A stretch of 64,000 bases of DNA. It comes from Vulcanimicrobiota bacterium. GTDB taxonomy: Bacteria; Vulcanimicrobiota; Vulcanimicrobiia; Vulcanimicrobiales; Vulcanimicrobiaceae. Shown piece after piece: positions 1 to 64,000 of this stretch. Each line of letters begins with the position of its first letter. Within the stretch, counting starts at the first letter, position 1. The notes below the pieces were generated by a model. The model was not told where the DNA came from. It searched no databases and worked only from the letters and a program-made list of their open reading frames with translations. The stretch is taken from NCBI GenBank assembly GCA_963717425.1, contig OY970335.1:1777226-1841225 (forward strand), given 5' to 3'. The position numbers and the translations under genes were made by a program.

Positions 1-374
1 CGCTGACGCTCTACCGCGATCCGACGCTGCGCGAGGATGTTCCGGTCTATCGAAAGCTCTCGATGAGCCTCGATGCATTGCGCCGGCGCGCGGTAGCATA
101 CGTTTCCGCCATCCCACAAGCCGTCGCTATCGACAGCGACGCGCACGTCGGCGCGGGCGCGCTGCCGCAAACGCGGATTGCGTCGATCGCCGTAGCGGTG
201 ACGACGCCCAAGCCCGATCTTCTAGCCGCGACGCTGCGCGGCGGAAGCCCGCCGATCGTGCCGCGCATCGACGAGGAGCGCGTGCTGCTCGACCTGCGTA
301 CGATTGCACCCGACGACGATAACGTTGTGATCGCCAGGCTTGCCGACAGCCTGCGAGAAGAGGACTTACCTTAA
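1..374 (+). CDS. selA: L-seryl-tRNA(Sec) selenium transferase, C-terminal fragment. The 5' end lies outside the window.
   Basis: The frame of ORF 63..374 stays open back to nt 3 (LTLYRDPTLREDVPVYRKLSM...). The tail (GAGALPQTRIASIAV...PPIVPRIDEERVLLDLRTI) resembles the SelA C-terminus. selB and tRNA-Sec are in the same window. Confidence 0.65.
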   Translation, partial: LTLYRDPTLREDVPVYRKLSMSLDALRRRAVAYVSAIPQAVAIDSDAHVGAGALPQTRIASIAVAVTTPKPDLLAATLRGGSPPIVPRIDEERVLLDLRTIAPDDDNVVIARLADSLREEDLP

Positions 375-520
375 TCCGCGCTCAGAGGCGGAGCTCCGCG
401 AAGTCGCATTTAGTGCTTGATGAACACGATCGCTTTTGCGGCGGACCCCGGTAGTTCTGGTCCGGCTGCAACGATCGTTCGAAGAGGTCCCTTGGGTAGG
501 CCCGTTCCAGAGACTGTGCC

Positions 521-1099
521 GTGCGCGAGCGGCAGGTGAGCCAAGTGATTTCCATTCCAAAGGCTATAATTTCGTTGAGGTACGACTGGGATTTAGGGGT
601 TATTTTCGGAGCTACGGGTATGACTGTTGGCATGCTATCGCTGGTGTATGCGCGCACGCAAGCGTTGCACGCGCGCAGGCAGGCAGATGCGGCGAATCCC
701 GCTGCGACGCTCGAAGTGCAGCAAGCGATGGCCGACCGGATGTATCAGGCACGACTGGGCCTCACCAGCAATCCCGTTATTATGGCTTTGTACCTGGACG
801 CGAATCCGGAAATGCGGGAGTTGTACCCGGATGTCGCGAGCGTCGAGACCACGGTTGTGGTGCGCAATATCATAGACACCTTACAAGACATGTACTTCCT
901 ACGCAGGACCGCGATCGTCGGCGATCACTTCTGGCGAAACTGGATGGCCTCGTTCGGTCCGGTCGCCCGCATGCCGATCACGCGTGCAGTTTTCGATAAT
1001 GCCGTCAAGCGCGCGGCGATCGACCCGGAGTTTGCGTCGTTCCTGCGGCCGATTTTCGAATCCCAACCGCTGGAGGATCCGAAGTTCAAGCGCACTTAG
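521..1099 (+). CDS. Hypothetical protein with one predicted N-terminal TM segment. The start is uncertain (ATG at 619 is possible).
   Basis: 192-aa ORF that does not overlap a recognised gene. It has a hydrophobic stretch (GVIFGATGMTVGMLSLVYA) and non-repetitive composition. No family recognised. Confidence 0.4.
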   Translation: MRERQVSQVISIPKAIISLRYDWDLGVIFGATGMTVGMLSLVYARTQALHARRQADAANPAATLEVQQAMADRMYQARLGLTSNPVIMALYLDANPEMRELYPDVASVETTVVVRNIIDTLQDMYFLRRTAIVGDHFWRNWMASFGPVARMPITRAVFDNAVKRAAIDPEFASFLRPIFESQPLEDPKFKRT

Positions 1100-2635
1100 T
1101 TAACGATCTGAGAACCAACCCGAAGGAACGACGTCGAGATTGACGTTGATCTGTTTGACTTCCGTGTAGCCGTCGTAGCCGTACGTGCCGAGCTCGCGGC
1201 CGATGCCGGACTGCTTGTAACCGCCCCAAGGCGCTTCGTTATAGGTCGGGTGGTACGTGTTGATCCACGTGATGCCGGCGCGCATCTTGCGAATGACACG
1301 GTGGGCCTTCGCAATGTCTTGTGTGAAGACGGCGCCGGCCAATCCATAGATCGTGTCGTTCGCCAAGGCGATTGCCTCGGCTTCGTCGTCGAACTTCTGC
1401 ACCACCAGAACCGGCCCGAAGATCTCCTCTTGAACGATGCGCATGTCCGGTGTGGTTCCCGCGAAAATGGTGGGCTCGATAAAGTTGCCGTCGGCCAGCG
1501 GGCCGCCCAGCCGCTCGCCGCCGCACAGCAGTGTCGCGCCTTCCGCGACGCCGGCTTGGATGTAGCCTTCGACGCGTTCGCGATGAACCGGCGAGATGAT
1601 CGGTCCCATTTCGGTCGCTTCATCAAAACCATCGCCGACGCGAATCTTGCCCGCGCGCTTGACGAGGCGCTCGACGAAACGATCGTGCAGCGAGCGCTCC
1701 ACCACGAGTCGCGATCCCGCCGAACAGACTTGCCCCGCGTTGGCGAAGATGCCGAAGAGCGCGTAATCAACTGCCGTGTCGAAATCGGCATCAGCGAAGA
1801 CGACGTTGGGCGATTTACCGCCAAGTTCCAGCGAGATCTTCTTGAGGTTAGACGTGGCGGCTTGCATGATGCTGCGACCGGTCTTCGTTCCCCCCGTGAA
1901 CGCTATCTTGTCGACCAGCGTGCTGGCCGCCAGTGCGTGCCCGACCGTCGCTCCGGGTCCCGTGACGATGTTGACGACGCCGGGCGGGAACTCCAGCTCG
2001 TCGAAAATCATCGCCAAGCGAATCGCCGAAAGCGGCGTGAGCTCCGCCGGCTTGAGGATGCAGACGTTGCCCGCTGCCAGCGCCGGAGCGAGCTTCCAGG
2101 TTGCCATCAAGAGCGGATAGTTCCACGGCACGATTTGCCCGCACACGCCGATCGGCTCGCGTACCGTGAAGGTCTGCGAGGGTGCCGGGACGTCGAACGT
2201 TTGCCCGTGCGGCTTCGTAGCCAGCCCAGCGTAATAGCGAAAGCAGTTTGCCGCGTCGATCGCATCGTATTCCGTTTCGCGCAGCGGCTTGCCGTTGTTG
2301 AGCGTGTCGATCCGCATGAACTCGTCGCGATGTGCGTCGATGGCGTCGGCCACGCGGAAAAGAAGCGCCGCGCGATCGCCCGCGCTCGTGCTGCTCCACG
2401 GGCCGGTGTCGAACGCTTTGCGGGCCGCTGCGATCGCCGCTTGCGCGTCGGCAATGTCCGCTTCCGCGATCGTCGCAATCGGCCGCCCGTCGGCCGGATT
2501 GAAAAGCTCGCGGGCGTCCCGTCCCGCGGCGAGCCTCCAGCCTCCGTCGACGTACATTGGAATGACGCCCTCGATGCGCGGCAGGTCTCGGAGGATCTCG
2601 TGTGCGCGTGCGCTCGAGTCCGTTGTGGTTTGCAT
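1100..2635 (-). CDS. NAD(P)-dependent aldehyde dehydrogenase, probably gamma-aminobutyraldehyde/betaine-aldehyde type.
   Basis: 511 aa with ALDH hallmarks: catalytic Glu context LELGGKSP, catalytic Cys context NAGQVCSAGSRL, and EEIFGPV. It is the last gene of an operon with patA-like and gabT-like genes. Confidence 0.9.
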   Translation of the reverse strand: MQTTTDSSARAHEILRDLPRIEGVIPMYVDGGWRLAAGRDARELFNPADGRPIATIAEADIADAQAAIAAARKAFDTGPWSSTSAGDRAALLFRVADAIDAHRDEFMRIDTLNNGKPLRETEYDAIDAANCFRYYAGLATKPHGQTFDVPAPSQTFTVREPIGVCGQIVPWNYPLLMATWKLAPALAAGNVCILKPAELTPLSAIRLAMIFDELEFPPGVVNIVTGPGATVGHALAASTLVDKIAFTGGTKTGRSIMQAATSNLKKISLELGGKSPNVVFADADFDTAVDYALFGIFANAGQVCSAGSRLVVERSLHDRFVERLVKRAGKIRVGDGFDEATEMGPIISPVHRERVEGYIQAGVAEGATLLCGGERLGGPLADGNFIEPTIFAGTTPDMRIVQEEIFGPVLVVQKFDDEAEAIALANDTIYGLAGAVFTQDIAKAHRVIRKMRAGITWINTYHPTYNEAPWGGYKQSGIGRELGTYGYDGYTEVKQINVNLDVVPSGWFSDR

Positions 2636-2639
2636 ATCG

Positions 2640-4019
<1,380 letters not shown>

Positions 4020-5294
4020 TCACCTCTTGTAAACTTCTTCTGCGCTGGCTTGCAAAATTGCGAGGCCTTCCTCGAGTTCGTCGTCGCCGACCACGAGCGG
4101 AACGAGAATGCGGATGACGTTGCGCTCACTGGCTAAGAGCAGCAGTAGCCCGCGTCGACGAGCGGCTTCCAAGATTTCCGGAGCGCCGGAGGAAAGCTCC
4201 ATAGCCATCATTGCGCCGAGCCCGCGCACGTCCTCCACTTGGCGGAAGCGCGACTGTAAGGCGAGCATCGCGGCGGTGATGCGTTTCCCGACCGTCCGGG
4301 CGCGGGCTAAGAACGCGTCGTCCATGATCTCGAACACGGCGAGCGCCGCCGCGCATGCCACCGGATTGCCGCCGAACGTGCCGCCCAGTCCGCCGGGTTC
4401 GGGGGCGTCCATGATCTCGGCCTTTCCAACCACGGCCGCCAGCGGCAGGCCGCCGGCCAGCGATTTTGCGACGGCGATCAAGTCCGGCTCCAGATCGTAA
4501 TGCTCGCATGCGAAGAACGTACCAGTGCGCCCGAACCCGGTTTGAATTTCGTCGGCAATCAACACGATGCCATGTGCGTCGGCGATGCGCCGGATCTCGT
4601 GCAAAAACTCGGGCGGTGCGGGAATGAACCCGCCTTCGCCGAGCACGGGCTCGATGATCATCGCCGCGACCTTGTCTGGAGCGACGCGGGACTCAAAAAT
4701 CTGTTCGAGCGCGCCGATTGCGTGGCTCGTCGTCACACCGTGATGCTCGTACGGAAACGGCGCGTGGTAAATCTCGCTGCAGAATGGGCCGAAATGCTGT
4801 TTGTACGGCGCATTCTTGCCGGTCATGGACAACGCGAGCAGCGTGCGGCCGTGAAACCCGTGGGCGAAGGCGATGACGGCGGGACGGCGCGTGTATTCGC
4901 GAGCGATCTTGACGGCGTTCTCGGTCGCTTCGGCCCCCGTAGACAGCAGAAGCGTCTTCTTCGGTGACGCGCCGGGCGCGCGGCGATTGAGCTCTTCGGC
5001 CACGCGAACGTACGGTTCGTACATGGCTACTTGAAAGCAGGTGTGGGTGAACGCCGCCGCTTGTTCGGCGATCGCCGCCACGATCTGCGGATTGGCGTGG
5101 CCGGTGTTGAGCGTGCCGATGCCGCCGGTGAAATCGAGATAACGCCGGCCCTCGACGTCCCAGAGTACCGCGCCGCTGGCCCGGCCCGCCCAGATTGGGT
5201 GAGCCGTCGCGACGCCGCGCGCGACGCTATCGCCGCGGCGTTGCGCCAGCGACTCCGTCGTAACGGCGCTCGAACCTTTTTCGCGTACTGTCAT
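4020..5294 (-). CDS. gabT: 4-aminobutyrate aminotransferase (class III PLP aminotransferase).
   Basis: 424 aa with GabT-like motifs: DFTGGIGTLNTGH, IIEPVLGEGGF, ADEIQTGFGRTG, LGGTFGGNPVACAAALAV. Its stop directly abuts the patA start. Confidence 0.85.
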   Translation of the reverse strand: MTVREKGSSAVTTESLAQRRGDSVARGVATAHPIWAGRASGAVLWDVEGRRYLDFTGGIGTLNTGHANPQIVAAIAEQAAAFTHTCFQVAMYEPYVRVAEELNRRAPGASPKKTLLLSTGAEATENAVKIAREYTRRPAVIAFAHGFHGRTLLALSMTGKNAPYKQHFGPFCSEIYHAPFPYEHHGVTTSHAIGALEQIFESRVAPDKVAAMIIEPVLGEGGFIPAPPEFLHEIRRIADAHGIVLIADEIQTGFGRTGTFFACEHYDLEPDLIAVAKSLAGGLPLAAVVGKAEIMDAPEPGGLGGTFGGNPVACAAALAVFEIMDDAFLARARTVGKRITAAMLALQSRFRQVEDVRGLGAMMAMELSSGAPEILEAARRRGLLLLLASERNVIRILVPLVVGDDELEEGLAILQASAEEVYKR

Positions 5295-5345
5295 GGGAGG
5301 GCGAGGAAGTTGTATTCGGCGAGTTTAAAGGCGCTCTTCTTTACT

Positions 5346-8300
5346 ATGGGAAAGCGAATCGCCGGGCTCGCCCTCCTCCTGGCCGTTATTTCGCCCCTCG
5401 GAGCAAGGGCGGGAACGACTGGAACGCTGCGTGGCCGCGTGGTCGATGCCGCGACGCATGCCCCGATAGCGGGAGCAGTCGTGAGCGCCGTATCGCCGTC
5501 GCAGGCGGCACAGAGCGTTTCCGACGCAGCCGGCGAGTTTTCGTTCATTTCGCTGCAACCGGACACCTACACCGTCAGCGCGACCAAGGCGGGTTACGAG
5601 CCGCAGTCGCAGGCCGGAATCACGATCGTCGCCGATCAGTCGGCGAGTGTCGGTCTGACGCTGCAAAAGGCGCTCAAGACCATTGCCCGCACGACCTCGC
5701 GATCCGCGCAGTCGCTGGTTCATTCGGGAGTCACCAGCGACGTCTTCTCGATCAACTCCGCCGGGCAAAAAGCGGCCGCGACGCTTGCCGGTTCGGGATC
5801 GTTGACGCAAGCGTACGGCGCCATTGCGACCGCGCCAGGCGTCAGCATCCCCTCAAATCAGCAGGGATGGTACCAGAGCGTCTACATTCGCGGTGGCGAC
5901 GTCGATCAGGTCGCATACGAGTTCGACGGCTTGCCCACCACACGCCAATCGGACCTCGCACCGATCGCCACGCTGTCGTCGCTCGGCAATCAGGAAGTCC
6001 AAGTGTACACCGGCGGAACGCCGGCTACGTCAAACTCTTCCGGGCTCGCCGGCTACATCAACCAAGTGATCAAGACCGGCACGTCTCCCGGCTACGCCAA
6101 CGCCGATTTGGGAATCGGCGGTCCGGCGTTCTATCATCAAGCCACCGTCGAAGCCGGCGGCGCGACACCCGATCGACTTTTCTCCTACTACGTGGGGCTC
6201 TCCGGAACAAACCAGACGTTTCGCTACGGCGATAACTTTGGCGCCGTAGGCGTCCCTCTCTATTTCTATCCGCTCTCGGTTCCGTCGAACAACAACGTCT
6301 ACAACATTCTCGACGGGTCGGGGGGAAAGGCACCGAATTACGGCTTCATCGCGCAGCCGGGATACAGCTACGCGCAAGCGGCCGACTTCGATCGAGAAAA
6401 CGTCGTCAACTTGCACATCGGCGTTCCCCACCACGACTCATACTTGCGAGACGATTTCCAGCTGCTCTACGTCACCGGCGGCATCGCCGCTCAGTTTTAT
6501 AGCTCGGCGAACGACATCGGCTACACTCCCGGGGTCGGCGCGCAGACCGGCATCGGTTATCCGATGCCATACCTGGATTCGCTCTACTACGGCGGCCCGC
6601 TGATGCGTACGCCCAACCCGAGAGACCTCGTCGTCGGGCTTTTCCCCAGCAGTCCCACGGCGCGGGCCGCCGGAGCGCCGGTCGACCCCAGCAACCGCGA
6701 CGGCAACTACAACGGGTACTCGATCGAGAAGCTGCAGTATCAGAAGAATTTCGACACGCATTCGTACCTGCGCGCCCTGACCTACGGCGAATATTCCAAC
6801 TGGTTCATCAACGGTCCGAACAGCGCGCAGCTCGTCTTCGGCTCCGATCCGGCCGACTACGAAGTGTTCGAGCACGGCTACGGCGCCGGACTGATCTATG
6901 CCAACCAGCTTTCTTCGCGGCACTTGATTACGGCCGAGGCCACGTACATGACGCAGCGGCTGCAAACCTACAACGCGATGTTCAGCTCGACCGATCCGGT
7001 AGCGAGCAGTCTCGCACCCACGGGTTTGGGCACCATTCTTTCGAGCTACGGAACGCCCAACGGCAAATGCTACAATTACGTAACGGGGCAGCCGTGGAGC
7101 TGCTTCGATGCCGGAAGCCAAGGCGGGTGCCTGACGTCGACCGGTTGTTATCCGGGTGAGGGCTCGTACGACTTCAACCTGACGCCCGGATATGCAAAGC
7201 CGGGAACGCCCGCCGCAGAGGCTCACGCGCGCTGGATGATGACGGAAAACGGGCAGAGCGCCCAAGTGGACAACGTCACGCCGCGCTTCGACTCGTTTGC
7301 GTTGACCGATCTTTGGCAGCCCAACGACCGCATCGTCGTCAACGTCGGCGCGCGATTCGATCGCTACGCCTACCTTACGAACGATCTCGAAGCCGGCTAT
7401 CCGGCGCGGCAGTTCTGGTTTGACGCCTATAACAACGAGCACTGCGGCGCTCCGGCCGCCCCTCCGCAGTGGACGTGGAACTCGTCAACCGGTGAATTCG
7501 GCTCGTGTTCGGCCGGGTTCGCGCCGATGACGCAGCCCGGAAACGGTTTGTACAACGTTGGCGCCGGCACGAACGTCGCCAACGTCTTTCAGCCGCGCCT
7601 TTCGTTCACGTATACGATCAATCCCGACACCGTCATCCGCGGCTCGGCGGGAAAATACGCTCGCGCCGAAGGCTCGTCGTACTACCAGTACAACACGTTC
7701 CAGCAGAACCTGGCGTCGTTCATCGCGCAGTTCTATCCCTTAGGCTACCATACGCCCGACCACGACATATCGCCCGACACCTCCGACAATTTCGACCTCT
7801 CGCTGGAAAAGCACGTCAAAGGCACGCAGCTCTCGTATAAGGTGACCCCTTTCTATCGGGACACGAGCAACCAGCTGCAGTTTCAAGCGATCAACGCCGT
7901 GCAGGGAACGCTGGCCGGGCTCAACGTCGGCACCCAACGGTCCTATGGCGTCGAGCTTTCGCTGCAATACGGCGACTTCAGCCGAAACGGCTTATCGGGC
8001 TTGTTTTCCTACACGCACACCCAAAATCAGATTCGCTTTAGTCCGATCAACGGCGTCAGCGTGATCGACTCGCTCAATTCGCAAATAGAGCTCTACAACT
8101 CGTATACGTCCGCGTGCGCGGGCGTGAGCGCTAACTCGCCCAACTGGGCCGCTTGCGGAAGCGGCGCATATTCCGGCAACGCCGCGCAGATGCTGCACAA
8201 CAGCCAGTCCGGGACGCACGATCAAGGGAAGCTGCGGATACCCAACCCCTACTACCGCGACCCGCTCCAGCCGCTCTTCGCCACCGGCGCGTGGTATACG

Positions 8301-8906
8301 CCCTACGACGTCATCCCGAGCCCCTTCAATGCGGCCAACGGCTACGAAGTGCCCGACATCGCGTCGCTGATCCTCAATTACCGGCGCGGCCGATTCGCCG
8401 TGACGCCTTCGCTGCATTACGTGGACGGCTCGAACTACGGCTCGCCGCTGGTGTATCCCGGCTACGTGCCGCAGTCGTGTTCGGCGCAACCGATGAAGAC
8501 GCCGATGACGCCCGGCGTGAGCTGCCCGGGGGGCTCGATCGGCGCGGTCTTTCTTCCCGATCCCTACAGCGGCCGATTCGACAACCTCGGCGCGTTCATG
8601 CAGCCCGCGCAGCTTACGCTCAACTTGCAGACGAGCTACGATCTTACGCCGCGCGTGACTCTGACCTTTATGGCGGTCAACCTCTACGACAAGTGCTTCC
8701 AACGCGGATATGCCTGGGACAATTCCGCGACCTGCGTTTACTCGACCCTACCTTCGAACATTTTGGCGCCGTCCGGGAACTTCGTGAAGAATCCGCCCGT
8801 GCAGCTGCGATATCCCTATGGAACGTTTTACAACATTACGGAAGTAGGGATCTCATCGGTGATGCAACCTTTCGGCTTCTTCGCCGACATCAGCGTTAAG
8901 ATTTGA
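5346..8906 (+). CDS. TonB-dependent receptor-like outer-membrane protein with an N-terminal CarboxypepD_reg-like domain.
   Basis: ATG at 5346 gives a signal peptide (MGKRIAGLALLLAVISPLGARA). This is followed by GTLRGRVVDAATHAPIAGAVV...SGEFSFISLQPDTYTVSATKAGY (carboxypeptidase-regulatory fold), a plug-like YIRGGD...EFDGLP, and a long beta-rich region ending in an aromatic-rich C-terminus. The 5031 start would overlap gabT. Confidence 0.8.
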   Translation: MGKRIAGLALLLAVISPLGARAGTTGTLRGRVVDAATHAPIAGAVVSAVSPSQAAQSVSDAAGEFSFISLQPDTYTVSATKAGYEPQSQAGITIVADQSASVGLTLQKALKTIARTTSRSAQSLVHSGVTSDVFSINSAGQKAAATLAGSGSLTQAYGAIATAPGVSIPSNQQGWYQSVYIRGGDVDQVAYEFDGLPTTRQSDLAPIATLSSLGNQEVQVYTGGTPATSNSSGLAGYINQVIKTGTSPGYANADLGIGGPAFYHQATVEAGGATPDRLFSYYVGLSGTNQTFRYGDNFGAVGVPLYFYPLSVPSNNNVYNILDGSGGKAPNYGFIAQPGYSYAQAADFDRENVVNLHIGVPHHDSYLRDDFQLLYVTGGIAAQFYSSANDIGYTPGVGAQTGIGYPMPYLDSLYYGGPLMRTPNPRDLVVGLFPSSPTARAAGAPVDPSNRDGNYNGYSIEKLQYQKNFDTHSYLRALTYGEYSNWFINGPNSAQLVFGSDPADYEVFEHGYGAGLIYANQLSSRHLITAEATYMTQRLQTYNAMFSSTDPVASSLAPTGLGTILSSYGTPNGKCYNYVTGQPWSCFDAGSQGGCLTSTGCYPGEGSYDFNLTPGYAKPGTPAAEAHARWMMTENGQSAQVDNVTPRFDSFALTDLWQPNDRIVVNVGARFDRYAYLTNDLEAGYPARQFWFDAYNNEHCGAPAAPPQWTWNSSTGEFGSCSAGFAPMTQPGNGLYNVGAGTNVANVFQPRLSFTYTINPDTVIRGSAGKYARAEGSSYYQYNTFQQNLASFIAQFYPLGYHTPDHDISPDTSDNFDLSLEKHVKGTQLSYKVTPFYRDTSNQLQFQAINAVQGTLAGLNVGTQRSYGVELSLQYGDFSRNGLSGLFSYTHTQNQIRFSPINGVSVIDSLNSQIELYNSYTSACAGVSANSPNWAACGSGAYSGNAAQMLHNSQSGTHDQGKLRIPNPYYRDPLQPLFATGAWYTPYDVIPSPFNAANGYEVPDIASLILNYRRGRFAVTPSLHYVDGSNYGSPLVYPGYVPQSCSAQPMKTPMTPGVSCPGGSIGAVFLPDPYSGRFDNLGAFMQPAQLTLNLQTSYDLTPRVTLTFMAVNLYDKCFQRGYAWDNSATCVYSTLPSNILAPSGNFVKNPPVQLRYPYGTFYNITEVGISSVMQPFGFFADISVKI

Positions 8907-10447
8907 TACGACGGGAGTTCGTTCGAGGCGTTGGAATGGCCGCGCTCGGCGCGGCGACGGTCCCGGACTTTGTTGCTTGCGGGAGCTCGCAAGCGCGCGA
9001 GCGCGAGAAAGTCGCGATCGTCGGCGCGGGCATCGCGGGCCTGGTGACGGCGCTGCGCCTGCACGATGCGGGCATCGATTCGACGATCTACGAGTCGTCC
9101 GAGCGGATCGGCGGACGGATGCACTCGGAGCGCGCATACTGGAATCAGGGGCAGCATACGGAGTGGTGCGGCGCGATGGTCGACTCCACGCACGTCAACA
9201 TCCGTCAGCTTTCGAGGCGGTTTGGCCTGGGCTTGCTCGACACGCACGCGGCTCGCCCCGCGCGCGCCCGCGACACCTGTTACCTCGACGGCCGTTACTA
9301 CTCCATGACCGACGCGGATAGGGATTTTGCAAAGATCTATCCCACGCTGCAATCCCAGCTCGCGCAAATCCCTTCGGCGACGACGTACGCAAACGCCACG
9401 GCGATGGCCCGGCGGTTGGATTCGATGAGCATGCGCGACTGGATCGAGCGGTACGTTCCGGGCGGCACGAGCTCGCAGCTCGGGCGCCTGATCGCAGAGT
9501 CCTATCGCAACGAATACGGGCGCGAGATCGAAGAGCTCAGCGCGCTCAATTTGGTCGAGCAGCTCGGCCTGCAGCGCCACTACGCGGAAAATCGCCAAAT
9601 GAACGTCTTGGGATATTCCGACCAGCGCTATATCTTGGCCGACGGAAGTCAGGCGCTTCCCGAAGCGATTGCGGCGGCGCTGCCCGCCGGAAGCGTCGTG
9701 CTCGATTGCCGTCTTGTCGCGCTGCGCCGGCTGCGCGGCGGAACGTACGAGCTGCGCTTCGCTCGCGGTGGGACGACTGAAACGATCTATGCGGATCGCG
9801 TAGTGCTGGCGCTACCGTTCATCGTGCTGCGAGCTCTGGACGTTTCCGGCGCGGGGTTTGATTCGGCCAAGACCGATGCGATCCAGAACCTCGGCTACGG
9901 CTACCACACCAAGCTGCATCTGCAGTTCGATCGCCGCGCTTGGATGCGCGCCACACATCCGTGGCCCGAACCGACCACTGGGCAGATTTGGACGACGCTA
10001 CGGGTGCAGAGCGCACTCGATTATTCGCTGGGTCAAAGCGGCCGCGACGGCTTGATCGAGGTCTTTACCGCTGCAGGCCCCGCAATGCTCGACACGCCCT
10101 CGATGCCGTACGCTCGCATTTCCGAATCCGACGAGGTCGGGCGACACGTGCGCAGTTTCTTCGATCAGCTGGATCGCATTTGGCCCGGCGTAGCGTCCAC
10201 TTGGAACGGCAAGGCCACGTTGGGGAATGCCCAAGCCGATCCGAATATCCGCGCGAGTTATTCGTGCTGGCTCGTTGGGCAGTGCACGACGATTGCGGGC
10301 CACGAAGCGACGCCGCAGGGGCGCGTTCACTTTGCCGGCGAGCACACTTCGGTCGACAACCAAGGATTCATGGAAGGGGGCGCGGAGTCGGGCGTTCGCG
10401 CCGCGGGAGAAATTCTGGCAGATTATCGCATTCGCGCCGTCGGTTAA
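8903..10447 (+). CDS. FAD-dependent amine oxidase (flavin monoamine/polyamine oxidase family), with a Tat signal and a possible lipobox.
   Basis: The TTG start overlaps the upstream stop. N-terminus IRREFVRGVGMAALGAA...VACGSS. Dinucleotide-binding VAIVGAGIAGLVTALRL...YESSERIGGRM. C-terminal FAGEHTS motif. Confidence 0.85.
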   Translation: MIRREFVRGVGMAALGAATVPDFVACGSSQAREREKVAIVGAGIAGLVTALRLHDAGIDSTIYESSERIGGRMHSERAYWNQGQHTEWCGAMVDSTHVNIRQLSRRFGLGLLDTHAARPARARDTCYLDGRYYSMTDADRDFAKIYPTLQSQLAQIPSATTYANATAMARRLDSMSMRDWIERYVPGGTSSQLGRLIAESYRNEYGREIEELSALNLVEQLGLQRHYAENRQMNVLGYSDQRYILADGSQALPEAIAAALPAGSVVLDCRLVALRRLRGGTYELRFARGGTTETIYADRVVLALPFIVLRALDVSGAGFDSAKTDAIQNLGYGYHTKLHLQFDRRAWMRATHPWPEPTTGQIWTTLRVQSALDYSLGQSGRDGLIEVFTAAGPAMLDTPSMPYARISESDEVGRHVRSFFDQLDRIWPGVASTWNGKATLGNAQADPNIRASYSCWLVGQCTTIAGHEATPQGRVHFAGEHTSVDNQGFMEGGAESGVRAAGEILADYRIRAVG

Positions 10448-10455
10448 GACACTCC

Positions 10456-12303
10456 GTGCACATTATTGGAACGGCCGGACACGTCGACCATGGGAAGTCC
10501 GCGCTCGTCGCGGCCCTCACCGGAACGCACCCCGATCGCTGGGTCGAAGAGCGCGAGCGCGGCATGACGCTCGACCTCGGGTTCGCACATCTGCGCTTCG
10601 AGGACGGAGTCGAGGGCGGCATCGTGGACGTGCCCGGCCACGAGCGCTTCTTGCACAACATGCTCGCGGGCGCCGCGGGCATGGAGCTGCTGCTGCTGGT
10701 CGTGGACGCCAATGAAGAAGTCATGCCGCAAACGCTCGAGCATCTTGCGATTTTGCAGTTTCTCAACGCCCGCCGCGTGCTGGTCGTCGTGACGAAGATC
10801 GACCTGTGTTCGGACCCGCCCGCCGAAGCCTGCCGTCGCATAGCCGAGCAGCTTATCGGGACGATCGCGGAAGACGCGCCGATCTTTCCGGTTTCCGTCG
10901 TTACGGGCGAGAATGTGGACGTGCTGAAACGCGAGCTGCATCAGGAGCTCGCGGCCATGCCGCCGCGCAAGCCCAACGCACCCGTCTATCTTCCGGTCGA
11001 TCGCGCGTTTACGTTGCCGGGGCTCGGCACGATCGTCACCGGGACGCTGATGCAAGGAAGCATCACGGCGGGTGAAACGCTCTCGCTGCAGCCGGGCGGC
11101 AAATCCGTGCACGTTCGCGGCCTCGAAGTGTTTGGATCGGCGCGCGAACGGGTCGAGGCGGGTGCGCGCGTGGCCTTGAACCTGCCCGGGATCGACCGCA
11201 AGGAAGTTGCGCGCGGCCAGGCGATCGTCGGTCCGGAGTTTTCCGCTCGCCAGAACCTGACGGTGCACTTCGTTCCATTGCCAGACGCCATGCCGCTCTT
11301 GCGCAGACGCATGCCGGTGCGCGCGTATTTTGGGTCCGCGGAAGTTCTCGGTACGCTCGTCGCGCCGGGCGTCGAAGCATCCGAGATGCGCGCCCACTTG
11401 CATCTGCGCGAGCCGGTCGTTGCGTTTCCTGGCTTGCGATTCGTCTTGCGGCGCCCTTCGCCCATGACGCTTTTGGGCGGAGGATTCGTGGAGCTTGCCG
11501 ACGCGCCGGCGCTCGAGCAGGCCGCCACGTCCGACGAAGCGACGGTGCTGGCGATGTTGGAGGAGAGGAAGCTCGAACCGGCCGACGTCAACGCGATCGC
11601 GGTTGCGGTGAATCTTCGCGAAGCCGCCGTGTTGGAGGCGCTCGAGCGGCTCGTCGAGCGTGGGAACGTCATCGCGGTTTCTCGGCCGCCAGCGTACGTC
11701 GACGCCGCTGCCGCGCGAGCTTTGCTCGCGCGTGCTCTCGCGCAGCTCGAAGCGTCGCATCGCGACGAGCCGTGGGCGATGGGCTCGACGTCGCTCGCGC
11801 TGGCCCGATCGCTCGCTGTCGCAGAATCTCCGCTGGTGCGCGTTCTCGAACCGTTCGTCGGCGAAGGCCGGCTCCTGAATCGAGACGGATACTATGCGGC
11901 CGTCGATCATCAGCCCTCGTTCACCGCGGAGCAGCGCGCGTTTTTCGATCATCTCGTTCCGGTCGACGGGTCGCGGCCGTTCCTGCCCATACCCTTTGCC
12001 AGTGCTGCGGCCGCGGTGAAGCTTTCCCAGCTGTTCGGCGTGAGCAAAGCGTTCGATACGATGCTCGCGCGCGGCGCATTCGTCAAAGTCGGTGAGGACC
12101 TCTATCGGGGATCGCAGATCGTTCAGATTCGGGCGAGCGTCGAAACGCTTTTGCAGGAGGGCCAACGCATGACCGCTTCCCAATTCCGGGATCTATTGGG
12201 AACCTCGCGGAAATACGCGGTCCCCTTGCTGGAATGGCTGGACTCCCACGCCGTTACGGTTCGCGACGGCGATTATCGCACGTTGCGAAGGCGCTCGGCG
12301 TAG
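10456..12303 (+). CDS. selB: Selenocysteine-specific translation elongation factor.
   Basis: GTG at 10456 gives VHIIGTAGHVDHGKSALV (G1), followed by DVPGHERF (G3) and TKID (G4). A long C-terminal winged-helix region is typical of SelB. The part of the ORF upstream of 10456 is the tail of the amine-oxidase region read in another frame. Confidence 0.9.
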   Translation: MHIIGTAGHVDHGKSALVAALTGTHPDRWVEERERGMTLDLGFAHLRFEDGVEGGIVDVPGHERFLHNMLAGAAGMELLLLVVDANEEVMPQTLEHLAILQFLNARRVLVVVTKIDLCSDPPAEACRRIAEQLIGTIAEDAPIFPVSVVTGENVDVLKRELHQELAAMPPRKPNAPVYLPVDRAFTLPGLGTIVTGTLMQGSITAGETLSLQPGGKSVHVRGLEVFGSARERVEAGARVALNLPGIDRKEVARGQAIVGPEFSARQNLTVHFVPLPDAMPLLRRRMPVRAYFGSAEVLGTLVAPGVEASEMRAHLHLREPVVAFPGLRFVLRRPSPMTLLGGGFVELADAPALEQAATSDEATVLAMLEERKLEPADVNAIAVAVNLREAAVLEALERLVERGNVIAVSRPPAYVDAAAARALLARALAQLEASHRDEPWAMGSTSLALARSLAVAESPLVRVLEPFVGEGRLLNRDGYYAAVDHQPSFTAEQRAFFDHLVPVDGSRPFLPIPFASAAAAVKLSQLFGVSKAFDTMLARGAFVKVGEDLYRGSQIVQIRASVETLLQEGQRMTASQFRDLLGTSRKYAVPLLEWLDSHAVTVRDGDYRTLRRRSA

Positions 12304-15059
12304 TGTCCGTTCGCCCGACCGGTACGGTGACGTTTCTGTTCACCGACATCGAAGGAAGCACGGAGCGCTGGGAACGCGATCCCGGCGCAATGGCGGCGGC
12401 GTTGCGGCGTCACGATGCGCTGATGCGCGATGCGATCGAAGCGCACGGCGGGTACGTGTTCAAGGTCGTCGGCGACGCATTCTGCGCCACGTTTGCAAAG
12501 ACGCCGGACGCCGTCGCCGCGGCGCTCCGCGGCCAGCGCGCGCTGCTCGCGGAAGACTTTCTGGACGTCGACGGCGTGCGCGTCCGGATGGCGGTGCATG
12601 CCGGCCACGCGGAGGAGCGTGAGGGCGACTATCTCGGCCCGGCGGTGAACCGAGTGGCCCGCCTGTTGGCTGCCGGACACGGCGGGCAAATTCTCGTTTC
12701 CGGTACCGCGGCGGACCTGCTGCAAGACGAGTTGCCGCGCGAAGGATCCTTGCGCGACCTCGGCGAGCATCGGCTCAAAGATCTCGCGCGTGCCGAGCGC
12801 ATCTATCAGTTTGTCGCGCCCGGTTTGCCCGAAACGTATCCGGCACTGCGTTCGCTCGAGGAACTGCCCAACAATCTACCGGCGCAGCTCACATCCTTTG
12901 TGGGGCGCGAGCGAGACCTCGACGAGATCAAGCAGCTGATGCGAGAGCACCGGCTGGTCACGCTCGTGGCCACCGGCGGCGCGGGGAAAACGCGCTGTGC
13001 GATCCAGGCCGGTGCCGAATTCCTCGAGGGGTTCAGCGACGGCGCTTGGCTGGTGGAGCTGGCCGTCATTTCCAACGCCGCGCTGGTTACCGGAGCCATC
13101 GCGCACGCGCTCGGCGTTCGAGAGGTGCCGAATCGCCCGCTGCTCGATACGCTCCTCGCCCATCTCCAACGCCGTCGGCTGCTCCTGATTTTAGATAACT
13201 GCGAGCACGTGATCGACGAAGTCCGAAACGTCGTCGCCGCGATCTTGCGCGGCTGTCCCGGCGTCCGCATTCTCGCGACGAGCCGGGAGCCCTTGAATAC
13301 CGCCGGCGAGCGCGCTTTTCGTTTGCCGTCGCTCGCCGTGCCGCCCGCGGGGGCGCCGGTGACCGCCGAAAAAACGCGCGAATACGGTGCGGTGACGCTC
13401 TTCACCGATCGTGCCATCGCTTCGGACGGTCGTTTCAAGCTCACCGACGCGAACGCAGCCTCCGTTGCGGAGATCGTTGCCCGTTTGGACGGCATTCCGC
13501 TGGCAATCGAACTCGCGGCGGCGCGAGTGAAAATCGTTTCGCCGCAGCAGCTCACGCAGAAACTCAACGAGCGCTTTCGGGTGCTCACCGGTGGCGACCG
13601 CAGCGCGTTGCCGCGCCAGCAAACGCTTCGCGCGACGATCGATTGGAGTTTCGATTTGCTCGACGAGCGCGAGCGCGCTCTCTTTCGAAGGCTCGCGATA
13701 TTTTCCGGAGGCTGGACGCTCCAAGCGGCAATTGAAGTCTGTTGCGAGGAAGGCGGCCCCGACGAGTGGGAGATGCTCGACGTCCTTACGTCGCTCGTGG
13801 ACAAGTCGCTCGTTGTCGTGGATACGCTCGGAGCGGAACAGCGCTTCCGCATGCTCGTCTCGATACGAGAGTACGCGCTGGAGCGCTTGGGCGAAGCGAG
13901 TGAAGCCGAACGCACGGCCGAGAGACATGCGCGATTCTTTGCCGCGTTCGTCGAGGCGCTCGCGCCCCTGGTGCTCGCGCTGGAAGACGTCGAGTGGAAA
14001 CGCGAGTTTGGTGCCGAGCTCGACAACGTCCGCGCCGCAATCGAGTGGACGATCGTCGGGCGGCACGATCCCGCGCTCGGCCTCGCGCTGTTGGCTGCAC
14101 TCGAGTGGCCCGAGCTCGTCGTTACTCCGCAGGAGGCATTGGGTTGGTTCGAAGCAGCTGCGGCTTGCGTCGACGCCGAGACCGACTCTATCGTGCACTC
14201 ACGGATTCTTCGGCACTGCGTGCTGCTGGAATGGCTCGAGGGCCGCCCGCTGGGGCAACTCGAGCAAACCGCTCTCAATGCCGTCGAGGTCGCAAGAAGA
14301 ACCGGCGATGCGAACGAGATCGCCCGTGCGCTTGCGAATCTGGGTGCCTGTTACCGTTCGGCCGCGCGTTTCGAGGAAGCCGACCGCACCTTCGCCGCTG
14401 CGTACGAGACGCCGCATCTGCTCACGCGTATCACCGCCAATGCCGTGCTGCGATTGTGGGCGGTGACCGATTTGCAGCGACAGAACGTCGAGCGCGCGCG
14501 CCAGCGCTTCTCCCAGCTCGTCGGCTTGGAGCGGCCGGCGAGCGAAGCGCACGCGAGCGCGTTGCTCAACCTCGGGGAGCTCGAATTCGCCGTCGGAAAT
14601 ACCGAAGCTGCGCGCGATTCCGCGCGGCGAGCAAAGGAAACCTACGAGCGTTCGAATTCCGTCTACCTCGTTCTGGTTCTGTCAAACCTCGCGGCATATG
14701 CCCTCGCCGCCGGCGATATCGCAGACGCGGGCACGCACCTGCGCGAGGCGCTTACGCTCCTACGATCGGCCGGCGCAGGCTGGCTCGCGGCGGTGGTCGA
14801 GAATCATGCGTTGCTCGCCGCGACCCTCGGGGAGCACGAGCGTGCGGCGCTCCTGGCCGGCTTTGGCGACGCCCAATATGCGTCGCGCGGCGAGGTGCGT
14901 CAACACACCGAAAACTGGGGCTACGAACGCCTGCGGACGCTCCTCGCGAACGCCTACGCAGCCGAGGAGCTCGCGCGGCAGATGGATGCCGGCGCGCGCT
15001 TGACCGAGGAGCAGGCGCTCGAACTGGCCGCGGCGATACACGAATTAGCAACGCCGTAG
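12303..15059 (+). CDS. Class III adenylate/guanylate cyclase domain fused to a STAND/AAA NTPase and TPR repeats.
   Basis: TFLFTDIEGSTERWE...FKVVGDAFCATF (cyclase). LVATGGAGKTRCA (P-loop) and LLLILDNCEH (Walker B). The C-terminus is helical and TPR-like. GTG at 12303 overlaps the selB TAG. An ATG at 12234 is an alternative start. Confidence 0.85.
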   Translation: MSVRPTGTVTFLFTDIEGSTERWERDPGAMAAALRRHDALMRDAIEAHGGYVFKVVGDAFCATFAKTPDAVAAALRGQRALLAEDFLDVDGVRVRMAVHAGHAEEREGDYLGPAVNRVARLLAAGHGGQILVSGTAADLLQDELPREGSLRDLGEHRLKDLARAERIYQFVAPGLPETYPALRSLEELPNNLPAQLTSFVGRERDLDEIKQLMREHRLVTLVATGGAGKTRCAIQAGAEFLEGFSDGAWLVELAVISNAALVTGAIAHALGVREVPNRPLLDTLLAHLQRRRLLLILDNCEHVIDEVRNVVAAILRGCPGVRILATSREPLNTAGERAFRLPSLAVPPAGAPVTAEKTREYGAVTLFTDRAIASDGRFKLTDANAASVAEIVARLDGIPLAIELAAARVKIVSPQQLTQKLNERFRVLTGGDRSALPRQQTLRATIDWSFDLLDERERALFRRLAIFSGGWTLQAAIEVCCEEGGPDEWEMLDVLTSLVDKSLVVVDTLGAEQRFRMLVSIREYALERLGEASEAERTAERHARFFAAFVEALAPLVLALEDVEWKREFGAELDNVRAAIEWTIVGRHDPALGLALLAALEWPELVVTPQEALGWFEAAAACVDAETDSIVHSRILRHCVLLEWLEGRPLGQLEQTALNAVEVARRTGDANEIARALANLGACYRSAARFEEADRTFAAAYETPHLLTRITANAVLRLWAVTDLQRQNVERARQRFSQLVGLERPASEAHASALLNLGELEFAVGNTEAARDSARRAKETYERSNSVYLVLVLSNLAAYALAAGDIADAGTHLREALTLLRSAGAGWLAAVVENHALLAATLGEHERAALLAGFGDAQYASRGEVRQHTENWGYERLRTLLANAYAAEELARQMDAGARLTEEQALELAAAIHELATP

Positions 15060-15079
15060 CGGCACCGCCGCGAAGGGAG

Positions 15080-15274
15080 ATGAACTCCATGTCCGATGCA
15101 AAGGCCGATGCGCGTAGCGCGCTCGACGCGCACGCGCGTTCCATCGACGCCCTCCACGACAAGCTCGCCGCCCTGCCGGGGTGCGATCGCCCGCGCCTGG
15201 CAAGCGCCGTGGCAAAATACAAAGCCGCGCACCAAACGTTCCACGACGACGCATTGGGCTGCGTTGGCTTCTAG
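15080..15274 (+). CDS. Small hypothetical protein (64 aa, or 61 aa from ATG 15089).
   Basis: GGGAG sits at 15075-15079 immediately upstream of ATG 15080, with a second ATG at 15089. The product is helical-looking. No family recognised. Confidence 0.3.
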   Translation: MNSMSDAKADARSALDAHARSIDALHDKLAALPGCDRPRLASAVAKYKAAHQTFHDDALGCVGF

Positions 15275-16791
15275 CGCAGCATAGCTTCGATCGCGTTGCC
15301 GGCTGGAACGCCGAGCCCCGTGCAGGGGTTCCAACCCGCCGCGCTGTGGAAGCGATCGTTGCTCCCCGACGTCACGTCGCGAAAGAACGTTGACGCGGGC
15401 GCACCATACAGGAGAGGCGAAAAAAAGCCGAGCGGCTTTTCTAGTCGCTCGTTTAATCGCGCCGTAAGCGCCGCCCATACGGGCGCGACCGCACTCGTTC
15501 CACCCATGGCAAACGTCACGCCTTCAAAAACCACGGAGTAACCCGGCATCGCCTGCGCGGCGAAATCCGGAACGCCTCGGCCCGGCGCCAGCCGATAGCC
15601 GACGGCGGCCGAAGCGGCGAGGCTCTGCCACGGCGGCACGCCGAAGCGGCTGCTAAATCCGCCGCCCGTTTTACTCCACGCTATTTCTGCGGTCGTGCCG
15701 GAGCCGGCGACGATCTGCGTTCCGCCGCAGGCGTGCGCGAATGGGCTCGATGCGGGCGCCAGAACGTGCGGCGTACCGTCTGCGTCGAGTTCCGCGCCGT
15801 TGTCGCCCGATGCGCAAAAGATGCTCACGCCGAGAAGTGCGGCAACCGTAAAGAGTTCGTCCAGAATGGTCAGGGCGATCGGCGTCCATAAGTACTCCGG
15901 AAATCCGAAGCTGATTGAGACGATCGACGGCCGGTTGTCGTCGTCGAAGAGTGCGGTTCGGATCGCGTCGAGCACGCCGCGTTCGTCGTCGGGTGCCGCA
16001 TACAGAACGATCTGCGCACCGGGAGCCAGCGCCGCGACGATTTGCGTGTCGATGGCGGACTCGATGTCCTTCGCGGTAGCGATGTCGTGCGCCAGCTCCG
16101 CGTTGTCGACGCGCTTGACGATCGGAGTTTTGACCGCGACGCCCTGCGCCCTCATGCACGCCGCGAAATCGTCGGCCCTGAACGTGCCGCGCAGCTGCAA
16201 GATTGCAACGCTTTGGCCGGAGCCGTCGGCATCGGGGAATTGGTAACGGCTTATCACGTCTGCGGTCGAGAGCGGCGCCGTGTGCGGCTGTAGCGAACCG
16301 ATCGCATGCGAGCGCGGCCACTGGTGGATTCCAAAGGGTCCTCGCAGCATCTCGGCAATCTCGGGTGGCGCATACAGAGGCTTCGAGCGATGCCGGAAAC
16401 GCCGCTTATCGTCGAGCTGATAAATCCCGGCGGTCGCTCCGAAGGCCGCGACGAATTTTCCGATCGATCCGCCCAAGACCACCGATCGCCAGTGCGTTCC
16501 GACCGTCTCGATCCCGAACGTTTGGCAGTAGCGCTGCAAGCGCGCGAGGTCGTTCGGATCGGCATCGGTAGCCCTCGCAAGGTCGGCCCGGGTCGCGTAG
16601 CTGCGCTCTGCGAGCGGCGTGGCGCCGAGCGCTCGCGCGCGGTCCACATCGAGATCGCCGCCGGGTTTGGGCCGTAGCCAGGCGGTGAGCAGAACGTCGT
16701 CGTCCGACAACGCGTCCACTGGAGTGGCTCCCGGCCAGACGTTGCGATGCGTCCCAGCGATCGGAACGCGGCTATCCGAAGTCGACGTCAT
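15271..16791 (-). CDS. S53 (sedolisin/kumamolisin-like) serine peptidase with a pro-kumamolisin activation domain.
   Basis: 506 aa. The N-terminal pro-domain is followed by a catalytic region with SGDNGA and GGTSAVAPVWAAL (Ser nucleophile context). Confidence 0.85.
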   Translation of the reverse strand: MTSTSDSRVPIAGTHRNVWPGATPVDALSDDDVLLTAWLRPKPGGDLDVDRARALGATPLAERSYATRADLARATDADPNDLARLQRYCQTFGIETVGTHWRSVVLGGSIGKFVAAFGATAGIYQLDDKRRFRHRSKPLYAPPEIAEMLRGPFGIHQWPRSHAIGSLQPHTAPLSTADVISRYQFPDADGSGQSVAILQLRGTFRADDFAACMRAQGVAVKTPIVKRVDNAELAHDIATAKDIESAIDTQIVAALAPGAQIVLYAAPDDERGVLDAIRTALFDDDNRPSIVSISFGFPEYLWTPIALTILDELFTVAALLGVSIFCASGDNGAELDADGTPHVLAPASSPFAHACGGTQIVAGSGTTAEIAWSKTGGGFSSRFGVPPWQSLAASAAVGYRLAPGRGVPDFAAQAMPGYSVVFEGVTFAMGGTSAVAPVWAALTARLNERLEKPLGFFSPLLYGAPASTFFRDVTSGSNDRFHSAAGWNPCTGLGVPAGNAIEAMLR

Positions 16792-16832
16792 CGGGATGCA
16801 TTTCGACTGCGGCGCCTAAGAAGCTCCTGGCC

Positions 16833-17357
16833 GTGAGCCAAGTCATGCTGACCGGGGAGCGCTGCCGAGTAAGGCGATATCGCGTCGAGGATGCCGATGC
16901 GCTCTGCGCGGTCGCGGACGATTTCCTCGTTGCGCGTTGGATGACGCGAGCTTTTCCGCATCCGTATACGCGAGCGGACGCCGATTTTTGGGTTAACGCC
17001 GCCTCGAGCGATATGCGCCAGCGCTACTTCGCGATCGAGGTGGATGGGGTGTTGGCCGGCGGCATCGGCGTCGAGCCGTACAGAGGCGAGCGAAGCGGGG
17101 TGGCCGCATTTGGATATTGGTTGGGCCGGCGCTACTGGGGGCGCGGTATCGGAACCGATGCGGCGCGAATGTTTTCGGAGCATGCGCTCGCGAGCGGAAA
17201 GCTGCACCGCCTGGAAGCCTCGGTGTTCGCACAGAACGTCGCCTCGGGGAGAGTGCTGGAAAAGTGTGGCTTCGTATTGGAGGCGCGATTACGCGACTAC
17301 TATGTGGATCGGCACGCCGCGATATGCGACGCATTGCTGTTCGCACGGCTAGCCTGA
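16833..17357 (+). CDS. GNAT family N-acetyltransferase (RimJ/RimL-like).
   Basis: 174 aa. GYWLGRRYWGRGIGTDAARMF is a typical acetyl-CoA-binding Q/RxxGxG/A motif, followed by N.AS.RVLEKCGF. Confidence 0.85.
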   Translation: MSQVMLTGERCRVRRYRVEDADALCAVADDFLVARWMTRAFPHPYTRADADFWVNAASSDMRQRYFAIEVDGVLAGGIGVEPYRGERSGVAAFGYWLGRRYWGRGIGTDAARMFSEHALASGKLHRLEASVFAQNVASGRVLEKCGFVLEARLRDYYVDRHAAICDALLFARLA

Positions 17358-17397
17358 CGGACCCAAACCAAATGGCTTTCCTGAGGGTTGAAATGAC

Positions 17398-20385
17398 GTG
17401 ATGCTGGGACGTTTGATTCTCTGTTGCACGATCGTTGGGCTCGCTACGCAGGCGGCGGCCGCCGATTCGACGTCGACGGGGCTTGTCGGCCTGAAGTACC
17501 GCGAGATTGGGCCGGCGATCAGCGGCGGCCGCAGCAGCACCGTCGCGGGCAGCAATCGGGATACGCACGTCTACTACGCCGGCGGTGCCGGGGGCGGCGT
17601 TTTCAAGACGATCAATGGCGGCGCCTCGTGGTTTCCGGTCTTCGATCGCGAGCCCGTGGCACCGATCGGCGCGATCTCGATCGCTCCGCAAGACGTGCGC
17701 GACGTGTGGGTCGGAACCGGCGAGTCCAATCCGCGCAACGACGTGGAATCGGGCGACGGCATCTACCATTCCATCGACGGCGGGGAGCACTGGCTACGCG
17801 CGGGCCTCCAGCGCTCCGCGCACATTTCGAGTATCACGATCGACCCGCGCGACCGACGCGTCCTCGCCGTCGGCGTGCTCGGCCGAGTTTCCGCCGAGGA
17901 TGCCAATCGCGGCGTTTACGTGACGCGCGACGGCGGCGCACATTGGAAGCGTACGCTCTACGTTGGTCCCTCCAGCGGCGTCTCGTCGCTGGTGCGCGTT
18001 CCCGACCGCCCCTCGACGCTGTTTGCCGGCGTGTGGCGGTTTGCGCGCTCGCCTTGGCGGCTCGACAGCGGTGGACCACGAGGCGGCATCTTTCGATCGG
18101 ACGACAACGGCACGACCTGGCGTAAGCTGACCGGAAACGGCTTGCCAAACGGCCCCACCGGAAGAATCGGTTTAGCCGCGGGTGGGCGGTCACGCGTGTA
18201 TGCCGTCATTCAATCCCGCGCCGGAGAGTTGTGGCGCTCCGACGATGGCGGTGCGCATTGGCGGGCGATGCCGCACAGCCCGTATTTGGGCGCCCGCGCA
18301 TTCTATTTCAGCAGCATCTTCGTCGATCCGGCCGACCCGAATCGGCTGATCAACGTTTCGCTGATTCTCACGATGAGCTCGGATGGCGGACGCACGTTTC
18401 ATCCAATCGCGGAAGGCGGGGGCTGGGATTATCACGCCATCTGGTGGTCCGCGGACGGACGGCGAATCATCAACGGGAGCGACGAGGGCGTGATTCTCTC
18501 GTCCGATGGCGGCAAGAACTTTTGGCAGCCTTACGACTTGCCGTTTGCGCAGCCGTATCACATCGGATTAGGGTCCCGGCTGCCGAACTATCGCGTCTGC
18601 ATCGGGCTGCAAGACGACAACTCGTGGTGCGGCCCGTCGTCGCCTCCAAATGGAATCGGGGTCATGAATCGTAACTGGACGCAAGTCGGTCCCGGGGACG
18701 GCATGTGGGCGGTTCTCGATCCAAAGGACGCCAATTTCGTTTGGTCGACGTCGACCAACTCGGACACCGGTCAAGTTTATCTGTGGAACGATCGGACGCG
18801 CCAAGCGTACGACGTGTCACCGGATGCCGAGTCAAACGGCGAGCTGCCCGCACGAGACGTACGCTACCGATTCAACTGGGATACGCCGATCGCGTTTACC
18901 GACGACGGGAAAGCGCTGGTCGGCGGAAACGTCGTGTTCGAGAGCGCGGATCGCGGCCAGACCTGGAGCGCGATCAGCCCGGACCTGACGCGCAACGACG
19001 CGAGCAAACAGCTCTCGTCGGGGGGGCCGATCGCGTACGATCAGTCCGGCGCCGAATTCTACGACACCATTCTCTATCTTGCGACCACGCCGCGCGATCC
19101 GGGGGTCATTTGGGCGGCGACCGACGACGGGCTCGTGCAGATCACACGCGATGCTTCGACAAACTCGACACGACCGCAGTGGCGCAACGTATCGCCTCCA
19201 ACTTCTCTGGTGCCGCCCTGGGGGCGGATAACCTGCGTCGATCCGGGGCGCTTTTCCGCGGGCACGGCCTTTGTCGCAGTCGAGCGTCATCTGCTCGGCG
19301 ACGATCGCCCATACGTGTTGCGCACCGACGACTACGGAACGTCGTGGCACTCGATCGTGGGGGATTTGCCGCCCGACGAGTTCGTGCGCGCGATTCGGCA
19401 AGATCCGCGCAACGCCAACGTCCTTTACGTCGGAACGAATCGAGGAGTGCGAGTGACCTTCGATGCGGGTGCGCACTGGCATTCGCTGCGCTTGAACATG
19501 CCTGCGAGCGCGATCTACGACATCGAAATTCAACCTGCGGCAAACGACCTCGTGGTTGCCGCACACGGACGCGGTGTTTGGATCCTCGACGACTTGGCGG
19601 CCGTGCAGCAGTGGCCGGCGGCGCAGTTCTCGGACGTGACGCTCTTGCCGATGCGCGACGCATATCGAATGTGGCAGTGGTCGCCGGTGAACACCTTTAC
19701 CGATCCCAAGATTCCGCCAAACGAATTCGTTGGCGCGAACCCTCCCTACGGCGCCATCCTCACGTACTATTTGTCGAAGACGCCCAAGCGCGTCGAAATC
19801 GGAATCCTCGACGCGCAGGGCCGCATCATCCGCCACCTCAAAGGCGACGACGTTCCCAAGCACGCCGGAATGAATCGCGCGTCCTGGGACCTGAACGAAG
19901 ACGGCCCGGTAGAGTGGAGCGGCACCTTCAAGGAAAATCGGGGGCCCGATACGGGTGCCGAAGTCGTTCCGGGGACGTACACGATTCGCTTGATCGCCGA
20001 CGGCGCTACCAAAGATCAACCCGTCGCGGTCAAGGCCGATCCGCGAGATCCGGCGAGCGGCGGCTACGTTCGACGCCACGATTTTCTGGCCGAGCTCTTC
20101 GCACAGCTTAGCGGGGTCGACGCGATGCTCAACGGAATCGACGCGCGCCTGAAGCACGCTCCAGAGTCGCGATCCTCCGCCCTGATTGCTTTCAGACAGC
20201 AGCTGACGTACGACCCGCGCAATATCGAGGATTTGAACGGGCCCGCGCAGCTGCGCGAACGGCTGCTCGATTTGATTTCCCGGATGAGCACGTCGTTCCA
20301 AGCCCCCACGGCAGCGCAGCTGTCGCAAGCCGCAGTCTACAAGGCTCAGTACGACCGGCTCTACGCCGCCTACCTCAAGCTCTGA
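17398..20385 (+). CDS. Secreted BNR/Asp-box repeat protein (sortilin/VPS10-like beta-propeller).
   Basis: Has a signal peptide and at least 9 Asp-box-like repeats (INGGASW, SIDGGEHW, TRDGGAHW, SDDNGTTW, SDDGGAHW, SSDGGRTF, SSDGGKNF, SADRGQTW, TDDYGTSW). Confidence 0.8.
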   Translation: MMLGRLILCCTIVGLATQAAAADSTSTGLVGLKYREIGPAISGGRSSTVAGSNRDTHVYYAGGAGGGVFKTINGGASWFPVFDREPVAPIGAISIAPQDVRDVWVGTGESNPRNDVESGDGIYHSIDGGEHWLRAGLQRSAHISSITIDPRDRRVLAVGVLGRVSAEDANRGVYVTRDGGAHWKRTLYVGPSSGVSSLVRVPDRPSTLFAGVWRFARSPWRLDSGGPRGGIFRSDDNGTTWRKLTGNGLPNGPTGRIGLAAGGRSRVYAVIQSRAGELWRSDDGGAHWRAMPHSPYLGARAFYFSSIFVDPADPNRLINVSLILTMSSDGGRTFHPIAEGGGWDYHAIWWSADGRRIINGSDEGVILSSDGGKNFWQPYDLPFAQPYHIGLGSRLPNYRVCIGLQDDNSWCGPSSPPNGIGVMNRNWTQVGPGDGMWAVLDPKDANFVWSTSTNSDTGQVYLWNDRTRQAYDVSPDAESNGELPARDVRYRFNWDTPIAFTDDGKALVGGNVVFESADRGQTWSAISPDLTRNDASKQLSSGGPIAYDQSGAEFYDTILYLATTPRDPGVIWAATDDGLVQITRDASTNSTRPQWRNVSPPTSLVPPWGRITCVDPGRFSAGTAFVAVERHLLGDDRPYVLRTDDYGTSWHSIVGDLPPDEFVRAIRQDPRNANVLYVGTNRGVRVTFDAGAHWHSLRLNMPASAIYDIEIQPAANDLVVAAHGRGVWILDDLAAVQQWPAAQFSDVTLLPMRDAYRMWQWSPVNTFTDPKIPPNEFVGANPPYGAILTYYLSKTPKRVEIGILDAQGRIIRHLKGDDVPKHAGMNRASWDLNEDGPVEWSGTFKENRGPDTGAEVVPGTYTIRLIADGATKDQPVAVKADPRDPASGGYVRRHDFLAELFAQLSGVDAMLNGIDARLKHAPESRSSALIAFRQQLTYDPRNIEDLNGPAQLRERLLDLISRMSTSFQAPTAAQLSQAAVYKAQYDRLYAAYLKL

Positions 20386-20400
20386 TATGATGGTTACAAA

Positions 20401-23034
20401 ATGAACGTAGAAAAAATGACGGAACGCGTCGCTGAGGGGCTCAATGCCGCGTATTCACGCGCCCTTCACGAGCACAACACGCAGACGGCGCCGGAGCACA
20501 TGCTGGCGGCGCTCCTCGAGCAAGAGCGCGGCATCGCGCCGGATGTTCTGGCGGCGGCCGGGGCCGACCCGAAAACGATCGCGCGGAAAGTCGATGATGC
20601 GATAGGGAGGCTTCCGCGCCTGAGCGGCGCAGGCGCCGAGAGCGCTCAGGTGACCCTGTCGCCGGAGCTGGCGCGCATCATGAGCGTCGCGGAAAACGAA
20701 GCCAAGGCGCTTCAGGACGATTACACTTCGGTCGAACACGTGCTGCTTGCGATGGCGCAGGCCTCGGGCGAGGTGGGGAAACTGCTGCGCGACGCCGGTT
20801 TGAACAAGGACAAGCTGCTGCAGGCACTGCGCGAGGTGCGCGGCAACCAACGCGTGACCACCAAGGATCCCGAAGGCACGTACAAATCGCTCGAGCGTTA
20901 CGGCCGCGACCTCACCCTCGAAGCGGAGAAGGGAAAGCTCGACCCGGTCATCGGACGCGACGAAGAAATTCGTCGCATCGTTCAAGTGCTCTCGCGCCGG
21001 ACCAAAAACAATCCGGTGCTGATTGGCGATCCCGGCGTCGGTAAGACCGCGATCGTGGAAGGCCTGGCGCAGCGCATCGTGCGCGGCGACGTACCCGAAG
21101 GGCTGAAGAGCAAGCGCATCGTTTCGCTCGACATGGGGGCGCTGATCGCGGGTGCGAAGTATCGTGGTGAGTTCGAAGAACGCCTCAAGGCCGTGCTCAA
21201 GGACGTCTCCGCATCGGAAGGTCAGATCATCCTGTTCGTGGACGAGCTGCACACCGTCGTAGGCGCCGGCAAGGCCGAGGGTGCGATGGACGCCGGCAAT
21301 CTGCTCAAACCGATGCTCGCGCGCGGCGAGCTGCACATGATCGGGGCGACGACGCTCGACGAATACCGCAAGTACATCGAGAAGGATGCCGCACTAGAAC
21401 GCCGTTTTCAGCCCGTGATGATCGAGCAGCCCAGCGTCGAAGACACGATCTCGATCCTACGCGGCCTGAAAGAGAAATACGAGGCGCACCACGGCGTGCG
21501 AATCAAAGATGCCGCCCTCGTCGCAGCCGCGACGATGAGCAACCGGTATATCACGGATCGCTTCTTGCCGGACAAGGCGATCGATTTGGTCGACGAGTCC
21601 GCGGCAAAGCTTCGCACGGAAATCGATTCGATGCCGCAGGAGCTCGATGAGGTCTCGCGCCGGGTTCTCCAGCTCGAGATCGAGCGCGAGGCGTTGCGCA
21701 AAGAAGACGATAACGCGAGCCGCCGGCGTTTGGAGCAGCTCGAGAAAGAGCTAGCCGAACTGCGCGAGGATCAGGCCCGGCTGCGCGTGCGCTGGGAAGC
21801 GGAGAAGAACGCCGCGATAAAGTTGCGTCAGCTTCGCGAACAGATCGAGCAGACGAAGGTGCAGATCGAGCAGGCCGAGCGCCAGTACGATCTCAACAAG
21901 GTCGCCGAGCTTCGCTACGGCACGCTCGCGCAGCTGCAGAAAGACCTGGCCACCGAAGAAGAGCGCCTCGCGAAGAAAGACGGCGCGCGGCTTTCCAAGG
22001 AAGAGGTCGACGAGGACGACATCGCCGGCATCATCGCGCGCTGGACGGGGATTCCGGTGACGAAACTTCTCGAGGGTGAGAAACAAAAGCTGCTGCACCT
22101 GGAAGACGAGCTGCACCAGCGCGTTATCGGGCAAGACGAAGCGGTGGACGCCGTGGCGGAGGCCGTTCTGCGCTCCCGTTCGGGGCTTGCGGATCCGAAT
22201 CGCCCGATCGGTTCGTTCATATTCCTCGGCCCCACCGGCGTGGGCAAGACCGAATTGGCGCGCGCGCTCGCGGAGTATTTGTTCGACGACGAACGCGCGC
22301 TGATTCGCATCGACATGTCGGAGTACCAGGAGCGTCACACCGTTGCGCGATTGCTCGGGGCGCCCCCGGGATACATCGGCTTCGAAGAAGGCGGACAGCT
22401 GACCGAAGCGGTGCGGCGCCGGCCGTACTCCGTCGTGCTGTTCGACGAGGTCGAGAAGGCGCACCCCGACGTCTTCAACGTGTTTTTGCAAATTCTCGAC
22501 GACGGACGGCTGACCGACGGTCAGGGGCACACCGTCGACTTCAAGAACACGATCGTCATCATGACGTCGAACGTCGGGAGCCATCGCATCCTCGATTACA
22601 AGGGTTCGTTCGAGGGGGCGGACTACGCGATCATGCGCGCGACGGTGCTCGACGAGCTGCGCCAGCACTTCCGCCCGGAGTTTCTCAATCGCGTAGACGA
22701 GATTATCGTGTTCCACGGGCTCACCGAGGACGAGCTGCTCGAGATCGTCGACATCCAGCTACAGCGGTTGCGCCGGCGCCTGGCCGAGCGCCGCATCACT
22801 CTCGTGCTGTCCGAAGACGCAAAGCGGCACATCGTCAAGGTAGGATACGATCCGAACTACGGCGCGCGTCCGCTCAAACGCACGATTCAGAAGGAAGTGG
22901 AAACGCCGCTGGGGCGCAAGATCCTCGCGGGAGAGATCAACGAAGGCGACACCGTGGACGTGGGATTCGACGACGCTCGCGGCGAGCTAACGATTACGGT
23001 AGAAGACCGCGTCCCCGCCGCCGCGTCATCCTGA
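20401..23034 (+). CDS. clpB: ATP-dependent chaperone/disaggregase ClpB.
   Basis: 877 aa with a Clp N-domain, two AAA+ modules ([15 protein letters not shown]; [15 protein letters not shown]), a long middle coiled coil, and [10 protein letters not shown] at the C-terminus. Confidence 0.97.
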
Positions 23035-23071
23035 CCATGTTGACGAGCCGGTCTAAAGCGTAGGGACCGTC

Positions 23072-25150
23072 ATGCTCTTAGCCGCTTTTACATTTGCCCA
23101 GATTCTGGGCTACCCGTTTCCTGCGGGGCTCGCTCGAGACGCCCACGGCACGGCAATCGCTTATGCGTTGGACACCCGCGGGGTGCGCAGCATCTGGTTT
23201 GCGCGAGCGCCGGATTTTGCGCCAAGGGAGCTGTTTTCTTCAGGAGCCGATGACGGTCAAGAGTTGAGCGATCTGGTCATCGCGGGGGATGACGCGCACG
23301 TCGTCTACGTTCGCGGCGGCGATCACGATGCGAATTGGCCGTTGCCGCTGCAACCGGGCCCGGCTTCGATGCCGGCACAACCGGAAATGCAGGTGTGGTC
23401 GATTGCGACGAACGGCCCTTCGGCTTCGCTCGGGGTAAACTTGCCGAAGCTGCTCGGCGCCGGTGACGCGCCGGCGATCTCGCCCGACGGCACACGCGTC
23501 GCCTTTACGAGCGGCGGCGCCGTGATGATCGCACCGATCGACGGCGGCCCTGCAGCACGCCGCCTGTTCTTCGATCGCGGTCAAGACTCGGATCTGCGTT
23601 GGTCGCCTGACGGCTCGACGCTCGCCTTCGTCTCGACGCGCACGGATCACAGTTTTATCGGAACCTATCGCAACGACGCGACACCCATCGAGTATCTCGC
23701 GCCGACGACGTCGCAAGACGTTATGCCGCGCTGGTCGCCGGACGGCCAAAGCATCGCCTTCATCCGATTGCCGGGCGATGGCGGTCCGCCGCAAAATCCG
23801 TTGAACTGGATTCCGACGCCGTGGCAGATTTGGGTCGCTGATGCGCGCTCTGGGAGCGGAAGGCTCATGTGGTCCAGCTCGAACACCCCGAGAGGTTCGT
23901 TGCCGCAGACCGGGCTCGGCCCGTTCTTGGAGTGGGTCGCCGACCATCGCCTCATCTTCAACAGCGAGCAAGACAACTGGCCGCATCTCTATGCGGTCTC
24001 CGCGAACGGTGGAGCGGCGCGGTTGCTCACGCCCGGCAATTTCATGGTCGAAGACGTGTCGGTCTCACCGGATCTGCAGTCCGTCGTTTACTCCGCGAAC
24101 ACGGGTTCGACCGCGGGTGACGACGATCGGCGCCACGTCTTTCGCGTTGACGTGACCAACGGGGCTATCACGCAGTTAACCAGCGGCGCGAGCAGCGAAT
24201 GGCAGCCGGTCGCGCTCGCGGGAGGCGCGGCGGCTTTCGATGCGGCGACCGCGCAGCGGCCGCCGCTCGTAACGCTCCAGACAGGCGGCGCACAAAAAGC
24301 GCTGGACGCGGATCTGTTGGCCGCCGACTTCCCCACGTCACAACTCGTGACGCCGCGCGAGGTGTCGTTCCGCGCTGCGGATGGCGGACGCGTCTACGGT
24401 CAGCTCTTCGTACCGCGCAGCGGGGGTAAACACCCTGGAATAATCTTCGTGCACGGTGGTCCACCGCGGCAGATGCTGCTCACGTGGCATTACATGGACT
24501 ACTACTCAAACGCGTACGCGGTCAACCAGTATCTGGCCAATCACGGGTTCGTCGTGCTCTCTGTCAACTATCGGCTCGGCATCGGCTACGGCCACGACTT
24601 TAACTTCCCGCCGCGCTGGGGCCCGACCGGGGCGTCGGAGTATCAGGATGTCGTCGCCGGCGCTCGCTTTCTGCAGCGCGACCCGAACGTAGACGCGCGC
24701 AAGATCGGGATCTGGGGCGGCTCCTATGGCGGATATCTCACCGCGCTCGCGCTGGCGCGCAACTCCGACATCTTCAAGGCGGGCGTGGACTTCCACGGCG
24801 TGCACGACTGGTCGCTGGACATCGATAACCCGGTGTGGGGCTTCACGCAGCTCAAGCGTTACGAGCAATACGACATGCGCGCGATGATGAAGCTGGCGTG
24901 GCAATCTTCGCCCGACTCGTCGATCGCCACGTGGAAGTCGCCCGTGCTGCTGATTCAGGGCGACGACGACCGCAACGTCGAGTTCCATCAAATGGTGGAT
25001 TTGGTCGCGCGGCTTCGGCTCGCTCGCGTACCGTTCGAAGAGATCGTGATTCCCGACGAGATTCACGGCTTTCTTCGCTACGCATCCTGGCTGGAAGCCG
25101 ATACGGCAACCGCCGGCTATTTCAGCCGGCAATTTTCAGGCGGCTTGTAG
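23072..25150 (+). CDS. S9 family serine peptidase (prolyl oligopeptidase/dipeptidyl peptidase type) with an N-terminal TolB-like beta-propeller.
   Basis: Repeated SPDG motifs in the N-terminal half. Catalytic GGSYGG (Ser), GDDDRNV (Asp) and EIHGF (His). Confidence 0.9.
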   Translation: MLLAAFTFAQILGYPFPAGLARDAHGTAIAYALDTRGVRSIWFARAPDFAPRELFSSGADDGQELSDLVIAGDDAHVVYVRGGDHDANWPLPLQPGPASMPAQPEMQVWSIATNGPSASLGVNLPKLLGAGDAPAISPDGTRVAFTSGGAVMIAPIDGGPAARRLFFDRGQDSDLRWSPDGSTLAFVSTRTDHSFIGTYRNDATPIEYLAPTTSQDVMPRWSPDGQSIAFIRLPGDGGPPQNPLNWIPTPWQIWVADARSGSGRLMWSSSNTPRGSLPQTGLGPFLEWVADHRLIFNSEQDNWPHLYAVSANGGAARLLTPGNFMVEDVSVSPDLQSVVYSANTGSTAGDDDRRHVFRVDVTNGAITQLTSGASSEWQPVALAGGAAAFDAATAQRPPLVTLQTGGAQKALDADLLAADFPTSQLVTPREVSFRAADGGRVYGQLFVPRSGGKHPGIIFVHGGPPRQMLLTWHYMDYYSNAYAVNQYLANHGFVVLSVNYRLGIGYGHDFNFPPRWGPTGASEYQDVVAGARFLQRDPNVDARKIGIWGGSYGGYLTALALARNSDIFKAGVDFHGVHDWSLDIDNPVWGFTQLKRYEQYDMRAMMKLAWQSSPDSSIATWKSPVLLIQGDDDRNVEFHQMVDLVARLRLARVPFEEIVIPDEIHGFLRYASWLEADTATAGYFSRQFSGGL

Positions 25151-25155
25151 CCGCG

Positions 25156-26982
25156 TCAAGCTTTCGCGGCCTCGCGTTTGCGCAATCGCAGGCGGCCGCC
25201 CTCGTTGAGGATCCGCTTGCGCAGACGGATCGATTTGGGCGTCACCTCGACGAGCTCGTCGTCCTCGATGAACTCCAGCGCGCGCTCTAACGAAAGCTCT
25301 TCCGGGGGCGGCAGCTTTACGTTCTCGTCCGAACCGGCGGCGCGCATGTTGGTGAGTTTCTTTTCGCGCACGACGTTGAGCGCGACGTCGTACTCGTCGT
25401 TAGCGCGTCCGACGATCATCCCTTCGTAGGCGTCCACTCCGGGACCGATGAAGAATCGTCCGCGCTGTTCGAGCCCCATCATCGCGTACCCGGTCGTCCG
25501 CCCGGTATCGCTGGCGACCAGCGCGCCAACGTTGCGCCCGGGCAGCTCGCCCTGCCACGGCTGATGATCGTAGTACGTGTGCGAGAGCACCGCGGTGCCG
25601 CGGGTCGCGGTCAAGAGTTCGCCGCGCAGGCCGAAGATTGCACGCGTGGGCATCGTATATTCCAGCCGCTGTGCATCGCCGATGTTCAGCATGTTGGACA
25701 TCACGGCCTTGCGTCGTCCGAGCGCCTCGATCGCCGCACCGGCGTAAATCTCGGGAACGTCCACCACCGCGTATTCGACCGGCTCGTAGCGCTTGCCGTC
25801 GCGTTCGGTGATAATTACCTGCGGTTTGGAAACGGCGAGTTCGAAGCCTTCGCGCCGCATCGTTTCGATCAGAATGGCGAGATGCAGTTCGCCTCGTCCT
25901 CGCACCTCGAACGTGTCTGCCGACGCCGTATCCGCTACGCGCAGGGCCACGTTCGACTCGAGCTCGCGTATCAAACGTTCGCGAATCTGACGCGAAGTGA
26001 GAAACTTCCCTTCCTTGCCGGCAAACGGCGAGTTGTTGACGCTGAAGAACATCGAGACCGTCGGTTCGTCCACGGCGACTGCGGTGATCGGGTCCGGCGC
26101 ATTGGCGTCGGCAATCGTGTCGCCGATGTTGAGGTCTTCGATGCCGGAAACGCAGACGATGTCGCCGGCCGAGCCTTCCTCGATGTCGATGCGCTCGAGG
26201 CCGGCAAACGCCAGCAGCGTTGCGAGGCGCAGCCCGGTCGTGACGTCGCCCTCGCGCGAAATTTTCACGATCGGCTCGTTGCGGCGGGAGCTTCCGCGGA
26301 AGATTCGGCCGATGCCGATTCTTCCTACGTAGCGATTGTGATCGATCGCGGAGATCAGCAACTGGAAGGGGCCGTCTTCGGACGGCGCCTCGGGCACGTG
26401 CGACACGATCGTTTCAAACAGCGGTTCGAGCGAGTCGCTTGCTTCGTCGAGCGAGCGCTTCGCTATGCCAGCCTTCGCGTTGGTGAAAATCACGGGAAAG
26501 TCGGCCTGTTCGTCGTTTGCGCCAAGTTCGACGAAGAGGTCGAACGTCTCGTTGACGACCTCTTGCGGGCGCGCATCTTTGCGGTCGATCTTGTTGATGA
26601 CGACGATGGCGCGCAAATCGAGCTCGAGCGCCTTTCGGAGGACGAAGCGGGTCTGCGGCATTACCCCTTCGGCCGCATCCACCAGCAAGAGCACGCCCTG
26701 GACCATTTGCAGCACGCGCTCGACCTCGCCACCGAAATCCGAATGCCCCGGCGTGTCGACGATGTTGAATTTGACCGGGCCGTGCCGTACGGCGGTGTTC
26801 TTCGAGAGAATCGTGATGCCGCGTTCCCGCTCGAGGGGATTTGAGTCCATCACGCGCGTCGCAACGTGCTGCCCTTCCCGGAACACGCCGCTTTGCCTGA
26901 GCATCGCGTCCACGAGCGTCGTTTTGCCATGATCGACGTGCGCGACGATTGCGACGTTCCGGATGTCGGGACGAGTCTTCAC
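25156..26982 (-). CDS. typA: Translational GTPase TypA/BipA.
   Basis: [38 protein letters not shown], and BipA-specific C-terminal similarity. Confidence 0.97.
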
Positions 26983-27061
26983 GGATCCTTCATTCGCTAC
27001 GCTAATCCAACGTTCATGGAAAATTCAGCGGCCGCGCAGCCACGCGGGTCAAAATGAGGGC

Positions 27062-27490
27062 ATGAATCTCTTCGACCTGGGCCGCGCCGTGCTGGCGGCA
27101 GCCGTCCTTGCTGCTGCGTGCTTCGCAGCTCCCGCCCTGGCCGTAACCAATGGCGGAGGAACCACTTTCTCACCATACGTCGCCGCCTTCACGCCGGAGT
27201 TCGGTCCCTCGGGCGTTCCCTACGTCGGGAGGATGCAGCTCGTCGTGCGCGATGGAACGATCGACGGCACGTATACCGGGATATCCGCACGGCCGGACTT
27301 TCTGACGAATCGCATTTCGCAGGTAACCGGAACGGTGAATAGCGGTGACGGCTACGTGCAGCTCAATGTGGGCAACGCGCTGGCGTTTAGGGGAACGATG
27401 GATGCCGACGGCACGATCTCGGGAACTGCCACATATCGTGGCCGTCTTTACGAATTCGTCGCTAAACCAGGTTCGCCCGCGCGGCGCTAA
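27062..27490 (+). CDS. Secreted hypothetical protein.
   Basis: ATG 27062 gives the signal peptide MNLFDLGRAVLAAAVLAAACFAAPALA. It does not overlap a recognised gene. No family recognised. Confidence 0.55.
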   Translation: MNLFDLGRAVLAAAVLAAACFAAPALAVTNGGGTTFSPYVAAFTPEFGPSGVPYVGRMQLVVRDGTIDGTYTGISARPDFLTNRISQVTGTVNSGDGYVQLNVGNALAFRGTMDADGTISGTATYRGRLYEFVAKPGSPARR

Positions 27491-27563
27491 CGCGCTCTAG
27501 GATTTCTGCGTTCTCGCGGCCAATGCTCGCGGTTCCCCCTACGCTATGAGATGAGGCCAACAG

Positions 27564-27983
27564 ATGAATCTGGTACCCTATGTGTTCTTTACCGGAAACT
27601 GCGAAGAAGCCTTAAACTTTTATAAGAGTATATTCGGCGGCGAAGTCGCCGGACTGACGCGATGGAAGGACATGCCGAAAGATGCCGGCGGCCCGGAAGT
27701 CACGCCCGAAAACGAACAGAAGGTCATGCACGCGCGCTTCGAATCCGGTGCGGTCGTGTTGATGGCGGCCGACGCCTCCCCGGGCAAGACCTACGGAGAG
27801 GGGCCGATATCGCTATCGCTCGGCACGAGCGATCCGGCGGAGGCGCAACGCGTATTCGATGCGCTCGCCGCGGGCGGAAACGTCGAGATGCCGTTTGCAG
27901 ACATGTTCTGGGGCGCGAAGTTCGGCATGCTTACCGACAAGTATGGCATCGATTGGATGATCAACTGTCAGCCTGAAGGCTGA
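27564..27983 (+). CDS. VOC/glyoxalase-fold protein (PhnB-like).
   Basis: 139 aa. The pattern PYVFFTGNCEEALNFYKSIFGG...MHARF...FWGAKFGMLTDKYGIDWMIN is typical of the PhnB/3-demethylubiquinone-methyltransferase-like VOC family. Confidence 0.8.
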   Translation: MNLVPYVFFTGNCEEALNFYKSIFGGEVAGLTRWKDMPKDAGGPEVTPENEQKVMHARFESGAVVLMAADASPGKTYGEGPISLSLGTSDPAEAQRVFDALAAGGNVEMPFADMFWGAKFGMLTDKYGIDWMINCQPEG

Positions 27984-28022
27984 TGCCTACCCGATCTTAA
28001 AATCCAACGCGCCGCAACTTAA

Positions 28023-28116
28023 GGGAGTGTACGGGTCTGGTGGCCCGCACGGTCTTCAAAATCGCTGAGGTCGTCGCAAGGCGACTGGTAGGTTCGATTC
28101 CTACACGCTCCCGCCA
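28023..28116 (+). tRNA. selC: tRNA-Sec (anticodon TCA) with encoded CCA.
   Basis: Folded by hand. 8-bp acceptor stem (GGGAGTGT/ACGCTCCC with one G-U). 6-bp D stem (CGGGTC/GGCCCG) with the 4-nt loop TGGT. Anticodon loop CTTCAAA. Long variable arm (GTCGTC-GCAA-GGCGAC). 5-bp T stem (GTAGG/CCTAC) with a TTCGATT loop. This is the bacterial 8/5 tRNA-Sec architecture. The anticodon stem pairs imperfectly in my fold. Confidence 0.85.
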
Positions 28117-28192
28117 AGCTTTATTTTCCAATGGTTTTTGCTCGAGCGAGAGAGCAATTTAGCGACGGTAAACCGGGTCTGGCTCCCCTAAC

Positions 28193-28214
28193 GTGTCTCC
28201 TAAGTGTCTCCTAG
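28193..28214 (+). repeat. Tandem 11-bp direct repeat GTGTCTCCTAA/GTGTCTCCTAG between selC and the integrase gene.
   Basis: Read directly from the sequence. The position inside the presumed attL arm suggests arm-type recombinase binding sites. Confidence 0.6.
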
Positions 28215-28226
28215 ACCCAATGCTCG

Positions 28227-29447
28227 CTACGCCTTCGCGGCGTCCGAGACCACCGAGTCGATCGCATCGGCGGCAGCAGTCTGGCCGTCGACGAACAGGT
28301 GACCGTAAGTGTCGGCCGTGATCGCGATGCCGCTATGCCCCAAGCGATCGCTCACGCGCTTTATGTCGACGCCCTGCGCTATCAAAATGGAGGCGGACGA
28401 GTGGCGCAGGTCGTGCAGTCGGAAAGGACCGATGCCCGCTTGTTTGACGACAGTCCCGAAGCGCCATCCGAACGTCGCAGGCGGCCAGACGGCACCGTCT
28501 TCGTGCCCGAACATCAAATCGAGGTTTTCGTAGCCGAGGCCAAGCTGTCGTCGGCGGAAGATTTGCGCATGCTGCGTCTTCCGGTGCTCTTGCAGAACGG
28601 AAAGGGTGAAAGCACCAAGCTTGATCGTGCGGGGGCGGTTGTTCTTTGGGGATTTGAAAGCTAGCTGGCCGCGCGTCTGCTCGACCGAGCGCGCGACGGT
28701 GAGGGTAGCGGTCTTCTCATCGAAGTCTCGCCACATGAGGCCAAGCAACTCGCCCCGTCTGGTGCCGGTCGTGAGAGCGACGATGATGGGCGCGAACATC
28801 AGGGTTCCTTTTGCTGCGGTGAGGAGTTTCGATGCCTCTTCGACGTTCAAGGCGCGCGTTTGAGGACGTGCCATGCGTGGGGCCTTCACGTAGTCGGCAA
28901 CGTTGCGCGAGAGAAGCCCCCACTCCATGGCGCGCTGCAGGCCGTTGTGCAGCACGCGCAAGACGTGCAATACAGTTCTCGCGGCGAGGGGCGTGCCTTT
29001 CCGCCCATCCTTCCGGGCGCTGCCGGCGCGCAGCCACTCCCGCTTGGCGGCATCGATGTGGGCTGCCGTCAGCTTTCGGAGACGAACAGCGCCGAGGGCC
29101 GGAACAAGTTGATGCTCGACGATTCCCTGGTAACGAATGTACGTGCGCAGAGCGAGATCCGCTTGAACCGAGGGTAGCCAACGTTCGAGCAGGTAGTCAC
29201 GCAGCGTTTCGTTTGAAAGACTCAGGAAGCCATCGGCGGCACGTATCCGAAGACGTGCGAGTTCTTGCTGAGCCTCGTCCTTGGTTCCCCTATACCGAAT
29301 TTTTTTCCGTGCGCGCTTCCCCTCGGCACCGGTGGTGCTGAGCTGCAGCACCCAAAGCCCGCGGCCGTCTGCGTCGAGTGGTCCGCAAGCATAGATGCTT
29401 CCTTCGCCGCGGGGTCGGCGGCGCGCCCGATTCTTAGGTCTACTCAT
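28227..29447 (-). CDS. int: Tyrosine-type site-specific integrase (phage integrase family).
   Basis: 406 aa. The C-terminal catalytic region has RLHDLRHSSASILIAQGVDIKRVSDRLGHSGIAITADTYGHL (R...HxxR...Y). It has an N-terminal SAM-like/arm-binding region and lies adjacent to a tRNA. Confidence 0.95.
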   Translation of the reverse strand: MSRPKNRARRRPRGEGSIYACGPLDADGRGLWVLQLSTTGAEGKRARKKIRYRGTKDEAQQELARLRIRAADGFLSLSNETLRDYLLERWLPSVQADLALRTYIRYQGIVEHQLVPALGAVRLRKLTAAHIDAAKREWLRAGSARKDGRKGTPLAARTVLHVLRVLHNGLQRAMEWGLLSRNVADYVKAPRMARPQTRALNVEEASKLLTAAKGTLMFAPIIVALTTGTRRGELLGLMWRDFDEKTATLTVARSVEQTRGQLAFKSPKNNRPRTIKLGAFTLSVLQEHRKTQHAQIFRRRQLGLGYENLDLMFGHEDGAVWPPATFGWRFGTVVKQAGIGPFRLHDLRHSSASILIAQGVDIKRVSDRLGHSGIAITADTYGHLFVDGQTAAADAIDSVVSDAAKA

Positions 29448-30352
29448 GGTGCTCCTTTCGATCGTAGAATCGAATATCGAATGATGTCCCTGAAAATGGG
29501 ATACACGAAATCAAATTGGTAATGGCGCCCGTCGACTTCGTTAGCCCAGCTGTCCATCAGAAGCCCGGCGACCTCCCAGCGAAGGAGCACTGGAACACCC
29601 CTCGCACCAGCCGCTTCGGCGTTTTGGACCGCTAAGGATAATGTCGCGCCGTAATTTTTTAAGGCGTCGGTCTCGTAATGCAGCAAGTCTGAGTGCCGCG
29701 CATTCCAAGCCTCTTCAATCTCGGCCGAGGCAAGTCGTCGCCGCATAGCTGTGACCAGATCGCGCGCCCCGTCGATGGCTTCGATGTAGCCGACGCCATT
29801 CTCGAAAATGTACGTCGGCGGCGTCTTAATGGGTAAGCGAGGTCCGAGGAAGACTTCGCCGTTTTTTAGCCGCCGGTGCTCAAAGAAACTGGACCATCCT
29901 TGGGCGTCTGCGACGTCTGCTTCCGCGAGTAGTGGCAAGCTAGGGATAATCTCGGCCGCAAAACGAGCGCCCTTAGTGGTTGTGCCAAGGGCTCGTATCG
30001 TTCGCAAGAAGTCACCGTAGTGACCGGCCGCTAGGACAGCAAAGAGACCGGACGCGTAGGGATGCGCCGTTTTTGTGGCGAGCGCCGCCCCAACCAGATA
30101 CGCGCTATCTGCGGTAGCTGGCGTCTTTCCTCGCAACCATTTTTTCACGAGAGAGCGAGGGCTGTTACTGTCCTCGACGTCTTCGCCTTGAGCAATGGCG
30201 CGAGCGTCGTTGTATCTCGCCGCAAGCCCGTCCGGGCCAACCCTTGCACTTTCGAGCGCGACGCCAAGCCACGGACCCCAGCGCCCAAGAACGAACTCCT
30301 TGATCTCGGCTTTCAGCTTCGACAGGGCAAGAGCTCCTTTGGATTTATTCAA
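29444..30352 (-). CDS. Hypothetical protein, translationally coupled to the integrase.
   Basis: 302-aa ORF whose TGA overlaps the integrase ATG (ATGA at 29444-29447). No family recognised. Confidence 0.6.
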   Translation of the reverse strand: MNKSKGALALSKLKAEIKEFVLGRWGPWLGVALESARVGPDGLAARYNDARAIAQGEDVEDSNSPRSLVKKWLRGKTPATADSAYLVGAALATKTAHPYASGLFAVLAAGHYGDFLRTIRALGTTTKGARFAAEIIPSLPLLAEADVADAQGWSSFFEHRRLKNGEVFLGPRLPIKTPPTYIFENGVGYIEAIDGARDLVTAMRRRLASAEIEEAWNARHSDLLHYETDALKNYGATLSLAVQNAEAAGARGVPVLLRWEVAGLLMDSWANEVDGRHYQFDFVYPIFRDIIRYSILRSKGAP

Positions 30353-30437
30353 TCTAGCATAGTACCCTAGTACCGTCTACTCCCATTTGGTATCATACGG
30401 GCTGATCCTGGACTTTATTTTAAGAAAGGCTGCGAAT

Positions 30438-30686
30438 ATGGCAAACTCGAGCCAGGGTGCACAGGCAGCTGAGCGCACGAACTCGCGCGTCACCAACCTC
30501 GCTTCTGATAAGCTGGCCTACACCATCGCGGAGGCTGCGGCTGCGTTGTCCATGGGAGAGACGAACCTGAGGCGCCTCGTCAAGGAGGGAGATATTGCGG
30601 CCGTTCATGTTGGGGTCCGGAAAAAGAAAATCCTCATACCCGCGGCCGCGCTTGAAGCGTGGCTTCATCGCGAGTCCGCTGCCTAG
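30438..30686 (+). CDS. Excisionase/AlpA-like helix-turn-helix DNA-binding protein.
   Basis: ATG 30438 is preceded by AAGAAAGG. YTIAEAAAALSMGETNLRRLVKEGDIAAVHVG...ILIPAAALEAWL matches the MerR-superfamily excisionase HTH pattern. Confidence 0.75.
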   Translation: MANSSQGAQAAERTNSRVTNLASDKLAYTIAEAAAALSMGETNLRRLVKEGDIAAVHVGVRKKKILIPAAALEAWLHRESAA

Positions 30687-30740
30687 TTAGCCTTAAGCGA
30701 AAGCGGCGCCCGACAGCGCCGCTTATTTGGGGGATTTACC

Positions 30741-31184
30741 TTGTCTCAATATACTGCGGCAGCGCAAGCGCGGCCTTCAATTGTTCACATCGACAACGCC
30801 CGGCAAAGGAAGCGGCGTCTTCGTTCCCTTCCGAGACCGCGCTCGGTCGCAGCACATCTGAGCCGCGAAAACCGATACACCCTCTTCGATCTCGGCTGGT
30901 TGCACAACTTGACTAAGCTAAACGAGCTTCGGGTTTATCTCGTGCTGGCGGCGCACGCGGATCATAACCGCGGGACCTGTTTCCCGAGCGAAGAGACAAT
31001 AGGCAGGGAGGCTAGAATCAAGGACCGCCGCGCCGTCAGGCGAGCTCTTCAAGGGCTCGAGGAAAAGGGAGCAATCCGGCGCGAGTTTCGCAAGATGGCG
31101 ACGACACTCTATGAAGTCCACCCGCCGCAATGCGTTGAGGCTGTTCGCCGGTTGTACCAAAAGCGGACCGGAACTACCCCCTAG
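30741..31184 (+). CDS. Winged-helix DNA-binding protein (HTH_36-like, as in phage/plasmid replication-initiator N-domains).
   Basis: LRVYLVLAAHADHNRGTCFPSEETIGREARIKDRRAVRRALQGLEEKGAI is the typical pattern of this wHTH family. An iteron-like array follows. Confidence 0.6.
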   Translation: MSQYTAAAQARPSIVHIDNARQRKRRLRSLPRPRSVAAHLSRENRYTLFDLGWLHNLTKLNELRVYLVLAAHADHNRGTCFPSEETIGREARIKDRRAVRRALQGLEEKGAIRREFRKMATTLYEVHPPQCVEAVRRLYQKRTGTTP

Positions 31185-31349
31185 GTCCGGGTAGAAAGTA
31201 CCCTCCAGAAGCGACCACGTTAAGCGACGCAACGAATTAAGGCTATGAAGGAGGGAATGCATTATGGAATTACCGATCTTACTTCAAAGAATTCTCCGCC
31301 GGCGCGATGCTCGTCGCGTTGACTCACGCGGACTTTGAGGCCGGACGCG

Positions 31350-31520
31350 GAGCAGACGGCTCTGGACGGGAGCCGAAGGTTTGACAGCTGAGCAGACGGT
31401 TCGAGAGCTGAGCTGACTGCTCAGCGGCTGAGCAGATGGTTCGGCGCGAAGCACACGGCTCGATCGCGGAGCAGCCGGTTCGACGAGCAGCAGCCGGTTC
31501 GACGCGCGAGATGGCTCGGC
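31350..31520. repeat. Iteron-like array: about 8 degenerate copies of GAGCAGNCGGYTCGR.
   Basis: Copies start near 31350, 31390, 31410, 31430, 31450, 31469, 31488 and 31508. After the 40-bp gap between the first two copies, the remaining seven are spaced 19-20 bp apart. Examples: GAGCAGACGGTTCGA, GAGCAGATGGTTCGG, GAGCAGCCGGTTCGA. Confidence 0.7.
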
Positions 31521-31759
31521 GTGGAGGTCGTGCCGACAAGCCGAGGACGCCCGCGTCGCCCAGTGAGGGAGGGTTGTTGTAAAGTGGCCACGCGGCTTTG
31601 GGGCTAAGCGTAGAGCGATCCGTAAACCTCAGCTCACCGCGACTCATCTCGTTGACTAAGCGCCGAAGTGAGGACAGCGGAGCGACAACGGCCGACTTCT
31701 TTTTGCCCTAGATCGGTACCAAATGGGCGGCTCTGCCGACCTCGGCGAATAGGAGGGCC

Positions 31760-32680
31760 GTGTCCAGAGAGCCTCGCCACCGAGCTGATCACAGCGCGGG
31801 TGAAATCCACGAAATGTTCGCTGGGGTGTTTCGTGAGTTAGCCATGCCGTTCGCAGACGAAGAGCGTGAAAGCGCGATGATGCGTATCGCGGTCGATGGA
31901 GTGCCGTTTGGCGAACGGCCGCCCGAATTTCGGCGCCCAGGTTCCAACTTTTACGCAACTCGTTATCTTGAAGCTCGAGCGGTACTCGGCATGCTCGTGG
32001 AACTCGACCTCGGTGGCGGCGTAGTTAACGTCATCCGCGGGGACTCACCCGACGTGACGGTCCAGTACGCCGATGCTCGCACCATTTACGTCGAGCACAG
32101 TATGGTGCTCGACGAGGGCGCGCAGCAGTACTCGATAGGTGTGGAAGACGCCAACGTCGCCGTTGGGGAGCTCGTCAAACGAAACCCGGCCGCACTGCGA
32201 GCGTTCGAGAGCGGACTGCTTACCGTGCGGCTAAACACGGTCGATCTCGACAATCGATTCGAACCGCTGCCGATTGCCCAAGAGATCGTTGTTTTGCTCG
32301 AGGGTCTCACGGAGCGCGTTGACCTCATGAGGGTCGACCCTGCGCAGATGCCCGTGCTCGCGTCCATGGACGCACGGATTTTCTACCGACCCGGCATCCA
32401 AGGTGGCGGCCCCATCGATACGCCAGCGTACCACGCGCGAATTAAGATACTAGAACCGTCGTTCAGAGCCGTCCTGGCCAAGAAGGTCCGGAAGGCGGCG
32501 CGTTACCCCGCGCAGTGCCATCCGCTATGGCTGCTGCTCACCGTAGATCTGCACTTCGACGATCCACCCTATGCGGAACGCATAGCCAAACACATCCTCG
32601 GGGAAGGCAACTTCGGACCGTTCGACCGCGTCGTGGTGCAGATATCCCGCCTCAACTCCGTCGTCGCGGACTCGCGATAG
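31760..32680 (+). CDS. Hypothetical protein. The start is uncertain (ATG 31814 is an alternative).
   Basis: 306-aa ORF with ordinary composition and no overlap with other calls. No family recognised. A D...EHS...K pattern hints weakly at a nuclease-like fold. Confidence 0.5.
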   Translation: MSREPRHRADHSAGEIHEMFAGVFRELAMPFADEERESAMMRIAVDGVPFGERPPEFRRPGSNFYATRYLEARAVLGMLVELDLGGGVVNVIRGDSPDVTVQYADARTIYVEHSMVLDEGAQQYSIGVEDANVAVGELVKRNPAALRAFESGLLTVRLNTVDLDNRFEPLPIAQEIVVLLEGLTERVDLMRVDPAQMPVLASMDARIFYRPGIQGGGPIDTPAYHARIKILEPSFRAVLAKKVRKAARYPAQCHPLWLLLTVDLHFDDPPYAERIAKHILGEGNFGPFDRVVVQISRLNSVVADSR

Positions 32681-32711
32681 CTCGCCCCTTGGAGCCTTGC
32701 CACATCGGCGG

Positions 32712-33356
32712 TCAGTTCCGCGACCATAGGTCGTGGGCCACTTCCTCGCCACTTTCGTCGTCGATAGCAATACTGAGGCCACCATCGGGTAACCGGCGCT
32801 CGTTACGGTCACCGCCGTGGGGCTGTCGATACGCCGCGACGCACGCGACGCCGGCGATCCGGAGGGCTATCCGCTTGTCCTGTTCGCTCAGGCCCTCGTA
32901 GATGTTCCCGTCGACCGTAAGCGTGCAGTTGGCCAGGCCGATTGCCGCCTTCTTGAAGAGCCTCTCCCCATACTGGGCGTTGATACCGTTTATGCGGTTG
33001 GTGAGCTGACTGAGCGATGCTCCGTTGATGGAATCGATATAACGCTGCTGACGAGCCTCCGCGGCAGTCGGGCGATAAGTTTTAACGCCTTCAGCGGTTC
33101 GCTGCCCAAGCATAGCGAGGCCCGCGCACCCCGCAATGAGCGCGAGGATGATACCGCCGGTCCAAAGCAAAGCAGCACCGCAACCCTTATTTGCGTTCTG
33201 TCGCAAGGCTGGCGACGACGTCACCGGACGAGCAGTTTGCGGTGCACCGCCGAGCGGCTCCCCCCCAGCAACGTTGGCCTGCGATGCAGCGCCACAGGCC
33301 GGACAGAACTTCGCAGAATCGGCGAGTTGAGAACCACAGGCTGAGCAAAAGGCCAT
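32712..33356 (-). CDS. Zinc-ribbon domain membrane protein.
   Basis: N-terminal MAFCSACGSQLADSAKFCPACG (double CxxC zinc ribbon), a Pro/Ala linker, one TM helix (GAALLWTGGIILALIAGCAGLAML), and an extracytoplasmic domain. Confidence 0.6.
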   Translation of the reverse strand: MAFCSACGSQLADSAKFCPACGAASQANVAGGEPLGGAPQTARPVTSSPALRQNANKGCGAALLWTGGIILALIAGCAGLAMLGQRTAEGVKTYRPTAAEARQQRYIDSINGASLSQLTNRINGINAQYGERLFKKAAIGLANCTLTVDGNIYEGLSEQDKRIALRIAGVACVAAYRQPHGGDRNERRLPDGGLSIAIDDESGEEVAHDLWSRN

Positions 33357-33535
33357 CTTACCCTTTCACGAAGCGCTCTAGAGGCTTAGCGTAGCAGCGA
33401 TAGGCGCCGCACGGCGTTCCTTTCGCTTGGCGTCTAAGCGTGGAGATCTGTCACCGCGGCGACTGTTGCCGCCTAGTATGTGCCATTTAGACCCGCCTGG
33501 CGTGGCGTCCCGCCTTAGAAGGCGTAAAACACGCC

Positions 33536-33799
33536 TTGCCAGGCGTGGGCACAGGGTCGCGGTCGCTGGACAATCCGGGCGTGGCGTCCTATGATCGCGC
33601 ACGACGGGCACTGGCGCGGCGCATACGCGAGCGTCGGGCTGAGCTGGGTATTACGCAAGAGGACTTGGCCGAGCGAGGCGAGTTTGACGTCCGCCATGTG
33701 CAGAAGCTTGAGGCCGGCGAGTTGAACGCATCGCTGAAAACCTTGTGTAGGCTGGCGTCTGCTTTGAAGTTAAGCCTCAGCGAGTTAGTCGAATGGTGA
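33536..33799 (+). CDS. XRE-family helix-turn-helix transcriptional regulator.
   Basis: LARRIRERRAELGITQEDLAERGEFDVRHVQKLEAGELNASLKTLCRLASALKLSLSELV is a canonical HTH_3 pattern. Confidence 0.8.
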   Translation: MPGVGTGSRSLDNPGVASYDRARRALARRIRERRAELGITQEDLAERGEFDVRHVQKLEAGELNASLKTLCRLASALKLSLSELVEW

Positions 33800-34286
33800 T
33801 TTCAATATCCATAAACACGCGCACTTCCGAGCGCCCTAAGAAACAGTCGCTGACCGTCCAAAACGGTCCATCGGAATCTTTTTGTGGAATCGCGACGTCG
33901 ACAACGCGACGAAAGAGCGCACGACAAAAAGCGTGCGCTTCGCTTCGCTCCCAATCCGGCGTCTCGCAGGCCTGGTACTCATAGCCGCGGATCGCCATAA
34001 GCGCTTGGCTCGGCGTGTACTCGCGCTCCGTCGGCCGATACAGGTAGGTGAGCGCCGCCGGATCTCGCACCTCGCGGTAGCGGTAAGCCACCGATTGCGC
34101 GTTTTCGGATAGGAGCATGCGTCCGATTTGGGTCTCCGTCTGATCGCGCAGCGAGCGACTTTGGCCAGGGTTCCCGAAGTACCAGGAGAGCTGGCCGTGG
34201 CCGATCCCGCCATACTCGCTCTCGTACTGCTTGGCGATGTCGATCAGCGCGTCGATGTGGGCGTCGTCGATGACATATGCGCTCAC
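33777..34286 (-). CDS. Hypothetical protein, last gene of the recombinase operon.
   Basis: The GTG at 34286 overlaps the upstream TGA (GTGA). Upstream of that point the long ORF is Arg/Ala-rich and probably not coding. No family recognised. Confidence 0.5.
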   Translation of the reverse strand: MSAYVIDDAHIDALIDIAKQYESEYGGIGHGQLSWYFGNPGQSRSLRDQTETQIGRMLLSENAQSVAYRYREVRDPAALTYLYRPTEREYTPSQALMAIRGYEYQACETPDWERSEAHAFCRALFRRVVDVAIPQKDSDGPFWTVSDCFLGRSEVRVFMDIEITIRLTR

Positions 34287-34732
34287 GACTGCAGCGCTCC
34301 GAGATGGAGCGCGTGCAGGGTCGCATCGACTGTCTCCCACGGAAGGTGAAAGCCGGCCGCCTTCAGCGCTCGCTGTGCCGCGGTCACATCGGCCTTGGTG
34401 AAGCCATAGGGCCAGCGGCTCGGGTCCGAGTTGCGCATCGGCCAATTCGGGTGAGCCGTGCCCTCGTACTCATTGATGAAGACCATCGACCGATAGCCCG
34501 AGGGTTTAGTAGCGCGGATAATCTCCTTGGCACGCTTGGGGATGTTCGGGAATCCGAAGCGCGCGCAGCGGTCGCACTCCAGACCCTCTTGCTCGACCAC
34601 GACCGCGCGCTCTTTCTCGATCCTTGTGCGACAGCGGAGAACGCACCATTCACAGTACAGGCGTCCGCGAACGTGATAGAGCGTCACGGGGAGCCGATAG
34701 GTGGGTTTTCGGGCCCGCATCTCAGAGTCCAA
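34283..34732 (-). CDS. Hypothetical Cys-rich protein.
   Basis: ORF coupled to both neighbours. Contains CEWCVLRC...CDRC, a possible zinc finger. No family recognised. The start is 34732 or 34720. Confidence 0.5.
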   Translation of the reverse strand: MDSEMRARKPTYRLPVTLYHVRGRLYCEWCVLRCRTRIEKERAVVVEQEGLECDRCARFGFPNIPKRAKEIIRATKPSGYRSMVFINEYEGTAHPNWPMRNSDPSRWPYGFTKADVTAAQRALKAAGFHLPWETVDATLHALHLGALQS

Positions 34733-35696
34733 CGCGCTGTGCGGCGTTCATCTGCCAAATCGTTGCTGGTCGGGTGTAGCGCTGAACCATCGAAAGGCTC
34801 TTGTGCCCAGTTTGACGCGAGATCTCAAGTGCATCCACGCCCGCCAAGGCGGCCGATGTCGCGAAGCCTGCGCGCAACGAATGACCTGCGAACCGAGCAG
34901 GGTCGAGCCCAATGCGTTGCGCATGGCGCTTGACGATCAGGGCGACAGCTGCGCCTGTTAGGCGCGTCGGCGCAACGTTGCCGCTACGATCGACCGAACG
35001 AAACAGCGGACCGTCGACAATGCCCGAGAGGTCGAGCCAGGCTTTCATCGCGCCAGCGGGGCAGGTCACCGGATTCGACCCGTTAGGAACCCCGATCAGA
35101 CGGCCTTCGCCTTCCTGATCCGTCTTCGACCGACGTAAAGTGACCTCGAGACCGTCAGCTACGAACCGGACGTCGCCGCGGTCGAGGGAAACCAGCTCGG
35201 ATCGGCGGAACGCGCCGGCGAATCCGAGCAACAAGAGCGCACGATCGCGGAGGTCGATCATCGCTTCGGTCAACGGTTGCAGCATCCGTCGAAGGTCGGC
35301 AGTTAGAATCGCATCTTTTCGGTCTTGCGTCACGCCCAGCGCGCGGCGAATGCCTGCCCAGACCTCGACCACTCGCGGGTGGGTAAATGGGCTTGGAAGG
35401 CCGCCTTTTCGGTGTTCTTGTCCGATCGCTGCGATGCGCCGGGCGATTGTAGCGAGCTTGTACTCTCGTGCGAGCTCGGTTAGGTACAACACCACCGCCT
35501 GTGGCTGAGCCGGCAGCGGCGAAACGCCGTGGGCACGACACCAGGCTTGAAACTGCCGAAGGTCGGTACGATACGCGCGTCGAGTACTCTCGGCGTTGGA
35601 GGACTCGGCGAACGCCTCAGCCTCGTCTCGAAGACTCTCGAGATGCGCGAGCCCGGCCGACGGAGCCGGAAGTATGGGGACCAACGCGGTGCTCAT
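34722..35696 (-). CDS. Tyrosine recombinase, XerC/XerD-like.
   Basis: 324 aa with an N-terminal SAM-like domain (TRRAYRTDLRQFQAWC). The catalytic region has LLLLGFAGAFRRSEL, GHSLRAGFATSAA and GHKSLSMVQRYTR. Confidence 0.9.
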   Translation of the reverse strand: MSTALVPILPAPSAGLAHLESLRDEAEAFAESSNAESTRRAYRTDLRQFQAWCRAHGVSPLPAQPQAVVLYLTELAREYKLATIARRIAAIGQEHRKGGLPSPFTHPRVVEVWAGIRRALGVTQDRKDAILTADLRRMLQPLTEAMIDLRDRALLLLGFAGAFRRSELVSLDRGDVRFVADGLEVTLRRSKTDQEGEGRLIGVPNGSNPVTCPAGAMKAWLDLSGIVDGPLFRSVDRSGNVAPTRLTGAAVALIVKRHAQRIGLDPARFAGHSLRAGFATSAALAGVDALEISRQTGHKSLSMVQRYTRPATIWQMNAAQRVGL

Positions 35697-36157
35697 GGGT
35701 CGTCTCTCGGCAGACGCTCAAGACCCAAGTGAAGCTGCTCGGCGAGATAGCGACGGACCGCATCCAGATCGTCAATCGACGGAATCAACTTCGAAGTTTT
35801 TCGTGCGGCCGTACTCACCGGCGCGTTTAGCTCGGGGACATCAATGCCCAGCGTGGCCGCAAGCCAACCCGCGACAATTAATCGATGACATGGAATGCCC
35901 GGCTTCTCGTGGCAGAGCAGGAGCGCATCAGGGCCGGCGAGCGCAACGAGATCCCTATACACACGCTGAGGATCGAGCGCTTCAAGCCGCGCCCAGTACA
36001 GCGCGTCAAACTCGGTAGCATCCATCTTTAGCATGACTGGGGTCGGTGCTAATGCAGCGTAAGAGCGACCGGAAAACCTCATCCAACGCGGCCCAAAACG
36101 CGCGATCGAAATAGCGTTTGGATGCGTTCCGGCAGTATGAAAGCAGGCCGTTTTCAA
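35693..36157 (-). CDS. DUF488-like protein (phage/plasmid subclade).
   Basis: The pattern ISIARFGPRW...EFDALYWARLEALDPQRVYRDL...LLLCHEKPGIPCHRLIVAGWL resembles DUF488 proteins. Its stop overlaps the recombinase start (ATGA). Confidence 0.45.
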   Translation of the reverse strand: MKTACFHTAGTHPNAISIARFGPRWMRFSGRSYAALAPTPVMLKMDATEFDALYWARLEALDPQRVYRDLVALAGPDALLLCHEKPGIPCHRLIVAGWLAATLGIDVPELNAPVSTAARKTSKLIPSIDDLDAVRRYLAEQLHLGLERLPRDDP

Positions 36158-36189
36158 AGCCTCTCCTGAATATCAATTGGGGTAATCGC

Positions 36190-36198
36190 AGTATAGCA
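36190..36198 (-). promoter_or_regulatory. Extended -10 promoter element TGCTATACT upstream of the DUF488-recombinase operon.
   Basis: The reverse complement of AGTATAGCA at 36190-36198 lies 33 nt upstream of the 36157 start. The same 9-mer recurs at 36624 and 37718. Confidence 0.45.
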
Positions 36199-36425
36199 AG
36201 TTTACTTACTTTAGTATATGGTTACGCTTGCCGTCGAATCAATATTGTTGCTCGATCGCTCATCGCTTCGCAAACTGTCCGTCTGCAATTTGTCGTCAAT
36301 GCTGCATCACGTGTCGGGGTCACAAGTGTAAGGACGAACCTGTGCGAAGAGCGGATGCCCACTCCGCCGTTAAACGCGCGCCGCATGAGGCTCGCAAAGC
36401 CCGAGGAAGGCCATCGTGCGCCGCG

Positions 36426-36617
36426 CTACTTGCGTTGAGCTGAAGGTTTTTTCTTGAGCAGTTTTTGGCGAGAAGCCTGGACTCGTTCGATCGCAGCAGC
36501 ATTGCACTCTTCGCACGTCCGGCGGCCTTTGCGTGCCTTCCGCTTGGCGCAAACTACGCAAGCCGTCGGAGGGGCCTTTGCCCGTTTGCGCGCCATCCGC
36601 TCCGCCGACGTGCTCAT
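36426..36617 (-). CDS. Small basic zinc-ribbon protein (63 aa), possibly leaderless.
   Basis: MSTSAERMARKRAK...CVVCAKRKARKGRRTCEEC. ATG 36617 sits 6 nt downstream of a TGCTATACT element. Confidence 0.35.
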   Translation of the reverse strand: MSTSAERMARKRAKAPPTACVVCAKRKARKGRRTCEECNAAAIERVQASRQKLLKKKPSAQRK

Positions 36618-36623
36618 CGTCAC

Positions 36624-36632
36624 AGTATAGCA
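36624..36632 (-). promoter_or_regulatory. Extended -10 element TGCTATACT positioned for a leaderless transcript starting at ATG 36617.
   Basis: 9-mer identical to those at 36190 and 37718. The -10 to ATG distance is 6 nt. Confidence 0.35.
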
Positions 36633-36868
36633 CCCATAGCAAACGACGCGGAGGGTCACTCGTTTGAACCGAACGCGATCTGCGCTGGGTTTACTTCGGA
36701 GGTTTCGGCGAATGTCGCTTCCGCTTCAAGCGATGGCCCGCCCGGGGACGAATAGCGCGTCCGCCGGCGGGGCCGGGTGGCTGGATTGCGCCACGTACCT
36801 CCGCGAGCTCCTGGGATGTTGGCCGAAAGCGATCGCGTTCCATTCGGCCGTCGCGTCGAATAGGTCGT

Positions 36869-37387
36869 TCAAGCCGCGTTCTCAAAGTGCTGCTCCAAAA
36901 GCTCGAACATGGTTGGATGCAAGGCGCGAAGGCGTTCGCGGCTTACCCGAGGCCATGCCGAGGCTTCGGAGTTTGCTCCGCACCAAGCGCGAAAACACTC
37001 AGCGAAGAATTCGTCCACTCCGGTCGCCGCGTAAGGCGTCACGAAACTGCGTGCCTCCGCGAAGGCCTTGCGAATGGTAGGATCGATTCCGGAAAAGTAG
37101 ATGCCGCTGCCAAACGCGCAATCTATCGCGTGCCCGTACTCGTGTACAACGGTCATCGGATCGAGGCACCGAAGGTAGACCGTACGCTCTTCCACGACGA
37201 ATAGCCCGGCCGGTGGCGCCGGCCAAGCGTCAACGTCGATTTGCAGACGCGAAAGAGTGGATGAGCGATCCTTGTATAGCTCGCCCGGTCCGAGCGCTGC
37301 GATCGAGCAGTCCGCTCGCGCGAAGAGCGCTTGCGCATGGGGAGGAACGTGTTCCTTCAGGATGCGGGAAATCTTGGTATCCATCAC
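36869..37387 (-). CDS. Zinc metallopeptidase domain protein (ArdC C-terminal/MtfA-ATLF-like).
   Basis: HEYGHAID (HExxH) plus a downstream EFFAECF motif. The start overlaps the stop of the ArdC-N-like gene. Confidence 0.7.
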   Translation of the reverse strand: MMDTKISRILKEHVPPHAQALFARADCSIAALGPGELYKDRSSTLSRLQIDVDAWPAPPAGLFVVEERTVYLRCLDPMTVVHEYGHAIDCAFGSGIYFSGIDPTIRKAFAEARSFVTPYAATGVDEFFAECFRAWCGANSEASAWPRVSRERLRALHPTMFELLEQHFENAA

Positions 37388-37671
37388 GCCACGCCTTCCC
37401 TCGGAAGCGCGTCGGTCTGCGCGATTGCGAAGACGGTATAGCCGCGCGGACCCTTGAGCCTGTGCCCCTTGCAGTCAATCTTGTCGCTTTCGACGATTTT
37501 TACGATGCGGCAGCCGTGCTCGCCCTTGCGAACGCACCGGCCAATTGAAAGCGCTTGCCTGAAGGTGACGAATTCCGGGGCGTAACCATTGGCGGCCGCG
37601 TACGCCGAGAGGGCGAGATGGTTCTTGCCTGCGTACGGTTCGCGCGTAATGTGATTGATAGCGTCTTGCAT
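37384..37671 (-). CDS. ArdC N-terminal-like ssDNA-binding domain protein (DUF1738-like).
   Basis: YAGKNHLALSAYAAANGYAPEFVTFRQALSIGRCVRKGEHGCRIV matches the N-domain pattern of ArdC antirestriction proteins. Confidence 0.65.
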   Translation of the reverse strand: MQDAINHITREPYAGKNHLALSAYAAANGYAPEFVTFRQALSIGRCVRKGEHGCRIVKIVESDKIDCKGHRLKGPRGYTVFAIAQTDALPREGVA

Positions 37672-37703
37672 AGTGCCTGCTGTTCCGCTTGAAACGTTGA
37701 AAT

Positions 37704-37746
37704 GTTACTGTAACATGAGTATAGCACGGTTACTGTGACGAATCAA
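37704..37746 (-). promoter_or_regulatory. Sigma70-type promoter with a candidate operator pair.
   Basis: Read on the minus strand: TTGATT (37746-37741), a 17-nt spacer, then TATACT preceded by TGC (37726-37718). The palindrome GTTACTGTAAC (37704-37714) lies just downstream of the -10, and the near-copy GTTACTGTGAC (37729-37739) lies in the spacer. Confidence 0.6.
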
Positions 37747-38112
37747 TAAATGTTTACGACCGATTCTTTACGGGCTGTTTGCCGATCTCCTAACGCATTG
37801 GCGCAAGCATGGAACGCGCGCGCATCAACGTTGATCCCGAGACGTACGGGCGCTTCGAAGACATTTACTATTATTTGGCTGCCGGGTGCCTCCGCTTATG
37901 ATGGCGAGACGGCGGAGTACATGATCGGCGCGAAATGATTGAAACAGCGGTTTCTCGATGCGGAGACAACTGCGGGTCTCTTACCCGCTGCGAGTCAAGC
38001 GCGCAGACGAACATATGGCTCGGACCTCGGCGAGACGCTTGCGCGGCCTTTCGCTAGTGAGAATGGCTATTATCGCTGGCGGGGCGTTCCGCGCTTTCGA
38101 ATATTACTTCCG

Positions 38113-41100
38113 CTAGGAGGACTGAATAGCGATCTGCTCAAGAGAGCCTAATCGATCGGGCACGCCAATCACGACGACATGCTTCAGTCTAACCCAGTCG
38201 AATAACGAAGTTCTTAGCACCCGACCGCCATTGAGCCAACCTGGGTCATTGTGAAGAAATGGATGTGCGAACACAATTCTGTGGTCCTTCGAAGAGGCTA
38301 TCGCATGGTGAGGACCGGAGCCGGTGAAGGTGTATGTGCCGTCGATCCGCGCCAGAGACGCCACCGCTGCTTCATAATCTACCTGTCGACCGGGTAACGA
38401 TTCTCCCTTCAAGAGGTGTACAAAGTCTAGGGCAAGACGCCAATCCAATAGTGGGTGCTTTTGGCGATTGGCGTAGCTACGTAGGCAGCGATAGCATGAA
38501 GAGTCACAACGATGCTGCGTGGCATCTTCGAACTTCTCGCCAAAAGTTTGGCCGAGCATGTCGGCCAACAGCGATTCAAAAAACCGTGGGTCGCCGATTT
38601 GCTCGGAAAAGCCGGCGCCATTCTCAAGTTCATCGGCAAGAAAGACGAACGCTCGTGGCCTTCTATTCTCATCGATCTCCTGCCAAAGGCCCTGCTCAAG
38701 CTCATGTGGATCGAGGTCCATTTTTGCGGTAGCTGCGGTCGCTATCAAAGCGGCCAATGACGTCCACGCGGCGCGGCGTGCGGGACTTGTCGGAGCGAGA
38801 TCGTAGGACCGCCGAAGGCGATTGCTCGCGCCTATCACGAGAACGTCGGTGCTGGTCTTGCACATCAGCGCTACATCGGAAAGGGGCTGTACGTACTCGG
38901 CCTTTTGCCATTCGAGGCGGCGAGTCTCGTCCTCATCTAGGATCCCGGGTTGACCGAGCGCGGACACGAATGTAAACGCGGCGCCGCCATTATCATTAAC
39001 AACATACACCATACCGTGACCCGTCCGAAGCTCCGCCTCGATGCATGGCTCTCCGGACGCGGGTACCGGCGCTCCGGTTAAACGTGCGTTGCCGCCTCTT
39101 GCGACGAACTCAGTCCCCCACTCATATGTTTGGGGTTCGTCCGAGTAATCGGTTCGGAATCCCAGTGGTTCAACCAGTGTGATCGGTTCGAAGGAGCCTT
39201 CGTTGCAGTATCTACACGGACGAAATGAGGTGTCATCATTTTCGGCTATCTTGCCACAGCTGACACAAACGTCTCTTACCTCTCGATTCCGGTATGGTTT
39301 GGTTATCGGTTGAAACGCTGGATCGTAAGCTACAAGCCCGATAGATCGATGGATCGTTTTGTCTCGAACGATCTCGGCTCCCGGCGCGAACTCGGCCACC
39401 GCCATTTTGAGCTGCCGTGATATCGCAGTTTCATTAGGTGGCCACACATCCTGATCTCTTCGGCTTGGGCCTCGCACATACAGCGGGCGCACTCGTGTGG
39501 GAAAGCCGAACAGGGGTAGGATACCAGCGTAGGCGAGCTCGCGACTCAGCTGAGCCCGACGTGTTATTGCCGGCTCTTCCGCCACCTCGATAGTATGCTC
39601 AACGAATTCATCGATCTCTGCGATGAGAGGTTGCTGCAGATAGGACAAGAGAGTCTGACTGTCGACACCTGTGCGATTTGACAGCCTTTCGGCTATTGCG
39701 GCAATGGTAGGAGATTGGGCGAGAAACTGACTAACGAAATCTTTATAGTAATGCCACTCTTCAAGCGTTGCGAACGACCCATGCGCCGTCGTGTCTGGCG
39801 AATCGTCGATGTCTTCGAGGTCGTCGAGAGCGACGGTCGGGCGTGGCATAATAGTCGATGCCTCATGAAACGCCCAGTACAGAGCCTCTTGTGCGGCAAC
39901 ACGCCTTGCGATACGTTGCGGGTCTCGTACGAGTTTTGGGGGCGGCGGGACATCACCAGTAATGCTCGACTGATTTGCAAAGTAGTGATCGTCGTGGCTA
40001 CGGCTACGGCAGACAGTCAAAGAGATCGCAATGGTTCTGCCTGCGCGCCCGGCTCTACCTACGCGCTGCTGGTAGTTCTGTCGCATCGGCGGCACGTTTG
40101 CCAGCATAACAGTCTGCAGAGTCCCGATGTCGATGCCCGCCTCCATCGTCGTGGTAACGCTCAGTACGTCAATGCCGTCGAAATCGAGATTTTCATCAGC
40201 GAGCGCCACGCCGCGGAAAAGCCTTTGGCGCTGCTGTGCGTCGCTCAATGGCGTCTGACCCGAAAGCTCCTCGGTGTGGAGGCGGGACATGTCACGTTCT
40301 TGAGCAACGAACGCATAATAGTCTTCTGACCGATGTTCGAACTGTTGCTCAGTCAAACGAAACCCACACGTTATGCAAATCTCCCCATAGGCACTGAGAT
40401 GACGTCGTGAGCAACGACCGCACTTCCACTGAGAACCACCGGGCGGCGCGAAGGCGAGGAGTCCCGCCTGGATGTACATTCCAGAAACGAGTATATCCGA
40501 TCGCTCAAGTATGTTATAGAGTTCGTACCCGACGGAATTCCAATCTGGCCGATCTAATGCTCTGGCTACGTGTCTCGCGTAGCGTTTTGCGTCGCCCCAA
40601 AGGCGATAATTTCCCGTACGCTCTGGCTTGTTCTTAGGGCGGCGCAACTCTTCAAAACGGCGCATCCCGATTAGTACCTGAAGCATGCCTTCTGCAAATG
40701 GCAGTATTTCTGGGCTCCCGCGTAGCGAAGTAGCAGGAACGATTCGAGCGAGACCGATATTTTGAAAGTCGCGACGCGCGCCGGAGCCAGCCAAGTCGGC
40801 TATCTCGTTACGGAGCCTCGTCCGAATAGCAGTCACGAGCTCAAGAGCACCTTCATCTAGGCGCGCTTCGTCTATGGTGTAGTGCTCAAAAGCATCCCTG
40901 CGCCACAGATGGTACCACGGCCGCTCTTGCGTGCCTACATCGTAGGTTTGGAGGGAACGATCGATTCCCGCCGGGTTCGTATGTGCCCGGGAAACCAGGG
41001 CACTCTCGACAGACTCCCGCAGCAATCTGAATGGCAGCCCGGTCGTAAAGCGACTGATCTTCTGTCTAATTTCCTCTGCTGCGGTCGCAGCTATAAGATC

Positions 41101-43677
41101 GGGAGTCTGCTCTAGCGCCAATACTTCTGCCGCCAGCGCGCTGTGCCTTGAGTAGAACTCGTCTGCGAGCCTCGCAGTGCTCAAATCAAGTCTTTCTCGT
41201 CGCGCACGACGTACGAACGCATCGAGGCGCTCGATGTCCATGCGTACGTCAAATAACCGACTTAGAATGGCCTGTCGGATCAAATCCTTCCAGTGGCCTG
41301 ACTCGAGATCTGCTCCCAGGGTCGCAGCAGCATTCCTGCTATCAGAGAACGCGATCAGCTGGCGGAGCTGCGCAAACCCATCACTCTGGTTCGCCTGTGA
41401 CACTCGTTCCAGCAAGGCATCGGCCAGTATCTGAGTAGCCTTGTGGAGACCAGTCGCTGAATCACGAATCACGTTGTTCCTAAAACGGCGCCGATCAGCG
41501 AGGCCGACGCGGTCTCCCGGAATTCTCAGTGCCTGGTTATAACCGTCGTCACCACAAGCCGGACAGTGAATGGGGTAATGCGGAAGCGATCTGCGGAACG
41601 CGGAGACTTGCTCAAAAACGCGTCCTCGGTCTCGGGGGGCGCGACGGTATCGCGGGCGGATGTCATAGATAAAGAATGGTGCATTTGTTGCACCGAGGGT
41701 TTGTGTGTCCAGTAGACCTGTCATTGGGTCAAAATTGGTTGGGAAGAAGCCAATCTCTAGTTGAACGTTAGCTCCGTCGTCGGTGCGATCATCGATTTCG
41801 AGATTTTCGCTCTCGGGCCGTTTCCCCATGGAAGGCCAAAGTACCGAATACGTCGCGATAGTGCGTCGCTGCTCTTTCTGATCGCCTGCAATTTGCCTCG
41901 AATCAATTGCAACGGCAAAGTGATGCTCGTCGTGCGGATCTTCCCCTGCGCGAATCGCCCAACCACTTATAAGTTGCTCGCCGCAGGTTTCACAGTAGAG
42001 CAGGTGCAGGATGCGGCCGCCACATTCGCACTCGAAGCGCGGTTCGGCGTAAAAGCGCCCAACATTCCGATCATCGTCGGTTTCGGACACACGGTCGCAC
42101 AGCACGTTCGTGCACACCCATCCTCCCGGGACCGTACGCACGAAGAGATGCGCCCTGGAGGGCAGCATCGGAACGTCGATCTGCAGGCGCTCGTCGCGCG
42201 TTCGCAATGCCTCTAGAAGCCCCGACAGAGCTATGCTACCATTCGGGACGTCGCCGAAGGCAGCGTCCTGCAATTGGGTCCATGACGCGGGACGCGGTTG
42301 ATCGGCACCGCCGGCGCGCGTCGACGCGTCCAAGGCGGCTTCAATTACTCCCGCGCTTTCCAAGGCTAGGTCCAATCGATCAGCACCCAGGGAGCGCGCC
42401 AGACGAAAGGCGTCCTTATCTCGGTCGAATTCGGCAAAGCTCGCTGCGGTATCCCGCAGGATGGTCGACTCTGCGGGGCTGTGGAGAGGAACAGAAGCGC
42501 AAGTCTCAAAGCTGCTTCCAGGCGCACCAAAGAACGTTTCGAGGAATGTCTCAGTGTCGCGTTCCGCTCCGAGGGATGCGCTGGTAGCGAGTATCCGGAG
42601 CTGTGGCGAAGTGGGGTCCAGGCCAAAGCGGCTCAGCACATTACGCAGTAGCATCGCGACTTCGCTCCCCATTGTGCCGCGATATGTGTGTAATTCGTCG
42701 ACGACCAATGTGAACACGTGGTCCGGATTCTGGACCAACCACTCGGCAGTCGCTGCGAACATGCCAGCTTCTCGCTGACGTAACATCATGATATTTAACA
42801 TCGCGTAGTTCGTGATCATGATATCCGGCGGGTGCGCGATCATGTCCCAACGACCACGCATCTCGGCTCCATCTAAGCGCTGGACGTAGGTGTTGGATAT
42901 TCCCGCATCGATCGTCGCCTGTTGTTGGCGAAGCCATTTGCGATACCGCCGCTCTGAAGCTCCGCGTTCCGCGACCACGTCTCCCGGAACGTCTCCTGGA
43001 ACCGGTGTCCGTCCAGTGTACCGCCCAAAATATATCCGATTATTATTTAGATGTGACCGGTACCACGCACGAGCATAGTCAGAATCCAATGCCTCTCGCA
43101 TTCGTCTAATCTGATCGTCTACCAAGGCATTCATCGGGTAGAGAATCAATGCCCGAACTGCAGCGTGACGCGCTTCGCCCATCCTCTGTGCCCGAAAGCG
43201 ACGATTACCCGTCCACCATTGCGTGTCGCTGTCATTTGGGGCCGCCCAGGGTCGCCGGATGGCCTCAGCCGCAATGTTTGCGACGATTGGGAATAGGAAC
43301 GCTTCGGTCTTTCCTGACCCGGTACCGGATCGCACTAGTGCGTTTCGCCTGTCTGAAGCCCCCATCCCGAAGAACGCCCGAAAGGCTTTGCCCTGATGCA
43401 GAAAAGGCCGACCGACGAGGTCCGAAAACAGTCCGGGTTGGATCAGGGTGGCGATATCTGAACCCGGCAATACTGAGTCCACTAGCTCTGCAATCGTTAA
43501 GTCGTCAGACTGATAGCGGGGGATGAGCTCTATCAGGGGCTCACCCGAAACGGCTCCCGGCCGTTCTAGCTCAACACGGCGCTCCCGGGCCACCGCTGAA
43601 CTCTTGAGTGCAAATGCCGTATCATAATAACGTAGAAAATCGCTCAAAAGGTCTTTCTGAAGCCGTAGGGGATTCAC
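38113..43677 (-). CDS. Giant DEAD/DEAH-box superfamily-2 helicase fused to a C-terminal DUF1998 (MrfA-type zinc-binding) domain; Druantia DruE-like.
   Basis: 1854 aa. Motif [13 protein letters not shown] (nt 43306-43326). Motif [13 protein letters not shown]. Motif [11 protein letters not shown]. Motifs [16 protein letters not shown]...[12 protein letters not shown]-terminal [25 protein letters not shown] (near nt 38470-38514). Several inserted CxxC zinc ribbons. The GTG start overlaps the upstream TAG (TAGTG). Confidence 0.9.
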
Positions 43678-44633
43678 TATGAACCTCCCGATTTGGCGAT
43701 CGGCTTTAGCGCCGGCAACTCATCGAGGGCGCTGAGCAGCTTCATCGCGATTATCCTAGCTATTCGTGCCGATACGCCGTCGTAGCAAGCGTAGCTCCTA
43801 TCGCCGAAAGCCTCACGATGGACCCCAAGAAAGCGTGCGCCACAGAAATGCAAAACGCGCTCAGCGAGAATTGGTATTGGCACACGAGCGTCGACGGCGA
43901 GTCGGCCGGCACCGTAACGTAGGAATCGCAATCCGGTCCGGCCGGCTGCGTACGCAAGAGCCAACTCCAGCTCAATGCGGCGTGCGCCTCGGTAGTCCAC
44001 ATAATAGTATTCGGCTGCAGAAAACTGTCTTCTTACGCGCAGCACCTGGAAATTAAGTTCAGAGTCGGCCCGGTCCGCCGCAGGGTCAAATGTTAATGCA
44101 ATCGGGTCCAAGAAATGGACATCGCCGTCACCTATAGCATCCGTCAAGCCGATCAATGGTCTTGAGTAAATGATCGAACCGAGCTGGGGCAGAGCGGAAA
44201 GGAGCGCCCAACCGGCGTCTAGCGAAGAGCGCTCGATTCGAAAGTATTCCGGCATTTGCTCAAGAGACGCTATGTCAGCGCCTTCCCCAGCCAGAATCTC
44301 CGATCGTGTGTACGAAATATTTCTTGTGACGATTGCGGCGTTGGCCGCGATTACAAAACCGTTCCGACCAAGTAAGACTGAGCGACTATCGTCGATTAGA
44401 CCGACGCCCAACAGCCGTCCTGGAACGACACGAATGATGGTCAAGGGCGGTACGCTCCACGAGCGGTTCCCGAGCCAGTCGAACTCTACGAGGCCCCTGG
44501 CGGCCAACGCGCGTGCCGCAAAATATTCATGGAGATTCAGGCCCGTAATGTCCTCAACTGCCCGTTTGAAAGTATGCCAGCTGCCGGCGCCCGTTCCTGC
44601 GAGAAACGACAGAAGCGCATCGCCATTCAGCAT
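43677..44633 (-). CDS. Hypothetical protein, middle gene of the helicase operon (318 aa).
   Basis: ATG 44633 overlaps the upstream TAA by 1 nt (TAATG), and its TAG overlaps the helicase GTG (TAGTG). No family or catalytic motif recognised. Confidence 0.65.
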
Positions 44634-46510
44634 TAGAGTAATAGCCCGCCGATAACAATCACCACTCGGCAATTCATGTATTCGTTGGTCTGGGCTGCGC
44701 CCGGGCTTGTAGTAGGGATAGCGATGCCACGAGCACGGCAGATGTCGAAGCCCTCGCAATCGTAGGGATCCATGCTCGATGTGACTGACCGAAGCGTCAG
44801 GCTAAAGGACTTACGGACACCGAGGACCTGCACAAAATGCATCCCCGGGGAAAGGTTAAATGGCAACCCATATTCTTTTCGACGAATTGCTGGTTCGGGG
44901 AGCATCCCGTCGTCGAGTGTCACACTTGCTTCCTCGATAGTAGGATGATCAAAAAAGATTTGCGGCGGCGTGGGCTGAAAGTATTCCGTGCCAACTCGCA
45001 GGCCCCGGCGAAACGTTACTCGAGCGCGATCTGGCGCCAAGAGATCCTCGAGTGCTGCGGGAATCGCTTCCCGCTCTGCGCGAGGTGCCCGTGCAGTGAC
45101 GATCGCAAGCTGCGGGGCCCCGTAACAATCACGGATCGCACTGTTCGCCCCCGAAATTGAGGCGAACGCTGCGCGGAGCGTTTCGGCAGTCTCTCGCGAA
45201 CAAAGCACGGCACAAAGGTCTCCAGCTCGTAGTTGGGTAGTCGCGATCCAACCTGTTCCATAGTTCGCGAATGTCACCACGTCATCCACAGATACCAGGC
45301 CTTTAGTGCCATTTGCTAATTCGTACATTATCGCGCCTTCATCCCATAGAAAGGACGTGGTGTCGGCGTCTTGCCAATCGTCCCCACCGATCCGACGTAC
45401 TTGAACGGACAGCTTCCACGGCAGCGCACCAATGTTCGCTCGGAGCACCAGGCGCTTTTCGAACGTTGTCCGATTACGATGTCGAGATGGCAGAGCCGCG
45501 ACGCGCCCGATGGCGTCTGCGATCGGGCTTATACGTTCCCCTTTTTGAGTCGAAATGTGCGATGACGCGCGCTCGGCTGGCCCACTAGTAATTCCCAAAG
45601 GATCGTGAGAAGCACGAAGCCCTCTTTCGGCGAGCTTTCGGTGCACAGAAGGCATGACCGTATCCTGAGGGTCGCAGCGATCCAGAAACCACCGCACGTA
45701 CTCCGTTTCGACGAGGTCGACGAACCCCTCGAAGAGGTGGCCCTCAGCGTGGACGAGTTCCAGCGTGTGTTCGAGAGCGTGAGAAAAAGCGTAGTCTCCG
45801 GGGTGCTGTAGCTCGTCGAGCATCATGTCGCGAATATCGCTCCGTGTCAGCTCGCGTCGACCCGCGCAGCGATGATCGAAGTAAAAGGCGAGCTGACGCC
45901 TCGAAGAAGCGCTGAGCAATACCTGAACTCGCGCTCGCCAAACATACTTTCCACCAAATGCACTATTGACGAGTAGGAGGCGCCCACGTCGACCCCCGCA
46001 ATTCACCTCAAGATAGTCTCCAAGCTCACGATAAAAGGACGTTGCATCAGAGAAGTGTGGGACATACGGAGTATCTCCCAGACCGAGCAAGTGTCCGAGC
46101 TGACGATGGAAGTATGCGCGCCGTCCTCCTTCGATCGCGTCGCCACTTTGTGAAGCCGCCAATGAAAAAACCGCTAATAATCCGACGTAATATGGAGGAT
46201 CGCGGTCCGCGACAGAGCGGCGTAACCAAGGGTGCCACCAGATGAATGGGTCGGCGTCGTGATGACGGATCAGCGCGCATATACTTTCCTTGAAGTTTTC
46301 AGGCGAGCGACCCATTTCCGTCGCGACCGAACGTAACTCACCGTCATCGAAGGACAGGATCCGGACAGCACCTGTGTCGGTTATAGGGAAGTAGCGCTGG
46401 AATATGCGATCATTCCACTCAAAGTAATCGGCGGCGTGGTCTGAATCGACGTCCGTTGCGGAACTCGGTTGGAGCGGCATCCCGTCGCGATTGGTCGGAC
46501 CAAGCGCCAT
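44633..46510 (-). CDS. Hypothetical protein, first gene of the helicase operon (625 aa).
   Basis: Long ORF with ordinary amino-acid composition, coupled to the downstream gene. No family or motif recognised. Confidence 0.7.
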   Translation of the reverse strand: MALGPTNRDGMPLQPSSATDVDSDHAADYFEWNDRIFQRYFPITDTGAVRILSFDDGELRSVATEMGRSPENFKESICALIRHHDADPFIWWHPWLRRSVADRDPPYYVGLLAVFSLAASQSGDAIEGGRRAYFHRQLGHLLGLGDTPYVPHFSDATSFYRELGDYLEVNCGGRRGRLLLVNSAFGGKYVWRARVQVLLSASSRRQLAFYFDHRCAGRRELTRSDIRDMMLDELQHPGDYAFSHALEHTLELVHAEGHLFEGFVDLVETEYVRWFLDRCDPQDTVMPSVHRKLAERGLRASHDPLGITSGPAERASSHISTQKGERISPIADAIGRVAALPSRHRNRTTFEKRLVLRANIGALPWKLSVQVRRIGGDDWQDADTTSFLWDEGAIMYELANGTKGLVSVDDVVTFANYGTGWIATTQLRAGDLCAVLCSRETAETLRAAFASISGANSAIRDCYGAPQLAIVTARAPRAEREAIPAALEDLLAPDRARVTFRRGLRVGTEYFQPTPPQIFFDHPTIEEASVTLDDGMLPEPAIRRKEYGLPFNLSPGMHFVQVLGVRKSFSLTLRSVTSSMDPYDCEGFDICRARGIAIPTTSPGAAQTNEYMNCRVVIVIGGLLL

Positions 46511-46969
46511 TACGATGCAGCGGGCCGGGCGCGTCTCATAGCCATGCTGAACGAGCCCACGTAGGAACGGGGACTATAAGGAGTGACTCGGATCGTGTTC
46601 GCCACATCCGAGCAGTTTGAAATCGATCAGCCGCCAAGCGCCAGTTATCTTATAACCTCAAAATCCGGACGCCTTCATCCGGTCGGTTGGCGCCGTCTCG
46701 ATGTGATGGGGGGCCGGCATACAATCCGACCCCAAGTGGTCTCCCGCCTAGGTAATTTGCGCTTATGGTCGCACGCTCGGGTCTTGACGCAGGGACTACA
46801 GTGCAGTTCCTCGCAGCAGCGCTCCGTTACCCAGGGACAACCCGTCGGGATGCTAGAACCGAATCAAAGCAAGCTGGCTTTCGCTAGGCGACCGGCTCCT
46901 TTCCTTCAGTCCGTTTCGTTTTGAAAAGGGGAACGATGCTACCGTGCATTCGTAGTAGGTTGAAATCCG

Positions 46970-49045
46970 ATGACTAGGTTCGAACTGAAGACGACTCTCT
47001 CGGTGCTTGAGGACCTCGGAATCAACAACTACACCAACGCCGCCGCCGTTCTCTCAGAGATCGTGGCGAATGCTTGGGACGCTGACGCTTCCAACGTCTT
47101 CGTTACGGTCAGCGGCAGCGGCGCAAGCCGCGTGATGACGATCGAAGATGACGGCGTCGGCATGACTGCTCTCGAGATCAATGAACGCTATTTGACCGTT
47201 GGCTACAAACGGCGCGATGCGCCGGGCGGAGGGCGAACTCCGTTGGGACGCGCAGTGATGGGGCGTAAAGGGATCGGCAAACTAGCCGTATTTTCGATCG
47301 CTTCGAAGGTCGAAGTGCACACCGTTAAGGGAAGGGCGCGGAGTGCATTCTCGATGGACCTAGCAGATCTTCGAGCGGACGCCAAAGCACAACGGCCGTA
47401 TTATCCCAAGGATCTCGCCTGTGTTAAGAACTTGACACGCGGTACGAGAATCGTTCTGCGCGGTATCAATGCATCTCTGACCCTCACCGACCGCTTCCTG
47501 CGACGGCATCTTTCCCGTCGCTTCACCATCATTGATGGCGCTCACGGCTTCTCTATTACAGTCAACGGGAAGCCTTTGACGCTTGCGGATCGGGAGTATT
47601 ATCCGAAGCTACAGTACATCTGGCATTATCACATGCCCGTCGTGCCGACTCTCGCTACAGCGGCGGAACAGGAAGAGGCACGCAACTTCCAAGTCTCGGT
47701 CCCCAATAAGAGCGGCAACGCGACTAAGTATGCGATATCCGGCTGGATCGCTACGGTAAAACAGCGTTCCCAACTGGCATCGTCGGATGACGACAACCTC
47801 AATCGCTTGTCTTTGGTCGTGCGCGGTAAACTCGCACACGAAAACTTTCTCGAGGAGTTCAGTGAAGCAGGGGTGTATGCAACTTATCTCATCGGAGAGA
47901 TGAACGCGGATTTCCTCGATATTGACGACAAGCCGGACATTGCAACGCCGAGCCGCCAGCGAATCGTCGAGAGCGATCCCCGTTACGTGGCTCTCAAGAA
48001 GTTTGTCCAGGCCGAACTGAAACACATCGAGTCGTCTTGGACCGCAATTCGCAACCAGACTGGACTTGAGTCCGCCCTGGAGATCCCAGCGATTTTTCAA
48101 TGGTACCAAGGCTTACAGCCCCGCGAGCAGATGATCGCGACAAAGCTATTGGGTCGGGTCAACACCTTACCGATTGAAGCCGACGAGCGACGAACGCTAT
48201 TTAAGCAGGCCGTTCTCTCGTTCGAGGTCTATAGGGTCAAGAGCAATCTCGACGCCCTGGAATCGATGTCATCTGACCAACTAGCTGCAGTCGGAGAGAT
48301 CTTCAAGAGTATCGATGACATCGAGGCAGCTCTTTACCTGCAGCTGGTTCGACAGAGGATCGGGATAATCGACGCCTTCGATCGCATGGTAGGTGAGAAT
48401 CAGAAGGAAGTCTTCCTGCAAAGCCACGTTTTTAACCACCTCTGGCTATTAGACACGGCTTGGGAACACGCCACTGAGAACGCTGTCATGGAAAAGAGCG
48501 TTCTCAAGATGCTCAAGGACGCAACAGGGAAGCCCACCAGTTCACTTTCAAGAGAGGTCGCTAGATCTCGCGTCGATATCCGATACAGGCTCGTCAGCGG
48601 TCGGCACGTGATCATCGAGCTCAAGCGCGCCAACAGGGTAATGAACACCGCCGACCTGCTGAAGCAAGTACAAAAATATGCGGCCGGAATGCGGAAGCTA
48701 TTGGCGGATAGCGGTGGCGCTTACGAACCATTCGAAATCATCGTACTGGTGGGGAAGCGGTTGAGCGATTGGAGCAACGATCCTGGGGCGGAGGAAGTCT
48801 CGCGGAAAACCTTTGCTCCGCATCAGACCCGAATTATGATGTACGACGAGGTGCTACGAAACGCGAAGAGTATGTATGGGGAGTTCGTCGCCAGAGAGAA
48901 GGAAGCATCAAAAATTGGGGCTATTCTCGAAAGCATCGACGAATCGGATATTCCCAAATCCGGTATTCTGGTACCAGGAGCCAATAAGAAGAGCCTTCCT
49001 CAGACTTCGGCGATGAAGCCGATCGTGCGCAAGAAACGACGATGA
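46970..49045 (+). CDS. GHKL/MORC-like ATPase (HATPase_c_3) fused to a C-terminal PD-(D/E)xK nuclease-like module; candidate ATP-dependent restriction component.
   Basis: Bergerat-fold motifs SEIVANAWDA, TIEDDGVGM and GRKGIGKLAVFS. C-terminal VDIRYRL...HVIIELKR (D at 48576-48578, E-L-K at 48617-48625). The stop overlaps the vsr start (ATGA at 49042-49045). Confidence 0.8.
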   Translation: MTRFELKTTLSVLEDLGINNYTNAAAVLSEIVANAWDADASNVFVTVSGSGASRVMTIEDDGVGMTALEINERYLTVGYKRRDAPGGGRTPLGRAVMGRKGIGKLAVFSIASKVEVHTVKGRARSAFSMDLADLRADAKAQRPYYPKDLACVKNLTRGTRIVLRGINASLTLTDRFLRRHLSRRFTIIDGAHGFSITVNGKPLTLADREYYPKLQYIWHYHMPVVPTLATAAEQEEARNFQVSVPNKSGNATKYAISGWIATVKQRSQLASSDDDNLNRLSLVVRGKLAHENFLEEFSEAGVYATYLIGEMNADFLDIDDKPDIATPSRQRIVESDPRYVALKKFVQAELKHIESSWTAIRNQTGLESALEIPAIFQWYQGLQPREQMIATKLLGRVNTLPIEADERRTLFKQAVLSFEVYRVKSNLDALESMSSDQLAAVGEIFKSIDDIEAALYLQLVRQRIGIIDAFDRMVGENQKEVFLQSHVFNHLWLLDTAWEHATENAVMEKSVLKMLKDATGKPTSSLSREVARSRVDIRYRLVSGRHVIIELKRANRVMNTADLLKQVQKYAAGMRKLLADSGGAYEPFEIIVLVGKRLSDWSNDPGAEEVSRKTFAPHQTRIMMYDEVLRNAKSMYGEFVAREKEASKIGAILESIDESDIPKSGILVPGANKKSLPQTSAMKPIVRKKRR

Positions 49046-49431
49046 GGCGTTCCTCGTCCGAACGCATGCGTCGAGTTGGCCGACGCGATACTGACTGCGA
49101 GTTGCGCCTTCGGTCTCGTTTGCATGCGATTGGATTTCGGTATCGAGTTGACTATTGCGTCGAAGGTTTGCGCACGAAACCTGATATCGCATTCGTCCGG
49201 GCAAGGGTCGCTATCTTCATCGACGGTTGCTACTGGCACGGATGTCCGGAGCATGGGACAATCTCTAAGACAAACGTCGGATTTTGGCGAGCGAAGATCG
49301 AGGGCAATCGAGAGCGGGATCGGCGCTTGACGAAGGACCTGACTCGGGCAGGCTGGCGAGTCGTGCGGTTGTGGTCACACGAATCTCTTGGCACCATGCT
49401 GGAACGAATTCGCGACGCATTGACGCGTTAG
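49042..49431 (+). CDS. vsr: Very-short-patch repair endonuclease.
   Basis: RMRRVGRRDTDCELRLRSRLHAIGFRYRV...KPDIAF...VAIFIDGCYWHGCPEHG...FWRAKIEGNRERDRR...GWRVVRLWSHE is collinear with E. coli Vsr as I remember it. Confidence 0.9.
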   Translation: MRRSSSERMRRVGRRDTDCELRLRSRLHAIGFRYRVDYCVEGLRTKPDIAFVRARVAIFIDGCYWHGCPEHGTISKTNVGFWRAKIEGNRERDRRLTKDLTRAGWRVVRLWSHESLGTMLERIRDALTR

Positions 49432-50576
49432 AATGCCATCACCTCCTCGTGGTGAAGCAAGTCTTCTAAGAACTGCGGGGGATAATGAAGATTGCTCCTC
49501 TCAAGACGCCCACGGAAGCCACGCGTCGCGCGCTCCGACAGCGGTGGCGGCTCTTGCGTCAGGAATCGCATGATCGGCGTCATTTCTAGGAGTACTGGAA
49601 AGGCACTGACCTCTATCGAGTAACGCTCTCCGCTGCGCCCCCAGGCTGCGAGCGGCCACGGCCCCGATTTCGGGAACCTCCTGCCGCGCAAATCGCGTTT
49701 GGTTTCGGGCACCCGACCAAGCCTCTTACCGATCCAGGAGGCAACTGGGACGCTGACGGCATTCCCGATCATCTTCCAGCGTTTGCGCTCAAACCTGGGA
49801 ATATCGCTCCCGATATCCGTCCAACCGATCGGGAAGCCTTGCAACGCCTCGGCATCCGCGATCTGCGGCATGACAATGGACCGTCGACGCCTCACCCAGA
49901 TCGCCGGGGGTGATGGAATGTGAATCCCGGAGCCGCTCTTCAGTGGGGGTACGGAATCATCAGCCCAACCTAGCCCGGCATTACCCTCGGTCCAATAGAA
50001 GCCGTGCGCCTGAACGTCATCGTGTCTAGGTGCATGTCCAACATCCTGGTCGAGTAGAATGCTTGGCGCAGAGTCGTCAAGCGATGCAACAAGAAGCCAA
50101 CGTTTCCGACGCTGCGGCAATCCGAATGCGGAAGTATCGACGATGCGATACGACCACGTGTATCTCATTGCCTCAAGCAAACGTGTGACATACGCAAGCG
50201 CTTTCCCGCGCTCAAGGTGAACGATGTTTTTGACGTTTTCCAAAACGATAAACGTGGGAAGGCGCTTCCTCGGGGTCTTAGCGATGAGCGCGAACATCCG
50301 CCGCAGGAGATCACGGCTGCCGTGCAAGCCGCTCGTCGGACCCACCTGACTGAAAGTCGAACAAGGAAAACCCGCGAGAATTGCATCTGACCGAGGTAGC
50401 TGTGTAATATCGAAAATATCCCCCGCAATGTCGCTCGTGAACCGATGCCGAAGGACCGATCGGCATGCATCATCGATCTCGTTAAGAAAAACCGCGTGAT
50501 GCCCGGCATTCTGAAATCCGAGTTCCAAGCCGCCGATTCCGGAAAAGAGACCTACGACTTGCAATCTATCCTCCAT
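49428..50576 (-). CDS. dcm: DNA (cytosine-5)-methyltransferase.
   Basis: Start at ATG 50576 (MEDRLQVVGLFSGIGGLELGF, motif I). GFPCSTFS (motif IV), VLENVKN (VI), QRRKRWLLVA (VIII), GNAVSVPV (X). The 131 codons upstream in the ORF are Arg/Ser/Pro-rich and probably not translated. The stop overlaps the vsr stop convergently (TTAG). Confidence 0.93.
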   Translation of the reverse strand: MEDRLQVVGLFSGIGGLELGFQNAGHHAVFLNEIDDACRSVLRHRFTSDIAGDIFDITQLPRSDAILAGFPCSTFSQVGPTSGLHGSRDLLRRMFALIAKTPRKRLPTFIVLENVKNIVHLERGKALAYVTRLLEAMRYTWSYRIVDTSAFGLPQRRKRWLLVASLDDSAPSILLDQDVGHAPRHDDVQAHGFYWTEGNAGLGWADDSVPPLKSGSGIHIPSPPAIWVRRRRSIVMPQIADAEALQGFPIGWTDIGSDIPRFERKRWKMIGNAVSVPVASWIGKRLGRVPETKRDLRGRRFPKSGPWPLAAWGRSGERYSIEVSAFPVLLEMTPIMRFLTQEPPPLSERATRGFRGRLERSNLHYPPQFLEDLLHHEEVMAF

Positions 50577-50636
50577 TGAGCATCTGATCGAGGCGGTTCC
50601 ATCCACTGCGATCGCTGGAAAGGCGATAAGTACTCC

Positions 50637-50680
50637 ATTAGAAGCGTTTTCCCTCGAGATTAGAAGCGTTTTCCCTCGAG
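50637..50680. repeat. Perfect 22-bp tandem duplication ATTAGAAGCGTTTTCCCTCGAG x2 in the dcm/UDG-like divergent intergenic region.
   Basis: Read directly: 50637-50658 and 50659-50680 are identical. The repeat lies about 60 nt upstream of the dcm start. Confidence 0.9.
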
Positions 50681-50968
50681 CGGCCTTGGCTGGGCCGCGT
50701 CGGGCTTCGCACGGGACTGAAATACGCCGAAGAAAGACAGCCCGGATCAGCCACGAATAGGGGCGCCGCGATGCTTCGTGCGAGTGACTGGGACTCTGTT
50801 GATCCGCGAAGCCTGCCGTCGTTCGGGACGCGCGCTCTCCAGGCGCCTTGCCCGTAGGCGTCCGCTCGCGGCCTCCCTGCGGGCCAGTCTCATACGATCT
50901 CGTGCTGGGGCTTCGGGGTACGGTCGGCGAAATGCGGGCCGCTTGTGAACACTGCAAACGGGAGCCCA

Positions 50969-51706
50969 ATGACGGCAGTCCGAGAAGTCTTCGATTCGAT
51001 AGCCTACTGCAAGAACGTTGCGCTGTGCCATCACGGGGGCGAATCGCACCCCTGCGCCACGATCGTTCGGTCGCAGCACGTTTCAGACGCCAATTTTCAA
51101 CTGCCAGAGCCGTGGCGCGGCCGGATCGACAAGGCGCGCATCCTATTCATAGGCTCCAACCCTTCGATCGGCGACGATCGGTACGCGCTTCAGTCTTCCC
51201 CTGAAACGCAGGTCTGGGAGTCACAGCATCTCGCATTCGGCGGCGGAAGCCGGCCATACGTCATAGACGGCATCAGGACGACTACGGCCACTGGGTCGCC
51301 CGACCACGTCGTACGCTATTGGTCGTCGATTCGGGCCAGGGCGCGCGAGTTGATCCCATGCGCGGTCCCGGGCGAGGACTACGCGATTTCTGAAGTCGTG
51401 CACTGCAAGTCCAAGGGCGAAGAGGGAGTCGCCGAAGCAGCCCAGACCTGCTATGCCATGCACATGTCGGCCGTGTTTTCGGTCGCGGCCGCGAAGGTCA
51501 TAATCGTGCTTGGCAAGTTCGCCAAGGAACAGCTGCTGGGTGCCGTGCCCGCTCCTTCGATTCCATCGCAGCTGGAGCTGGGAGGTTGGAAGCGGACCGT
51601 GCTCTTCTTGCCGCATCCCAACGCCAGAGGCGTACGGAAAGCCCTTGCAGCGCACTATGCCGGTGCGGACTTAGAGGCGGTCAAAGAGCTAATCGCGGCC
51701 CCTTGA
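50969..51706 (+). CDS. Uracil-DNA glycosylase superfamily protein (MUG/TDG- or family-4-like).
   Basis: ATG 50969 is preceded by GGGAG. ILFIGSNPSIGDD resembles the GINPG/GMNPG catalytic motif. FLPHPNARG resembles the HPS/NPSG C-terminal motif. An N-terminal Cys cluster is present (CKNVALCHHGGESHPC). Confidence 0.55.
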   Translation: MTAVREVFDSIAYCKNVALCHHGGESHPCATIVRSQHVSDANFQLPEPWRGRIDKARILFIGSNPSIGDDRYALQSSPETQVWESQHLAFGGGSRPYVIDGIRTTTATGSPDHVVRYWSSIRARARELIPCAVPGEDYAISEVVHCKSKGEEGVAEAAQTCYAMHMSAVFSVAAAKVIIVLGKFAKEQLLGAVPAPSIPSQLELGGWKRTVLFLPHPNARGVRKALAAHYAGADLEAVKELIAAP

Positions 51707-51720
51707 GAACACCCAGGGAG

Positions 51721-52473
51721 ATGGACGACGAGACATTCCTCGCATTCGTTCGCAATAGCGCCGCCAAATGCGATCTCGAGACGCTTGAAAAAGCCGTTAA
51801 GGCGCTAAGCGATAGCATCGCCAGTCGGCGCTGGGGGAGGCCGCCAGGTCTCGAAGTTGGGTCTCACGTTGCGGCCGTCGATTTCGATGGATGCTTTGGA
51901 TGGTACGGCACAGTCATTCGGTTGACGGGCCAGGGTTGCATCATCGAGCCGCCGGCTGCAAAATATACCCAGCGAATCTCGTTCAAGAGGTTCATAGTGC
52001 GCATCGTGGACGAGTTTGAATGGAATCGCGCATGTATGGCCGCAGAAGAGCGAGCGCACGACTTCGCCGAAAAAAAGGTTCGAGAAGATGCCGAATTGGA
52101 GGCGGACCGGGAGGACGCAATTAAAGATCGCGCCCCTGCAGCTCAGCGCCCCAAAAATATGCTGGCGATGAATGGTGCGGTAAGTGTGTACCGAGGAGCG
52201 TTCGTTCACGCTTATCGTCCCGACTGCGATGACCACGAGTACGGCGTGGTCGTCTACATGACGCCGAAGGCCCTGGACCTGAGTAGCCCGGAATCCGCGT
52301 GGATCCATCGAGTCGTCGCGGTGAAACATGAAATCGACATCCTGAGCGAGGGAGAGTGGCAAGTGGTGGATGCCGAGTTACGACGGAGGCGAGCGGAATA
52401 CGAAGCAGCGGAAAAGGCCGGGAAAACATCCGATCTGATCGACTACAGTAATGTCAGGATCCCCCTGCGTTGA
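51721..52473 (+). CDS. Hypothetical protein with two similar small beta-rich segments, each followed by a charged helix.
   Basis: ATG 51721 is preceded by CAGGGAG. The internal repeat is seen by eye (...GWYGTVIRL...IVRIVDEFEWN vs ...YGVVVYM...AVKHEIDILSEGEWQ). No family recognised. Confidence 0.5.
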   Translation: MDDETFLAFVRNSAAKCDLETLEKAVKALSDSIASRRWGRPPGLEVGSHVAAVDFDGCFGWYGTVIRLTGQGCIIEPPAAKYTQRISFKRFIVRIVDEFEWNRACMAAEERAHDFAEKKVREDAELEADREDAIKDRAPAAQRPKNMLAMNGAVSVYRGAFVHAYRPDCDDHEYGVVVYMTPKALDLSSPESAWIHRVVAVKHEIDILSEGEWQVVDAELRRRRAEYEAAEKAGKTSDLIDYSNVRIPLR

Positions 52474-52609
52474 GAGGTGAAGCTGGAGCGCTGCGCTAGT
52501 GCCGGACTAGCGTCGCTGACGGGGCACTCGGAGTCCACATCGCAAGCAATTCGAGCAGGCAGACGGCCGCATCCCTCGAACGCAGCCTTGTGCGCGTGCG
52601 ATCCGCGGC

Positions 52610-53857
52610 TTGCCGTTCCTGGACAACCCGAGCCGCCACGGTCTTGATCGAAATGCAGTCACACTACCTGTGATACCCCAAGGCCAGGACCCACGCGGAA
52701 ACGCTCACACTCCAGCATCGTCCGAGCCCGCGTACCTCTTAGAAACTCTTCGTATCATTGAAGCAGCCACCAATCACGATGCGGAGAAGCTGTCGATCTT
52801 CGTCGCGGCCCTCGTAAATAAGCTCCGCGAAAACGGCTTCGCTCACGCTGGGAAGCTTATCGAAAGAGCGTTTAACCGGTCGCGCGAGAGGCAGCTCTCC
52901 CCACAGTCATTGGGGCGCACAGTCGAAGGAGGGCTGCGGATTCCAGTTGACCCGGAGACTCACGTACCGCTAGCGGACGTCGAAACGCTTTCGGTAGACG
53001 ACTTGGGCTACGAAGCCGATCCGTTGACGTCGGCTAATACGTCTTCGTTCCTGTCCTTCGCGCGTAATCGGGGCAAGCTTCTCGCGAGTGGAATCTTCGT
53101 GCCGACGAATCTTCTGCTGCACGGGCCGCCTGGCTCCGGCAAAACGATTACTGCGAGATACGTCGCCGCCGCTCTCGGCCTGCCTATTATAACCGCCAGG
53201 ATGGATGCCGTTGTCTCCAGCTACTTGGGAAACACTGCAAAGAACATCCGCTACATTTTTGATGCAGCATCGTCGCAAAATGTCGTGCTGTTCCTGGATG
53301 AGCTTGATGCGATCGCGAAGGCCCGAGATGATGAGCACGAGCTTGGCGAACTAAAGCGCGTGGTAATAGCGCTGCTCCAAAACATCGACTCCGTGAACGG
53401 GAAGCTGATCCTGATTGCGGCGACTAATCACGAGCATCTTCTTGATCCGGCGATTTGGCGGAGGTTCCCGCACCGCGTCGGATTTCAGTCTTCCACGCTT
53501 GACTTTAGAAGGGCGCTGTTCGCGAGGTTTTCGACCGGGTTGCCGCCGGTCTGGTATGATGCCCTCGCACATGCCTCGCGTGGCCTAAGCGCCGGGGATA
53601 TACGCGAGATAACACAACGCGAGCAGATCAGCGCCATCATTGAAGATCGACTTATCCTTCCGGCCGCATTGCTGCGGAGCACGCTTGGCGTCGCTTCAAA
53701 GGGACCGGGCGGTTCGTACATGCCGATCGCGGATGTCGCCCGACGCGCAGCTTCCCGTGATAGTAAGTATTTTACTATTACTAGGCTGGCGAATCTACTT
53801 GGGGTTAGCCGCAGCAGGATCACAAGTTACCTTCGTAGGGCACGGCGTGCCAGATAA
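52610..53857 (+). CDS. AAA+ ATPase (classic AAA clade), IetA-like.
   Basis: LLLHGPPGSGKTITARYVA (Walker A), VVLFLDELDAI (Walker B), LIAATNHEHLLDPAIWRRF (sensor/Arg finger region). An S8 protease gene lies immediately downstream. The TTG start is uncertain. Confidence 0.85.
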   Translation: MPFLDNPSRHGLDRNAVTLPVIPQGQDPRGNAHTPASSEPAYLLETLRIIEAATNHDAEKLSIFVAALVNKLRENGFAHAGKLIERAFNRSRERQLSPQSLGRTVEGGLRIPVDPETHVPLADVETLSVDDLGYEADPLTSANTSSFLSFARNRGKLLASGIFVPTNLLLHGPPGSGKTITARYVAAALGLPIITARMDAVVSSYLGNTAKNIRYIFDAASSQNVVLFLDELDAIAKARDDEHELGELKRVVIALLQNIDSVNGKLILIAATNHEHLLDPAIWRRFPHRVGFQSSTLDFRRALFARFSTGLPPVWYDALAHASRGLSAGDIREITQREQISAIIEDRLILPAALLRSTLGVASKGPGGSYMPIADVARRAASRDSKYFTITRLANLLGVSRSRITSYLRRARRAR

Positions 53858-53903
53858 CTTTCAGCTCCCCATCCAAAGGGTGCTCAACCGCGACGGAGAC
53901 CGT

Positions 53904-56108
53904 ATGGCACGGCACGCTGGCGGAGGAGCAGATACTGTTTTCGAGGATGACGGCGAAGGTGGAGGACAAGGGGGTGTGCTTGCGGTCCTACCTCAGATCG
54001 AGCGAGAGGTAAACGCGCTTTCAGCAAGGTTCCCCTCAGTCCCGGCCGTTCTTCGCGTTCGCCTTAAGGACAATGCGCTCGCAAAGACACACCGGCCGAC
54101 CTCCTTATTCGACGAAGAAGCGCCCATAATAGGCGGCGAGGGGCCCGGAGAGTTGCTTGTTGCGGCCATGCCGCACTCACTCGCGGTTGTACGGCGCCGC
54201 GTCTCCAACCCCACCTCGCAGCGGATGCGCGCTAATATCTCAACAATTAGAGAAATGAACCTTGTCGAGCCGCGATCGAAGGTGGCTGAACTCCCGCATG
54301 AACCGAATGCTGATGGGCGGTATCAGCTTAAGGTAAAGCTATTCGATTATCACGATCAAGGCGTAAACGATCAATCACTGCGGAGGTTCATGACGTATCT
54401 CCATGAGCTTAACGTTGACGATCCAACAGTCCACCAGTATGCGCCAGATCTAAGAGTATTCGGGCTTGAGGTCGCCGATTTAGGGTTGGCTGAGCGGATC
54501 GCAGAGTTTCCGACCGTGAGGGCGGCGACGGCCTTTCCTCAGTTTGGCCACGATATTGACTTTGCGGCAGTGTCACTGGGGGCGCTCCAACCGGAGCGTC
54601 TTCCTCCGCCGGCTGCCGGCGAGCAGTATCCAGTGGTTGGGATGATTGACGGCGGAACCGACCCCGCGAACGCGCCGCTTCGCCCGTGGATTACCAATCG
54701 GTATGAGCCCTCCCCAGGTGCTGACAGGAATTTCGCTCATGGCACCTTCGTGGCTGGACTGATCGCAAGCCCAAAATCCCTTAACGGGCTTCTTGAGGCA
54801 TTCCCACCCACAAAGTGCCGGATCGTCGACGTGATCGCGATGCCGACCACCGGCCTTAGGGAACCGGAGCTCCTTGCAACGATTGATGCGGCTCTCGTAC
54901 AATTTCCAGACGTCCGAATTTGGAACATTTCCCTTGCGCGCAACGTCCCCGCCCATAAGGATGAGTTCAGCGATGTAGCGCGGGCGCTCGACGCTCGGCA
55001 GGATCGTCACAATGCCCTTTTTGTTATCGCCGCTGGAAACTACCGGACGCCGCCGCTCCGATCGTGGCCACCTCAGCCCTTAGCAGATCGAGATCGTGTA
55101 GCAGCACCCGGTGACTCAGCTCGCGGCCTCACGGTCGGGTCCGTTGCACACCTCGATAACGGTATATCGGCCGTGAGGACCGGTGAACCATCACCATTCT
55201 CTCGCCGTGGACCCGGCCCGTCGTTTATCCCGAAACCCGAACTTCATCACCACGGTGGGAACTGTTCGGCAAACGGCGACTTTCGCCAAATTGGCGTTCA
55301 ATCTGTCAACGAGCAAGGCTTGCTTGCCGAAGACGTGGGGACGAGCTTCGCAACGCCGATCATCTCATCTATTGTCGCGAACGTCGATCGCGCGCTCGGT
55401 GGCGGAGCTTCGAGGAACCTCCTCAAAGCGCTAATGGTGCATAGTGCGCTACTAAATAGCGGTCCCGACGTATCACCAAGTGACTTAAACTACTACGGCT
55501 TCGGAAAACCAACTGACGTTGTTGACGCGCTCGCGTGCGATCCGTGGTCATTTACGTTCCTGTTTGAGCCTAAGCTAGTCGCGGGCTATTACTACAATAT
55601 TTGGCCGTTCCCGCTTCCGGCGTGCTTACATCGAAACAATCGGCTATATGGCGAGGTTATAATGACATTGGTTTACGATCCGCCATTAGACAAAAGCTAT
55701 GGCTTTGAATATTGCCGGAGCAACGTCGAGGTTTCATTTGGAACGTACCTAGAGGACGCGGAAGGGAAGCGCCACCAGGCCGGCAAGGTGCCTGCGGACC
55801 CGGCGAGTCCAGACCTGGCTTTCGAAAAGTCTCGAATCGAGCACGGTTTCAAATGGTCGCCGACTAAGGCGTATAGGAAGCGCTTTCGTGGGACTCGTGG
55901 CGACGTTTGGAGACTCATGGTAGAAATCTTACACAGAAGTAACTTCGCGCCGACTGACCCGCAGCGCGCTGCCATTATATTGACGCTACGCGATCCGGAC
56001 AAGAATCGACCAGTTTATACTGACACGATGGACGCGATTCGATTAGTGGGCCGCCCGATCAGCGCACTCCGCGTACGAGACCAAGCGCGCTATCGGCGCC
56101 GAGCCTAG
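53904..56108 (+). CDS. S8 (subtilisin-like) serine peptidase, IetS-like.
   Basis: ATG 53904 is preceded by GGAGAC. Catalytic contexts are VVGMIDGGTD (Asp), HGTFVAGLIA (His), VIAAGNY (oxyanion Asn) and GTSFATPIISS (Ser). The N-terminal region of about 230 aa is of unknown fold. Confidence 0.85.
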   Translation: MARHAGGGADTVFEDDGEGGGQGGVLAVLPQIEREVNALSARFPSVPAVLRVRLKDNALAKTHRPTSLFDEEAPIIGGEGPGELLVAAMPHSLAVVRRRVSNPTSQRMRANISTIREMNLVEPRSKVAELPHEPNADGRYQLKVKLFDYHDQGVNDQSLRRFMTYLHELNVDDPTVHQYAPDLRVFGLEVADLGLAERIAEFPTVRAATAFPQFGHDIDFAAVSLGALQPERLPPPAAGEQYPVVGMIDGGTDPANAPLRPWITNRYEPSPGADRNFAHGTFVAGLIASPKSLNGLLEAFPPTKCRIVDVIAMPTTGLREPELLATIDAALVQFPDVRIWNISLARNVPAHKDEFSDVARALDARQDRHNALFVIAAGNYRTPPLRSWPPQPLADRDRVAAPGDSARGLTVGSVAHLDNGISAVRTGEPSPFSRRGPGPSFIPKPELHHHGGNCSANGDFRQIGVQSVNEQGLLAEDVGTSFATPIISSIVANVDRALGGGASRNLLKALMVHSALLNSGPDVSPSDLNYYGFGKPTDVVDALACDPWSFTFLFEPKLVAGYYYNIWPFPLPACLHRNNRLYGEVIMTLVYDPPLDKSYGFEYCRSNVEVSFGTYLEDAEGKRHQAGKVPADPASPDLAFEKSRIEHGFKWSPTKAYRKRFRGTRGDVWRLMVEILHRSNFAPTDPQRAAIILTLRDPDKNRPVYTDTMDAIRLVGRPISALRVRDQARYRRRA

Positions 56109-56381
56109 CGGCTAGCCGCCGCGCCCCTGCCTCGCTGTACCCTAGGCCAAGAATTACTTGCGGTTGGACCTCGAAATTGTGCGCTCGACCTCGCCGCCGG
56201 ATAGGGGAATGTCGAGCGGACTGGCCGGAACGCCCGGGCGGGCGATGCAACTCTAGCGCGGATCCACTGCGTGCGCACAAGGTTCGCAGCAATCAGAATG
56301 CGATATTTACGCATCGAGGAGGGCGGAGTGCGACCCGGTCTGTAAACGCTCGGTTGACTCGTGGTTTCTTAGGAGGTTTCC

Positions 56382-57308
56382 GTGACCGTATCGAGGCGCG
56401 TAAAGGAAGCAGATGCTGAGGCTTTCGCGGAGGTTTTGTCTAAGACAGCGTTGCCAGGAGGTACGGCAAGATTTGGCCATTTCGCGCTGCGAGGAAAGAG
56501 TGGCGTTAGAGACCGGATCAACTGGTCGAACCGTACGAACGGCAACGACCTCATCCTCGGCAAGCAGGAGTACACGTTCCCTTGCGGCGCGGCAGACGTT
56601 CAACTCTCGCTGCAACTCTATTTCAACGTGCGCCGCCACTATCGCCTTTTCGCATATACGAGGGCTGGCGATGTAGAAGGCATGACGTTCTCGGTCAACC
56701 TTACGACGAAAAGAGAATCGCGAAGCGTCATATTCCTGGAGCAGCCGATCAGTTTCAAGGAACGCTATCCGGATGCCCGAGATGGTGGCATCGAGCGCCG
56801 CCGGCAAAAGCAGATTCTGCTCTGCGATGTGCTTAGGCGCATCGGCATGGACGTCGACGATGATGCGAGGCTGGTTCTCGGCGTCTTCGATCCGCAGGGC
56901 CGAATGCTGCTCGACGCCACACCCGAGAGCTTTCTGAATAACTTCGTCGCGGCAGCGCTGTTGAAGGGCCACTTTCAGGGCAATAAGGGATATGAGTTGG
57001 ACGTCATTCCTTCTATGCGGGCCGCATACGATCTCTTCGCGCCAGCGAAAATGAATCCAAAATGGAAATCGCTGAGGGGGCGTCGCCCTGCTGGGCGCCC
57101 TCCAATTCCGTTAGCGGTACGTTACAAGGTCCTCGCGAGGGATCGGAGCGTATGCCGAAGGTGCGGACGGGGAGTGGCGGGAGGTCTCACTCTGCACATT
57201 GACCACAAGACCCCGGTTTCGCTCGGCGGCGACAGTGGCCTGAAGAACCTCTGGACGCTTTGCAGCGAGTGCAACCTCGGCAAGGGCAACCGCATCATCG
57301 ACCGCTAA
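56382..57308 (+). CDS. HNH endonuclease with an N-terminal domain of about 230 aa of unknown function.
   Basis: GTG 56382 is preceded by AGGAGG at 6-nt spacing. The C-terminus is CRRCGR...LHIDHKTPVSLGGDSGLKNLWTLCSECNLGKGNR (HNH with a CxxC...CxxC zinc site). Confidence 0.85.
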   Translation: MTVSRRVKEADAEAFAEVLSKTALPGGTARFGHFALRGKSGVRDRINWSNRTNGNDLILGKQEYTFPCGAADVQLSLQLYFNVRRHYRLFAYTRAGDVEGMTFSVNLTTKRESRSVIFLEQPISFKERYPDARDGGIERRRQKQILLCDVLRRIGMDVDDDARLVLGVFDPQGRMLLDATPESFLNNFVAAALLKGHFQGNKGYELDVIPSMRAAYDLFAPAKMNPKWKSLRGRRPAGRPPIPLAVRYKVLARDRSVCRRCGRGVAGGLTLHIDHKTPVSLGGDSGLKNLWTLCSECNLGKGNRIIDR

Positions 57309-58261
57309 ATTCGCGTTATCGCCTTGAGGGCCGCGCATCGACAAAGTGCGTCCTCGATGAAATCCTCCGGCGGCTGCTCAGACTCGCTCGACTCGTTAAG
57401 CTCCAAGCCGCCGCGCAATTCATCCTCGGCCACCCCGCCGGAGGCGGGAGCGTCACGCGCCTCGCACCGGCAACGTCTTAATGCGGCGTAGCAAAATTTC
57501 CACGCAACCGACGACAGTGATGCGTCGGGTCGCGTTCGGCTACCGATTCGGCGATGCGCACGCTTCCGGCGCTCAACGCTGCGCTTCGCGCCACCGTTCG
57601 GCGGCAGGGCTGATCACGATTTTCCACGCGGCGCGCGTCGCGAGAGCGGCTAAGGAGCGCAGGCCTCGGATACTGACCAGCCCAGCTTTTGGTATCGAGA
57701 AGTACCATTATCGTTAGCTAAGGGGCGAACCGTGGCTCATCAGGGCGTCCATCGCCGAAACGGCTCCCGCTATCGCAATGGCTATGGGCTCATTGCGGAC
57801 TCATCCGAGCCGAAGGGTCTCTAGCGCGTTTGGCGACGCAGTCGGTTGTAGGGTATAGCGGCAGCCAACGTTTCAATCGAGGCCCTATCAGAGAGGCAAA
57901 CGAGGGTGACGACATGGCTGCGCGGGTTTCTCTGCAAGTTAGGCGCTTATTACACCCCGTGCGCGATGCCATGCCGCCGGCGATAGTTTAGCCGATTCCC
58001 GAATCCAATCTAGCCCGTTATAGTGCTTCAACAAGGTTGTGAATTGTGGCCTTGGGTTCGATCGTCCGAGTCAAAACGCGACCCACACTAGAGCCGGCTC
58101 GGGCACCGACGGTTAGGAAACGTGCAGCGCCTTTCTTATCAAACATTTTATTCGTTTATACAGGCATTCAGCTCCAGAGGGGGCTCAATTCAAACGCTTG
58201 CTCCAGATATTTGCGCCGACGCTAATGAGGAAGAACCAAGGTGAGTCACGTCAGCACTGGC

Positions 58262-58546
58262 TCACGCATCGATCTCTGCGGCTATCCCTTCAGCGACACG
58301 CCGAAGAGCATTTCCCCATTGCCCCCTCGGCAATCCGCTGACTTCAAAATAGTGTCTGGCGATGTCAGCGAAAAAGATGCCAAGCGCCGCTGGATCGGGC
58401 CACGGGTTCTCAGTTGTGGCAAAGCCAATGTCCTCATTTGGGAGCATCCAAGCGCACAGTATCTCCACAGCAGCCGGATTCTTAATAACATCATCAGGGA
58501 TCGTAAGCCTACGCATGTACTTTTTTATACCTCTAGGGCGGGACAC
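58262..58546 (-). CDS. Small hypothetical protein, possible (orphan) immunity protein, DUF5076-like.
   Basis: 94 aa. LTIPDDVIKNPAAVEILCAWM...WPDPAALGIFFADIARH resembles DUF5076-type sequences from memory. It lies downstream of the RHS toxin/LRR pair in the low-G+C segment. Confidence 0.35.
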   Translation of the reverse strand: MSRPRGIKKYMRRLTIPDDVIKNPAAVEILCAWMLPNEDIGFATTENPWPDPAALGIFFADIARHYFEVSGLPRGQWGNALRRVAEGIAAEIDA

Positions 58547-58651
58547 TAGTGTTTGCGCCTATTTGCGCGTTAAGCATGCAGATGCGCTGAGCCGCTAGCA
58601 AGGTCATGTGTGATCGGTGGCCGCCTGCAGGCCCGAAGGCTAGAAGTTAGC

Positions 58652-59536
58652 TTATTGAGCAAAACGGTGCGAATCCCTCTCTAACTTGGACCACAACTTG
58701 TTATAATTATAATTGTAATGCTTCCTATTCTGAAATGCAAAATTCTCAAGCTTCATTTCATTTACGATAGCAGTATTGCCATCGAGAACGTTTGTGGAGT
58801 CGGTAAAATACAACTCCTTCAGGTTATGGTCAGTCCGTAGGGGATTTAACGACGCAATATTTCCCACGTTGTCGAGGTGTAAGCACTCAAGCTTCGGTAA
58901 GTTGGTAATGACGTCGACGCTTTTCAACTTTCTACAGGTTTGAATCCTAAGGTCTCGCAGCGATTTGAGTGAACTAATGGCAGTAAAATCGTCTAGCTTA
59001 CGGAGGTGGGAGAGTGTGAGGTTTTTTATGCCATTGCATCGCTCGAGCCCAGACAAAGTGCGAAGCGGCCCTCCGATGAGCTCAAGCTCGCGCAAATAGG
59101 GGGCCGTACCGATGACTTGTAGATTCTGATCGCCCCATGAGAAAACTCGCAGCGTGGTTAGCAGGGGTGCTCGCCAAAGATTAACGAGCTTGGGTCCCCA
59201 TGGGACACTCAGCTCCTCGATCAGCGGCCACGACGCAGGATCAGCATCGAAAAAACTATCAGATTGAACCGTCAAGACCCGTAGGTTATGGAGGTTCGCA
59301 ATCCCATGAATATCAAATGCGGTCCGGTTTATTATGTGGAGTCGCTCTAGATTTCGAAAGCCTTGCAGTAGGCTGATGTCACCGGTCCTACGTCGCCACA
59401 GAGTCCAGATCTCTGTTACACAAGATCCGGCGGGTCCGATCTCTCGTAATAGTTCTGGCGTTAAAGGATCTGCTAGCAGCAGCGATATGCTATCATGCGC
59501 CGATTCAAGCCGAAAGCCAGACGTCGGAAGTTGCAC
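58652..59536 (-). CDS. Leucine-rich-repeat protein; candidate cognate immunity protein of the RHS toxin.
   Basis: 294 aa with repeated LxxLxLxxCxxL units (LRELELIGGPLRTLSGLERCNGIKNLTLSHLRKLDDF...LRDLRIQTCRKLKSV...LECLHLDN). The GTG start is 8 nt after the RHS stop. The gene is markedly A+T-richer than its surroundings. Confidence 0.8.
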   Translation of the reverse strand: MQLPTSGFRLESAHDSISLLLADPLTPELLREIGPAGSCVTEIWTLWRRRTGDISLLQGFRNLERLHIINRTAFDIHGIANLHNLRVLTVQSDSFFDADPASWPLIEELSVPWGPKLVNLWRAPLLTTLRVFSWGDQNLQVIGTAPYLRELELIGGPLRTLSGLERCNGIKNLTLSHLRKLDDFTAISSLKSLRDLRIQTCRKLKSVDVITNLPKLECLHLDNVGNIASLNPLRTDHNLKELYFTDSTNVLDGNTAIVNEMKLENFAFQNRKHYNYNYNKLWSKLERDSHRFAQ

Positions 59537-59544
59537 GTAGTTTT

Positions 59545-62500
59545 CTACGGAGGGCTTTGCTGCGTACTTTGCTGGGGCCGTGCTCCTTGAGCGTTGATCT
59601 TATTGGCTACGTTGGGATTACCCACGCCGCCCGCCTCATCTATTGCATTTTGCTCCGCGGTTTTTAGATTGCCAGAAACCGCCCGGGTCTGGACTGATCC
59701 AAAGTTCTCGCTTGTCAACTTTCCGCTCCTGATATGCTGGGCCATTCTTTGTCCGATGTTTATCGATCTACCGACATACGTCTTTCCTTGCGTGATGAAT
59801 CTGTATATTCCCCGAGCGACGCCACCCGCTAGCGCTCTGCCAGCAGCGGCGGCGGACGCCGCGGAGCGAGCGGTTGCGGCGGCAAAGCCTCTCGCGCTGC
59901 TCGCGAGCGCAGCGTCACCCACTGCTTCGGCGGCCTCACCAACAGCCAGAGCACCGCCTTCGACTACGACGGCGCCTACTGCCGCCTCTCCAACGCACGC
60001 GTCTTCGATACAATAACCGCTCGGATCGTTGTACTCGACTGGATTATTATCGTTCCACATGAAGGACTTTTGAGACATCGGGTCATGCACATCACCGGCA
60101 TATGCGTCAGGGGTCGTCCAAGATCCCGACGTGTTGTCATACGAGCGCGCGCCTTGGATTGTGTCGAAGCCGTCAGTCAATCCATCGGTCCGTGGCATGC
60201 CGAGTACGCCACTAGATCCCATTGCCCACCCTAAATCTGAACCATTGGTACCATCGTACGCTGAGCCAAACCATCTGATCGACTTTGGTTCATTCGGCGT
60301 CGTGAGAGGAAAGCACGGCGAGTGCCAAATGCTCACCTCATTCCGGAAGAAGGTTTGATTCCAACTGTCGCCGAGACCGGCAAAGGTACTTGCGTTAGCG
60401 TTATGGCAGCCGATGACCACGCCGCCGGGGCCACGATCGTAGAAAGTTAAGCCGGCATATCCCGTATCTTGCGGCAGGATGTCACCTTGGGCTCCGATCT
60501 TGATGTCGTCGAGTGCTGCAGTCGAGCCGTCGCTGGCAAATAGCAACTGATTTCCGTCCCAGTGAAGGACCTCGTTGTGCAGTTTTCCAGAGCTGTCAAA
60601 AGTGCCGATCATAATCGGATGGCCGTTGGGACCCCAGCTTATTCCCTGCTCGACCGGGGGGCTCACATTTACTCCCGAAAACTCCGTGTTTAGTAGATGA
60701 TTTTCGGCGTCGTACGTTCGGCCCACTGTTGTGGCCGCAAACGTTCCGGTGCTAAACTGCTTCCACGGCGCGGATTGACCATTCATTTGGCCTGCATTAC
60801 TGTAATTCCAGGTCGTAGGGATAGAGTTGCTGCCAAAAGGGACCTGTTGGGTCTGCACGCCCATAAAGGCGTCCCAGTAGTACGAAGTTGCGCTGCTAGG
60901 CTGTAGTCGAATCATCACGCCGTTAGCTAAGAATCCACCTCCGCCAAGATAGTTCTGAGAACTTGGCGATGACACCAGCTCCCCACGCAAGCTGTAGCCC
61001 CACGTGGGTGGCCCCTGAGAGGAGCCTTGAATGGTGGTGCTGAGTAACTCGCCCTCCGCGCTGTATGAGAAGTTTAACAGGCTGGTGGCCGGAGAACTAT
61101 ATGAACTCTCTTGTCCATAGCCGTCGTAGGTTATGGTTGTCGGAGTCGCGTTTTTAGCGATGCCAGTCTCAGCGCGGTTGTTCATTCGTCCCGTATTGTC
61201 GTATGTGTAGACGATATTTGTTATTCCCGCATTCTTGATTTGGCTGCCAAGGGTTCCATCATTGATGGTTTCCGTTCCGATAAGCCCATCCTGACGGTAA
61301 GAATAGCTGAAGAGCGCAGCTTGCGTTACGGCCGCCGAAGAGACGTCGACGCTTTCCAGCGTGCCGTCGGGATAATAGTTATGCGTAACGACGGCGGATG
61401 ACATCCTGTCGCTATTTGTATCACCGCTGGGATCAGTCGAGGTCCGGAGCCGCCCATCGAGGTTGTACGTGTATAGCTGGGGGTTGCTGTAAGCTCCCGA
61501 CGTAATTTGTGCCGGCTGACCGTCTGGGTCATACAGATAGTCTCGTTCTGGAGAAGATCCGCCGCTGGACTCGAAGGTCTTCTCTTTCCCATCCTCGCGA
61601 TAATCGAACTTCTGGCATTGGCCTAAAGCGTTACAATCGGTACCAAGCAGTCCTGCAACATTACCGCTTCCGAGCGGAGTGATATCCCAAGTCAGTGCCT
61701 CTGTACTCAGTGTCTCCGTATTCGATTGGTTAACTAAGGAATATTTCGCAACGGCCCGATCGACATCATCGTATGCGGTTGCCTTGATGTTTTGATAGCT
61801 AGTATTAGGTACCGTTTGCGGGTTAGCATTGTACTGTATAGAGGGATTCGCTGATCCCAAAAGCTCTTGCGTCGCGTAGAGGTTACCGTAGGCTTGAAAC
61901 TGCGCGCCGTGAAAAGATTTTTGGCTGCCGTCCAAATCGTACAGGTAGCGGGTTACCCATGGATTCTGATATGCATCGCTGTCGGCTTGCGGGAGTTTGA
62001 CCTCGACGAGCCGATCGAGCCCGTCGTAGTACTTGCACGTCGTTCCGGCGCCAATCGAGGCGCTCGGCGTGCACCATGACGGCGTAGACTTTCCCGCCTT
62101 GCAGCCTCCGGGCACGCAGTTGTGGTGGCGCGCCTCGGTCGCGACATCACCGTCGGGATCGTAGCCGTACGCGACAGCGTACTGCGGTGGTGTTGCGCCC
62201 GACTTCAACTGGCTATCGGTCGGACACGATGGTCCCCCGTCGAGGTGATACTGCCAGCCGGTCTCACTGTAGAAAACGCTCCCATCGAGATTGTAGCAAA
62301 TATTAGATGATATATGCAGATCGGGATCGGTGCGCCTGGTTACACGGTTCATTCCATCGGTAGTGTACTGCAACACCCATTGGGTATTGCTCGTGGGGTA
62401 GCTGCTGTATGTAGACAAGTTGCCGGCGGTCGTATAGGCAAACTTTTGGTGCGGGATTCGATTGTTGTCCTGACCGATCGCAGTGCCTGTGACATCGGTG

Positions 62501-64000
62501 GGAAGACCCATTCCACAGTTCGATCCGGGATAGTTGATGGTTCGAGCGTAGCCGCCGAATGTGTCCATTTCGATTAGGCAGCCGTATGGTTCCGCAGCGT
62601 CGTTTGGATTAAAGATAAACTTGGCGTGGTTTGTGCCGTACGTTTGGCACAAATTGTCCGCCGGTACCTGCCAGCCGTTGTTGTTACCGTTGTTGGCCGG
62701 ATCGCAGTAAAACTTCACATTGTTGTAGCTGTCGTAATCATAGAAGCTCGTCGGGTTAATCGACCCCTGAGGGAATATGGTCATCTTAGGAAGGACGACC
62801 TCCACGGTGTTGCCGTTGACGTCGTAGCCCATCTTCGTCACATAGCCGCGCGCGTCGGTTGTACTTGTAAGGTCGTTGTTCGCGTCCCAGGCCTGGGATG
62901 TTCCGAGCCATGTGCTTCCCCCACCCGTAGTGAGAACGTACGTCTGAATCGCACGATTGCTTCCGTCGTAACACCACTGGGTATTATGCTGGAAGGCATC
63001 CACCATTTCGGCCATTGATCCAGTGCAATTGCTCCATGGGATTTGATTGTTGAAAAAGTCTGTATCGTCCCATTGTACGAAGCCGGTATTCTCGCCGCTC
63101 TGTATAGCCGAGGGCGATAAGACATTGTCCTGAGGAGTGGGGTTAAGCACGCCGCGCGTATACCAGTCGGAAAGCTGATGACTGGAATAGTCGAAGTCGA
63201 CGCAAGCTCCATCCGTGGGGTGTCCGCTCGTGTCGATGTTAGAAATTGTGGCGCGCGGACCGCACACCTCCATGAGTCCTGGCGGTCCAATATCGTAGGT
63301 CTCAGGTAGGTTGCCTCTGGCGATAGGCGCTCCGTCGAGAAAACTTGTCGGCATGGTTTCGTTCGCGAGCACCGGGGTGTTCCCCGGCTTATCGACATCG
63401 TCAACCTCACCATTACTGGAATAATGATAGTTGACCGTTTCGTTATCTGGCAACGTGATCGACATCAGCTCGGTAATAGGGGGACTAGAACCTGCAATCT
63501 GTCCGAATGTCATCGTTAGCTGAGCGCCGTCAGGCTGGTGTGTCGCGACGATCGTTGCAAGATTTTCCGGGTTACTAGCGTCTGGGCTCCAACTATATGC
63601 TAGGTTAATATAAAAGTTCGTATTGCGCCCATAAATTGCCAGAAGCCGCCCGTAGTATCCCGCTTGATTGCTCGTGCAGTTAGAGTAGGGCGCGTCAAAC
63701 ATGTAGCTCGTTCCGGATTTCTTGGTCCATTGCAACTGGCAGGCAATGCCGTTGCCGCCGAGCTGGGTCGTCGCAAGAATTTCATACACACCGGGGGTCA
63801 GCGACGTGCACGTAGCCACGGTGTTGATCGTGCAACTATAGTCGTCACGGGCGCCATCACCGGTATAAACGCTTACGGTCCCCGTGTTCTGGCCGGTTGA
63901 CGACCAACCAAGGTGAACATCCAAGTTGTTCGTCCAGCGGTTGCCAAATACGGATGGCGTCGACCCGTCAGTATTAATCGCGTCGTGCCCTGACTGGGAA
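59545..64000 (-). CDS. RHS/YD-repeat polymorphic toxin with a C-terminal GIY-YIG nuclease domain. The N-terminus lies outside the window.
   Basis: Many YD repeats (YDVNGN, YGYDPDGD, YLYDLDG, YTYNLDGR, YLYDPDG, YTYDNTGR). The core ends at NDPSGYC and is followed by an Ala/Gly-rich linker. The last 88 aa (nt 59548-59811) are GIYRFITQGKTYVGRSINIGQRMAQH...AEQNAIDE (GIY...YVG...R..H...E). I translated the frame upstream of the listed TTG (63924) and it stays open to nt 64000. Confidence 0.9.
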   Translation of the reverse strand, partial: SQSGHDAINTDGSTPSVFGNRWTNNLDVHLGWSSTGQNTGTVSVYTGDGARDDYSCTINTVATCTSLTPGVYEILATTQLGGNGIACQLQWTKKSGTSYMFDAPYSNCTSNQAGYYGRLLAIYGRNTNFYINLAYSWSPDASNPENLATIVATHQPDGAQLTMTFGQIAGSSPPITELMSITLPDNETVNYHYSSNGEVDDVDKPGNTPVLANETMPTSFLDGAPIARGNLPETYDIGPPGLMEVCGPRATISNIDTSGHPTDGACVDFDYSSHQLSDWYTRGVLNPTPQDNVLSPSAIQSGENTGFVQWDDTDFFNNQIPWSNCTGSMAEMVDAFQHNTQWCYDGSNRAIQTYVLTTGGGSTWLGTSQAWDANNDLTSTTDARGYVTKMGYDVNGNTVEVVLPKMTIFPQGSINPTSFYDYDSYNNVKFYCDPANNGNNNGWQVPADNLCQTYGTNHAKFIFNPNDAAEPYGCLIEMDTFGGYARTINYPGSNCGMGLPTDVTGTAIGQDNNRIPHQKFAYTTAGNLSTYSSYPTSNTQWVLQYTTDGMNRVTRRTDPDLHISSNICYNLDGSVFYSETGWQYHLDGGPSCPTDSQLKSGATPPQYAVAYGYDPDGDVATEARHHNCVPGGCKAGKSTPSWCTPSASIGAGTTCKYYDGLDRLVEVKLPQADSDAYQNPWVTRYLYDLDGSQKSFHGAQFQAYGNLYATQELLGSANPSIQYNANPQTVPNTSYQNIKATAYDDVDRAVAKYSLVNQSNTETLSTEALTWDITPLGSGNVAGLLGTDCNALGQCQKFDYREDGKEKTFESSGGSSPERDYLYDPDGQPAQITSGAYSNPQLYTYNLDGRLRTSTDPSGDTNSDRMSSAVVTHNYYPDGTLESVDVSSAAVTQAALFSYSYRQDGLIGTETINDGTLGSQIKNAGITNIVYTYDNTGRMNNRAETGIAKNATPTTITYDGYGQESSYSSPATSLLNFSYSAEGELLSTTIQGSSQGPPTWGYSLRGELVSSPSSQNYLGGGGFLANGVMIRLQPSSATSYYWDAFMGVQTQQVPFGSNSIPTTWNYSNAGQMNGQSAPWKQFSTGTFAATTVGRTYDAENHLLNTEFSGVNVSPPVEQGISWGPNGHPIMIGTFDSSGKLHNEVLHWDGNQLLFASDGSTAALDDIKIGAQGDILPQDTGYAGLTFYDRGPGGVVIGCHNANASTFAGLGDSWNQTFFRNEVSIWHSPCFPLTTPNEPKSIRWFGSAYDGTNGSDLGWAMGSSGVLGMPRTDGLTDGFDTIQGARSYDNTSGSWTTPDAYAGDVHDPMSQKSFMWNDNNPVEYNDPSGYCIEDACVGEAAVGAVVVEGGALAVGEAAEAVGDAALASSARGFAAATARSAASAAAAGRALAGGVARGIYRFITQGKTYVGRSINIGQRMAQHIRSGKLTSENFGSVQTRAVSGNLKTAEQNAIDEAGGVGNPNVANKINAQGARPQQSTQQSPP

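Follow-up and report, generated by a model that had tools for sequence, protein, structure and literature searches.

Genes between tRNA-Sec and the RHS toxin

We analyzed a stretch of 64,000 nucleotides (hereafter, the window) from a metagenome-assembled genome (MAG) of Candidatus Cybelea (Eremiobacterota), an uncultured soil bacterium. From position 28,023 onward the window carries a tRNA-Sec gene, an integrase transcribed towards it, a second recombinase, anti-phage defense genes, and an RHS toxin gene that runs beyond the window. The features are the following (compared loci have L numbers).

28023..28116, plus strand: tRNA-Sec gene with anticodon TCA, left junction (attL), called by ARAGORN and Rfam RF01852; homology to L145 and L150 stops at 28116
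28054..28116, plus strand: 63-nt attachment core that begins with the first anticodon-loop base and finishes with CCA; the identical 63-mer forms the direct repeats of the L152 element
28227..29447, minus strand: tyrosine integrase int1 of 406 aa, reading towards the tRNA (Pfam PF00589, Phage_integrase, and PF14659, Phage_int_SAM_3; phrog_1 integrase, 216 bits)
29444..30352, minus strand: 302-aa gene overlapping the start of int1, 67% aa identity in L012
30438..30686, plus strand: excisionase-like HTH_17 protein, 82 aa (Pfam PF12728, E 7.5e-11; gene call as in L003 and L127)
30741..31184, plus strand: small winged-helix HTH_36 protein, like the DNA-binding part of replication initiators (Pfam PF13730; PHROG replication-initiation families)
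33777..36157, minus strand: four-gene block with a second tyrosine recombinase, int2 (34722-35696), and three further genes (Pfam PF00589, PF02899)
36869..37671, minus strand: ArdC-like antirestriction gene in two ORFs (Pfam PF08401), ArdC-N fragment at 37384-37671
38113..46510, minus strand: Druantia-like system, with DruE helicase (38113-43677), DruL4-like (43677-44759) and DruF-like (44633-46510) genes
46970..50576, mixed strands: type II restriction-modification with Vsr (PADLOC REase_II 300, Vsr 60, MTase_II 358 bits; Pfam)
50969..52473, plus strand: UDG-superfamily protein (245 aa) and 250-aa protein (Pfam PF03167, weak)
52670..56108, plus strand: IetAS pair, IetA AAA ATPase (52670-53857) and IetS S8 protease (53847-56108) (PADLOC; Pfam AAA, Peptidase_S8)
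56382..57308, plus strand: HNH endonuclease (Pfam PF01844; weak PADLOC REase_II match)
57309..58261, no strand: non-coding stretch without a convincing ORF, where composition changes; candidate right limit of the acquired DNA
58262..59536, minus strand: DUF5076 protein (58262-58516) and LRR protein (58652-59536) (Pfam; homologues, 57% and 48%, behind the RHS gene in L137)
59545..64000 in the window, minus strand: RHS polymorphic toxin, full gene 59545-64404, 1619 aa (DUF6531 and RHS repeats; GIY-YIG-like C-terminal tip)

An initial annotation of the window had described a switch after the tRNA to integrase, excisionase, second recombinase, antirestriction, defense, and RHS genes, and each item was found where that annotation had placed it. 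The A+T-richer DNA it had reported after the tRNA is also real: the left flank has a G+C of 0.633 (lowest 2-kb window 0.608, sd 0.014) and 28117-58261 has 0.581, and the tetranucleotide correlation with the flank drops to 0.78-0.93 in the island.

The backbone of the island comprises the integrase, the 302-aa gene, the excisionase-like HTH protein, the replication-initiator-like winged-helix protein, and the block of the second recombinase. The 302-aa gene, which is probably co-transcribed with int1, has no match in Pfam, PHROGs, NCBIfam, or PADLOC. The HTH_17 gene likewise lies behind the integrase in L145, L150, L151, and L152, and L151 has a prim-pol/HTH_36 protein of 455 aa whose residues 280-395 align to the HTH_36 protein of the window. 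The second ORF of the ArdC-like gene encodes 171 aa and has a HEYGH metalloprotease motif, as read from the translation. Against the sister strain L150, nucleotide identity is 83% over positions 33839-36198 of the window, and amino acid identity is 89.5% for int2. The int2 block is thus conserved backbone common to both strains; since it lies 5 kb inside the island, the shared backbone exceeds 4 kb. The initial annotation had correctly placed a recombinase at 34722-35696, which Pfam confirms, but its reading of this gene as a sign of composite insertion does not fit with a four-gene block conserved in the sister island.

Left junction and attachment core

The 8/5-type tRNA with anticodon TCA ending at 28116, initially folded by hand, is supported by a tRNA-SeC call of ARAGORN and by Rfam RF01852 (70.5 bits vs a gathering score of 47); its 8-bp acceptor stem and 5-bp T stem are readable directly in the sequence. 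Comparison with relatives places the left junction at the last base of this gene. The contig of the sister strain (L150, JGI Ga0599166_0000187) is 97.7% identical in nucleotides over positions 22232-28116 of the window. Per 100 nt, its identity is 97-100% up to 28099 and 51-77% beyond the tRNA end, with nothing alignable past ~29.4 kb. The homology to L145 spans 17700-28116, with a flank 88.7-92.9% identical, and ends exactly at 28116; the integrase after its tRNA-Sec is only 35% identical to int1. The upstream flank of L012 differs, yet this locus is 83.8% identical in nucleotides over 28023-31445. A further locus (L032) has a tRNA-Sec without an integrase behind it. These results bear out an insertion anchored at the tRNA, as initially proposed: homology to the two relatives with the same flank stops at the CCA end, their content differs thereafter, and insertion polymorphism is observed. 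The proposal that tRNA-Sec serves as a target in this lineage also holds, since an integrase ORF lies at most 800 nt downstream of tRNA-Sec in 12 of 95 species-representative loci, always on the minus strand (12 of 12).

Between the int1 stop codon and the end of the tRNA there are 110 nt, in agreement with the distance first noted, and homologues with 73-88% identity are found ~110 nt from tRNA-Sec in L012, L150, L151, and L152. All five members of the int1 family with known context adjoin tRNA-Sec. We found no curated NCBIfam equivalog for int1 in the NCBIfam search and no relative of it in IMG/VR. One family member, L152, is a complete element of 4,262 bp in which a 78%-identical integrase lies between exact 63-nt direct repeats. 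These repeats equal positions 28054-28116 of the window (CTTCAAAATCGCTGAGGTCGTCGCAAGGCGACTGGTAGGTTCGATTCCTACACGCTCCCGCCA), with 0 nt of further identity to the left or right. Judging from them, the attachment repeat used by int1-family integrases is the 63-nt core of tRNA-Sec. The ends of Logan contigs at 28083 and 28087 give the same limits, 28054-28116, if k=31.

Partial copies of tRNA-Sec starting at the anticodon loop are present in L021, L078, L121, and the IMG/VR element L148. Several Eremiobacterota share an identical 63-nt core in full, and more than 120 species representatives of four phyla (Eremiobacterota, Gemmatimonadota, Armatimonadota, and Negativicutes) have the same 3' portion of tRNA-Sec over at least 23 nt. 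In the variable arm of the tRNA, the window genome differs from its 97.7%-identical sister by two compensatory substitutions.

The mechanism that we propose for the window is modeled on tRNA-targeting tyrosine integrases in general. A tRNA-Sec-specific tyrosine integrase would recombine the incoming element with the tRNA gene inside the 63-nt segment. The element would bring a replacement for the 3' half of the tRNA, so that the gene would be left intact at the left junction.

Predicted defense cargo and class of the element

The cargo is predicted to consist of anti-phage defense: a Druantia-like helicase system, type II restriction-modification with Vsr, IetAS, and further genes, with functions assigned by profile matches. 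A Druantia system of type II/IV pairs a DruE helicase with DruF and with DruG or DruL, joined in type II by DruM. In the Druantia-like system of the window, PADLOC gives 1388 bits for DruE4 and 1349 bits for DruE2 on the DruE gene, and the matches to DruF (48 bits) and DruL4 (35 bits) are both weak and partial. The span given above for the DruL4-like gene (43677-44759) is that of the ORF list, and other gene callers make it 318 or 331 aa. We considered the C5 methyltransferase as a possible DruM and rejected it, as it matches MTase_II with 358 bits vs 108 bits for DruM, and opposite-strand genes lie between it and the Druantia genes.

The restriction-modification genes are contiguous and comprise a HATPase-type restriction enzyme (46970-49045, plus strand), Vsr (49042-49431, plus strand), and a C5 cytosine methyltransferase (49428-50576, minus strand); this predicted gene set is complete in one cluster. 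The IetA and IetS matches in PADLOC (335 and 768 bits) are nearly full length, and the two genes are adjacent on the same strand, so that the pair qualifies as a putative IetAS system, i.e., an AAA ATPase next to an S8 protease. The UDG-superfamily and 250-aa proteins have no match in PADLOC or NCBIfam, and PADLOC gave nothing useful on the backbone ORFs, the HNH gene, and the LRR gene. The HNH endonuclease is the last gene without a counterpart in any compared locus. Cargo varies with the strain: the Druantia-like, restriction-modification, and IetAS genes are in the window, CBASS is in L150, and Qat is in L151.

Searches of Pfam, PHROGs, NCBIfam, and PADLOC gave no match to a relaxase, a coupling protein, or a type IV secretion gene for any scanned ORF. 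To the extent visible, the element is non-conjugative, as the initial annotation had proposed. We rejected an integrative conjugative or mobilizable element (ICE or IME), as there are no transfer genes and the only related finding is the split ArdC-like gene. A prophage or phage satellite was rejected as well: there are no PHROG structural matches (the only matches are to integrase and replication-initiator DNA-binding families), and the integrase has no relative in IMG/VR. What is observed are the marks of a tRNA-integrated island, namely a tRNA with an adjacent integrase, insertion polymorphism, and deviant composition, with no repeat at the far end.

The selC gene is a classic integration hot spot for pathogenicity islands in Enterobacteriaceae (LEE, SHI-2). 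Like these islands and PAI I-536, the window has a tyrosine integrase directly 3' of tRNA-Sec, atypical composition, and cargo that varies between strains at one site. It differs from them in its phylum (Eremiobacterota), in an integrase family unrelated by name, in carrying defense rather than virulence cargo, in the absence of a detectable attR, and in the int1-family core of 63 nt that starts from the anticodon loop. The use of tRNA-Sec outside Enterobacteriaceae, which the initial annotation had inferred for this lineage, is not new and was already known from the Pf prophages of Pseudomonas aeruginosa, where tRNA-Sec is the attB and a dedicated integrase acts with an HTH excisionase (PMC7549136). 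The window resembles Pf in both respects, i.e., in a tRNA-Sec attB outside Enterobacteriaceae and in an integrase paired with an HTH excisionase-like protein. However, the Pf core is 27-bp and 3'-terminal and belongs to a phage with structural genes, whereas the window has no virion genes (PHROGs) and a core from the anticodon loop. As in defense islands on integrative elements and phage satellites at tRNA hotspots, an integrase is followed by a cluster of several defense systems, and close strains differ by cargo swaps. Unlike in phage satellites, no capsid-redirection genes, packaging genes, or primase were seen in the window, and a prim-pol replication protein is found only in L151.

Right end of the island and rival explanations

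Beyond the cargo lies an RHS gene whose core, from 60011, is 82.6% identical in nucleotides to L133. Homology breaks at the toxin tip, at 60011, and the core ends in the motif DPSGY (read from the translation). RHS adjoins a secretin in six related loci (L133, L134, L137, L138, L140, and L143), and the secretin is 89-90% identical to those of relatives in nucleotides and 96% in amino acids. Some RHS-secretin loci have no tRNA-Sec within 10 kb. Since the RHS core and the secretin are conserved neighbors in six loci, the RHS gene is resident. The DUF5076 and LRR genes are candidate immunity genes of the RHS cassette and not island cargo; the more distant relative L137 also keeps LRR and DUF5076 after RHS. 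The window thus has the layout of RHS polymorphic toxin cassettes, with a conserved core carrying DUF6531, a divergent tip, and candidate immunity genes downstream, and this whole cassette together with the secretin is resident chromosome outside the island. Because RHS is resident, the island ends by ~58.2-60.0 kb, and the span of 28023-64000 given by the initial annotation is too long. On the sister contig (L150), tRNA-Sec and RHS-secretin are ~34.5 kb apart in the same layout as in the window. In MFD00125, the tRNA-Sec and RHS-secretin loci are on different contigs, so synteny across the interval is not universal.

Within these bounds, the right limit of the acquired DNA probably lies in the non-coding stretch 57309..58261. 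The composition break initially reported at ~57.3-58.3 kb is real and falls between the cargo of the island and the RHS tip with its immunity module. This stretch holds no attachment-site remnant (matches to the 3' half of the tRNA are at most 11-12 nt). The right boundary is not placeable by homology since each relative has different DNA on the distal side of the RHS tip; the right end has no homology to the L012 island, nor to what follows the RHS tip in five relatives. To look for attR, we used a 26-mer with a tolerance of 3 mismatches and ran blastn-short against the entire tRNA region. In the window, this gave chance-level matches of 9-12 nt and one 21-nt match with 90% identity and E ~0.1 (tRNA positions 28081-28101 vs 37070-37090). 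The search was extended 3.3 kb past the window using the NCBI contig (L132), and no part of the 63-nt core longer than 12 nt was found between 28.2 and 67.3 kb. The initial expectation of an attR downstream of the window is now unlikely. A search for direct and inverted repeats within 27.9-60.1 kb gave nothing convincing as to nested elements. In SRR28060712, the ends of Logan contigs imply a second context for exactly 28054-28116; as the 63-mer is common to other Eremiobacterota in the same metagenome, we rejected this as proof of attR and regard it as an ambiguous hint. Given the absence of attR, which suggests its loss, the island is probably no longer excisable, and content between close strains would probably change by replacement and not by clean excision and integration.

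Taken together, the DNA from 28,117 to ~58.2 kb (at most 60.0 kb) is likely to have been acquired horizontally and to be anchored at the tRNA-Sec gene. The strongest rival, which is a serious possibility if not quite a probable one, is accretion at a hotspot. It holds that only an element of ~3.4-4.5 kb (integrase, 302-aa gene, excisionase-like HTH, and Rep-like winged-helix protein) integrated, and that the defense genes behind it are older tenants between tRNA-Sec and RHS. These would have come by earlier tandem integrations with decayed repeats, or by homologous-recombination replacement through conserved flanks, and the cargo may never have travelled with the int1 integrase. The complete family member L152 fits with this, as it is only 4,262 bp long and has further variable genes (Fic, IS110, STAND NTPase) beyond its attR. 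So does L012, where homology stops at 31445 and the integrase module (3.4 kb) is shared but the cargo is not. The mosaic G+C across the interval (0.59, 0.61, 0.56, 0.555, 0.61, 0.57), the split ArdC-like gene, and the short Rep-like gene point the same way, and the identity to the sister, 97.7% in the left flank vs 90% in the secretin, suggests recombinational replacement reaching into the right flank. However, there is no attR or remnant between the integrase module and the cargo in the window, nor within 9.8-11 kb in L150 and L151, and the conserved int2 block argues for a backbone longer than such an element.

The initial annotation had instead envisaged one intact mobilizable island running from tRNA-Sec through RHS to an attR beyond the window. 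G+C does stay low through the RHS gene to ~64.9 kb, and the contig graph of SRR28060712 would supply a second context for the core. Yet G+C is back to 0.61-0.63 at the secretin, the RHS-secretin synteny in six loci contradicts this account, no attR occurs up to 67.3 kb, and the second context may come from another Eremiobacterota genome, as the 63-mer is shared between species; we therefore consider it very unlikely. An artefact of assembly or binning that joined the DNA of two organisms at the tRNA is conceivable for a MAG whose Logan contigs break within a tRNA gene with a 3' half identical in many co-occurring species, but it is extremely improbable. The structure agrees across three independent assemblies. 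The 194-kb NCBI contig runs through the junction and, over 20.4 kb, differs from the window by one mismatch. A separate 3.15-Mb contig encodes proteins identical to the LRR, HNH, and IetS proteins of the window's right end (protein matches only), and in another sample an independent JGI contig shows the same order of flank, tRNA-Sec, integrase, int2, RHS, and secretin.

The horizontally acquired DNA at tRNA-Sec is thus an ordinary tRNA-anchored genomic island of ~30 kb with anti-phage defense genes, and it reveals no new kind of system. There is a slim chance that small (~4 kb) tRNA-Sec elements cross wide taxonomic distances, overwrite and homogenize the 3' half of the tRNA, and seed strain-specific defense islands between tRNA-Sec and the RHS locus. 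If so, the two variable-arm substitutions relative to the sister would be the marks of different donor elements. The defense cargo differs between near-identical strains, the window and its sister. The locus provides a well-documented genomic island, with a left junction resolved to the base, in Eremiobacterota, a phylum known mainly through MAGs. It is useful for the annotation of mobile elements and defense hotspots in soil MAGs, and it corrects an assumption, as a neighboring RHS toxin need not be island cargo.

The tRNA-Sec gene and the DNA to its right

Anchored at tRNA-Sec, the region is a genomic island of a well-known kind whose cargo is anti-phage defence. The only tRNA called by ARAGORN in the window is a tRNA-SeC with anticodon TCA at 28023-28116 on the + strand, in agreement with the 8/5-type tRNA ending at 28116 that the initial annotation had folded by hand. 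The tRNA-Sec model of Rfam matches it with 70.5 bits (gathering score 47), and its 8-bp acceptor stem (GGGAGTGT pairs with ACGCTCCC) and 5-bp T stem are readable in the sequence. The genes on its left are ordinary chromosomal ones (BNR/sortilin protein, ClpB, S9 peptidase, BipA, and a glyoxalase-family protein). The G+C content is 0.633 left of the gene, and at least 0.608 in every 2-kb window there, versus 0.581 across 28117-58261, while the tetranucleotide correlation with the left flank goes from ~0.96-0.97 to 0.78-0.93, which bears out the reported A+T enrichment. The described switch in gene content was also accurate: integrase, excisionase, recombinase, antirestriction, restriction/defence, and RHS genes are all present.

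Genes to the right of tRNA-Sec
28227-29447, minus strand: tyrosine integrase, 406 aa, Phage_integrase and N-terminal SAM-like domains; stop codon 110 nt from the tRNA end, as first noted
Overlapping the integrase start: 302-aa gene of unknown function
Third gene, after the 302-aa gene: HTH_17 excisionase-like protein
HTH_36 winged-helix protein, 147 aa, resembling the DNA-binding part of replication initiators
Between the HTH_36 gene and the int2 block: several genes of unknown function
34722-35696: second tyrosine recombinase (int2), part of a four-gene block
36869-37671, minus strand: ArdC-like gene as two ORFs, an ArdC-N fragment and then an ORF with a HEYGH motif
DruE helicase, 1854 aa (PADLOC, 1388 bits)
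Two genes upstream of DruE: weak matches to DruF and DruL4
HATPase-type type II restriction enzyme, Vsr, and C5 methyltransferase
Between the methyltransferase and IetA: UDG-superfamily protein and a gene of unknown function
IetA (335 bits) and IetS (768 bits)
After IetS: HNH endonuclease, the last gene before a non-coding stretch of ~950 nt
After this non-coding DNA: DUF5076 protein, LRR protein, and RHS protein (extending past the window end)

The predicted defence functions are profile matches only, strong for IetAS and the restriction-modification/Vsr set, strong for DruE, and weak for its partner genes. No relaxase, coupling-protein, type IV secretion, or virion genes were detected in any profile library used, which agrees with the absence of conjugation genes noted earlier. 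In the ArdC-like gene, the first ORF (95 aa) lacks about the first 36 profile positions and abuts the second (171 aa, with the HEYGH zinc-protease motif); either the gene has decayed or the pair of ORFs is a natural two-gene form. A 22-nt unit, ATTAGAAGCGTTTTCCCTCGAG, occurs as a perfect tandem duplication (two copies, 50637-50680) between the start of the C5 methyltransferase gene and the UDG-like gene, and may be an operator controlling the restriction-modification system.

Left junction and attachment core

Three comparisons fix the left junction. The closest relative that we found, sister-strain JGI contig Ga0599166_0000187 (L150; protein identity of 99.5% for BipA and 98.6% for the glyoxalase), is 97.7% identical in nucleotides to 22232-28116. 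In 100-nt bins, its identity is 97-100% up to 28099; between the tRNA end and the far end of the integrase gene it is 51-77%, and nothing is alignable past ~29.4 kb. The tRNA-Sec locus of MFD00125.bin.1.38 (L145) is 88.7-92.9% identical over 17700 to exactly 28116, past which its integrase is just 35% identical and is followed by unrelated genes. In MFD00731.bin.1.64 (L012), the sequence upstream of the tRNA-Sec is unrelated to that of the window, and identity is 83.8% from the tRNA through 31445, covering the integrase, the homologue of the 302-aa gene, and both HTH genes. A shared flank with other content (L150, L145) together with another flank and a shared module (L012) is the pattern that site-specific insertion at a tRNA would be expected to leave, as had been proposed for this DNA. 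A chimeric assembly join at the tRNA-Sec is unlikely, since three assemblies agree: the NCBI contig JBAUXZ010000027.1 (GCA_049584535.1, a MAG annotated as Candidatus Cybelea sp., Eremiobacterota) is 99.995-100% identical to the window, a Logan contig of SRR28060712 spans 28087-62398 at 100% identity, and the same proteins are also encoded on a 3.15-Mb contig.

The integrase belongs to a tight family (56-90% identity in a protein search), and the five members with readable context (the window, L012, L150, L151, and L152) each sit ~110 nt past the 3' end of a tRNA-SeC, with transcription running towards the tRNA. The element in L152 is complete, with tRNA-Sec, integrase, a 216-aa gene, HTH_17, a 347-aa gene, and a second copy of the 3' part of the tRNA. 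A distance of 4,262 bp separates the copies, whose identity spans exactly 63 nt, with 0 nt extra on either side; this 63-mer equals 28054-28116 of the window, a segment that opens with the first anticodon-loop base and closes with the CCA end. The same limits were obtained independently from the contig ends of SRR28060712, where the left-flank contig stops at 28083 and the island contig begins at 28087, which with k=31 gives the segment 28054-28116 two contexts in that sample. This hints at a second copy of the 63-mer in this genome, and is not proof of an attR because other Eremiobacterota share the 63-mer. The tRNA-Sec genes of L150 and the window differ solely by two substitutions in the variable-arm stem, at 28073 and 28077 (GTCGTCGCAAGGCGAC in the window, GTCGCCGCGAGGCGAC in L150), which fall within the core that an incoming element would supply; the 5' halves are identical.

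The 23-mer of the tRNA 3' end matches more than 120 species-representative genomes of Eremiobacterota, Gemmatimonadota, Armatimonadota, and Negativicutes. Complete tRNA-SeC genes account for 114 of 121 matches, and several of the others are partial copies beginning at the anticodon loop, either 6-48 kb from the complete gene on one contig (L021; L121 with L049) or on a separate contig of one MAG (partial L078, complete L061). An IMG/VR element of 9.8 kb (L148) is likewise bounded by a complete tRNA-Sec and a partial copy. Such pairs are likely intact tRNA-Sec-integrated elements. Complete and partial genes are also found in L045/L064; the pairs occur in other phyla (Negativicutes, Gemmatimonadales) and in one IMG/VR contig, and the partial copies overall begin either at the anticodon loop or at the T arm. 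An integrase ORF lies within 800 nt past the tRNA end in 12 of the 95 loci with enough downstream sequence, always on the minus strand (12/12). These loci support the use of selC as a target in this lineage, but attachment at tRNA-Sec outside Enterobacteriaceae had already been published, for example for the Pf prophages of P. aeruginosa (PMC7549136).

Right limit and variation across strains

The initial annotation had extended the island to 64000, with RHS as one of its genes and an attR further downstream. Neither the 63-nt core nor a fragment of it longer than 12 nt was found between 28.2 kb and the window end, and attR is also absent from the 3.3 kb past it (extension through the NCBI contig, L132). 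The extension completes the RHS gene (59545-64404, 1619 aa, DUF6531 and RHS repeats) and includes a divergent secretin gene starting at 65029, with G+C back at 0.61-0.63 from ~64.95 kb. The secretin is a core gene, with 96% identity in two relatives and 71-86% in most other loci read. RHS adjoins it in six loci of relatives (L133, L134, L137, L138, L140, and L143), the RHS core is 82.6% identical in nucleotides to that of L133 with homology starting at 60011, the start of the C-terminal toxin tip, and the RHS gene of L137 is followed by LRR and DUF5076 homologues. The RHS cassette therefore belongs to the resident chromosome, with a tip that can be swapped, and is no part of the island cargo. 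The acquired DNA ends between 57.3 and 60.0 kb, most simply within the non-coding 57309-58261.

In the Logan assembly ERR10755948, contigs stop at ~57420 and resume at 57686, in the non-coding stretch past the HNH gene; one SRR28060712 contig passes unbroken through ~57391-57715. Strain variation or a short repeat may explain this gap, which lies where the island is presumed to end on the right. The RHS tip (59545-60010) follows a DPSGY core-end motif and contains GIY...YVG, where Pfam gives a weak GIY-YIG match (E 0.007), and the LRR and DUF5076 proteins (58262-59536) lie downstream of it. The same trio (34-57% aa identity) stands in L137 behind an RHS core merely 33% identical, which shows cassette shuffling.

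The sister contig carries both landmarks, tRNA-Sec at ~5.9 kb of the record and RHS-secretin (L134) at ~40-49 kb, i.e., ~34.5 kb apart versus 31.4 kb in the window, so that both share the arrangement tRNA-Sec, variable interval, RHS, secretin. Its integrase is 73% identical in amino acids, and the int2 block (33839-36198) is 83% identical in nucleotides (int2 89.5% aa). The second recombinase had been read as a sign of a composite island; its retention in the sister makes it a backbone component, not the mark of a separate insertion. The cargo differs: the sister has a CBASS set (SMODS, bacHORMA_2, Cap8, and AAA ATPase, from precomputed Pfam matches), and L151 has Qat-like genes and a full-length prim-pol/HTH_36 replication protein. 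Synteny across the interval is not universal, since MFD00125.bin.1.38 (ENA ERZ25039460) has the landmarks on different contigs (49763 and 4713), with tRNA-Sec on a 480-kb contig, 12.7 kb short of its end, and RHS-secretin (L133) at 1.78 Mb within a 2.72-Mb contig. Such a separation suggests that one lineage was rearranged, or that the assembly was interrupted at a heterogeneous island. Relative to the extension at 64993-67308, the sister secretin is 90% identical in nucleotides and its RHS 56% in amino acids, versus 97.7% in the left flank, which suggests allele replacement by recombination that reaches beyond the island and affects the right flank as well.

Integration, history, and meaning

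Tyrosine integrases that target tRNA genes are an established mechanism of integration at these sites. Considering this, the exact 63-nt family repeat, and the base-precise left junction, the island would have entered by tyrosine integrase recombination at tRNA-Sec, as with tRNA-targeting integrases generally. Given the absence of attR, it is probably locked. The 30 kb may have come as one element whose right end was lost later, or a small 4-kb element may stand before an older, variable defence region. The interest lies in the host phylum, in an attachment core defined to 63 nt, in the swap of defence cargo at the strain level, and in a target sequence that is widely conserved; none of these would be unexpected to a specialist.

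Follow-up and report, generated by a model that had tools for sequence, protein, structure and literature searches.

Does a phased array of short direct repeats, situated just past a winged-helix gene in an island inserted at a tRNA gene, serve that island in replication or partition, or does it have another meaning? We addressed this question for a stretch of 64,000 nucleotides, hereafter called the window, from the genome of a Candidatus Cybelea (a MAG; Vulcanimicrobiota/Eremiobacterota). The original prediction for this locus was that the island may keep, or may have inherited, an autonomous replication or partition function, with the repeats acting as iterons of a nearby initiator-like gene. 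In the following, W denotes the window's own copy of the locus, and L002, L007 and similar labels denote the loci with which it was compared.

The island is bounded by a tRNA-SeC gene on the plus strand (28023-28116; ARAGORN; Rfam RF01852, 70.5 bits), which represents the integration site on the attL side. Two further assemblies that contain this sequence break at 28087/28089, in the T-arm of the tRNA, and the islands of L007 and L013 are likewise inserted at tRNA-SeC; no attR copy of the tRNA end was found in the window. Two genes on the minus strand follow, one for a tyrosine integrase of 406 aa (int; 28227-29447; Pfam Phage_integrase and Phage_int_SAM_3) and one for a protein of 302 aa (gene X; 29444-30352), which keeps a constant position between int and xis and gave zero matches in Pfam, PHROG, NCBIfam and PADLOC. 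Both L025 and L026 carry an orthologue of gene X at this place (78% and 62% identity, respectively); L002 and L005 have unrelated X genes. On the plus strand, an excisionase-type HTH_17 gene (xis/AlpA-like; 30387-30686; Pfam HTH_17, 7.5e-11; TIGR01764 excise; PHROG excisionase family) is followed by a conserved GC hairpin with a T tract (AGCGGCGC-N6-GCGCCGCT; 30702-30729, plus strand), recognised by reading the sequence. This hairpin forms the left edge of an exchangeable module that contains the winged-helix gene: the homology of W to L002 and to L008 begins at 30700, and that to L025 stops at 30675.

Beyond the winged-helix gene and the array, the first cargo gene (31760-32680, plus strand) encodes a protein of 306 aa with zero family matches in Pfam, PHROG, NCBIfam and PADLOC, and it is common to the array-less sibling L008/L005 (82% by blastn between W 31724-32690 and L008). 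The cargo farther on is devoted to defence and comprises Druantia-like genes, a type II restriction-modification pair, IetAS, an HNH endonuclease and an RHS protein. Among the window ORFs scanned, none for conjugation, a helicase, a primase or ParA was seen. The view of the locus as a tRNA-integrated element with no conjugation genes in sight was thus borne out, the tRNA being tRNA-SeC.

The array itself (31346-31522, plus strand) was characterised with TRF, by register reading and by motif and PWM scans, and is made up of eight to nine direct-repeat units of 19-20 nt with the consensus CGCG-GAGCAGACGGTTCGA. TRF placed it at 31370-31503 (period 20, 6.8 copies, 70% matches). Read in register, nine units start at 31346, 31366, 31386, 31406, 31426, 31445, 31465, 31484 and 31503, the ninth being degenerate with a 1-nt deletion. 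The motif GAGCAGNCGGYTCGR was found on the plus strand at 31350, 31370, 31390, 31410, 31430, 31449, 31469 and 31488 with 0-3 mismatches, and the spacings between these sites are 20, 20, 20, 20, 19, 20 and 19 bp. These results agree with the prediction of about eight degenerate copies at 31350-31520, seven of them at intervals of 19 or 20 bp, about 165 nt past the 147-aa winged-helix gene: 165 nt separate the stop codon of that gene from the first GAGCAG. The repeats are confined to this site, as all five matches to the motif with at most one mismatch in the window, and the top six scores of the unit PWM in the whole 64 kb, fall inside the array, and no other tandem repeat in the window exceeds two copies.

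One geometrical claim did not survive. The sites had been placed on one face of the DNA; the mean period, however, is 19.7 bp and not 21 bp, so that on B-DNA with 10.5 bp per turn successive sites are calculated to turn by about 45 degrees per unit and therefore spiral round the helix. The minus-strand ORF across the array (31324-31647) had been regarded as non-coding, and its counterpart in L002 indeed shares repeat-encoded fragments only. A coding repeat was rejected because the period of 19-20 nt is not a multiple of three; in addition, W and L002 have non-homologous ORFs on the minus strand, and the plus-strand ORF is broken across the array of L007. We confirm that the array is a real, phased, non-coding set of repeats.

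Several other identities of the unit were tried and rejected. As regards known RNA families, Rfam (E up to 1) reported tRNA-SeC only, and the hairpins of the array are not kept in L007. The GGTTCGA of the unit, considered as a tRNA T-loop or att core, scored 3.9 bits at 28083 only, which we took as a chance match. A lone unit-like site in the promoter region of X and xis (30368, 9.1 bits) is not kept in L007.

On the cargo side of the array, a repeat-family search detected a second copy of the TTGACT-containing leader segment with one degenerate unit (GCGGAGCGACAACGG; 31643-31693, plus strand), and the array is flanked by a 50-nt direct duplication (31310-31360 and 31643-31693). The segment of W from 31520 to 31723 has no counterpart in L007 or L008. 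The only other assembly that covers the locus, L023, is 100% identical, so no polymorphism in array length was seen.

The winged-helix gene (30741-31184, plus strand, TTG start) encodes a 147-aa protein of the HTH_36 family (Pfam, E 1.6e-10). Compared with its homologues, the window copy is shortened by a 1-nt deletion (alignments A1 and A5). The conserved C-terminal tail (ending in …PPEATTLSDATN), which is in frame in P0001, P0002 and P0004, is out of frame here, and translation of 31166-31240 (plus strand) yields its remnant, ending in …PGRKYPPEATTLSDATN and a stop codon. HTH_36 is the sole known domain in all 19 members of the family, which are proteins of 147-168 aa, and the AlphaFold (AF2) model has one confident winged helix at residues 50-127 with both ends disordered. 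Neither the model nor the 19 family members contained a second or helicase-recruiting domain, and the architecture recognised for Rep proteins, two winged-helix domains or a helicase-recruiting domain, was not seen in this protein. The PHROG matches all belong to replication-initiation, O-like or DnaD-like families and cover aa 56-137 only. Foldseek returned only generic winged helices (MarR, Fur) at E of about 1e-2, a result that does not discriminate between functions and that includes TubR-type centromere binders among the weak fold matches; a sequence search of the PDB gave nothing under E = 0.03. The description of the gene as initiator-like can thus be kept for its DNA-binding domain, whose remote matches to the DNA-binding domains of phage and plasmid initiators are the only pointers to a function, but it does not extend to the rest of the protein, which has a single winged helix and no helicase-recruiting domain. 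For annotation, note that the HTH_36 gene was missed by the gene callers in both public records of the stretch, an antisense ORF being called instead in L023 and nothing in L022, which is 100% identical to the window; this leaves the family under-represented in protein databases.

A second set of candidate sites, distinct from the array, was found at the 3' end of the HTH_36 gene. This element (31166-31300) occurs in 11 loci, the proteins of which are 35-100% identical, whatever the reading frame: in some members it is coding, in W, L002 and L015 it follows the stop codon, and in L014 it is inverted. With L018, blastn aligns no other segment of W, and for L014 it gives the element as the best match, inverted. 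Its first part (31166-31203) consists of palindromic 15-mers of the form GGG-N9-CCC in 24-nt phase, detected with a script; the proximal one, GGGTAGAAAGTACCC, lies at 31189-31203, and the distal one is degenerate in the window. Relative to the box described below, palindromes occur at -28, -52 and, in L013, -78, the proximal copy being fixed at -28 in W, L007, L002, L008, L006 and L013. Between two and four copies are found across the family (3-4 in L018 and L019, with 24-nt spacing), and the palindrome arms covary (TAG/CTA, TGA/TCA, ATC/GAT).

The second part is a family-wide bipartite box (31204-31255; alignment A7, 11 loci), which reads TCCAGAAG, then AAGCGACCACGTT (31209-31221), AAGCGACGCAACG (31222-31234) and GGCTATGAAGGAGGG (31241-31255). 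It can be described as CCAGAAG followed by two 13-nt direct repeats, the variable cores of which change together (AAGCGAC / AAGAGAT / AAGAGAA), and then by the motif GGCTAnGA(A/G)GGAG and an AT-rich stretch. The box is unique within the window. According to the composition profile, the AT-rich trough of W (31225-31299) has 42-44% GC compared with about 60% for the genome, and AT-rich stretches follow the box in other loci too. The region continues into a leader (31263-31345, plus strand; alignment A5) that is common to L007 and L002 and has 78% identity to L007; it contains a hairpin at 31303-31318, the arms of which change compensatorily among W, L007 and L002, and the sequence TTGACT at 31319-31324. 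Between L002 and L007, identity is 58-78% across the gene and 92-100% from the element onward, over more than 8 kb. This jump in identity makes the element the joint between core and cargo, and the box coincides with the recombination joint of core and cargo in L002 and L007.

The units of the array are not copies of the box or of the palindromes, since the best PWM score was -5.5 bits and local alignment scored like that of shuffled sequences (p = 0.44). This lack of similarity makes it doubtful that one protein binds both. The box region was also rejected as a structured RNA (z = -0.1), and scans of viral contigs for the box and the unit found nothing apart from one chance match in a phage coding region. 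Taken together, the alignments show the HTH_36 protein and the element at the 3' end of its gene, namely the palindromes, the bipartite box and the AT-rich trough, as a conserved cis-trans pair.

The array has a different distribution. It is present in W, L007 and L002 and was not found in L005/L008, L006, L013, L014, L015, L016, L018 or L019. L007 and W are 83.8% identical from the tRNA to position 31445 of W, that is, through the first five units, and their homology ends inside the array. Units 1-5 of W are orthologous to the five-unit arrays of L007 and L002, and units 6-9 are extra in W, giving a copy number of 5 in the former two loci and 8-9 in W. Orthologous units of W and L007 are 67% identical compared with 76-78% for the 3' element and the leader, and for the array identities of 67% and 48% stand against 76-78% for the flanks. 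At the high-information positions of the unit identity is 80%, compared with 60% elsewhere, a weak and alignment-dependent difference (p=0.048). L002 differs in int, X and xis and yet has the same HTH_36 gene, leader and array, which leaves HTH_36 as the one island protein that every array-bearing locus shares. For the same reason Xis, Int and X were rejected as binders of the array, and an array of arm sites for Xis or Int was rejected also on account of the distance of 3.2 kb between the repeats and the tRNA core. Conversely, the HTH_36 proteins of L005/L008, with 71-75% aa identity and an identical recognition helix, stand before the same 306-aa gene without leader and array, both of which are missing from L006 too.

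It had been stated that absence of the array from homologous islands would speak against the predicted replication or partition function. This absence is partial: L005/L008, L006 and the distant members are without the array, whereas L007 and L002 carry it, and the array is not co-inherited with the gene across relatives as iterons are with a rep gene. Because sister islands do without it, the array is at most an optional add-on to the better-conserved 3' element. These comparisons indicate that the array is a genuine set of repeats, lineage-restricted and prone to slippage, and that it lies on the cargo side of the conserved HTH_36 module; judged from the alignments, it marks a recombination breakpoint, changes in copy number and diverges faster than its flanks.

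Such behaviour raises the possibility that the array is a neutral minisatellite, produced when a 20-nt segment of the leader was expanded by slippage or unequal recombination at the module junction, with no function of its own. The patchy presence among close siblings, the difference in copy number, the near-identity of units 7 and 8 (89% alike, which points to recent duplication), the end of the W/L007 homology within the array and the 50-nt duplication around it would all be explained in this way; the fast divergence fits weak or no constraint, and the array is unrelated to the conserved element. Nevertheless, we regard this explanation as somewhat unlikely. The array is older than the split of W and L007 (16% nt divergence), and both have kept its phase and near-consensus units. 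No comparable repeat occurs elsewhere in the 64 kb, and a location past an AT-rich trough and beside a DNA-binding gene is what one typically finds for functional sets of repeats (PMC6092414, PMC7433901).

Alternatively, the locus may have to do with expression of the cargo and not with replication. The 3' element would then be a promoter or operator of the first cargo gene, acted on by the HTH_36 protein or by xis, and the array, lying between this promoter and the cargo, would be a series of operator or roadblock sites or a portion of a transcribed 5' leader. At almost every locus, the first variable cargo gene comes next after the element and has the same orientation. In W, L007 and L002 the array is preceded by an AT-rich stretch and a conserved TTGACT; a further TTGACT stands before the 306-aa gene, and the array of L007 lies 50 nt upstream of a Zn-ribbon ORF (for which zero homologues were found). 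Compensatory and G-U changes in the leader hairpin at 31303-31318 look like those of an RNA of the plus strand, and the predicted fold of the array is more stable than that of shuffled sequences on this strand (z = -3.2; the minus strand gave z = -1.1). A lone winged helix, moreover, resembles many regulators. However, a consensus scan detected no sigma-70-type promoter on the plus strand here, the element of L014 is inverted and faces back toward the HTH_36 gene, and the unit motif, being restricted to the array and found nowhere else in the island, implies that there is no regulon. The same 306-aa gene also stands without the array in L008, the RNA hairpins of the array are not maintained in L007 when alignment A5 is inspected by eye, and Rfam is empty for the array. 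An operator or leader is therefore an unlikely explanation of the locus.

As to replication, the slot after xis is taken by replication modules in related islands. L025 has the tRNA-SeC, int, X and xis in common with W at 84% nt identity. In the slot after xis, where W has the HTH_36 gene, it encodes a 634-aa RepB_primase+AAA_25 protein with a PHROG match to DNA primase; as an argument this is indirect, the swap spanning the whole segment from HTH_36 to a 214-aa gene and not one gene. If iteron arrays are taken as at least three phased direct repeats of 17-22 bp, the array has eight to nine such units, and the AT-rich region expected of an iteron origin lies at 31225-31299, about 50 nt upstream of it. 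On the other side, no DnaA box (TTWTNCACA, at most one mismatch, assuming the canonical box for the phylum) was found in 31100-31760, and no helicase or loader gene was found near HTH_36 among the window ORFs scanned. No P-type loader adjoins the HTH_36 gene, the next gene being that of the unrelated 306-aa protein. The predicted replication function is thus favoured by the AT-rich trough, the PHROG matches and the primase-helicase slot of L025; the missing DnaA box, the lack of a second domain, the frameshift that shortens the window's own copy of the gene and an array that is not co-inherited speak against it. As for the predicted partition function, ParA, ParM and TubZ partners were absent from the module and from the island ORFs scanned, and a partition role for the array is unlikely.

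Comparison with known systems helps to separate the two repeat sets. The control iterons of plasmids P1 (incA) and F (incC) are phased direct repeats of about 19 bp downstream of the initiator gene; they are not needed for initiation, and they share the sequence of the origin iterons. The array resembles them as a phased series of comparable repeats downstream of a putative initiator gene, and differs from them in that its units do not resemble the conserved element. In phage lambda, the origin lies within the O gene and consists of 19-bp inverted-repeat iterons and an AT-rich tract (PMC7466680). A winged helix of the O-like/HTH_36 kind, N-terminal in position, is common to O and the protein studied here, and the dyad repeats in the O gene followed by an AT-rich tract have a parallel in the GGG-N9-CCC palindromes at 24-nt phase at the gene's 3' end followed by the trough of 42-44% GC. 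It is thus the 3' element, and not the array, that shows the dyad repeats and AT tract of ori-lambda. Unlike lambda, the candidate origin module here has no C-terminal domain and no P-like loader, its repeats stand at the end of the gene or beyond its stop codon and not in mid-gene, it has the bipartite box in addition, and its 20-bp array is without a lambda counterpart.

Among integrated elements, SGI1 has the HTH_17 gene S004, then rep and an iteron oriV, and SGI1-like islands exchange alternative rep modules (PMC7433901). Like W, it is an integrated island with int and xis, followed by an operon in which the initiator (in W, a putative one) comes after an HTH_17 gene, and in both, GC-rich direct repeats (four 17-bp iterons in SGI1) and AT-rich regions lie directly downstream of the rep or candidate rep gene (PMC7433901); the replacement of one rep module by another in sibling islands parallels W and L025. 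SGI1 differs in the RepA_C domain of its Rep and the DnaA box of its oriV, neither of which was found here, and in that its replication has been shown experimentally. PICIs carry xis, pri-rep and an ori in which two iteron sets surround an AT-rich region (PMC6092414). The order int(-), X(-), xis(+), HTH_36(+) and repeats in W would match the PICI/SaPI order of int, divergent regulator, xis, rep and an ori 3' of rep (PMC6092414), with X as the putative regulator and HTH_36 as the putative rep gene. Two repeat sets flank an AT-rich region here too, with the palindromes and box on one side and the 20-bp array on the other, and L013, a distant member of the family, carries a terS-like ORF directly after the 3' element. 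In contrast to PICIs, the two sets are unrelated in sequence and the second is missing in siblings, and no pri-rep helicase, capsid-remodelling or packaging and interference genes (terS, capsid morphogenesis) were found among the window ORFs scanned. Among plasmids, pAES7, pMARC3 and pMOS2 of Paracoccus combine an HTH_36 initiator with iteron-like direct repeats of 18-39 bp in oriV (PMC3832669). Our tblastn search of a plasmid collection gave three weak Firmicute matches only and no Paracoccus plasmid.

That the 20-bp repeats are themselves the iterons of a theta origin, or a centromere, and the primary site of the winged-helix protein is highly improbable, for although their unit length, copy number and phasing are like those of plasmid iterons, their position downstream of a putative initiator is that seen in SGI1 (PMC7433901), the AT-rich trough adjoins them and TubR-type binders are among the weak fold matches, it is another repeat set and not the array that is conserved with the gene, 31100-31760 is devoid of a DnaA box, no partition NTPase is encoded in the module or the visible island, and the 19.7-bp period drifts round the helix. 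We infer that the HTH_36 protein does not have the array as its primary or defining site.

The reading that we prefer, to which we give a tentative probability of about 0.38, is that the HTH_36 module is the replication or control module of the island and that the 20-bp array is a dispensable set of accessory sites. The core site of the module would plausibly be 31166-31300. After excision, the HTH_36 protein would bind the palindromes, the box or both and, once bound, would act either in origin recognition or as a switch of the module, the AT-rich stretch being the region of melting or a promoter region. The array would form a second phased repeat set beyond the AT-rich trough and would probably titrate or position a DNA-binding protein; it may lengthen and shorten by slippage, act as a recombination breakpoint and be dispensable to sibling islands. 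A more ambitious version of this proposal, in which a minimal initiator of about 150 aa with a single winged helix and an origin (phased palindromes, bipartite box and AT-rich tract) in the end of its own gene replicates excised defence islands of this uncultured phylum, with the ultra-conserved box as the joint for swaps of core modules and defence cargo between islands and the array as a tunable set for copy control or titration, seems to us distinctly improbable.

In terms of novelty the result is modest, as the locus would add one more island module of the xis-rep-ori type. The array is itself of modest interest, being an optional repeat set that is mainly useful for marking strains and as a landmark of recombination, and more interest attaches to the conserved 3' element as a lead. 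Almost no studies exist of the mobile elements of Vulcanimicrobiota/Eremiobacterota, and defence genes of the Druantia-like, restriction-modification and IetAS kinds lie in this island. Should the HTH_36 module prove to be a module of replication or control, it would show how such islands are amplified after excision, and also how they exchange cargo with one another, because the box marks the exact joint of different cores and identical cargo.

All HTH_36 genes carry a family-wide cis element at their 3' end, which is composed of GGG-N9-CCC palindromes at 24-nt phasing, a bipartite box (AAGCGAC) and an AT-rich tract. This element is located at 31166-31300 in the window and, among the related loci, at 10428-10510 in L007, 5320-5430 in L013, 3695-3840 in L018, 618-760 in L019 and, in an inverted form, 3845-3910 in L014. 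It is more conserved than the HTH_36 gene itself, irrespective of the reading frame, and shows covariation at its specificity positions. The HTH_36 genes of L002 and L007, two islands from one assembly, are just 58-78% identical, whereas from the box on (L002 2839-2940 versus L007 10440-10540) the identity rises to 92-100% and spans the leader and the 20-bp repeat array as well as over 8 kb of cargo. This jump in identity identifies the conserved box as the recombination joint between the island core and the cargo.

The exchangeable HTH_36 module is bounded on the left, between the xis and HTH_36 genes, by a conserved hairpin (30702-30729) that is GC-rich, has a T tract and may be a terminator or an attenuator. 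On the other side of the gene, the leader just upstream of the array contains a hairpin (31303-31318; CGCGATG-CT-CGTCGCG), and the orthologous positions have CGTAACG-CT-CGTTACG in L007 and CGTGACG-CT-CGTTACG in L002. The two compensatory pairs and the G-U intermediates among these three sequences suggest an RNA structure of the plus strand.

Compared with L007, the HTH_36 gene of the window (30741-31184, plus strand) has a 1-nt deletion leading to a premature TAG (31150-31184), and the conserved tail PGRKYPPEATTLSDATN is still readable in the -1 frame directly after a CAAAAG run (31166-31240). The HTH_36 gene of L002 has a separate, independent truncation. In the public records carrying the window's own stretch, a 114-aa antisense ORF (30918-31262, minus strand) was called instead of the HTH_36 gene in L023 and no gene was called at this position in L022, and the HTH_36 protein of the window is therefore missing from the protein database.

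The cargo at 38113-56108 is a defence island, in which a Druantia-like set (a DruE of 1854 aa, and DruL-like and DruF-like matches that are weaker) is accompanied by IetA/IetS and by a type II restriction endonuclease that is paired with a C5 methyltransferase. Beyond it are an HNH endonuclease and an RHS protein. Within the C5-methyltransferase ORF, a 22-bp perfect tandem duplication (50637-50680; ATTAGAAGCGTTTTCCCTCGAG x 2) lies in the 5' part, upstream of the region encoding the methylase domain; it could act as a switch that changes the frame, or could have arisen by recent slippage.

Two other assemblies, Logan SRR28060712 and ERR10755948, are identical in sequence and stop precisely at 28087-28089 in the T-arm of tRNA-SeC, which suggests that this is the site of the att core and that these samples have a heterogeneous junction. 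The sibling island L025 shares the backbone of tRNA-SeC, int, gene X (302 aa in the window) and xis with the window (84% nucleotide identity), and its slot corresponding to HTH_36 is occupied by a 634-aa RepB_primase+AAA_25 protein (3526-5430, minus strand). In L013, a distant family member and likewise a tRNA-SeC island, the ORF directly after the cis element (5450-5803, minus strand) matched a PHROG terminase small subunit family (E 2e-22), which hints at a phage-satellite lifestyle. The island of the window also contains a second tyrosine recombinase (34722-35696, minus strand), and the conservation of its neighbourhood in L008 and L025 (75% nucleotide identity) suggests that the island is a composite or nested element.

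Follow-up and report, generated by a model that had tools for sequence, protein, structure and literature searches.

Druantia type II (Doron et al. 2018) reportedly comprises DruM-DruF-DruG-DruE. Bell et al. 2025 (PMC12458937) later gave this type the name Type IV CoCoNuT. Druantia type IV, consisting of DruE, DruF and DruL and defined as lacking DruM and DruG, was introduced in PADLOC on the basis of genomics alone (Payne et al. 2021 NAR, PMC8565338). Among types II, III and IV, only type III has been mechanistically dissected (2026): its DruE binds ssDNA and unwinds in the 3'->5' direction (10.64898/2026.05.13.724758), engages 3'-tailed DNA and replication intermediates (PMC13192584) and was described as having PLD nuclease domains in the C-terminal region (PMC12458937). 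No experimental report on type II or type IV was found in the literature searched.

Here, we describe a locus in a 64,000-nt stretch of the genome of a Vulcanimicrobiota bacterium (contig OY970335.1), which we refer to as the window. With a probability of roughly 60%, we regard it as a divergent Druantia type IV system (DruF-DruL-DruE) working together with an adjacent m5C methyltransferase (MTase) and a Vsr endonuclease, and thus as functionally type II-like and methylation-linked. The features concerned are presented in Table 1.

Table 1 Features of the cassette and of the adjacent MTase block (positions in the window)
Feature	Position	Strand	Length and characteristics
druF-like gene	44633-46510	minus	625 aa, ATG start
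druL-like gene	43677-44633	minus	318 aa, ATG at 44633
druE gene	38113-43677	minus	1854 aa, GTG start
GHKL (HATPase_c_3) restriction-enzyme-like protein	46970-49045	plus	691 aa; HATPase_c_3 E 9e-19; PADLOC REase_II PDLC03419 300 bits
Vsr very-short-patch repair endonuclease	49042-49431	plus	129 aa; Pfam Vsr E 5e-17
m5C DNA methyltransferase	49428-50576	minus	most likely 382 aa; Pfam DNA_methylase E 1e-43; longest ORF reaches 50969

A conserved cassette of DruF, DruL and DruE

The three genes of the cassette are chained by 1-nt overlaps. On the minus strand, the druF/druL junction reads CTCTAATGCTG, in which TAA and ATG share one base at 44633, and the druL/druE junction reads TTCATAGTGAAT, in which TAG and GTG share one base at 43677; a GGGAGG Shine-Dalgarno motif is located 7 nt upstream of the druE GTG. 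The longest open reading frame of the middle gene extends from 43677 to 44759(-), and the 318-aa product is obtained with the ATG at 44633. The druF-druL-druE order with 1- or 4-nt overlaps was also found in independent contigs (L003, L004, L005, L006/L007 and L012), while L013 has the same gene order but an overlap at the first junction only; protein identity across these loci ranges from 25 to 82%. Since the same order and overlaps recur in independent contigs, the arrangement is more than chance. An earlier note on this DNA had read the three overlapping genes as a single unit and had proposed comparing their neighbourhood across genomes, and both the overlaps and the unit are borne out by this comparison.

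The 1854-aa product, a very large SF2 helicase fused to a DUF1998/MZB module, is a DruE. The PADLOC DruE4 model gave 1388 bits, with residues 3-1807 corresponding to model positions 6-1775 of 1829; DruE2 gave 1349 bits, also at full length, and the DruE3 models 224-373 bits. Pfam detected DEAD, Helicase_C and MZB (= DUF1998), the last narrowly missing its gathering score (21.7 versus 24.2 bits). Motifs I, II, III and VI are all intact (GTGSGKT at residue 118, DELH at 327, SAS at 366 and QRVGRAGR at 1204), CxxC pairs occur at 562, 705, 1086/1101, 1471/1488 and 1728, and the C-terminal module ending in LLDW (DUF1998/MZB) occupies residues 1722-1743. The protein is therefore composed of a YprA-like SF2 helicase with zinc-ribbon insertions, MZB/DUF1998 and a conserved C-terminal tail of ~110 aa, for which no sequence similarity to Vsr was found. 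Its relatives in the PDB are 9wae_A (E 1e-138), the E. coli type III-A DruE (9tu7, E 4e-39) and YprA (6znp). Searches of the three cassette proteins with PADLOC, Pfam and NCBIfam models revealed no active nuclease domain. Both the intact helicase with its DUF1998 module and the Druantia family membership that the earlier note had proposed from it were thus confirmed.

The two partner proteins had been considered unrecognisable and devoid of known motifs, which turned out to be incorrect for both. The 318-aa protein matched PADLOC DruL4 at E 2e-9, in a C-terminal stretch only, with the best stretch covering about 19% of the model. A profile search with its alignment (A1) among 1.84 billion proteins revealed 62 relatives of about 300 aa, and the remote relatives P0035, P0043 and P0030 match DruL4 at full length (E 1e-30 to 1e-40). 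Comparison of A1 with the canonical DruL P0043 by hhalign yielded a probability of 97.2% over residues 3-302. A DruL homologue consequently lies between DruF and DruE, its full-length link being transitive, by profile search. The AF2 model of DruL (pLDDT 92.5, pTM 0.90) begins with a winged-helix-like unit of three helices and continues with alpha/beta domains without a known fold; a structure search with it produced no match in either the PDB or BFVD at E<=0.001, and the sequence itself had no match in the PDB.

The 625-aa protein matched PADLOC DruF2/DruF4 at E 1e-13 within residues 28-274 only, and the best DruF4 stretch covers about 36% of that model. Comparison of the clade alignment (A2) with the canonical DruF of L013 (709 aa) by hhalign gave a probability of 96.7% for the N-terminal ~200 residues; a DruF homologue is thus present beside DruE, with homology shown for the N-terminal domain. 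Alignment with the DruF of L012 extends over the full length at 25% identity. For the C-terminal half, no homology to canonical DruF was demonstrable with the PADLOC models or with hhalign against L013 DruF, and Pfam, NCBIfam and PHROGs contained no match to the protein. In the predicted layout, residues ~23-278 form a helical N-terminal domain, which a disordered linker (~279-348) connects to a C-terminal domain rich in beta structure (~350-572). Confidence in the AF2 model is low (pLDDT 57), and a Foldseek search with it returned no match.

Position between Druantia types II and IV

Druantia type IV draws on these three protein families as well and encodes them in an identical order, the genes overlapping or lying close together; the DruE of the window scores best on DruE4, its DruL is homologous to the type IV protein at full length and its DruF in the N-terminal domain. 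However, the DruF and DruL of the window match the PADLOC models weakly (E 1e-13 and 2e-9) and over only part of their length, and the clade to which the locus belongs carries an orthologous m5C MTase alongside the cassette, while the type IV definition excludes DruM. For the canonical type IV locus L013, the corresponding scores are 217 bits for DruF, 1911 bits for DruE4 and 135 bits for DruL (P0043). The basic identity of the locus is therefore not new: DruF, DruL and DruE together are already catalogued as Druantia type IV, and the earlier suggestion of a new Druantia-like subtype or an undescribed helicase-based system was too strong. Assignment of all three genes to a defined subtype, which that suggestion itself named as the outcome that would make the system a known one, was essentially obtained, although the partner matches are weak and the MTase and Vsr lie outside the definition. 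A more modest claim, that of a divergent variant between types II and IV, survives.

The resemblance to type II is also considerable. DruE2 nearly equals DruE4 in score, DruF is homologous, an m5C MTase is associated, and the long DruF of type II corresponds to DruF and DruL fused: the DruL relatives match positions ~710-1010 of the long DruF2 models, so that the sequence of DruL finds its homologue in the C-terminal third of long type II DruF. In contrast to type II, the operon of the window has no DruG, DruF is split into two genes, and the MTase is located outside the operon, is paired with Vsr and belongs to a different m5C family: it is about 22-24% identical to the dcm products of L017 and L018, and it is not of the DruM2 model family. 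None of the three cassette proteins matched DruG in PADLOC, no McrB/CnuB/AAA-family match was obtained for them with PADLOC, Pfam and NCBIfam, and no P-loop fold was seen in the structure models of DruF (of low confidence) and DruL. Druantia type II/Type IV CoCoNuT was rejected as an assignment, as neither DruG nor an inactivated homologue of CnuB, a McrB-like GTPase, was found in the three-gene operon with these searches.

With type III (DruH-DruE), the locus shares the DruE helicase core (9tu7 and the DruE3 models), to which the PADLOC alignments are confined; it lacks DruH, has other partner proteins and a methylase linkage, and its DruE showed no match to the C-terminal region of the type III protein. 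DISARM class 2 (DrmA, DrmB, DrmC, DrmMII, DrmE) likewise combines a YprA-type helicase, DUF1998/MZB and an m5C MTase, and the same logic has been proposed for it, in which self is marked by methylation and a helicase loads on the ssDNA of unmodified invaders. In the window, however, a single polypeptide combines helicase and DUF1998, the partners DruF and DruL have no relationship to Drm proteins, and both the PLD nuclease DrmC and DrmE are missing. The DrmA models match only ~65 residues of the DruE RecA2 domain (E 2.6e-10), and with no DrmB or DrmC match, DISARM was also rejected.

Linkage of the cassette to a methyltransferase and Vsr

The MTase gene is situated 2.9 kb upstream of the cassette, outside the operon, and may or may not count as a DruM under the PADLOC rule for type IV. 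A product of 382 aa rather than the 513 aa of the longest open reading frame is the most likely, since the Pfam domain begins at residue 137 of the long frame and the L001 gene was called at 382 aa. The GHKL gene, which overlaps the Vsr gene by 4 nt, is confined to the window-type loci L001, L002 and L009 and is a lineage-specific accessory that is not conserved with the cassette, and an HNH_2 gene occurs in L003, L004, L008 and L009. The surroundings include an adjoining tRNA-SeC, integrases, IetAS and R-M genes, in agreement with the defence island described in the earlier note, and the resemblance to type II Druantia that it had seen in the neighbouring MTase is strengthened by the orthologues at related loci.

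The clade is small, with about 10 relatives from soil metagenomes and one Candidatus Cybelea MAG, and it was not found among the 185,579 GTDB species representatives scanned. An orthologous m5C MTase accompanies the cassette in all of its informative loci, which number about 8 independent ones, several of them on short contigs. MTase orthologues with 45-56% identity lie beside the cassette in L003, L004, L005, L008, L010 and L012, and all MTases of the clade best match PDLC03324. Vsr orthologues (47-52% identity; core motifs DI.F, GC.WH.C and HG invariant in alignment A6) lie beside the MTase in the same loci except L010, where the contig ends after the MTase, so that the pair is found within a few kb of the cassette in these five loci and in the window type. 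Five arrangements were observed: upstream and divergent; downstream after HNH_2; downstream as MTase>Vsr; downstream as Vsr>MTase; and several kb upstream (L008). No other neighbour common to all loci of the clade was found.

These data raise the question of whether the MTase belongs to the Druantia system or to a neighbour that merely travels with it. The cassette could be a stand-alone three-gene type IV system and the HATPase-Vsr-MTase block an independent type II R-M system, with adjacency reflecting the co-transfer of linked defence modules. Indeed, the MTase of the window belongs to a separate divergent block, equipped with a REase-like gene and a Vsr gene of its own and joined by 4-nt overlaps, which is compact and resembles an ordinary type II R-M system; the MTase scores 358 bits on MTase_II PDLC03324 versus 108 bits on DruM2; and HNH_2 or GHKL restriction-like genes stand beside the MTase at most loci. 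Moreover, type IV is defined without DruM, and no MTase was found within 3.5 kb downstream of the canonical type IV loci L013 and L014. Nevertheless, the orthologous MTase and Vsr remain while position, orientation and restriction partner all vary, and no restriction enzyme accompanies them at L005 and L012, nor the MTase on the short L010 contig. In L005, the set HTH-DruF-DruL-DruE-MTase-Vsr is inserted cleanly between housekeeping and flagellar genes. The linkage outlasts divergence to 25% identity in DruF and 42% in DruE, while unrelated neighbours all differ, and related type II and DruL-containing loci hold dcm within the operon. On the Nostoc plasmid pC052_B, dcm>DruF>DruL>DruE are arranged on a single strand, and on an Alisedimentitalea plasmid the order is long DruF>DruE>655-aa protein>dcm, the DruF being 1013 aa in length and homologous to DruL at the C-terminal end. 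We therefore consider an independent R-M system rather unlikely. Given the constant linkage, the five arrangements and the three loci without a restriction enzyme, the MTase looks like a functional DruM-type partner, as judged from synteny.

It is very improbable that the locus has no anti-phage role and instead serves DNA repair or the maintenance of a mobile element, with a YprA/MrfA-like helicase at its core; such a module might, for instance, process damaged or foreign DNA on behalf of the integrative element on which it resides. The DNA-repair helicase YprA/MrfA is a detectable relative (6znp), the YprA family includes a repair branch (PMC12458937), and the locus is on an integrase-bearing island; yet DruE scores 1388 bits on DruE4 versus only 28 bits on YprA, its partners are DruF and DruL, its neighbours are the defence genes IetAS and R-M genes, and experiments have validated types I and III, which also contain DruE, as defences.

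Possible mode of action and significance

For the divergent type IV system working with MTase and Vsr, we infer a defence activity from its setting in the defence island and propose that self and non-self are discriminated by methylation. The MTase would mark host DNA at the target motif, and Vsr would repair the T:G mismatches arising from deamination of 5-methylcytosine. DruF and DruL, which are fused into a single chain in the long DruF of type II and linked by translational coupling in the window, may form a complex that senses or licenses targets, in which the winged-helix-like unit of DruL is the candidate DNA-binding part. The ATP-driven DruE would load on invading DNA that lacks the modification, at 3' tails or where single-stranded regions are exposed, move in the 3'->5' direction and dismantle replication or recombination intermediates, exposing the DNA to nucleases; this polarity and substrate are drawn solely from type III Druantia, by homology (2026 preprints). 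The HNH_2 or GHKL restriction proteins beside some loci, or host RecBCD, are candidates for this nuclease role. We also tentatively entertain, at somewhat less than even odds, a five-gene methylation-dependent subtype (MTase, Vsr, DruF, DruL and DruE), in which the MTase would be the obligatory self-marker and DruF-DruL would read the modification and license DruE.

What goes beyond the type IV definition is a rare divergent clade, its MTase/Vsr linkage and the homology of DruL to the C-terminal third of type II DruF. Such fusion or fission of genes is evidence for DruF and DruL acting together as a unit and unifies types II and IV, and the locus offers a confidently predicted DruL structure without a known fold relative. 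Because the PADLOC models barely detect the clade, counts of type IV-like systems are probably too low for Vulcanimicrobiota and other uncultured phyla. The conserved minimum of MTase, Vsr, DruF, DruL and DruE, which is cleanly inserted as five genes in L005, makes the hypothesis of self-discrimination by cytosine methylation in Druantia II/IV directly testable. If the five-gene reading is true, the whole Druantia II/IV branch would be an epigenetic self/non-self system analogous to DISARM, and the clade would provide a compact operon in which to try methylation-based discrimination.

The three-gene operon and its assignment to Druantia

The three overlapping minus-strand reading frames that the earlier note had described, including the single nucleotide shared by successive stop and start codons, proved to be real, and their coordinates are listed in the table below. 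A GGGAGG Shine-Dalgarno sequence lies upstream of the GTG of the last gene, and a promoter and terminator scan gave no informative result. The claim that this gene encodes an SF2 helicase with CxxC pairs and a DUF1998 module was likewise borne out: the motifs GTGSGKT (residue 118), DELH (327), SAS (366) and QRVGRAGR (1204) were located, together with several CxxC pairs and the LLDW-containing module, and Pfam returned DEAD, Helicase_C and MZB/DUF1998. The neighbourhood is also kept across genomes: independent contigs show the same DruF-DruL-DruE order, with overlaps of 1 or 4 nt and protein identities of 25-82%; the arrangement is thus not due to chance. In the source genome of the window, a Candidatus Cybelea MAG (Vulcanimicrobiota, formerly Eremiobacterota), the three proteins (MGA8475014-16) are annotated as hypothetical, hypothetical and DEAD/DEAH helicase.

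The DruE4 model of PADLOC-DB spans the whole helicase with 1388 bits, and DruE2 scores nearly the same (1349 bits). Assignments to the DISARM, Dpd and BREX helicases were rejected, since their matches cover only short stretches of the RecA domains, and the best solved relative of DruE in the PDB is 9wae. The two partner proteins, which the earlier note had considered unrecognisable, also matched PADLOC models: the 625-aa protein DruF2/DruF4 (E 1e-13, residues 28-274) and the 318-aa protein DruL4 (E 2e-9, a C-terminal stretch). Because both of these matches are weak, independent tests of identity were carried out. An HMMER search of 1.84 billion representative proteins with a profile of the nine close DruL-like sequences retrieved 62 proteins, almost all of about 300 aa, among which three remote relatives (P0030, P0035 and P0043) fit the DruL4 model end to end (E 1e-30 to 1e-40). 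Comparison of the DruL-like alignment with P0043 by hhalign gave a probability of 97%, the match covering residues 3-302 of the 318-aa protein. For the DruF-like alignment, hhalign against the canonical DruF of locus L013 (217 bits on DruF4) gave 96.7%, restricted to the N-terminal ~200 residues; the beta-rich C-terminal half is either specific to the clade or too diverged for detection. Scans of both partners against Pfam, NCBIfam and PHROGs, and profile searches of PDB sequences with their alignments, gave no match, and neither a P-loop nor a nuclease signature was found in the PADLOC, Pfam and NCBIfam scans.

The composition DruE+DruF+DruL is identical to that of Druantia type IV, which was named by Payne et al. 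2021 (PMC8565338) on a purely genomic definition and comprises 168 RefSeq instances in 11 phyla. The suggestion of an undescribed system therefore does not hold: the operon belongs to the known Druantia II/IV branch, as a divergent variant with a constant MTase-Vsr linkage and split DruF and DruL. No paper with experimental work on types II or IV was found in the literature searched. Bell et al. (PMC12458937) ascribed an inactivated CnuB/McrB-like component to types I and II; none was found here by the PADLOC, Pfam and NCBIfam scans. The same authors interpret the C-terminal tail of DruE in types I and II as a degenerate Vsr; the corresponding ~110 residues are conserved within the present clade, and hhalign against a Vsr alignment detected no sequence similarity.

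In the databases covered, the clade is divergent and rarely met. Only 9-11 relatives of each partner protein were retrieved from 5.8 billion proteins by word-indexed searches, no locus could be confirmed in two scans of the GTDB species representatives (one genome per species) based on the DruL and DruF alignments, and one metagenome scan added only loci L009 and L010. A further alignment, A3, was too divergent for locus searching.

The DruF-DruL pair and the type II/IV continuum

Matches of the DruL relatives extend to the long DruF2 models (1011-1030 aa), at positions ~710-1010. On an Alisedimentitalea plasmid with the canonical type II layout (1013-aa DruF, then DruE, a 655-aa protein and dcm), the DruL homology forms the C-terminus of DruF. 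On one strand of a Nostoc plasmid, dcm, DruF, DruL and DruE follow one another in this order, and on a Calothrix plasmid the DruF/DruL region is split at another point (565 + 449 aa). The fusion and these plasmid arrangements indicate that types II and IV are a continuum, across which DruF and DruL probably act as one functional unit. A cytosine methylase of varying family is its frequent companion, the methylases of different lineages sharing only 22-24% identity.

The AF2 model of DruL, built on a 30-sequence alignment, was of high confidence (pLDDT 92.5, pTM 0.90) and displays an N-terminal three-helix, winged-helix-like unit followed by alpha/beta domains. Foldseek found no match to it in PDB or BFVD at E<=0.001, local wHTH matches being non-significant. 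Residues 222-298 are modelled in the order alpha-beta-beta-alpha-beta-beta-alpha, and PI-SceI, LAGLIDADG and WhiA recur for DruL in both libraries, also without significance (E>0.05, TM<0.2); as a weak lead, this segment could represent a degenerate, homing-endonuclease-like fold for DNA binding. The DruF model (10-sequence alignment) was poor (pLDDT 57), which makes its Foldseek matches meaningless; it points to a helical N-terminal and a beta-rich C-terminal domain joined by a disordered linker.

On a 6.6-kb contig in which no DruE is seen (L016, 429-6318), a DruF-DruL pair lies ahead of genes for an MvaI/BcnI-family restriction enzyme and an m5C methylase, and the Alisedimentitalea type II locus (L018, 18394-20792) likewise ends with dcm and an MvaI/BcnI enzyme. 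DruF/DruL may recurrently partner with CCNGG-type restriction-modification systems.

The defence island and the MTase-Vsr linkage

The operon is located in a region of lower GC content (~0.63 falling to ~0.55-0.58 from about 36 kb onward) downstream of tRNA-SeC. This region, which the earlier note had called a defence island, is a typical integrative one, with two tyrosine integrases, an ArdC-N fragment, the GHKL-Vsr-MTase block, a UDG-family gene, IetA-IetS, an HNH protein and an RHS toxin. It looks like an insertion at a selC-type site; a search for a repeat of the tRNA-SeC 3' end, meant to delimit the island, found none within the window.

Features of the operon and of the surrounding island
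Feature	Position	Strand	Remarks
tRNA-SeC	28023-28116		
Tyrosine integrase	28227-29447	-	directly next to tRNA-SeC
Second tyrosine integrase	34722-35696	-	6 kb beyond the first
DruE gene	38113-43677	-	1854 aa; GTG shares one base with upstream TAG
DruL-like gene	43677-44633	-	318 aa; ATG shares one base with upstream TAA
DruF-like gene	44633-46510	-	625 aa; ATG start
Small ORF between druF and GHKL gene	46583-46924	+	113 aa; 109 aa in locus L001
UDG-superfamily protein	50945-51706	+	divergent from m5C MTase
IetA	52610-53857	+	AAA ATPase; PADLOC 335 bits
IetS	53640-56108	+	subtilase; PADLOC 768 bits
Leucine-rich-repeat protein	58652-59536	-	294 aa; after RHS-repeat gene
RHS-repeat protein	59545-63924	-	1459 aa; island edge

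By their PADLOC matches, IetA and IetS make up a complete IetAS defence system, also within this island. The RHS and leucine-rich-repeat genes may represent a polymorphic toxin paired with a partner or an immunity gene, and the UDG-family protein may be, with Vsr, a second enzyme for cytosine/5mC deamination. The small ORF had no match in Pfam or PHROGs.

A near-identical copy of the window locus was found in a soil metagenome (L009). DruF and DruL are 99% identical and DruE 95%, which hints at recombination near the druE 3' end. In this copy an HNH_2 nuclease gene (16635-17531) directly follows DruE, as in L003 and L004; at the equivalent place (37672-38112) the window has no HNH_2 gene, and an ArdC-N fragment (37384-37671) is found instead. 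The UDG counterpart (2952-3713) is 72% identical and its flanking genes 98-99%, which suggests a local replacement.

Orthologues of the m5C MTase and Vsr lie beside the cassette in every locus with sufficient flanking sequence, the MTases of the clade having 45-56% identity to that of the window and all scoring best on PADLOC MTase_II PDLC03324. In the window, L001, L002 and L009, the arrangement is upstream and divergent and includes a GHKL REase-like gene. In L003 and L004, DruE is followed by HNH_2 and Vsr, then by the MTase on the opposite strand; in L005, inserted between housekeeping and flagellar genes, by MTase and Vsr with no REase; in L010, by the MTase, where the contig ends; and in L012 (DruE 42%, DruL 33%, DruF 25% identical), by Vsr and MTase. 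The frameshifted L008 has MTase and Vsr several kb upstream and HNH_2 directly before DruF, and L006 and L007 are uninformative in this respect, the contig stopping 140 nt past DruE.

The main rival explanation, in which the MTase block would be a separate type II restriction-modification system that only travels along with the cassette, seems less likely to us: the restriction-like partner varies (GHKL, HNH_2 or none) while MTase and Vsr are constant, which speaks for a tie of the methylase to the Druantia cassette and not to one restriction enzyme, and no other neighbour is common to all loci. Not every member of the family shows this association: the canonical type IV loci L013 and L014 have no MTase within 3.5 kb downstream.

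Proposed mechanism

YprA/MrfA, a PDB relative of DruE, is a related helicase, and in DISARM the same helicase occurs in split form together with an m5C methylase. Type III DruE attaches to 3' tails or exposed ssDNA, with unwinding in the 3'->5' direction (10.64898/2026.05.13.724758), and it engages replication intermediates (PMC13192584). Going from these parallels beyond the observed family assignment, synteny, fusion relationship and intact motifs, we propose that the MTase would mark self DNA and Vsr would mend the deamination damage arising from this methylation. The DruF-DruL pair could serve as a sensor or licensing module, with DruE as the putative ATP-driven motor on unmodified invader DNA. 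Because no nuclease is detectable in DruF, DruL or DruE, destruction of the DNA would be the task of a nuclease from the host or of an accessory one. The constant MTase-Vsr linkage and the split DruF/DruL are a useful starting point for work on an uncharacterised Druantia branch.

Follow-up and report, generated by a model that had tools for sequence, protein, structure and literature searches.

The described systems closest to the locus reported here include the restriction enzymes R.HgiDII and R.BbrUII, listed in REBASE as Type II with the site GTCGAC, the latter an isoschizomer of SalI. R.HgiDII has a GHKL N-terminus followed by a C-terminus to which a classification of Type II enzymes published in 2008 assigned no fold (PMC2441816). 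A computational study from 2008 (Iyer, Abhiman & Aravind), in which HgiDII was not named, described paraMORC3 proteins as having a GHKL+S5 module and, C-terminal to it, a conserved domain of the restriction-endonuclease fold that bears E-D-ExK motifs, and predicted them in restriction-modification systems with cytosine methylases and Vsr (PMC2292703). VcSduA, a GHKL-type (type I-D) Shedu protein from Vibrio cholerae, loses defence upon either of the substitutions E27A and K557A (PMC12137116). The canonical Shedu protein SduA from Bacillus cereus has a different N-terminal sensor, forms a tetramer or octamer and has no link to a methylase. In E. coli, Vsr accompanies the m5C methylase Dcm and the GHKL+S5 ATPase MutL takes part as well, but MutL is unlinked, lacks a PD-(D/E)XK domain and is associated with no restriction component.

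We analyzed a window of 64,000 nucleotides from the genome of Candidatus Cybelea (Vulcanimicrobiota/Eremiobacterota), and we assign a probability of roughly 0.85 to the reading that positions 46970-50576 encode a HgiDII/BbrUII-family Type II restriction-modification module with a Vsr accessory, located within a phage-defence island. The plus strand carries the restriction endonuclease gene (46970-49045, 691 aa) and vsr (49042-49431, 129 aa), and the minus strand carries the C5-cytosine DNA methyltransferase gene (dcm, 49428-50576, 382 aa), which is convergent with the endonuclease gene and lies 383 bp downstream of it. Direct reading confirmed two gene overlaps already pointed out from the sequence alone: the stop codon of the endonuclease gene overlaps the start of vsr (ATGA, 49042-49045), and the TAG of vsr and the TAA of dcm overlap on opposite strands (TTAG, 49428-49431). 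The open frame around dcm spans 49428-50969 (minus strand), with the methylase domain starting at the ATG at 50576, and gene calling on an identical contig gave the same gene; the NCBI start is a TTG at 50564, giving 378 aa, with a GGAGG 5 nt upstream. A scan for promoters and terminators returned sites that were no commoner than in shuffled sequence. A UDG-like neighbour was also considered as a further component and rejected because it is missing from all other loci compared.

To the NCBIfam profile NF050001 ("BbrUII/HgiDII family restriction enzyme", an equivalog with a curated cutoff of 550 bits), the 691-aa protein scored 699.9 bits over profile positions 1-659 of 659, and it matched the PADLOC model REase_II PDLC03419 at 1e-89; the REBASE-derived PADLOC models REase_II, MTase_II and Vsr were all matched by the three genes. 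These profile matches place the protein in the named family along its full length. It shares with R.HgiDII and R.BbrUII homology over its whole length above the cutoff, an N-terminal GHKL domain, an adjacent C5-cytosine methylase and a family in which Vsr is frequent, and it probably acts as a restriction enzyme in the host organism. Canonical members score 780-813 bits on NF050001, and members of the subclade that shares the gene order of the window (nuclease, then vsr, then convergent methylase, or R>V<M) score 687-707 bits. The window nuclease is about 43-45% identical to canonical members, a divergence that is typical of the family since the median pairwise identity across all of it is only 43%. 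The family comprises more than 5,500 sequence clusters. A reading made from the sequence alone (hereafter the sequence-only reading) had treated such proteins as a little-studied prediction; they instead belong to a named REBASE/NCBIfam family, whose architecture was given the name paraMORC3 in 2008 (PMC2292703) and that of a GHKL-type Shedu in 2023-2025. Among restriction-modification gene sets this one is ordinary, if little studied.

The N-terminus matches Pfam HATPase_c_3 (68 bits, 9e-19), defining a GHKL (Bergerat) ATP-binding domain at residues 1-165 (46970-47464, plus strand) with motifs I (E30xxxN34xxD37A), II (D60xG62xG64), III (G98xxG101xG103) and IV (G158-T159), whose residues are invariant in 38 homologues. 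An AF2 model of the whole protein (pLDDT 79) was searched with Foldseek and aligned over 430-470 columns with the N-terminal and middle domains of Hsp90/TRAP1 and with the MORC2 ATPase module (E 1e-11 to 1e-13), placing an S5-like/transducer middle domain at about residues 170-330 (47477-47959, plus strand). In this domain R285-G-K287 is a candidate gamma-phosphate sensor, R285 being invariant and K287 at least 90% conserved in the 38 homologues. The AF2 secondary structure then gives an all-helical linker at about residues 337-471 (47978-48382, plus strand; helices H337-369 through H452-471), which may serve as a clamp or as a DNA-recognition element. A sequence search of the PDB with the full protein gave only marginal matches to the GHKL domains of Hsp90/HtpG; sequence similarity to MORC4 was insignificant (E 0.96), and the likeness to MORC2 holds at the fold level only. 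The label "MORC-like" given in the sequence-only reading is therefore loose, while a paraMORC-type GHKL+S5 module is indeed present, the assignment to paraMORC3 resting on matching architecture and motifs. The ATP dependence proposed in the sequence-only reading is suggested by the invariant motifs and by the analogy to VcSduA, which requires both its ATPase Glu and its nuclease Lys. HgiDII was employed as a conventional Type II enzyme dependent on Mg, and cutting may therefore have no strict requirement for ATP.

Conservation, homologue profiles and a domain model suggest that the C-terminal D...ExK motif belongs to a putative PD-(D/E)XK nuclease domain like that of Shedu proteins (SduA_C), at about residues 476-640 (48395-48889, plus strand). 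The catalytic candidates are D536 (48575-48577), E550 (48617-48619) and K552 (48623-48625), all on the plus strand, and the motif D536...E550-L-K552 is invariant across 51 sequences, as are E480, E508 and Q566. Pfam SduA_C matched 17 of the 38 homologues at E<=1, two of which, P0060 (31.2 bits) and P0090 (28.6 bits), spanned the entire profile and passed its gathering score (27), and the PDDEXK_4 profile matched homologues as well. The same search found no SduA_C match at E<=1 in the C-terminus of the window protein itself, the PADLOC SduA models did not detect the 691-aa sequence, and a PADLOC scan of C-terminal fragments returned only weak matches to LmuA and SduA. The domain was modelled with a pLDDT of 85 and a pTM of 0.80, in the order alpha-beta-beta-beta-alpha-beta. 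A profile of the domain matched none of the PDB sequences even at E<=10, and Foldseek of the model against PDB and BFVD gave nothing at E<=1e-3 (best E 2.7e-3); the weak list, which included the RPB5 N-terminal domain, the arenavirus cap-snatching endonuclease, Can2, Nt.BspD6I, XisH, Hef, LmuA, Bse634I and Mrr-like proteins, was enriched in restriction-endonuclease-like folds, which is consistent with a nuclease but not decisive.

The sequence-only reading had noted the Bergerat motifs and the D...ELK motif, and had proposed looking for a nuclease fold in the C-terminus; both motifs were confirmed at checked positions and are invariant in 38-51 homologues, and the SduA_C matches in homologues together with the invariance of D536, E550 and K552 point to such a fold. 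The nuclease domain is probably of the same type as in B. cereus SduA. VcSduA, compared here by architecture and key residues, has a GHKL domain, a middle domain and a C-terminal DUF4263/SduA_C nuclease, as the window protein probably does, and its E27 and K557 are equivalent to E30 and K552 here. VcSduA differs in being a single gene without a methylase; the window protein has a methylase and Vsr as linked partners and would therefore rely on modification for self-protection.

The vsr product, a very-short-patch endonuclease for T:G mismatches, scored 121.2 bits on TIGR00632 (cutoff 97.85 bits), matched Pfam Vsr at 5e-17 and contains the motifs P47-D48 and D61GCYWH. The methylase matched PADLOC MTase_II PDLC03324 over its full length (358 bits, 1e-107) and TIGR00675 with 142 bits (cutoff 100.65 bits), and carries motifs I (FSGIGG, residue 11), IV (PCSTFS, 71), VI (ENV, 113), VIII (QRR, 155) and X (GNAV, 271). 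Unlike the partners of R.HgiDII and R.BbrUII, it is of the PDLC03324 type and has a C-terminal extension of about 110 aa. Canonical partner methylases align with it only over the N-terminal 165 aa (25-32% identity), and its full-length relatives were found only in the R>V<M subclade and in one further locus (L010); as judged from these alignments, it belongs to another lineage than the M.HgiDII-type partner of most family nucleases. The names of its homologues are all generic, and none points to a characterised enzyme.

To assess gene linkage, we examined 80 species-level loci of the family for a methylase within 1.5 kb and a Vsr within 2.5 kb of the nuclease. An m5C methylase adjoins the nuclease in 69 of the 80 loci; in 66 of these both genes are on one strand, the methylase lying upstream of the nuclease or overlapping it. 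Of the 11 loci lacking a methylase, 4 are cut by a contig end; Vsr was found near the nuclease in 22 of the 80. The usual layout of the family, R.HgiDII and R.BbrUII included, is methylase followed by nuclease with a 4-bp overlap (M>R). The R>V<M arrangement, called unusual in the sequence-only reading, does depart from this norm but is conserved within its subclade, whose closest members keep it in unrelated contexts without Druantia. The best homologues of the nuclease and of the methylase are located on the same contigs, and their identities to the window proteins co-vary (80/72% and 53/58% for nuclease and methylase, respectively). The nuclease is thus consistently methylase-linked rather than a stand-alone, single-gene defence. 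Because of the linkage in 69 of 80 loci, the retention of R>V<M away from Druantia and the parallel divergence, we conclude that the methylase is the partner of the GHKL-nuclease and not part of the neighbouring Druantia. These counts and the NF050001 score (699.9 bits) bear out the earlier proposal of a GHKL-nuclease acting as restriction partner to the m5C methylase, and they answer the associated question of its linkage to dcm and vsr in homologous loci; the presence of Vsr in 22 loci also supports its role as a repair accessory.

The Druantia genes (DruE, 38113-43677; DruL, 43677-44759; DruF, 44633-46510) share the minus strand with the methylase, which takes the upstream position that DruM occupies in type II Druantia, and in Lysobacter capsici a 48%-identical methylase adjoins a DruE2 helicase. 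One could therefore read the methylase as a DruM-like component of this Druantia, with the GHKL-nuclease and Vsr as an unrelated insertion or a stand-alone Shedu-like effector, since GHKL-Shedu proteins such as VcSduA can work alone (PMC12137116). We consider this very improbable. The best DruM model reached 108 bits and covered the catalytic N-terminal half alone, whereas MTase_II scored 358 bits and spanned the entire protein; the neighbouring system, by carrying DruL, is a Druantia type IV, a type that by definition lacks DruM (PMC8565338) and has no need of a methylase; and two opposite-strand genes separate the methylase from the Druantia genes. We rejected the methylase as DruM on these three grounds, and the pairing, the co-varying identities and the recurrence of R-V-M as a unit without Druantia also stand against this reading. 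Just as improbable is the view that the GHKL protein is no restriction enzyme but directs or stimulates Vsr at T:G mismatches, as a MutL-like helper in very-short-patch repair, making the locus a Dcm-Vsr-"MutL" repair cassette. The overlap of the GHKL gene's stop with the vsr start and the resemblance of the GHKL+S5 module to the MutL/MORC class would fit it, and E. coli MutL interacts with Vsr and stimulates it, as cited in PMC2292703. However, Vsr accompanies the nuclease far less often than the methylase does (22 against 69 of 80 loci), the GHKL protein bears its own invariant PD-(D/E)XK active site, and the family is named after two enzymes listed as restriction endonucleases (PMC2441816).

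A type II restriction-modification module of this family being the preferred reading, its recognition sequence can be considered. M.HgiDII, an m5C methylase, methylates GTCGAC (PMC5867850); for M.BbrUII, PMC5867850 and PMC5829577 disagree on whether the modification is m5C or m6A. GTCGAC is a plausible site here as well, but the assignment is unproven because the methylase lineage differs from that of the canonical partner. A module of the same family with an exchanged methylase lineage and a site other than GTCGAC has a substantial chance of being the case, somewhat below even. The window-type and canonical methylases have only the catalytic N-terminal half in common, aligning over no more than 165 aa, so that specificity could differ, and NF050001 scores in the subclade lie about 100 bits below those of canonical members. 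Nor is GTCGAC depleted within the window, where 47 sites occur and 32 would be expected, so this count is uninformative on specificity. On the other hand, the 43-45% identity to canonical members is typical for the family, and L010 pairs a canonical-clade nuclease (55-60% identical to others) with a window-type methylase (46% identical to that of the window), so both methylase types serve very similar nucleases.

Under the restriction-modification reading, the methylase would mark host copies of a short recognition site, maybe GTCGAC, and the 691-aa enzyme would cut unmethylated incoming DNA through its Shedu-type PD-(D/E)XK domain (D536, E550, K552). As in MutL, MORC and Hsp90, the GHKL+S5 module most likely dimerises upon ATP binding, and the ATP-driven dimer would hold DNA in a clamp and license the two nuclease domains or set their position. 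Vsr, translationally coupled to the nuclease gene, would nick the T:G mismatches arising from 5mC deamination at methylated sites, offsetting the mutagenic cost of the methylase. It is also conceivable, if rather unlikely, that an ATP-gated Shedu-type nuclease, stimulation of Vsr by the same GHKL module (as with MutL and Vsr in E. coli) and a non-GTCGAC site from an exchanged methylase all hold jointly; if so, one ATPase would serve both restriction and deamination repair.

The assignment ties a classical Type II restriction family to the GHKL-Shedu defence proteins VcSduA and paraMORC3, and the large family would be a tractable model for why a six-base cutter carries a MutL/Hsp90-like ATPase. 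Its practical value is modest: genes that the source MAG and RefSeq plasmids label simply as "ATP-binding protein" gain their correct name.

The first gene of the module (46970-49045, + strand) encodes the 691-aa protein, which is matched by the NCBIfam equivalog model NF050001 (“BbrUII/HgiDII family restriction enzyme”) with a score of 699.9 bits (curated cutoff 550) over profile positions 1-659 of 659, and by the REBASE-derived PADLOC profile REase_II PDLC03419 (1e-89). The module belongs to a restriction-enzyme family that already has a name. The next gene, vsr (49042-49431, + strand), encodes a 129-aa Vsr protein (TIGR00632, 121 bits vs a cutoff of 97.85). The third ORF (49428-50969, - strand) encodes an intact C5-cytosine methylase (TIGR00675, 142 bits; PADLOC MTase_II PDLC03324, 1e-107 over the full length) carrying motifs I, IV, VI, VIII and X. 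Its methylase domain runs from ATG 50576 (382 aa), the same gene call as on the identical public contig, and the NCBI record uses an alternative start at TTG 50564 (378 aa) with GGAGG 5 nt upstream. Both overlaps reported by the sequence-only reading were confirmed by direct reading: the nuclease stop and the vsr start share ATGA at 49042-49045, and the stop codons of vsr and the methylase share TTAG at 49428-49431.

We checked the positions of the motifs assigned to the 691-aa protein. The Bergerat ATPase motifs of its GHKL domain lie at E30xxxN34xxD37A, D60xGxG64, G98xxGxG103 and G158-T159, and the D...ELK motif near the C-terminus is D536...E550-L-K552; none of these residues varies in alignments of 38 and 51 homologues. 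An AlphaFold model was built on 38 homologues (mean pLDDT 79), in which the N-terminal ~330 residues match the Hsp90/TRAP1 NTD-middle region and the MORC2 ATPase in the PDB with E-values of 1e-11 to 1e-13, and this part consists of a GHKL domain followed by a transducer domain of the S5-like kind. Behind it the chain is helical over residues 337-471, forms an alpha/beta domain over residues 476-640, and ends in a long helix and a basic tail that is disordered.

The sequence-only reading had proposed a nuclease fold in the C-terminus, and profile matches in homologues and the model agree with it. Modelled alone (pLDDT 85, pTM 0.80), the C-terminal domain has the strand and helix order of a PD-(D/E)XK core, in which D536 opens one strand and E550-x-K552 closes the next. 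Fold searches with this domain gave no match at E<=1e-3 in either of two lists, the tops of which are rich in restriction-endonuclease-like folds. Profiles are the better evidence for the fold: the Pfam Shedu nuclease domain SduA_C matches 17 of 38 family members (E<=1), including whole-profile matches above the gathering score of 27 in two homologues (P0060, 31.2 bits; P0090, 28.6 bits), and PDDEXK_4 matches 12 of 38. The window's own 691-aa sequence is not directly detected by the SduA_C profile; we assign its C-terminus to the SduA_C type because of full-length homology (43-45% identity) and the invariant E-D-ExK residues.

Screening a single genome for each species yielded 570 relatives, and the best 80 loci, drawn from many bacterial phyla and from archaea, were examined using iterated profile searches on all ORFs. 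An m5C methylase was found within 1.5 kb of the nuclease at 69 of the 80 loci, in 66 cases on the same strand and either upstream of the nuclease gene or overlapping it (typically by 4 bp), and 22 loci also carried Vsr within 2.5 kb, which bears out the proposed linkage of the GHKL gene to dcm. Eleven loci lacked a methylase; a contig end truncates four of them, and another four came from a single Cenarchaeum MAG. This uncultured archaeal sponge symbiont (OY282369; L036, L037, L041, L073) encodes at least four full-length nuclease homologues, these copies having no m5C methylase within 1.5 kb. The relatives nearest to the window's nuclease (80%, 53% and 49% identical) keep the nuclease>(vsr)<methylase order with a convergent methylase, in unrelated contexts that lack Druantia. 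Methylase identity drops alongside that of the nuclease (72% and 58%), and the top homologues of both proteins lie on contigs of equal length. This linkage, the shared layout and the parallel identities show that the module is inherited as a unit. Together with the full-length NF050001 match, linkage to the methylase in relatives upholds the view that the GHKL-nuclease is the restriction partner of this Dcm.

Around the module GC content is lower (~0.64 falling to ~0.56, 36000-64000), and the module is downstream of a tRNA-SeC gene (28023-28116) and, after it, a tyrosine recombinase gene (34722-35696, - strand), an arrangement consistent with an integrated island carrying defence genes. PADLOC profiles place a Druantia system next to the module (38113-46510, - strand), comprising DruE (1854 aa, 1388 bits on DruE4), a 360-aa DruL4-like protein and a 625-aa DruF-like protein; on the identical contig, an ArdC-N fragment lies directly below DruE. 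As the methylase shares its strand with DruF and lies upstream of it, we considered whether it could be DruM and rejected this on three grounds. DruM models cover just the catalytic half of the methylase; the system is of type IV, since DruL is present, and type IV by definition has no DruM (PMC8565338); and the nuclease-Vsr-methylase unit is found again at loci that lack Druantia. There is still one oddity, a second case of the PDLC03324 methylase lineage beside Druantia: in Lysobacter capsici CP076103 (L087, 5001-11203), a methylase 48% identical to that of the window (PDLC03324, 434 bits) is convergent to, and abuts, a DruE2-type helicase (1321 bits).

On the other side of the module from Druantia, a gene for a UDG-superfamily protein (PF03167, 28 bits; 50945-51706, + strand) is transcribed divergently from dcm, and after it comes one for an uncharacterised protein of 250-295 aa (51586-52473, + strand); neither has a PADLOC match, and both are absent from all other loci carrying the module. 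They are followed by the defence pair IetA (AAA ATPase, 335 bits) and IetS (S8 peptidase, 768 bits; 52610-56108, + strand), an HNH-domain protein (56382-57308) and, at the far island end, a 1459-aa RHS-repeat protein and an LRR protein (58652-63924, - strand).

The analysis establishes family membership, the domains, the linkage and the conservation of the catalytic residues, and a mechanism can be proposed on this basis, in which the methylase would protect host sites, the PD-(D/E)XK domain would cut unmodified DNA, Vsr would repair T:G mismatches arising from 5mC deamination, and the GHKL and S5 module may act as an ATP-driven dimerisation clamp licensing cleavage. The clamp is proposed because the ATP-binding and catalytic Glu residues are invariant and because, in VcSduA of Vibrio cholerae, phage defence is lost with either E27A (ATPase) or K557A (nuclease) (PMC12137116). 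VcSduA has the same architecture as the 691-aa protein but is stand-alone; this architecture also matches the description of paraMORC3 (Iyer, Abhiman & Aravind, PMC2292703) and the GHKL class of Shedu proteins (bioRxiv 10.1101/2023.08.10.552793). All features listed in the sequence-only reading are present and its functional reading was essentially right; the family architecture has already been described computationally and tested genetically in a stand-alone relative. What is new, and minor, is the subclade-specific nuclease>vsr<methylase layout in which the methylase lineage has been replaced, carried by an uncultured member of the Vulcanimicrobiota.

Experiments have characterised M.HgiDII as an m5C methylase acting on GTCGAC (PMC5867850, citing Düsterhöft & Kröger 1991), and GTCGAC is the default, if uncertain, expectation for the recognition sequence here. 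The methylase in the window and the canonical partner are of different lineages, and the subclade of the window's nuclease scores ~100 bits below canonical members on NF050001. Against a change of specificity count the pairing of a canonical-clade nuclease (L010) with a window-type methylase and the family's median pairwise identity of just 43%. Depletion of GTCGAC was not found in the window, which is uninformative on specificity.

In the intergenic region that separates the divergent dcm and UDG-like genes, 61-104 bp upstream of the methylase start, a 22-bp sequence, ATTAGAAGCGTTTTCCCTCGAG, is perfectly duplicated in tandem (two copies, 50637-50680); this may be an operator or simply a recent duplication. 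Nuclease homologues on RefSeq plasmids (H1-H15) and GenBank MGA8475013.1 are labelled just ‘ATP-binding protein’, one of them being a near-identical copy from a MAG that clusters with the window's nuclease at 90% identity; the NF050001 family name has yet to propagate to these annotations.
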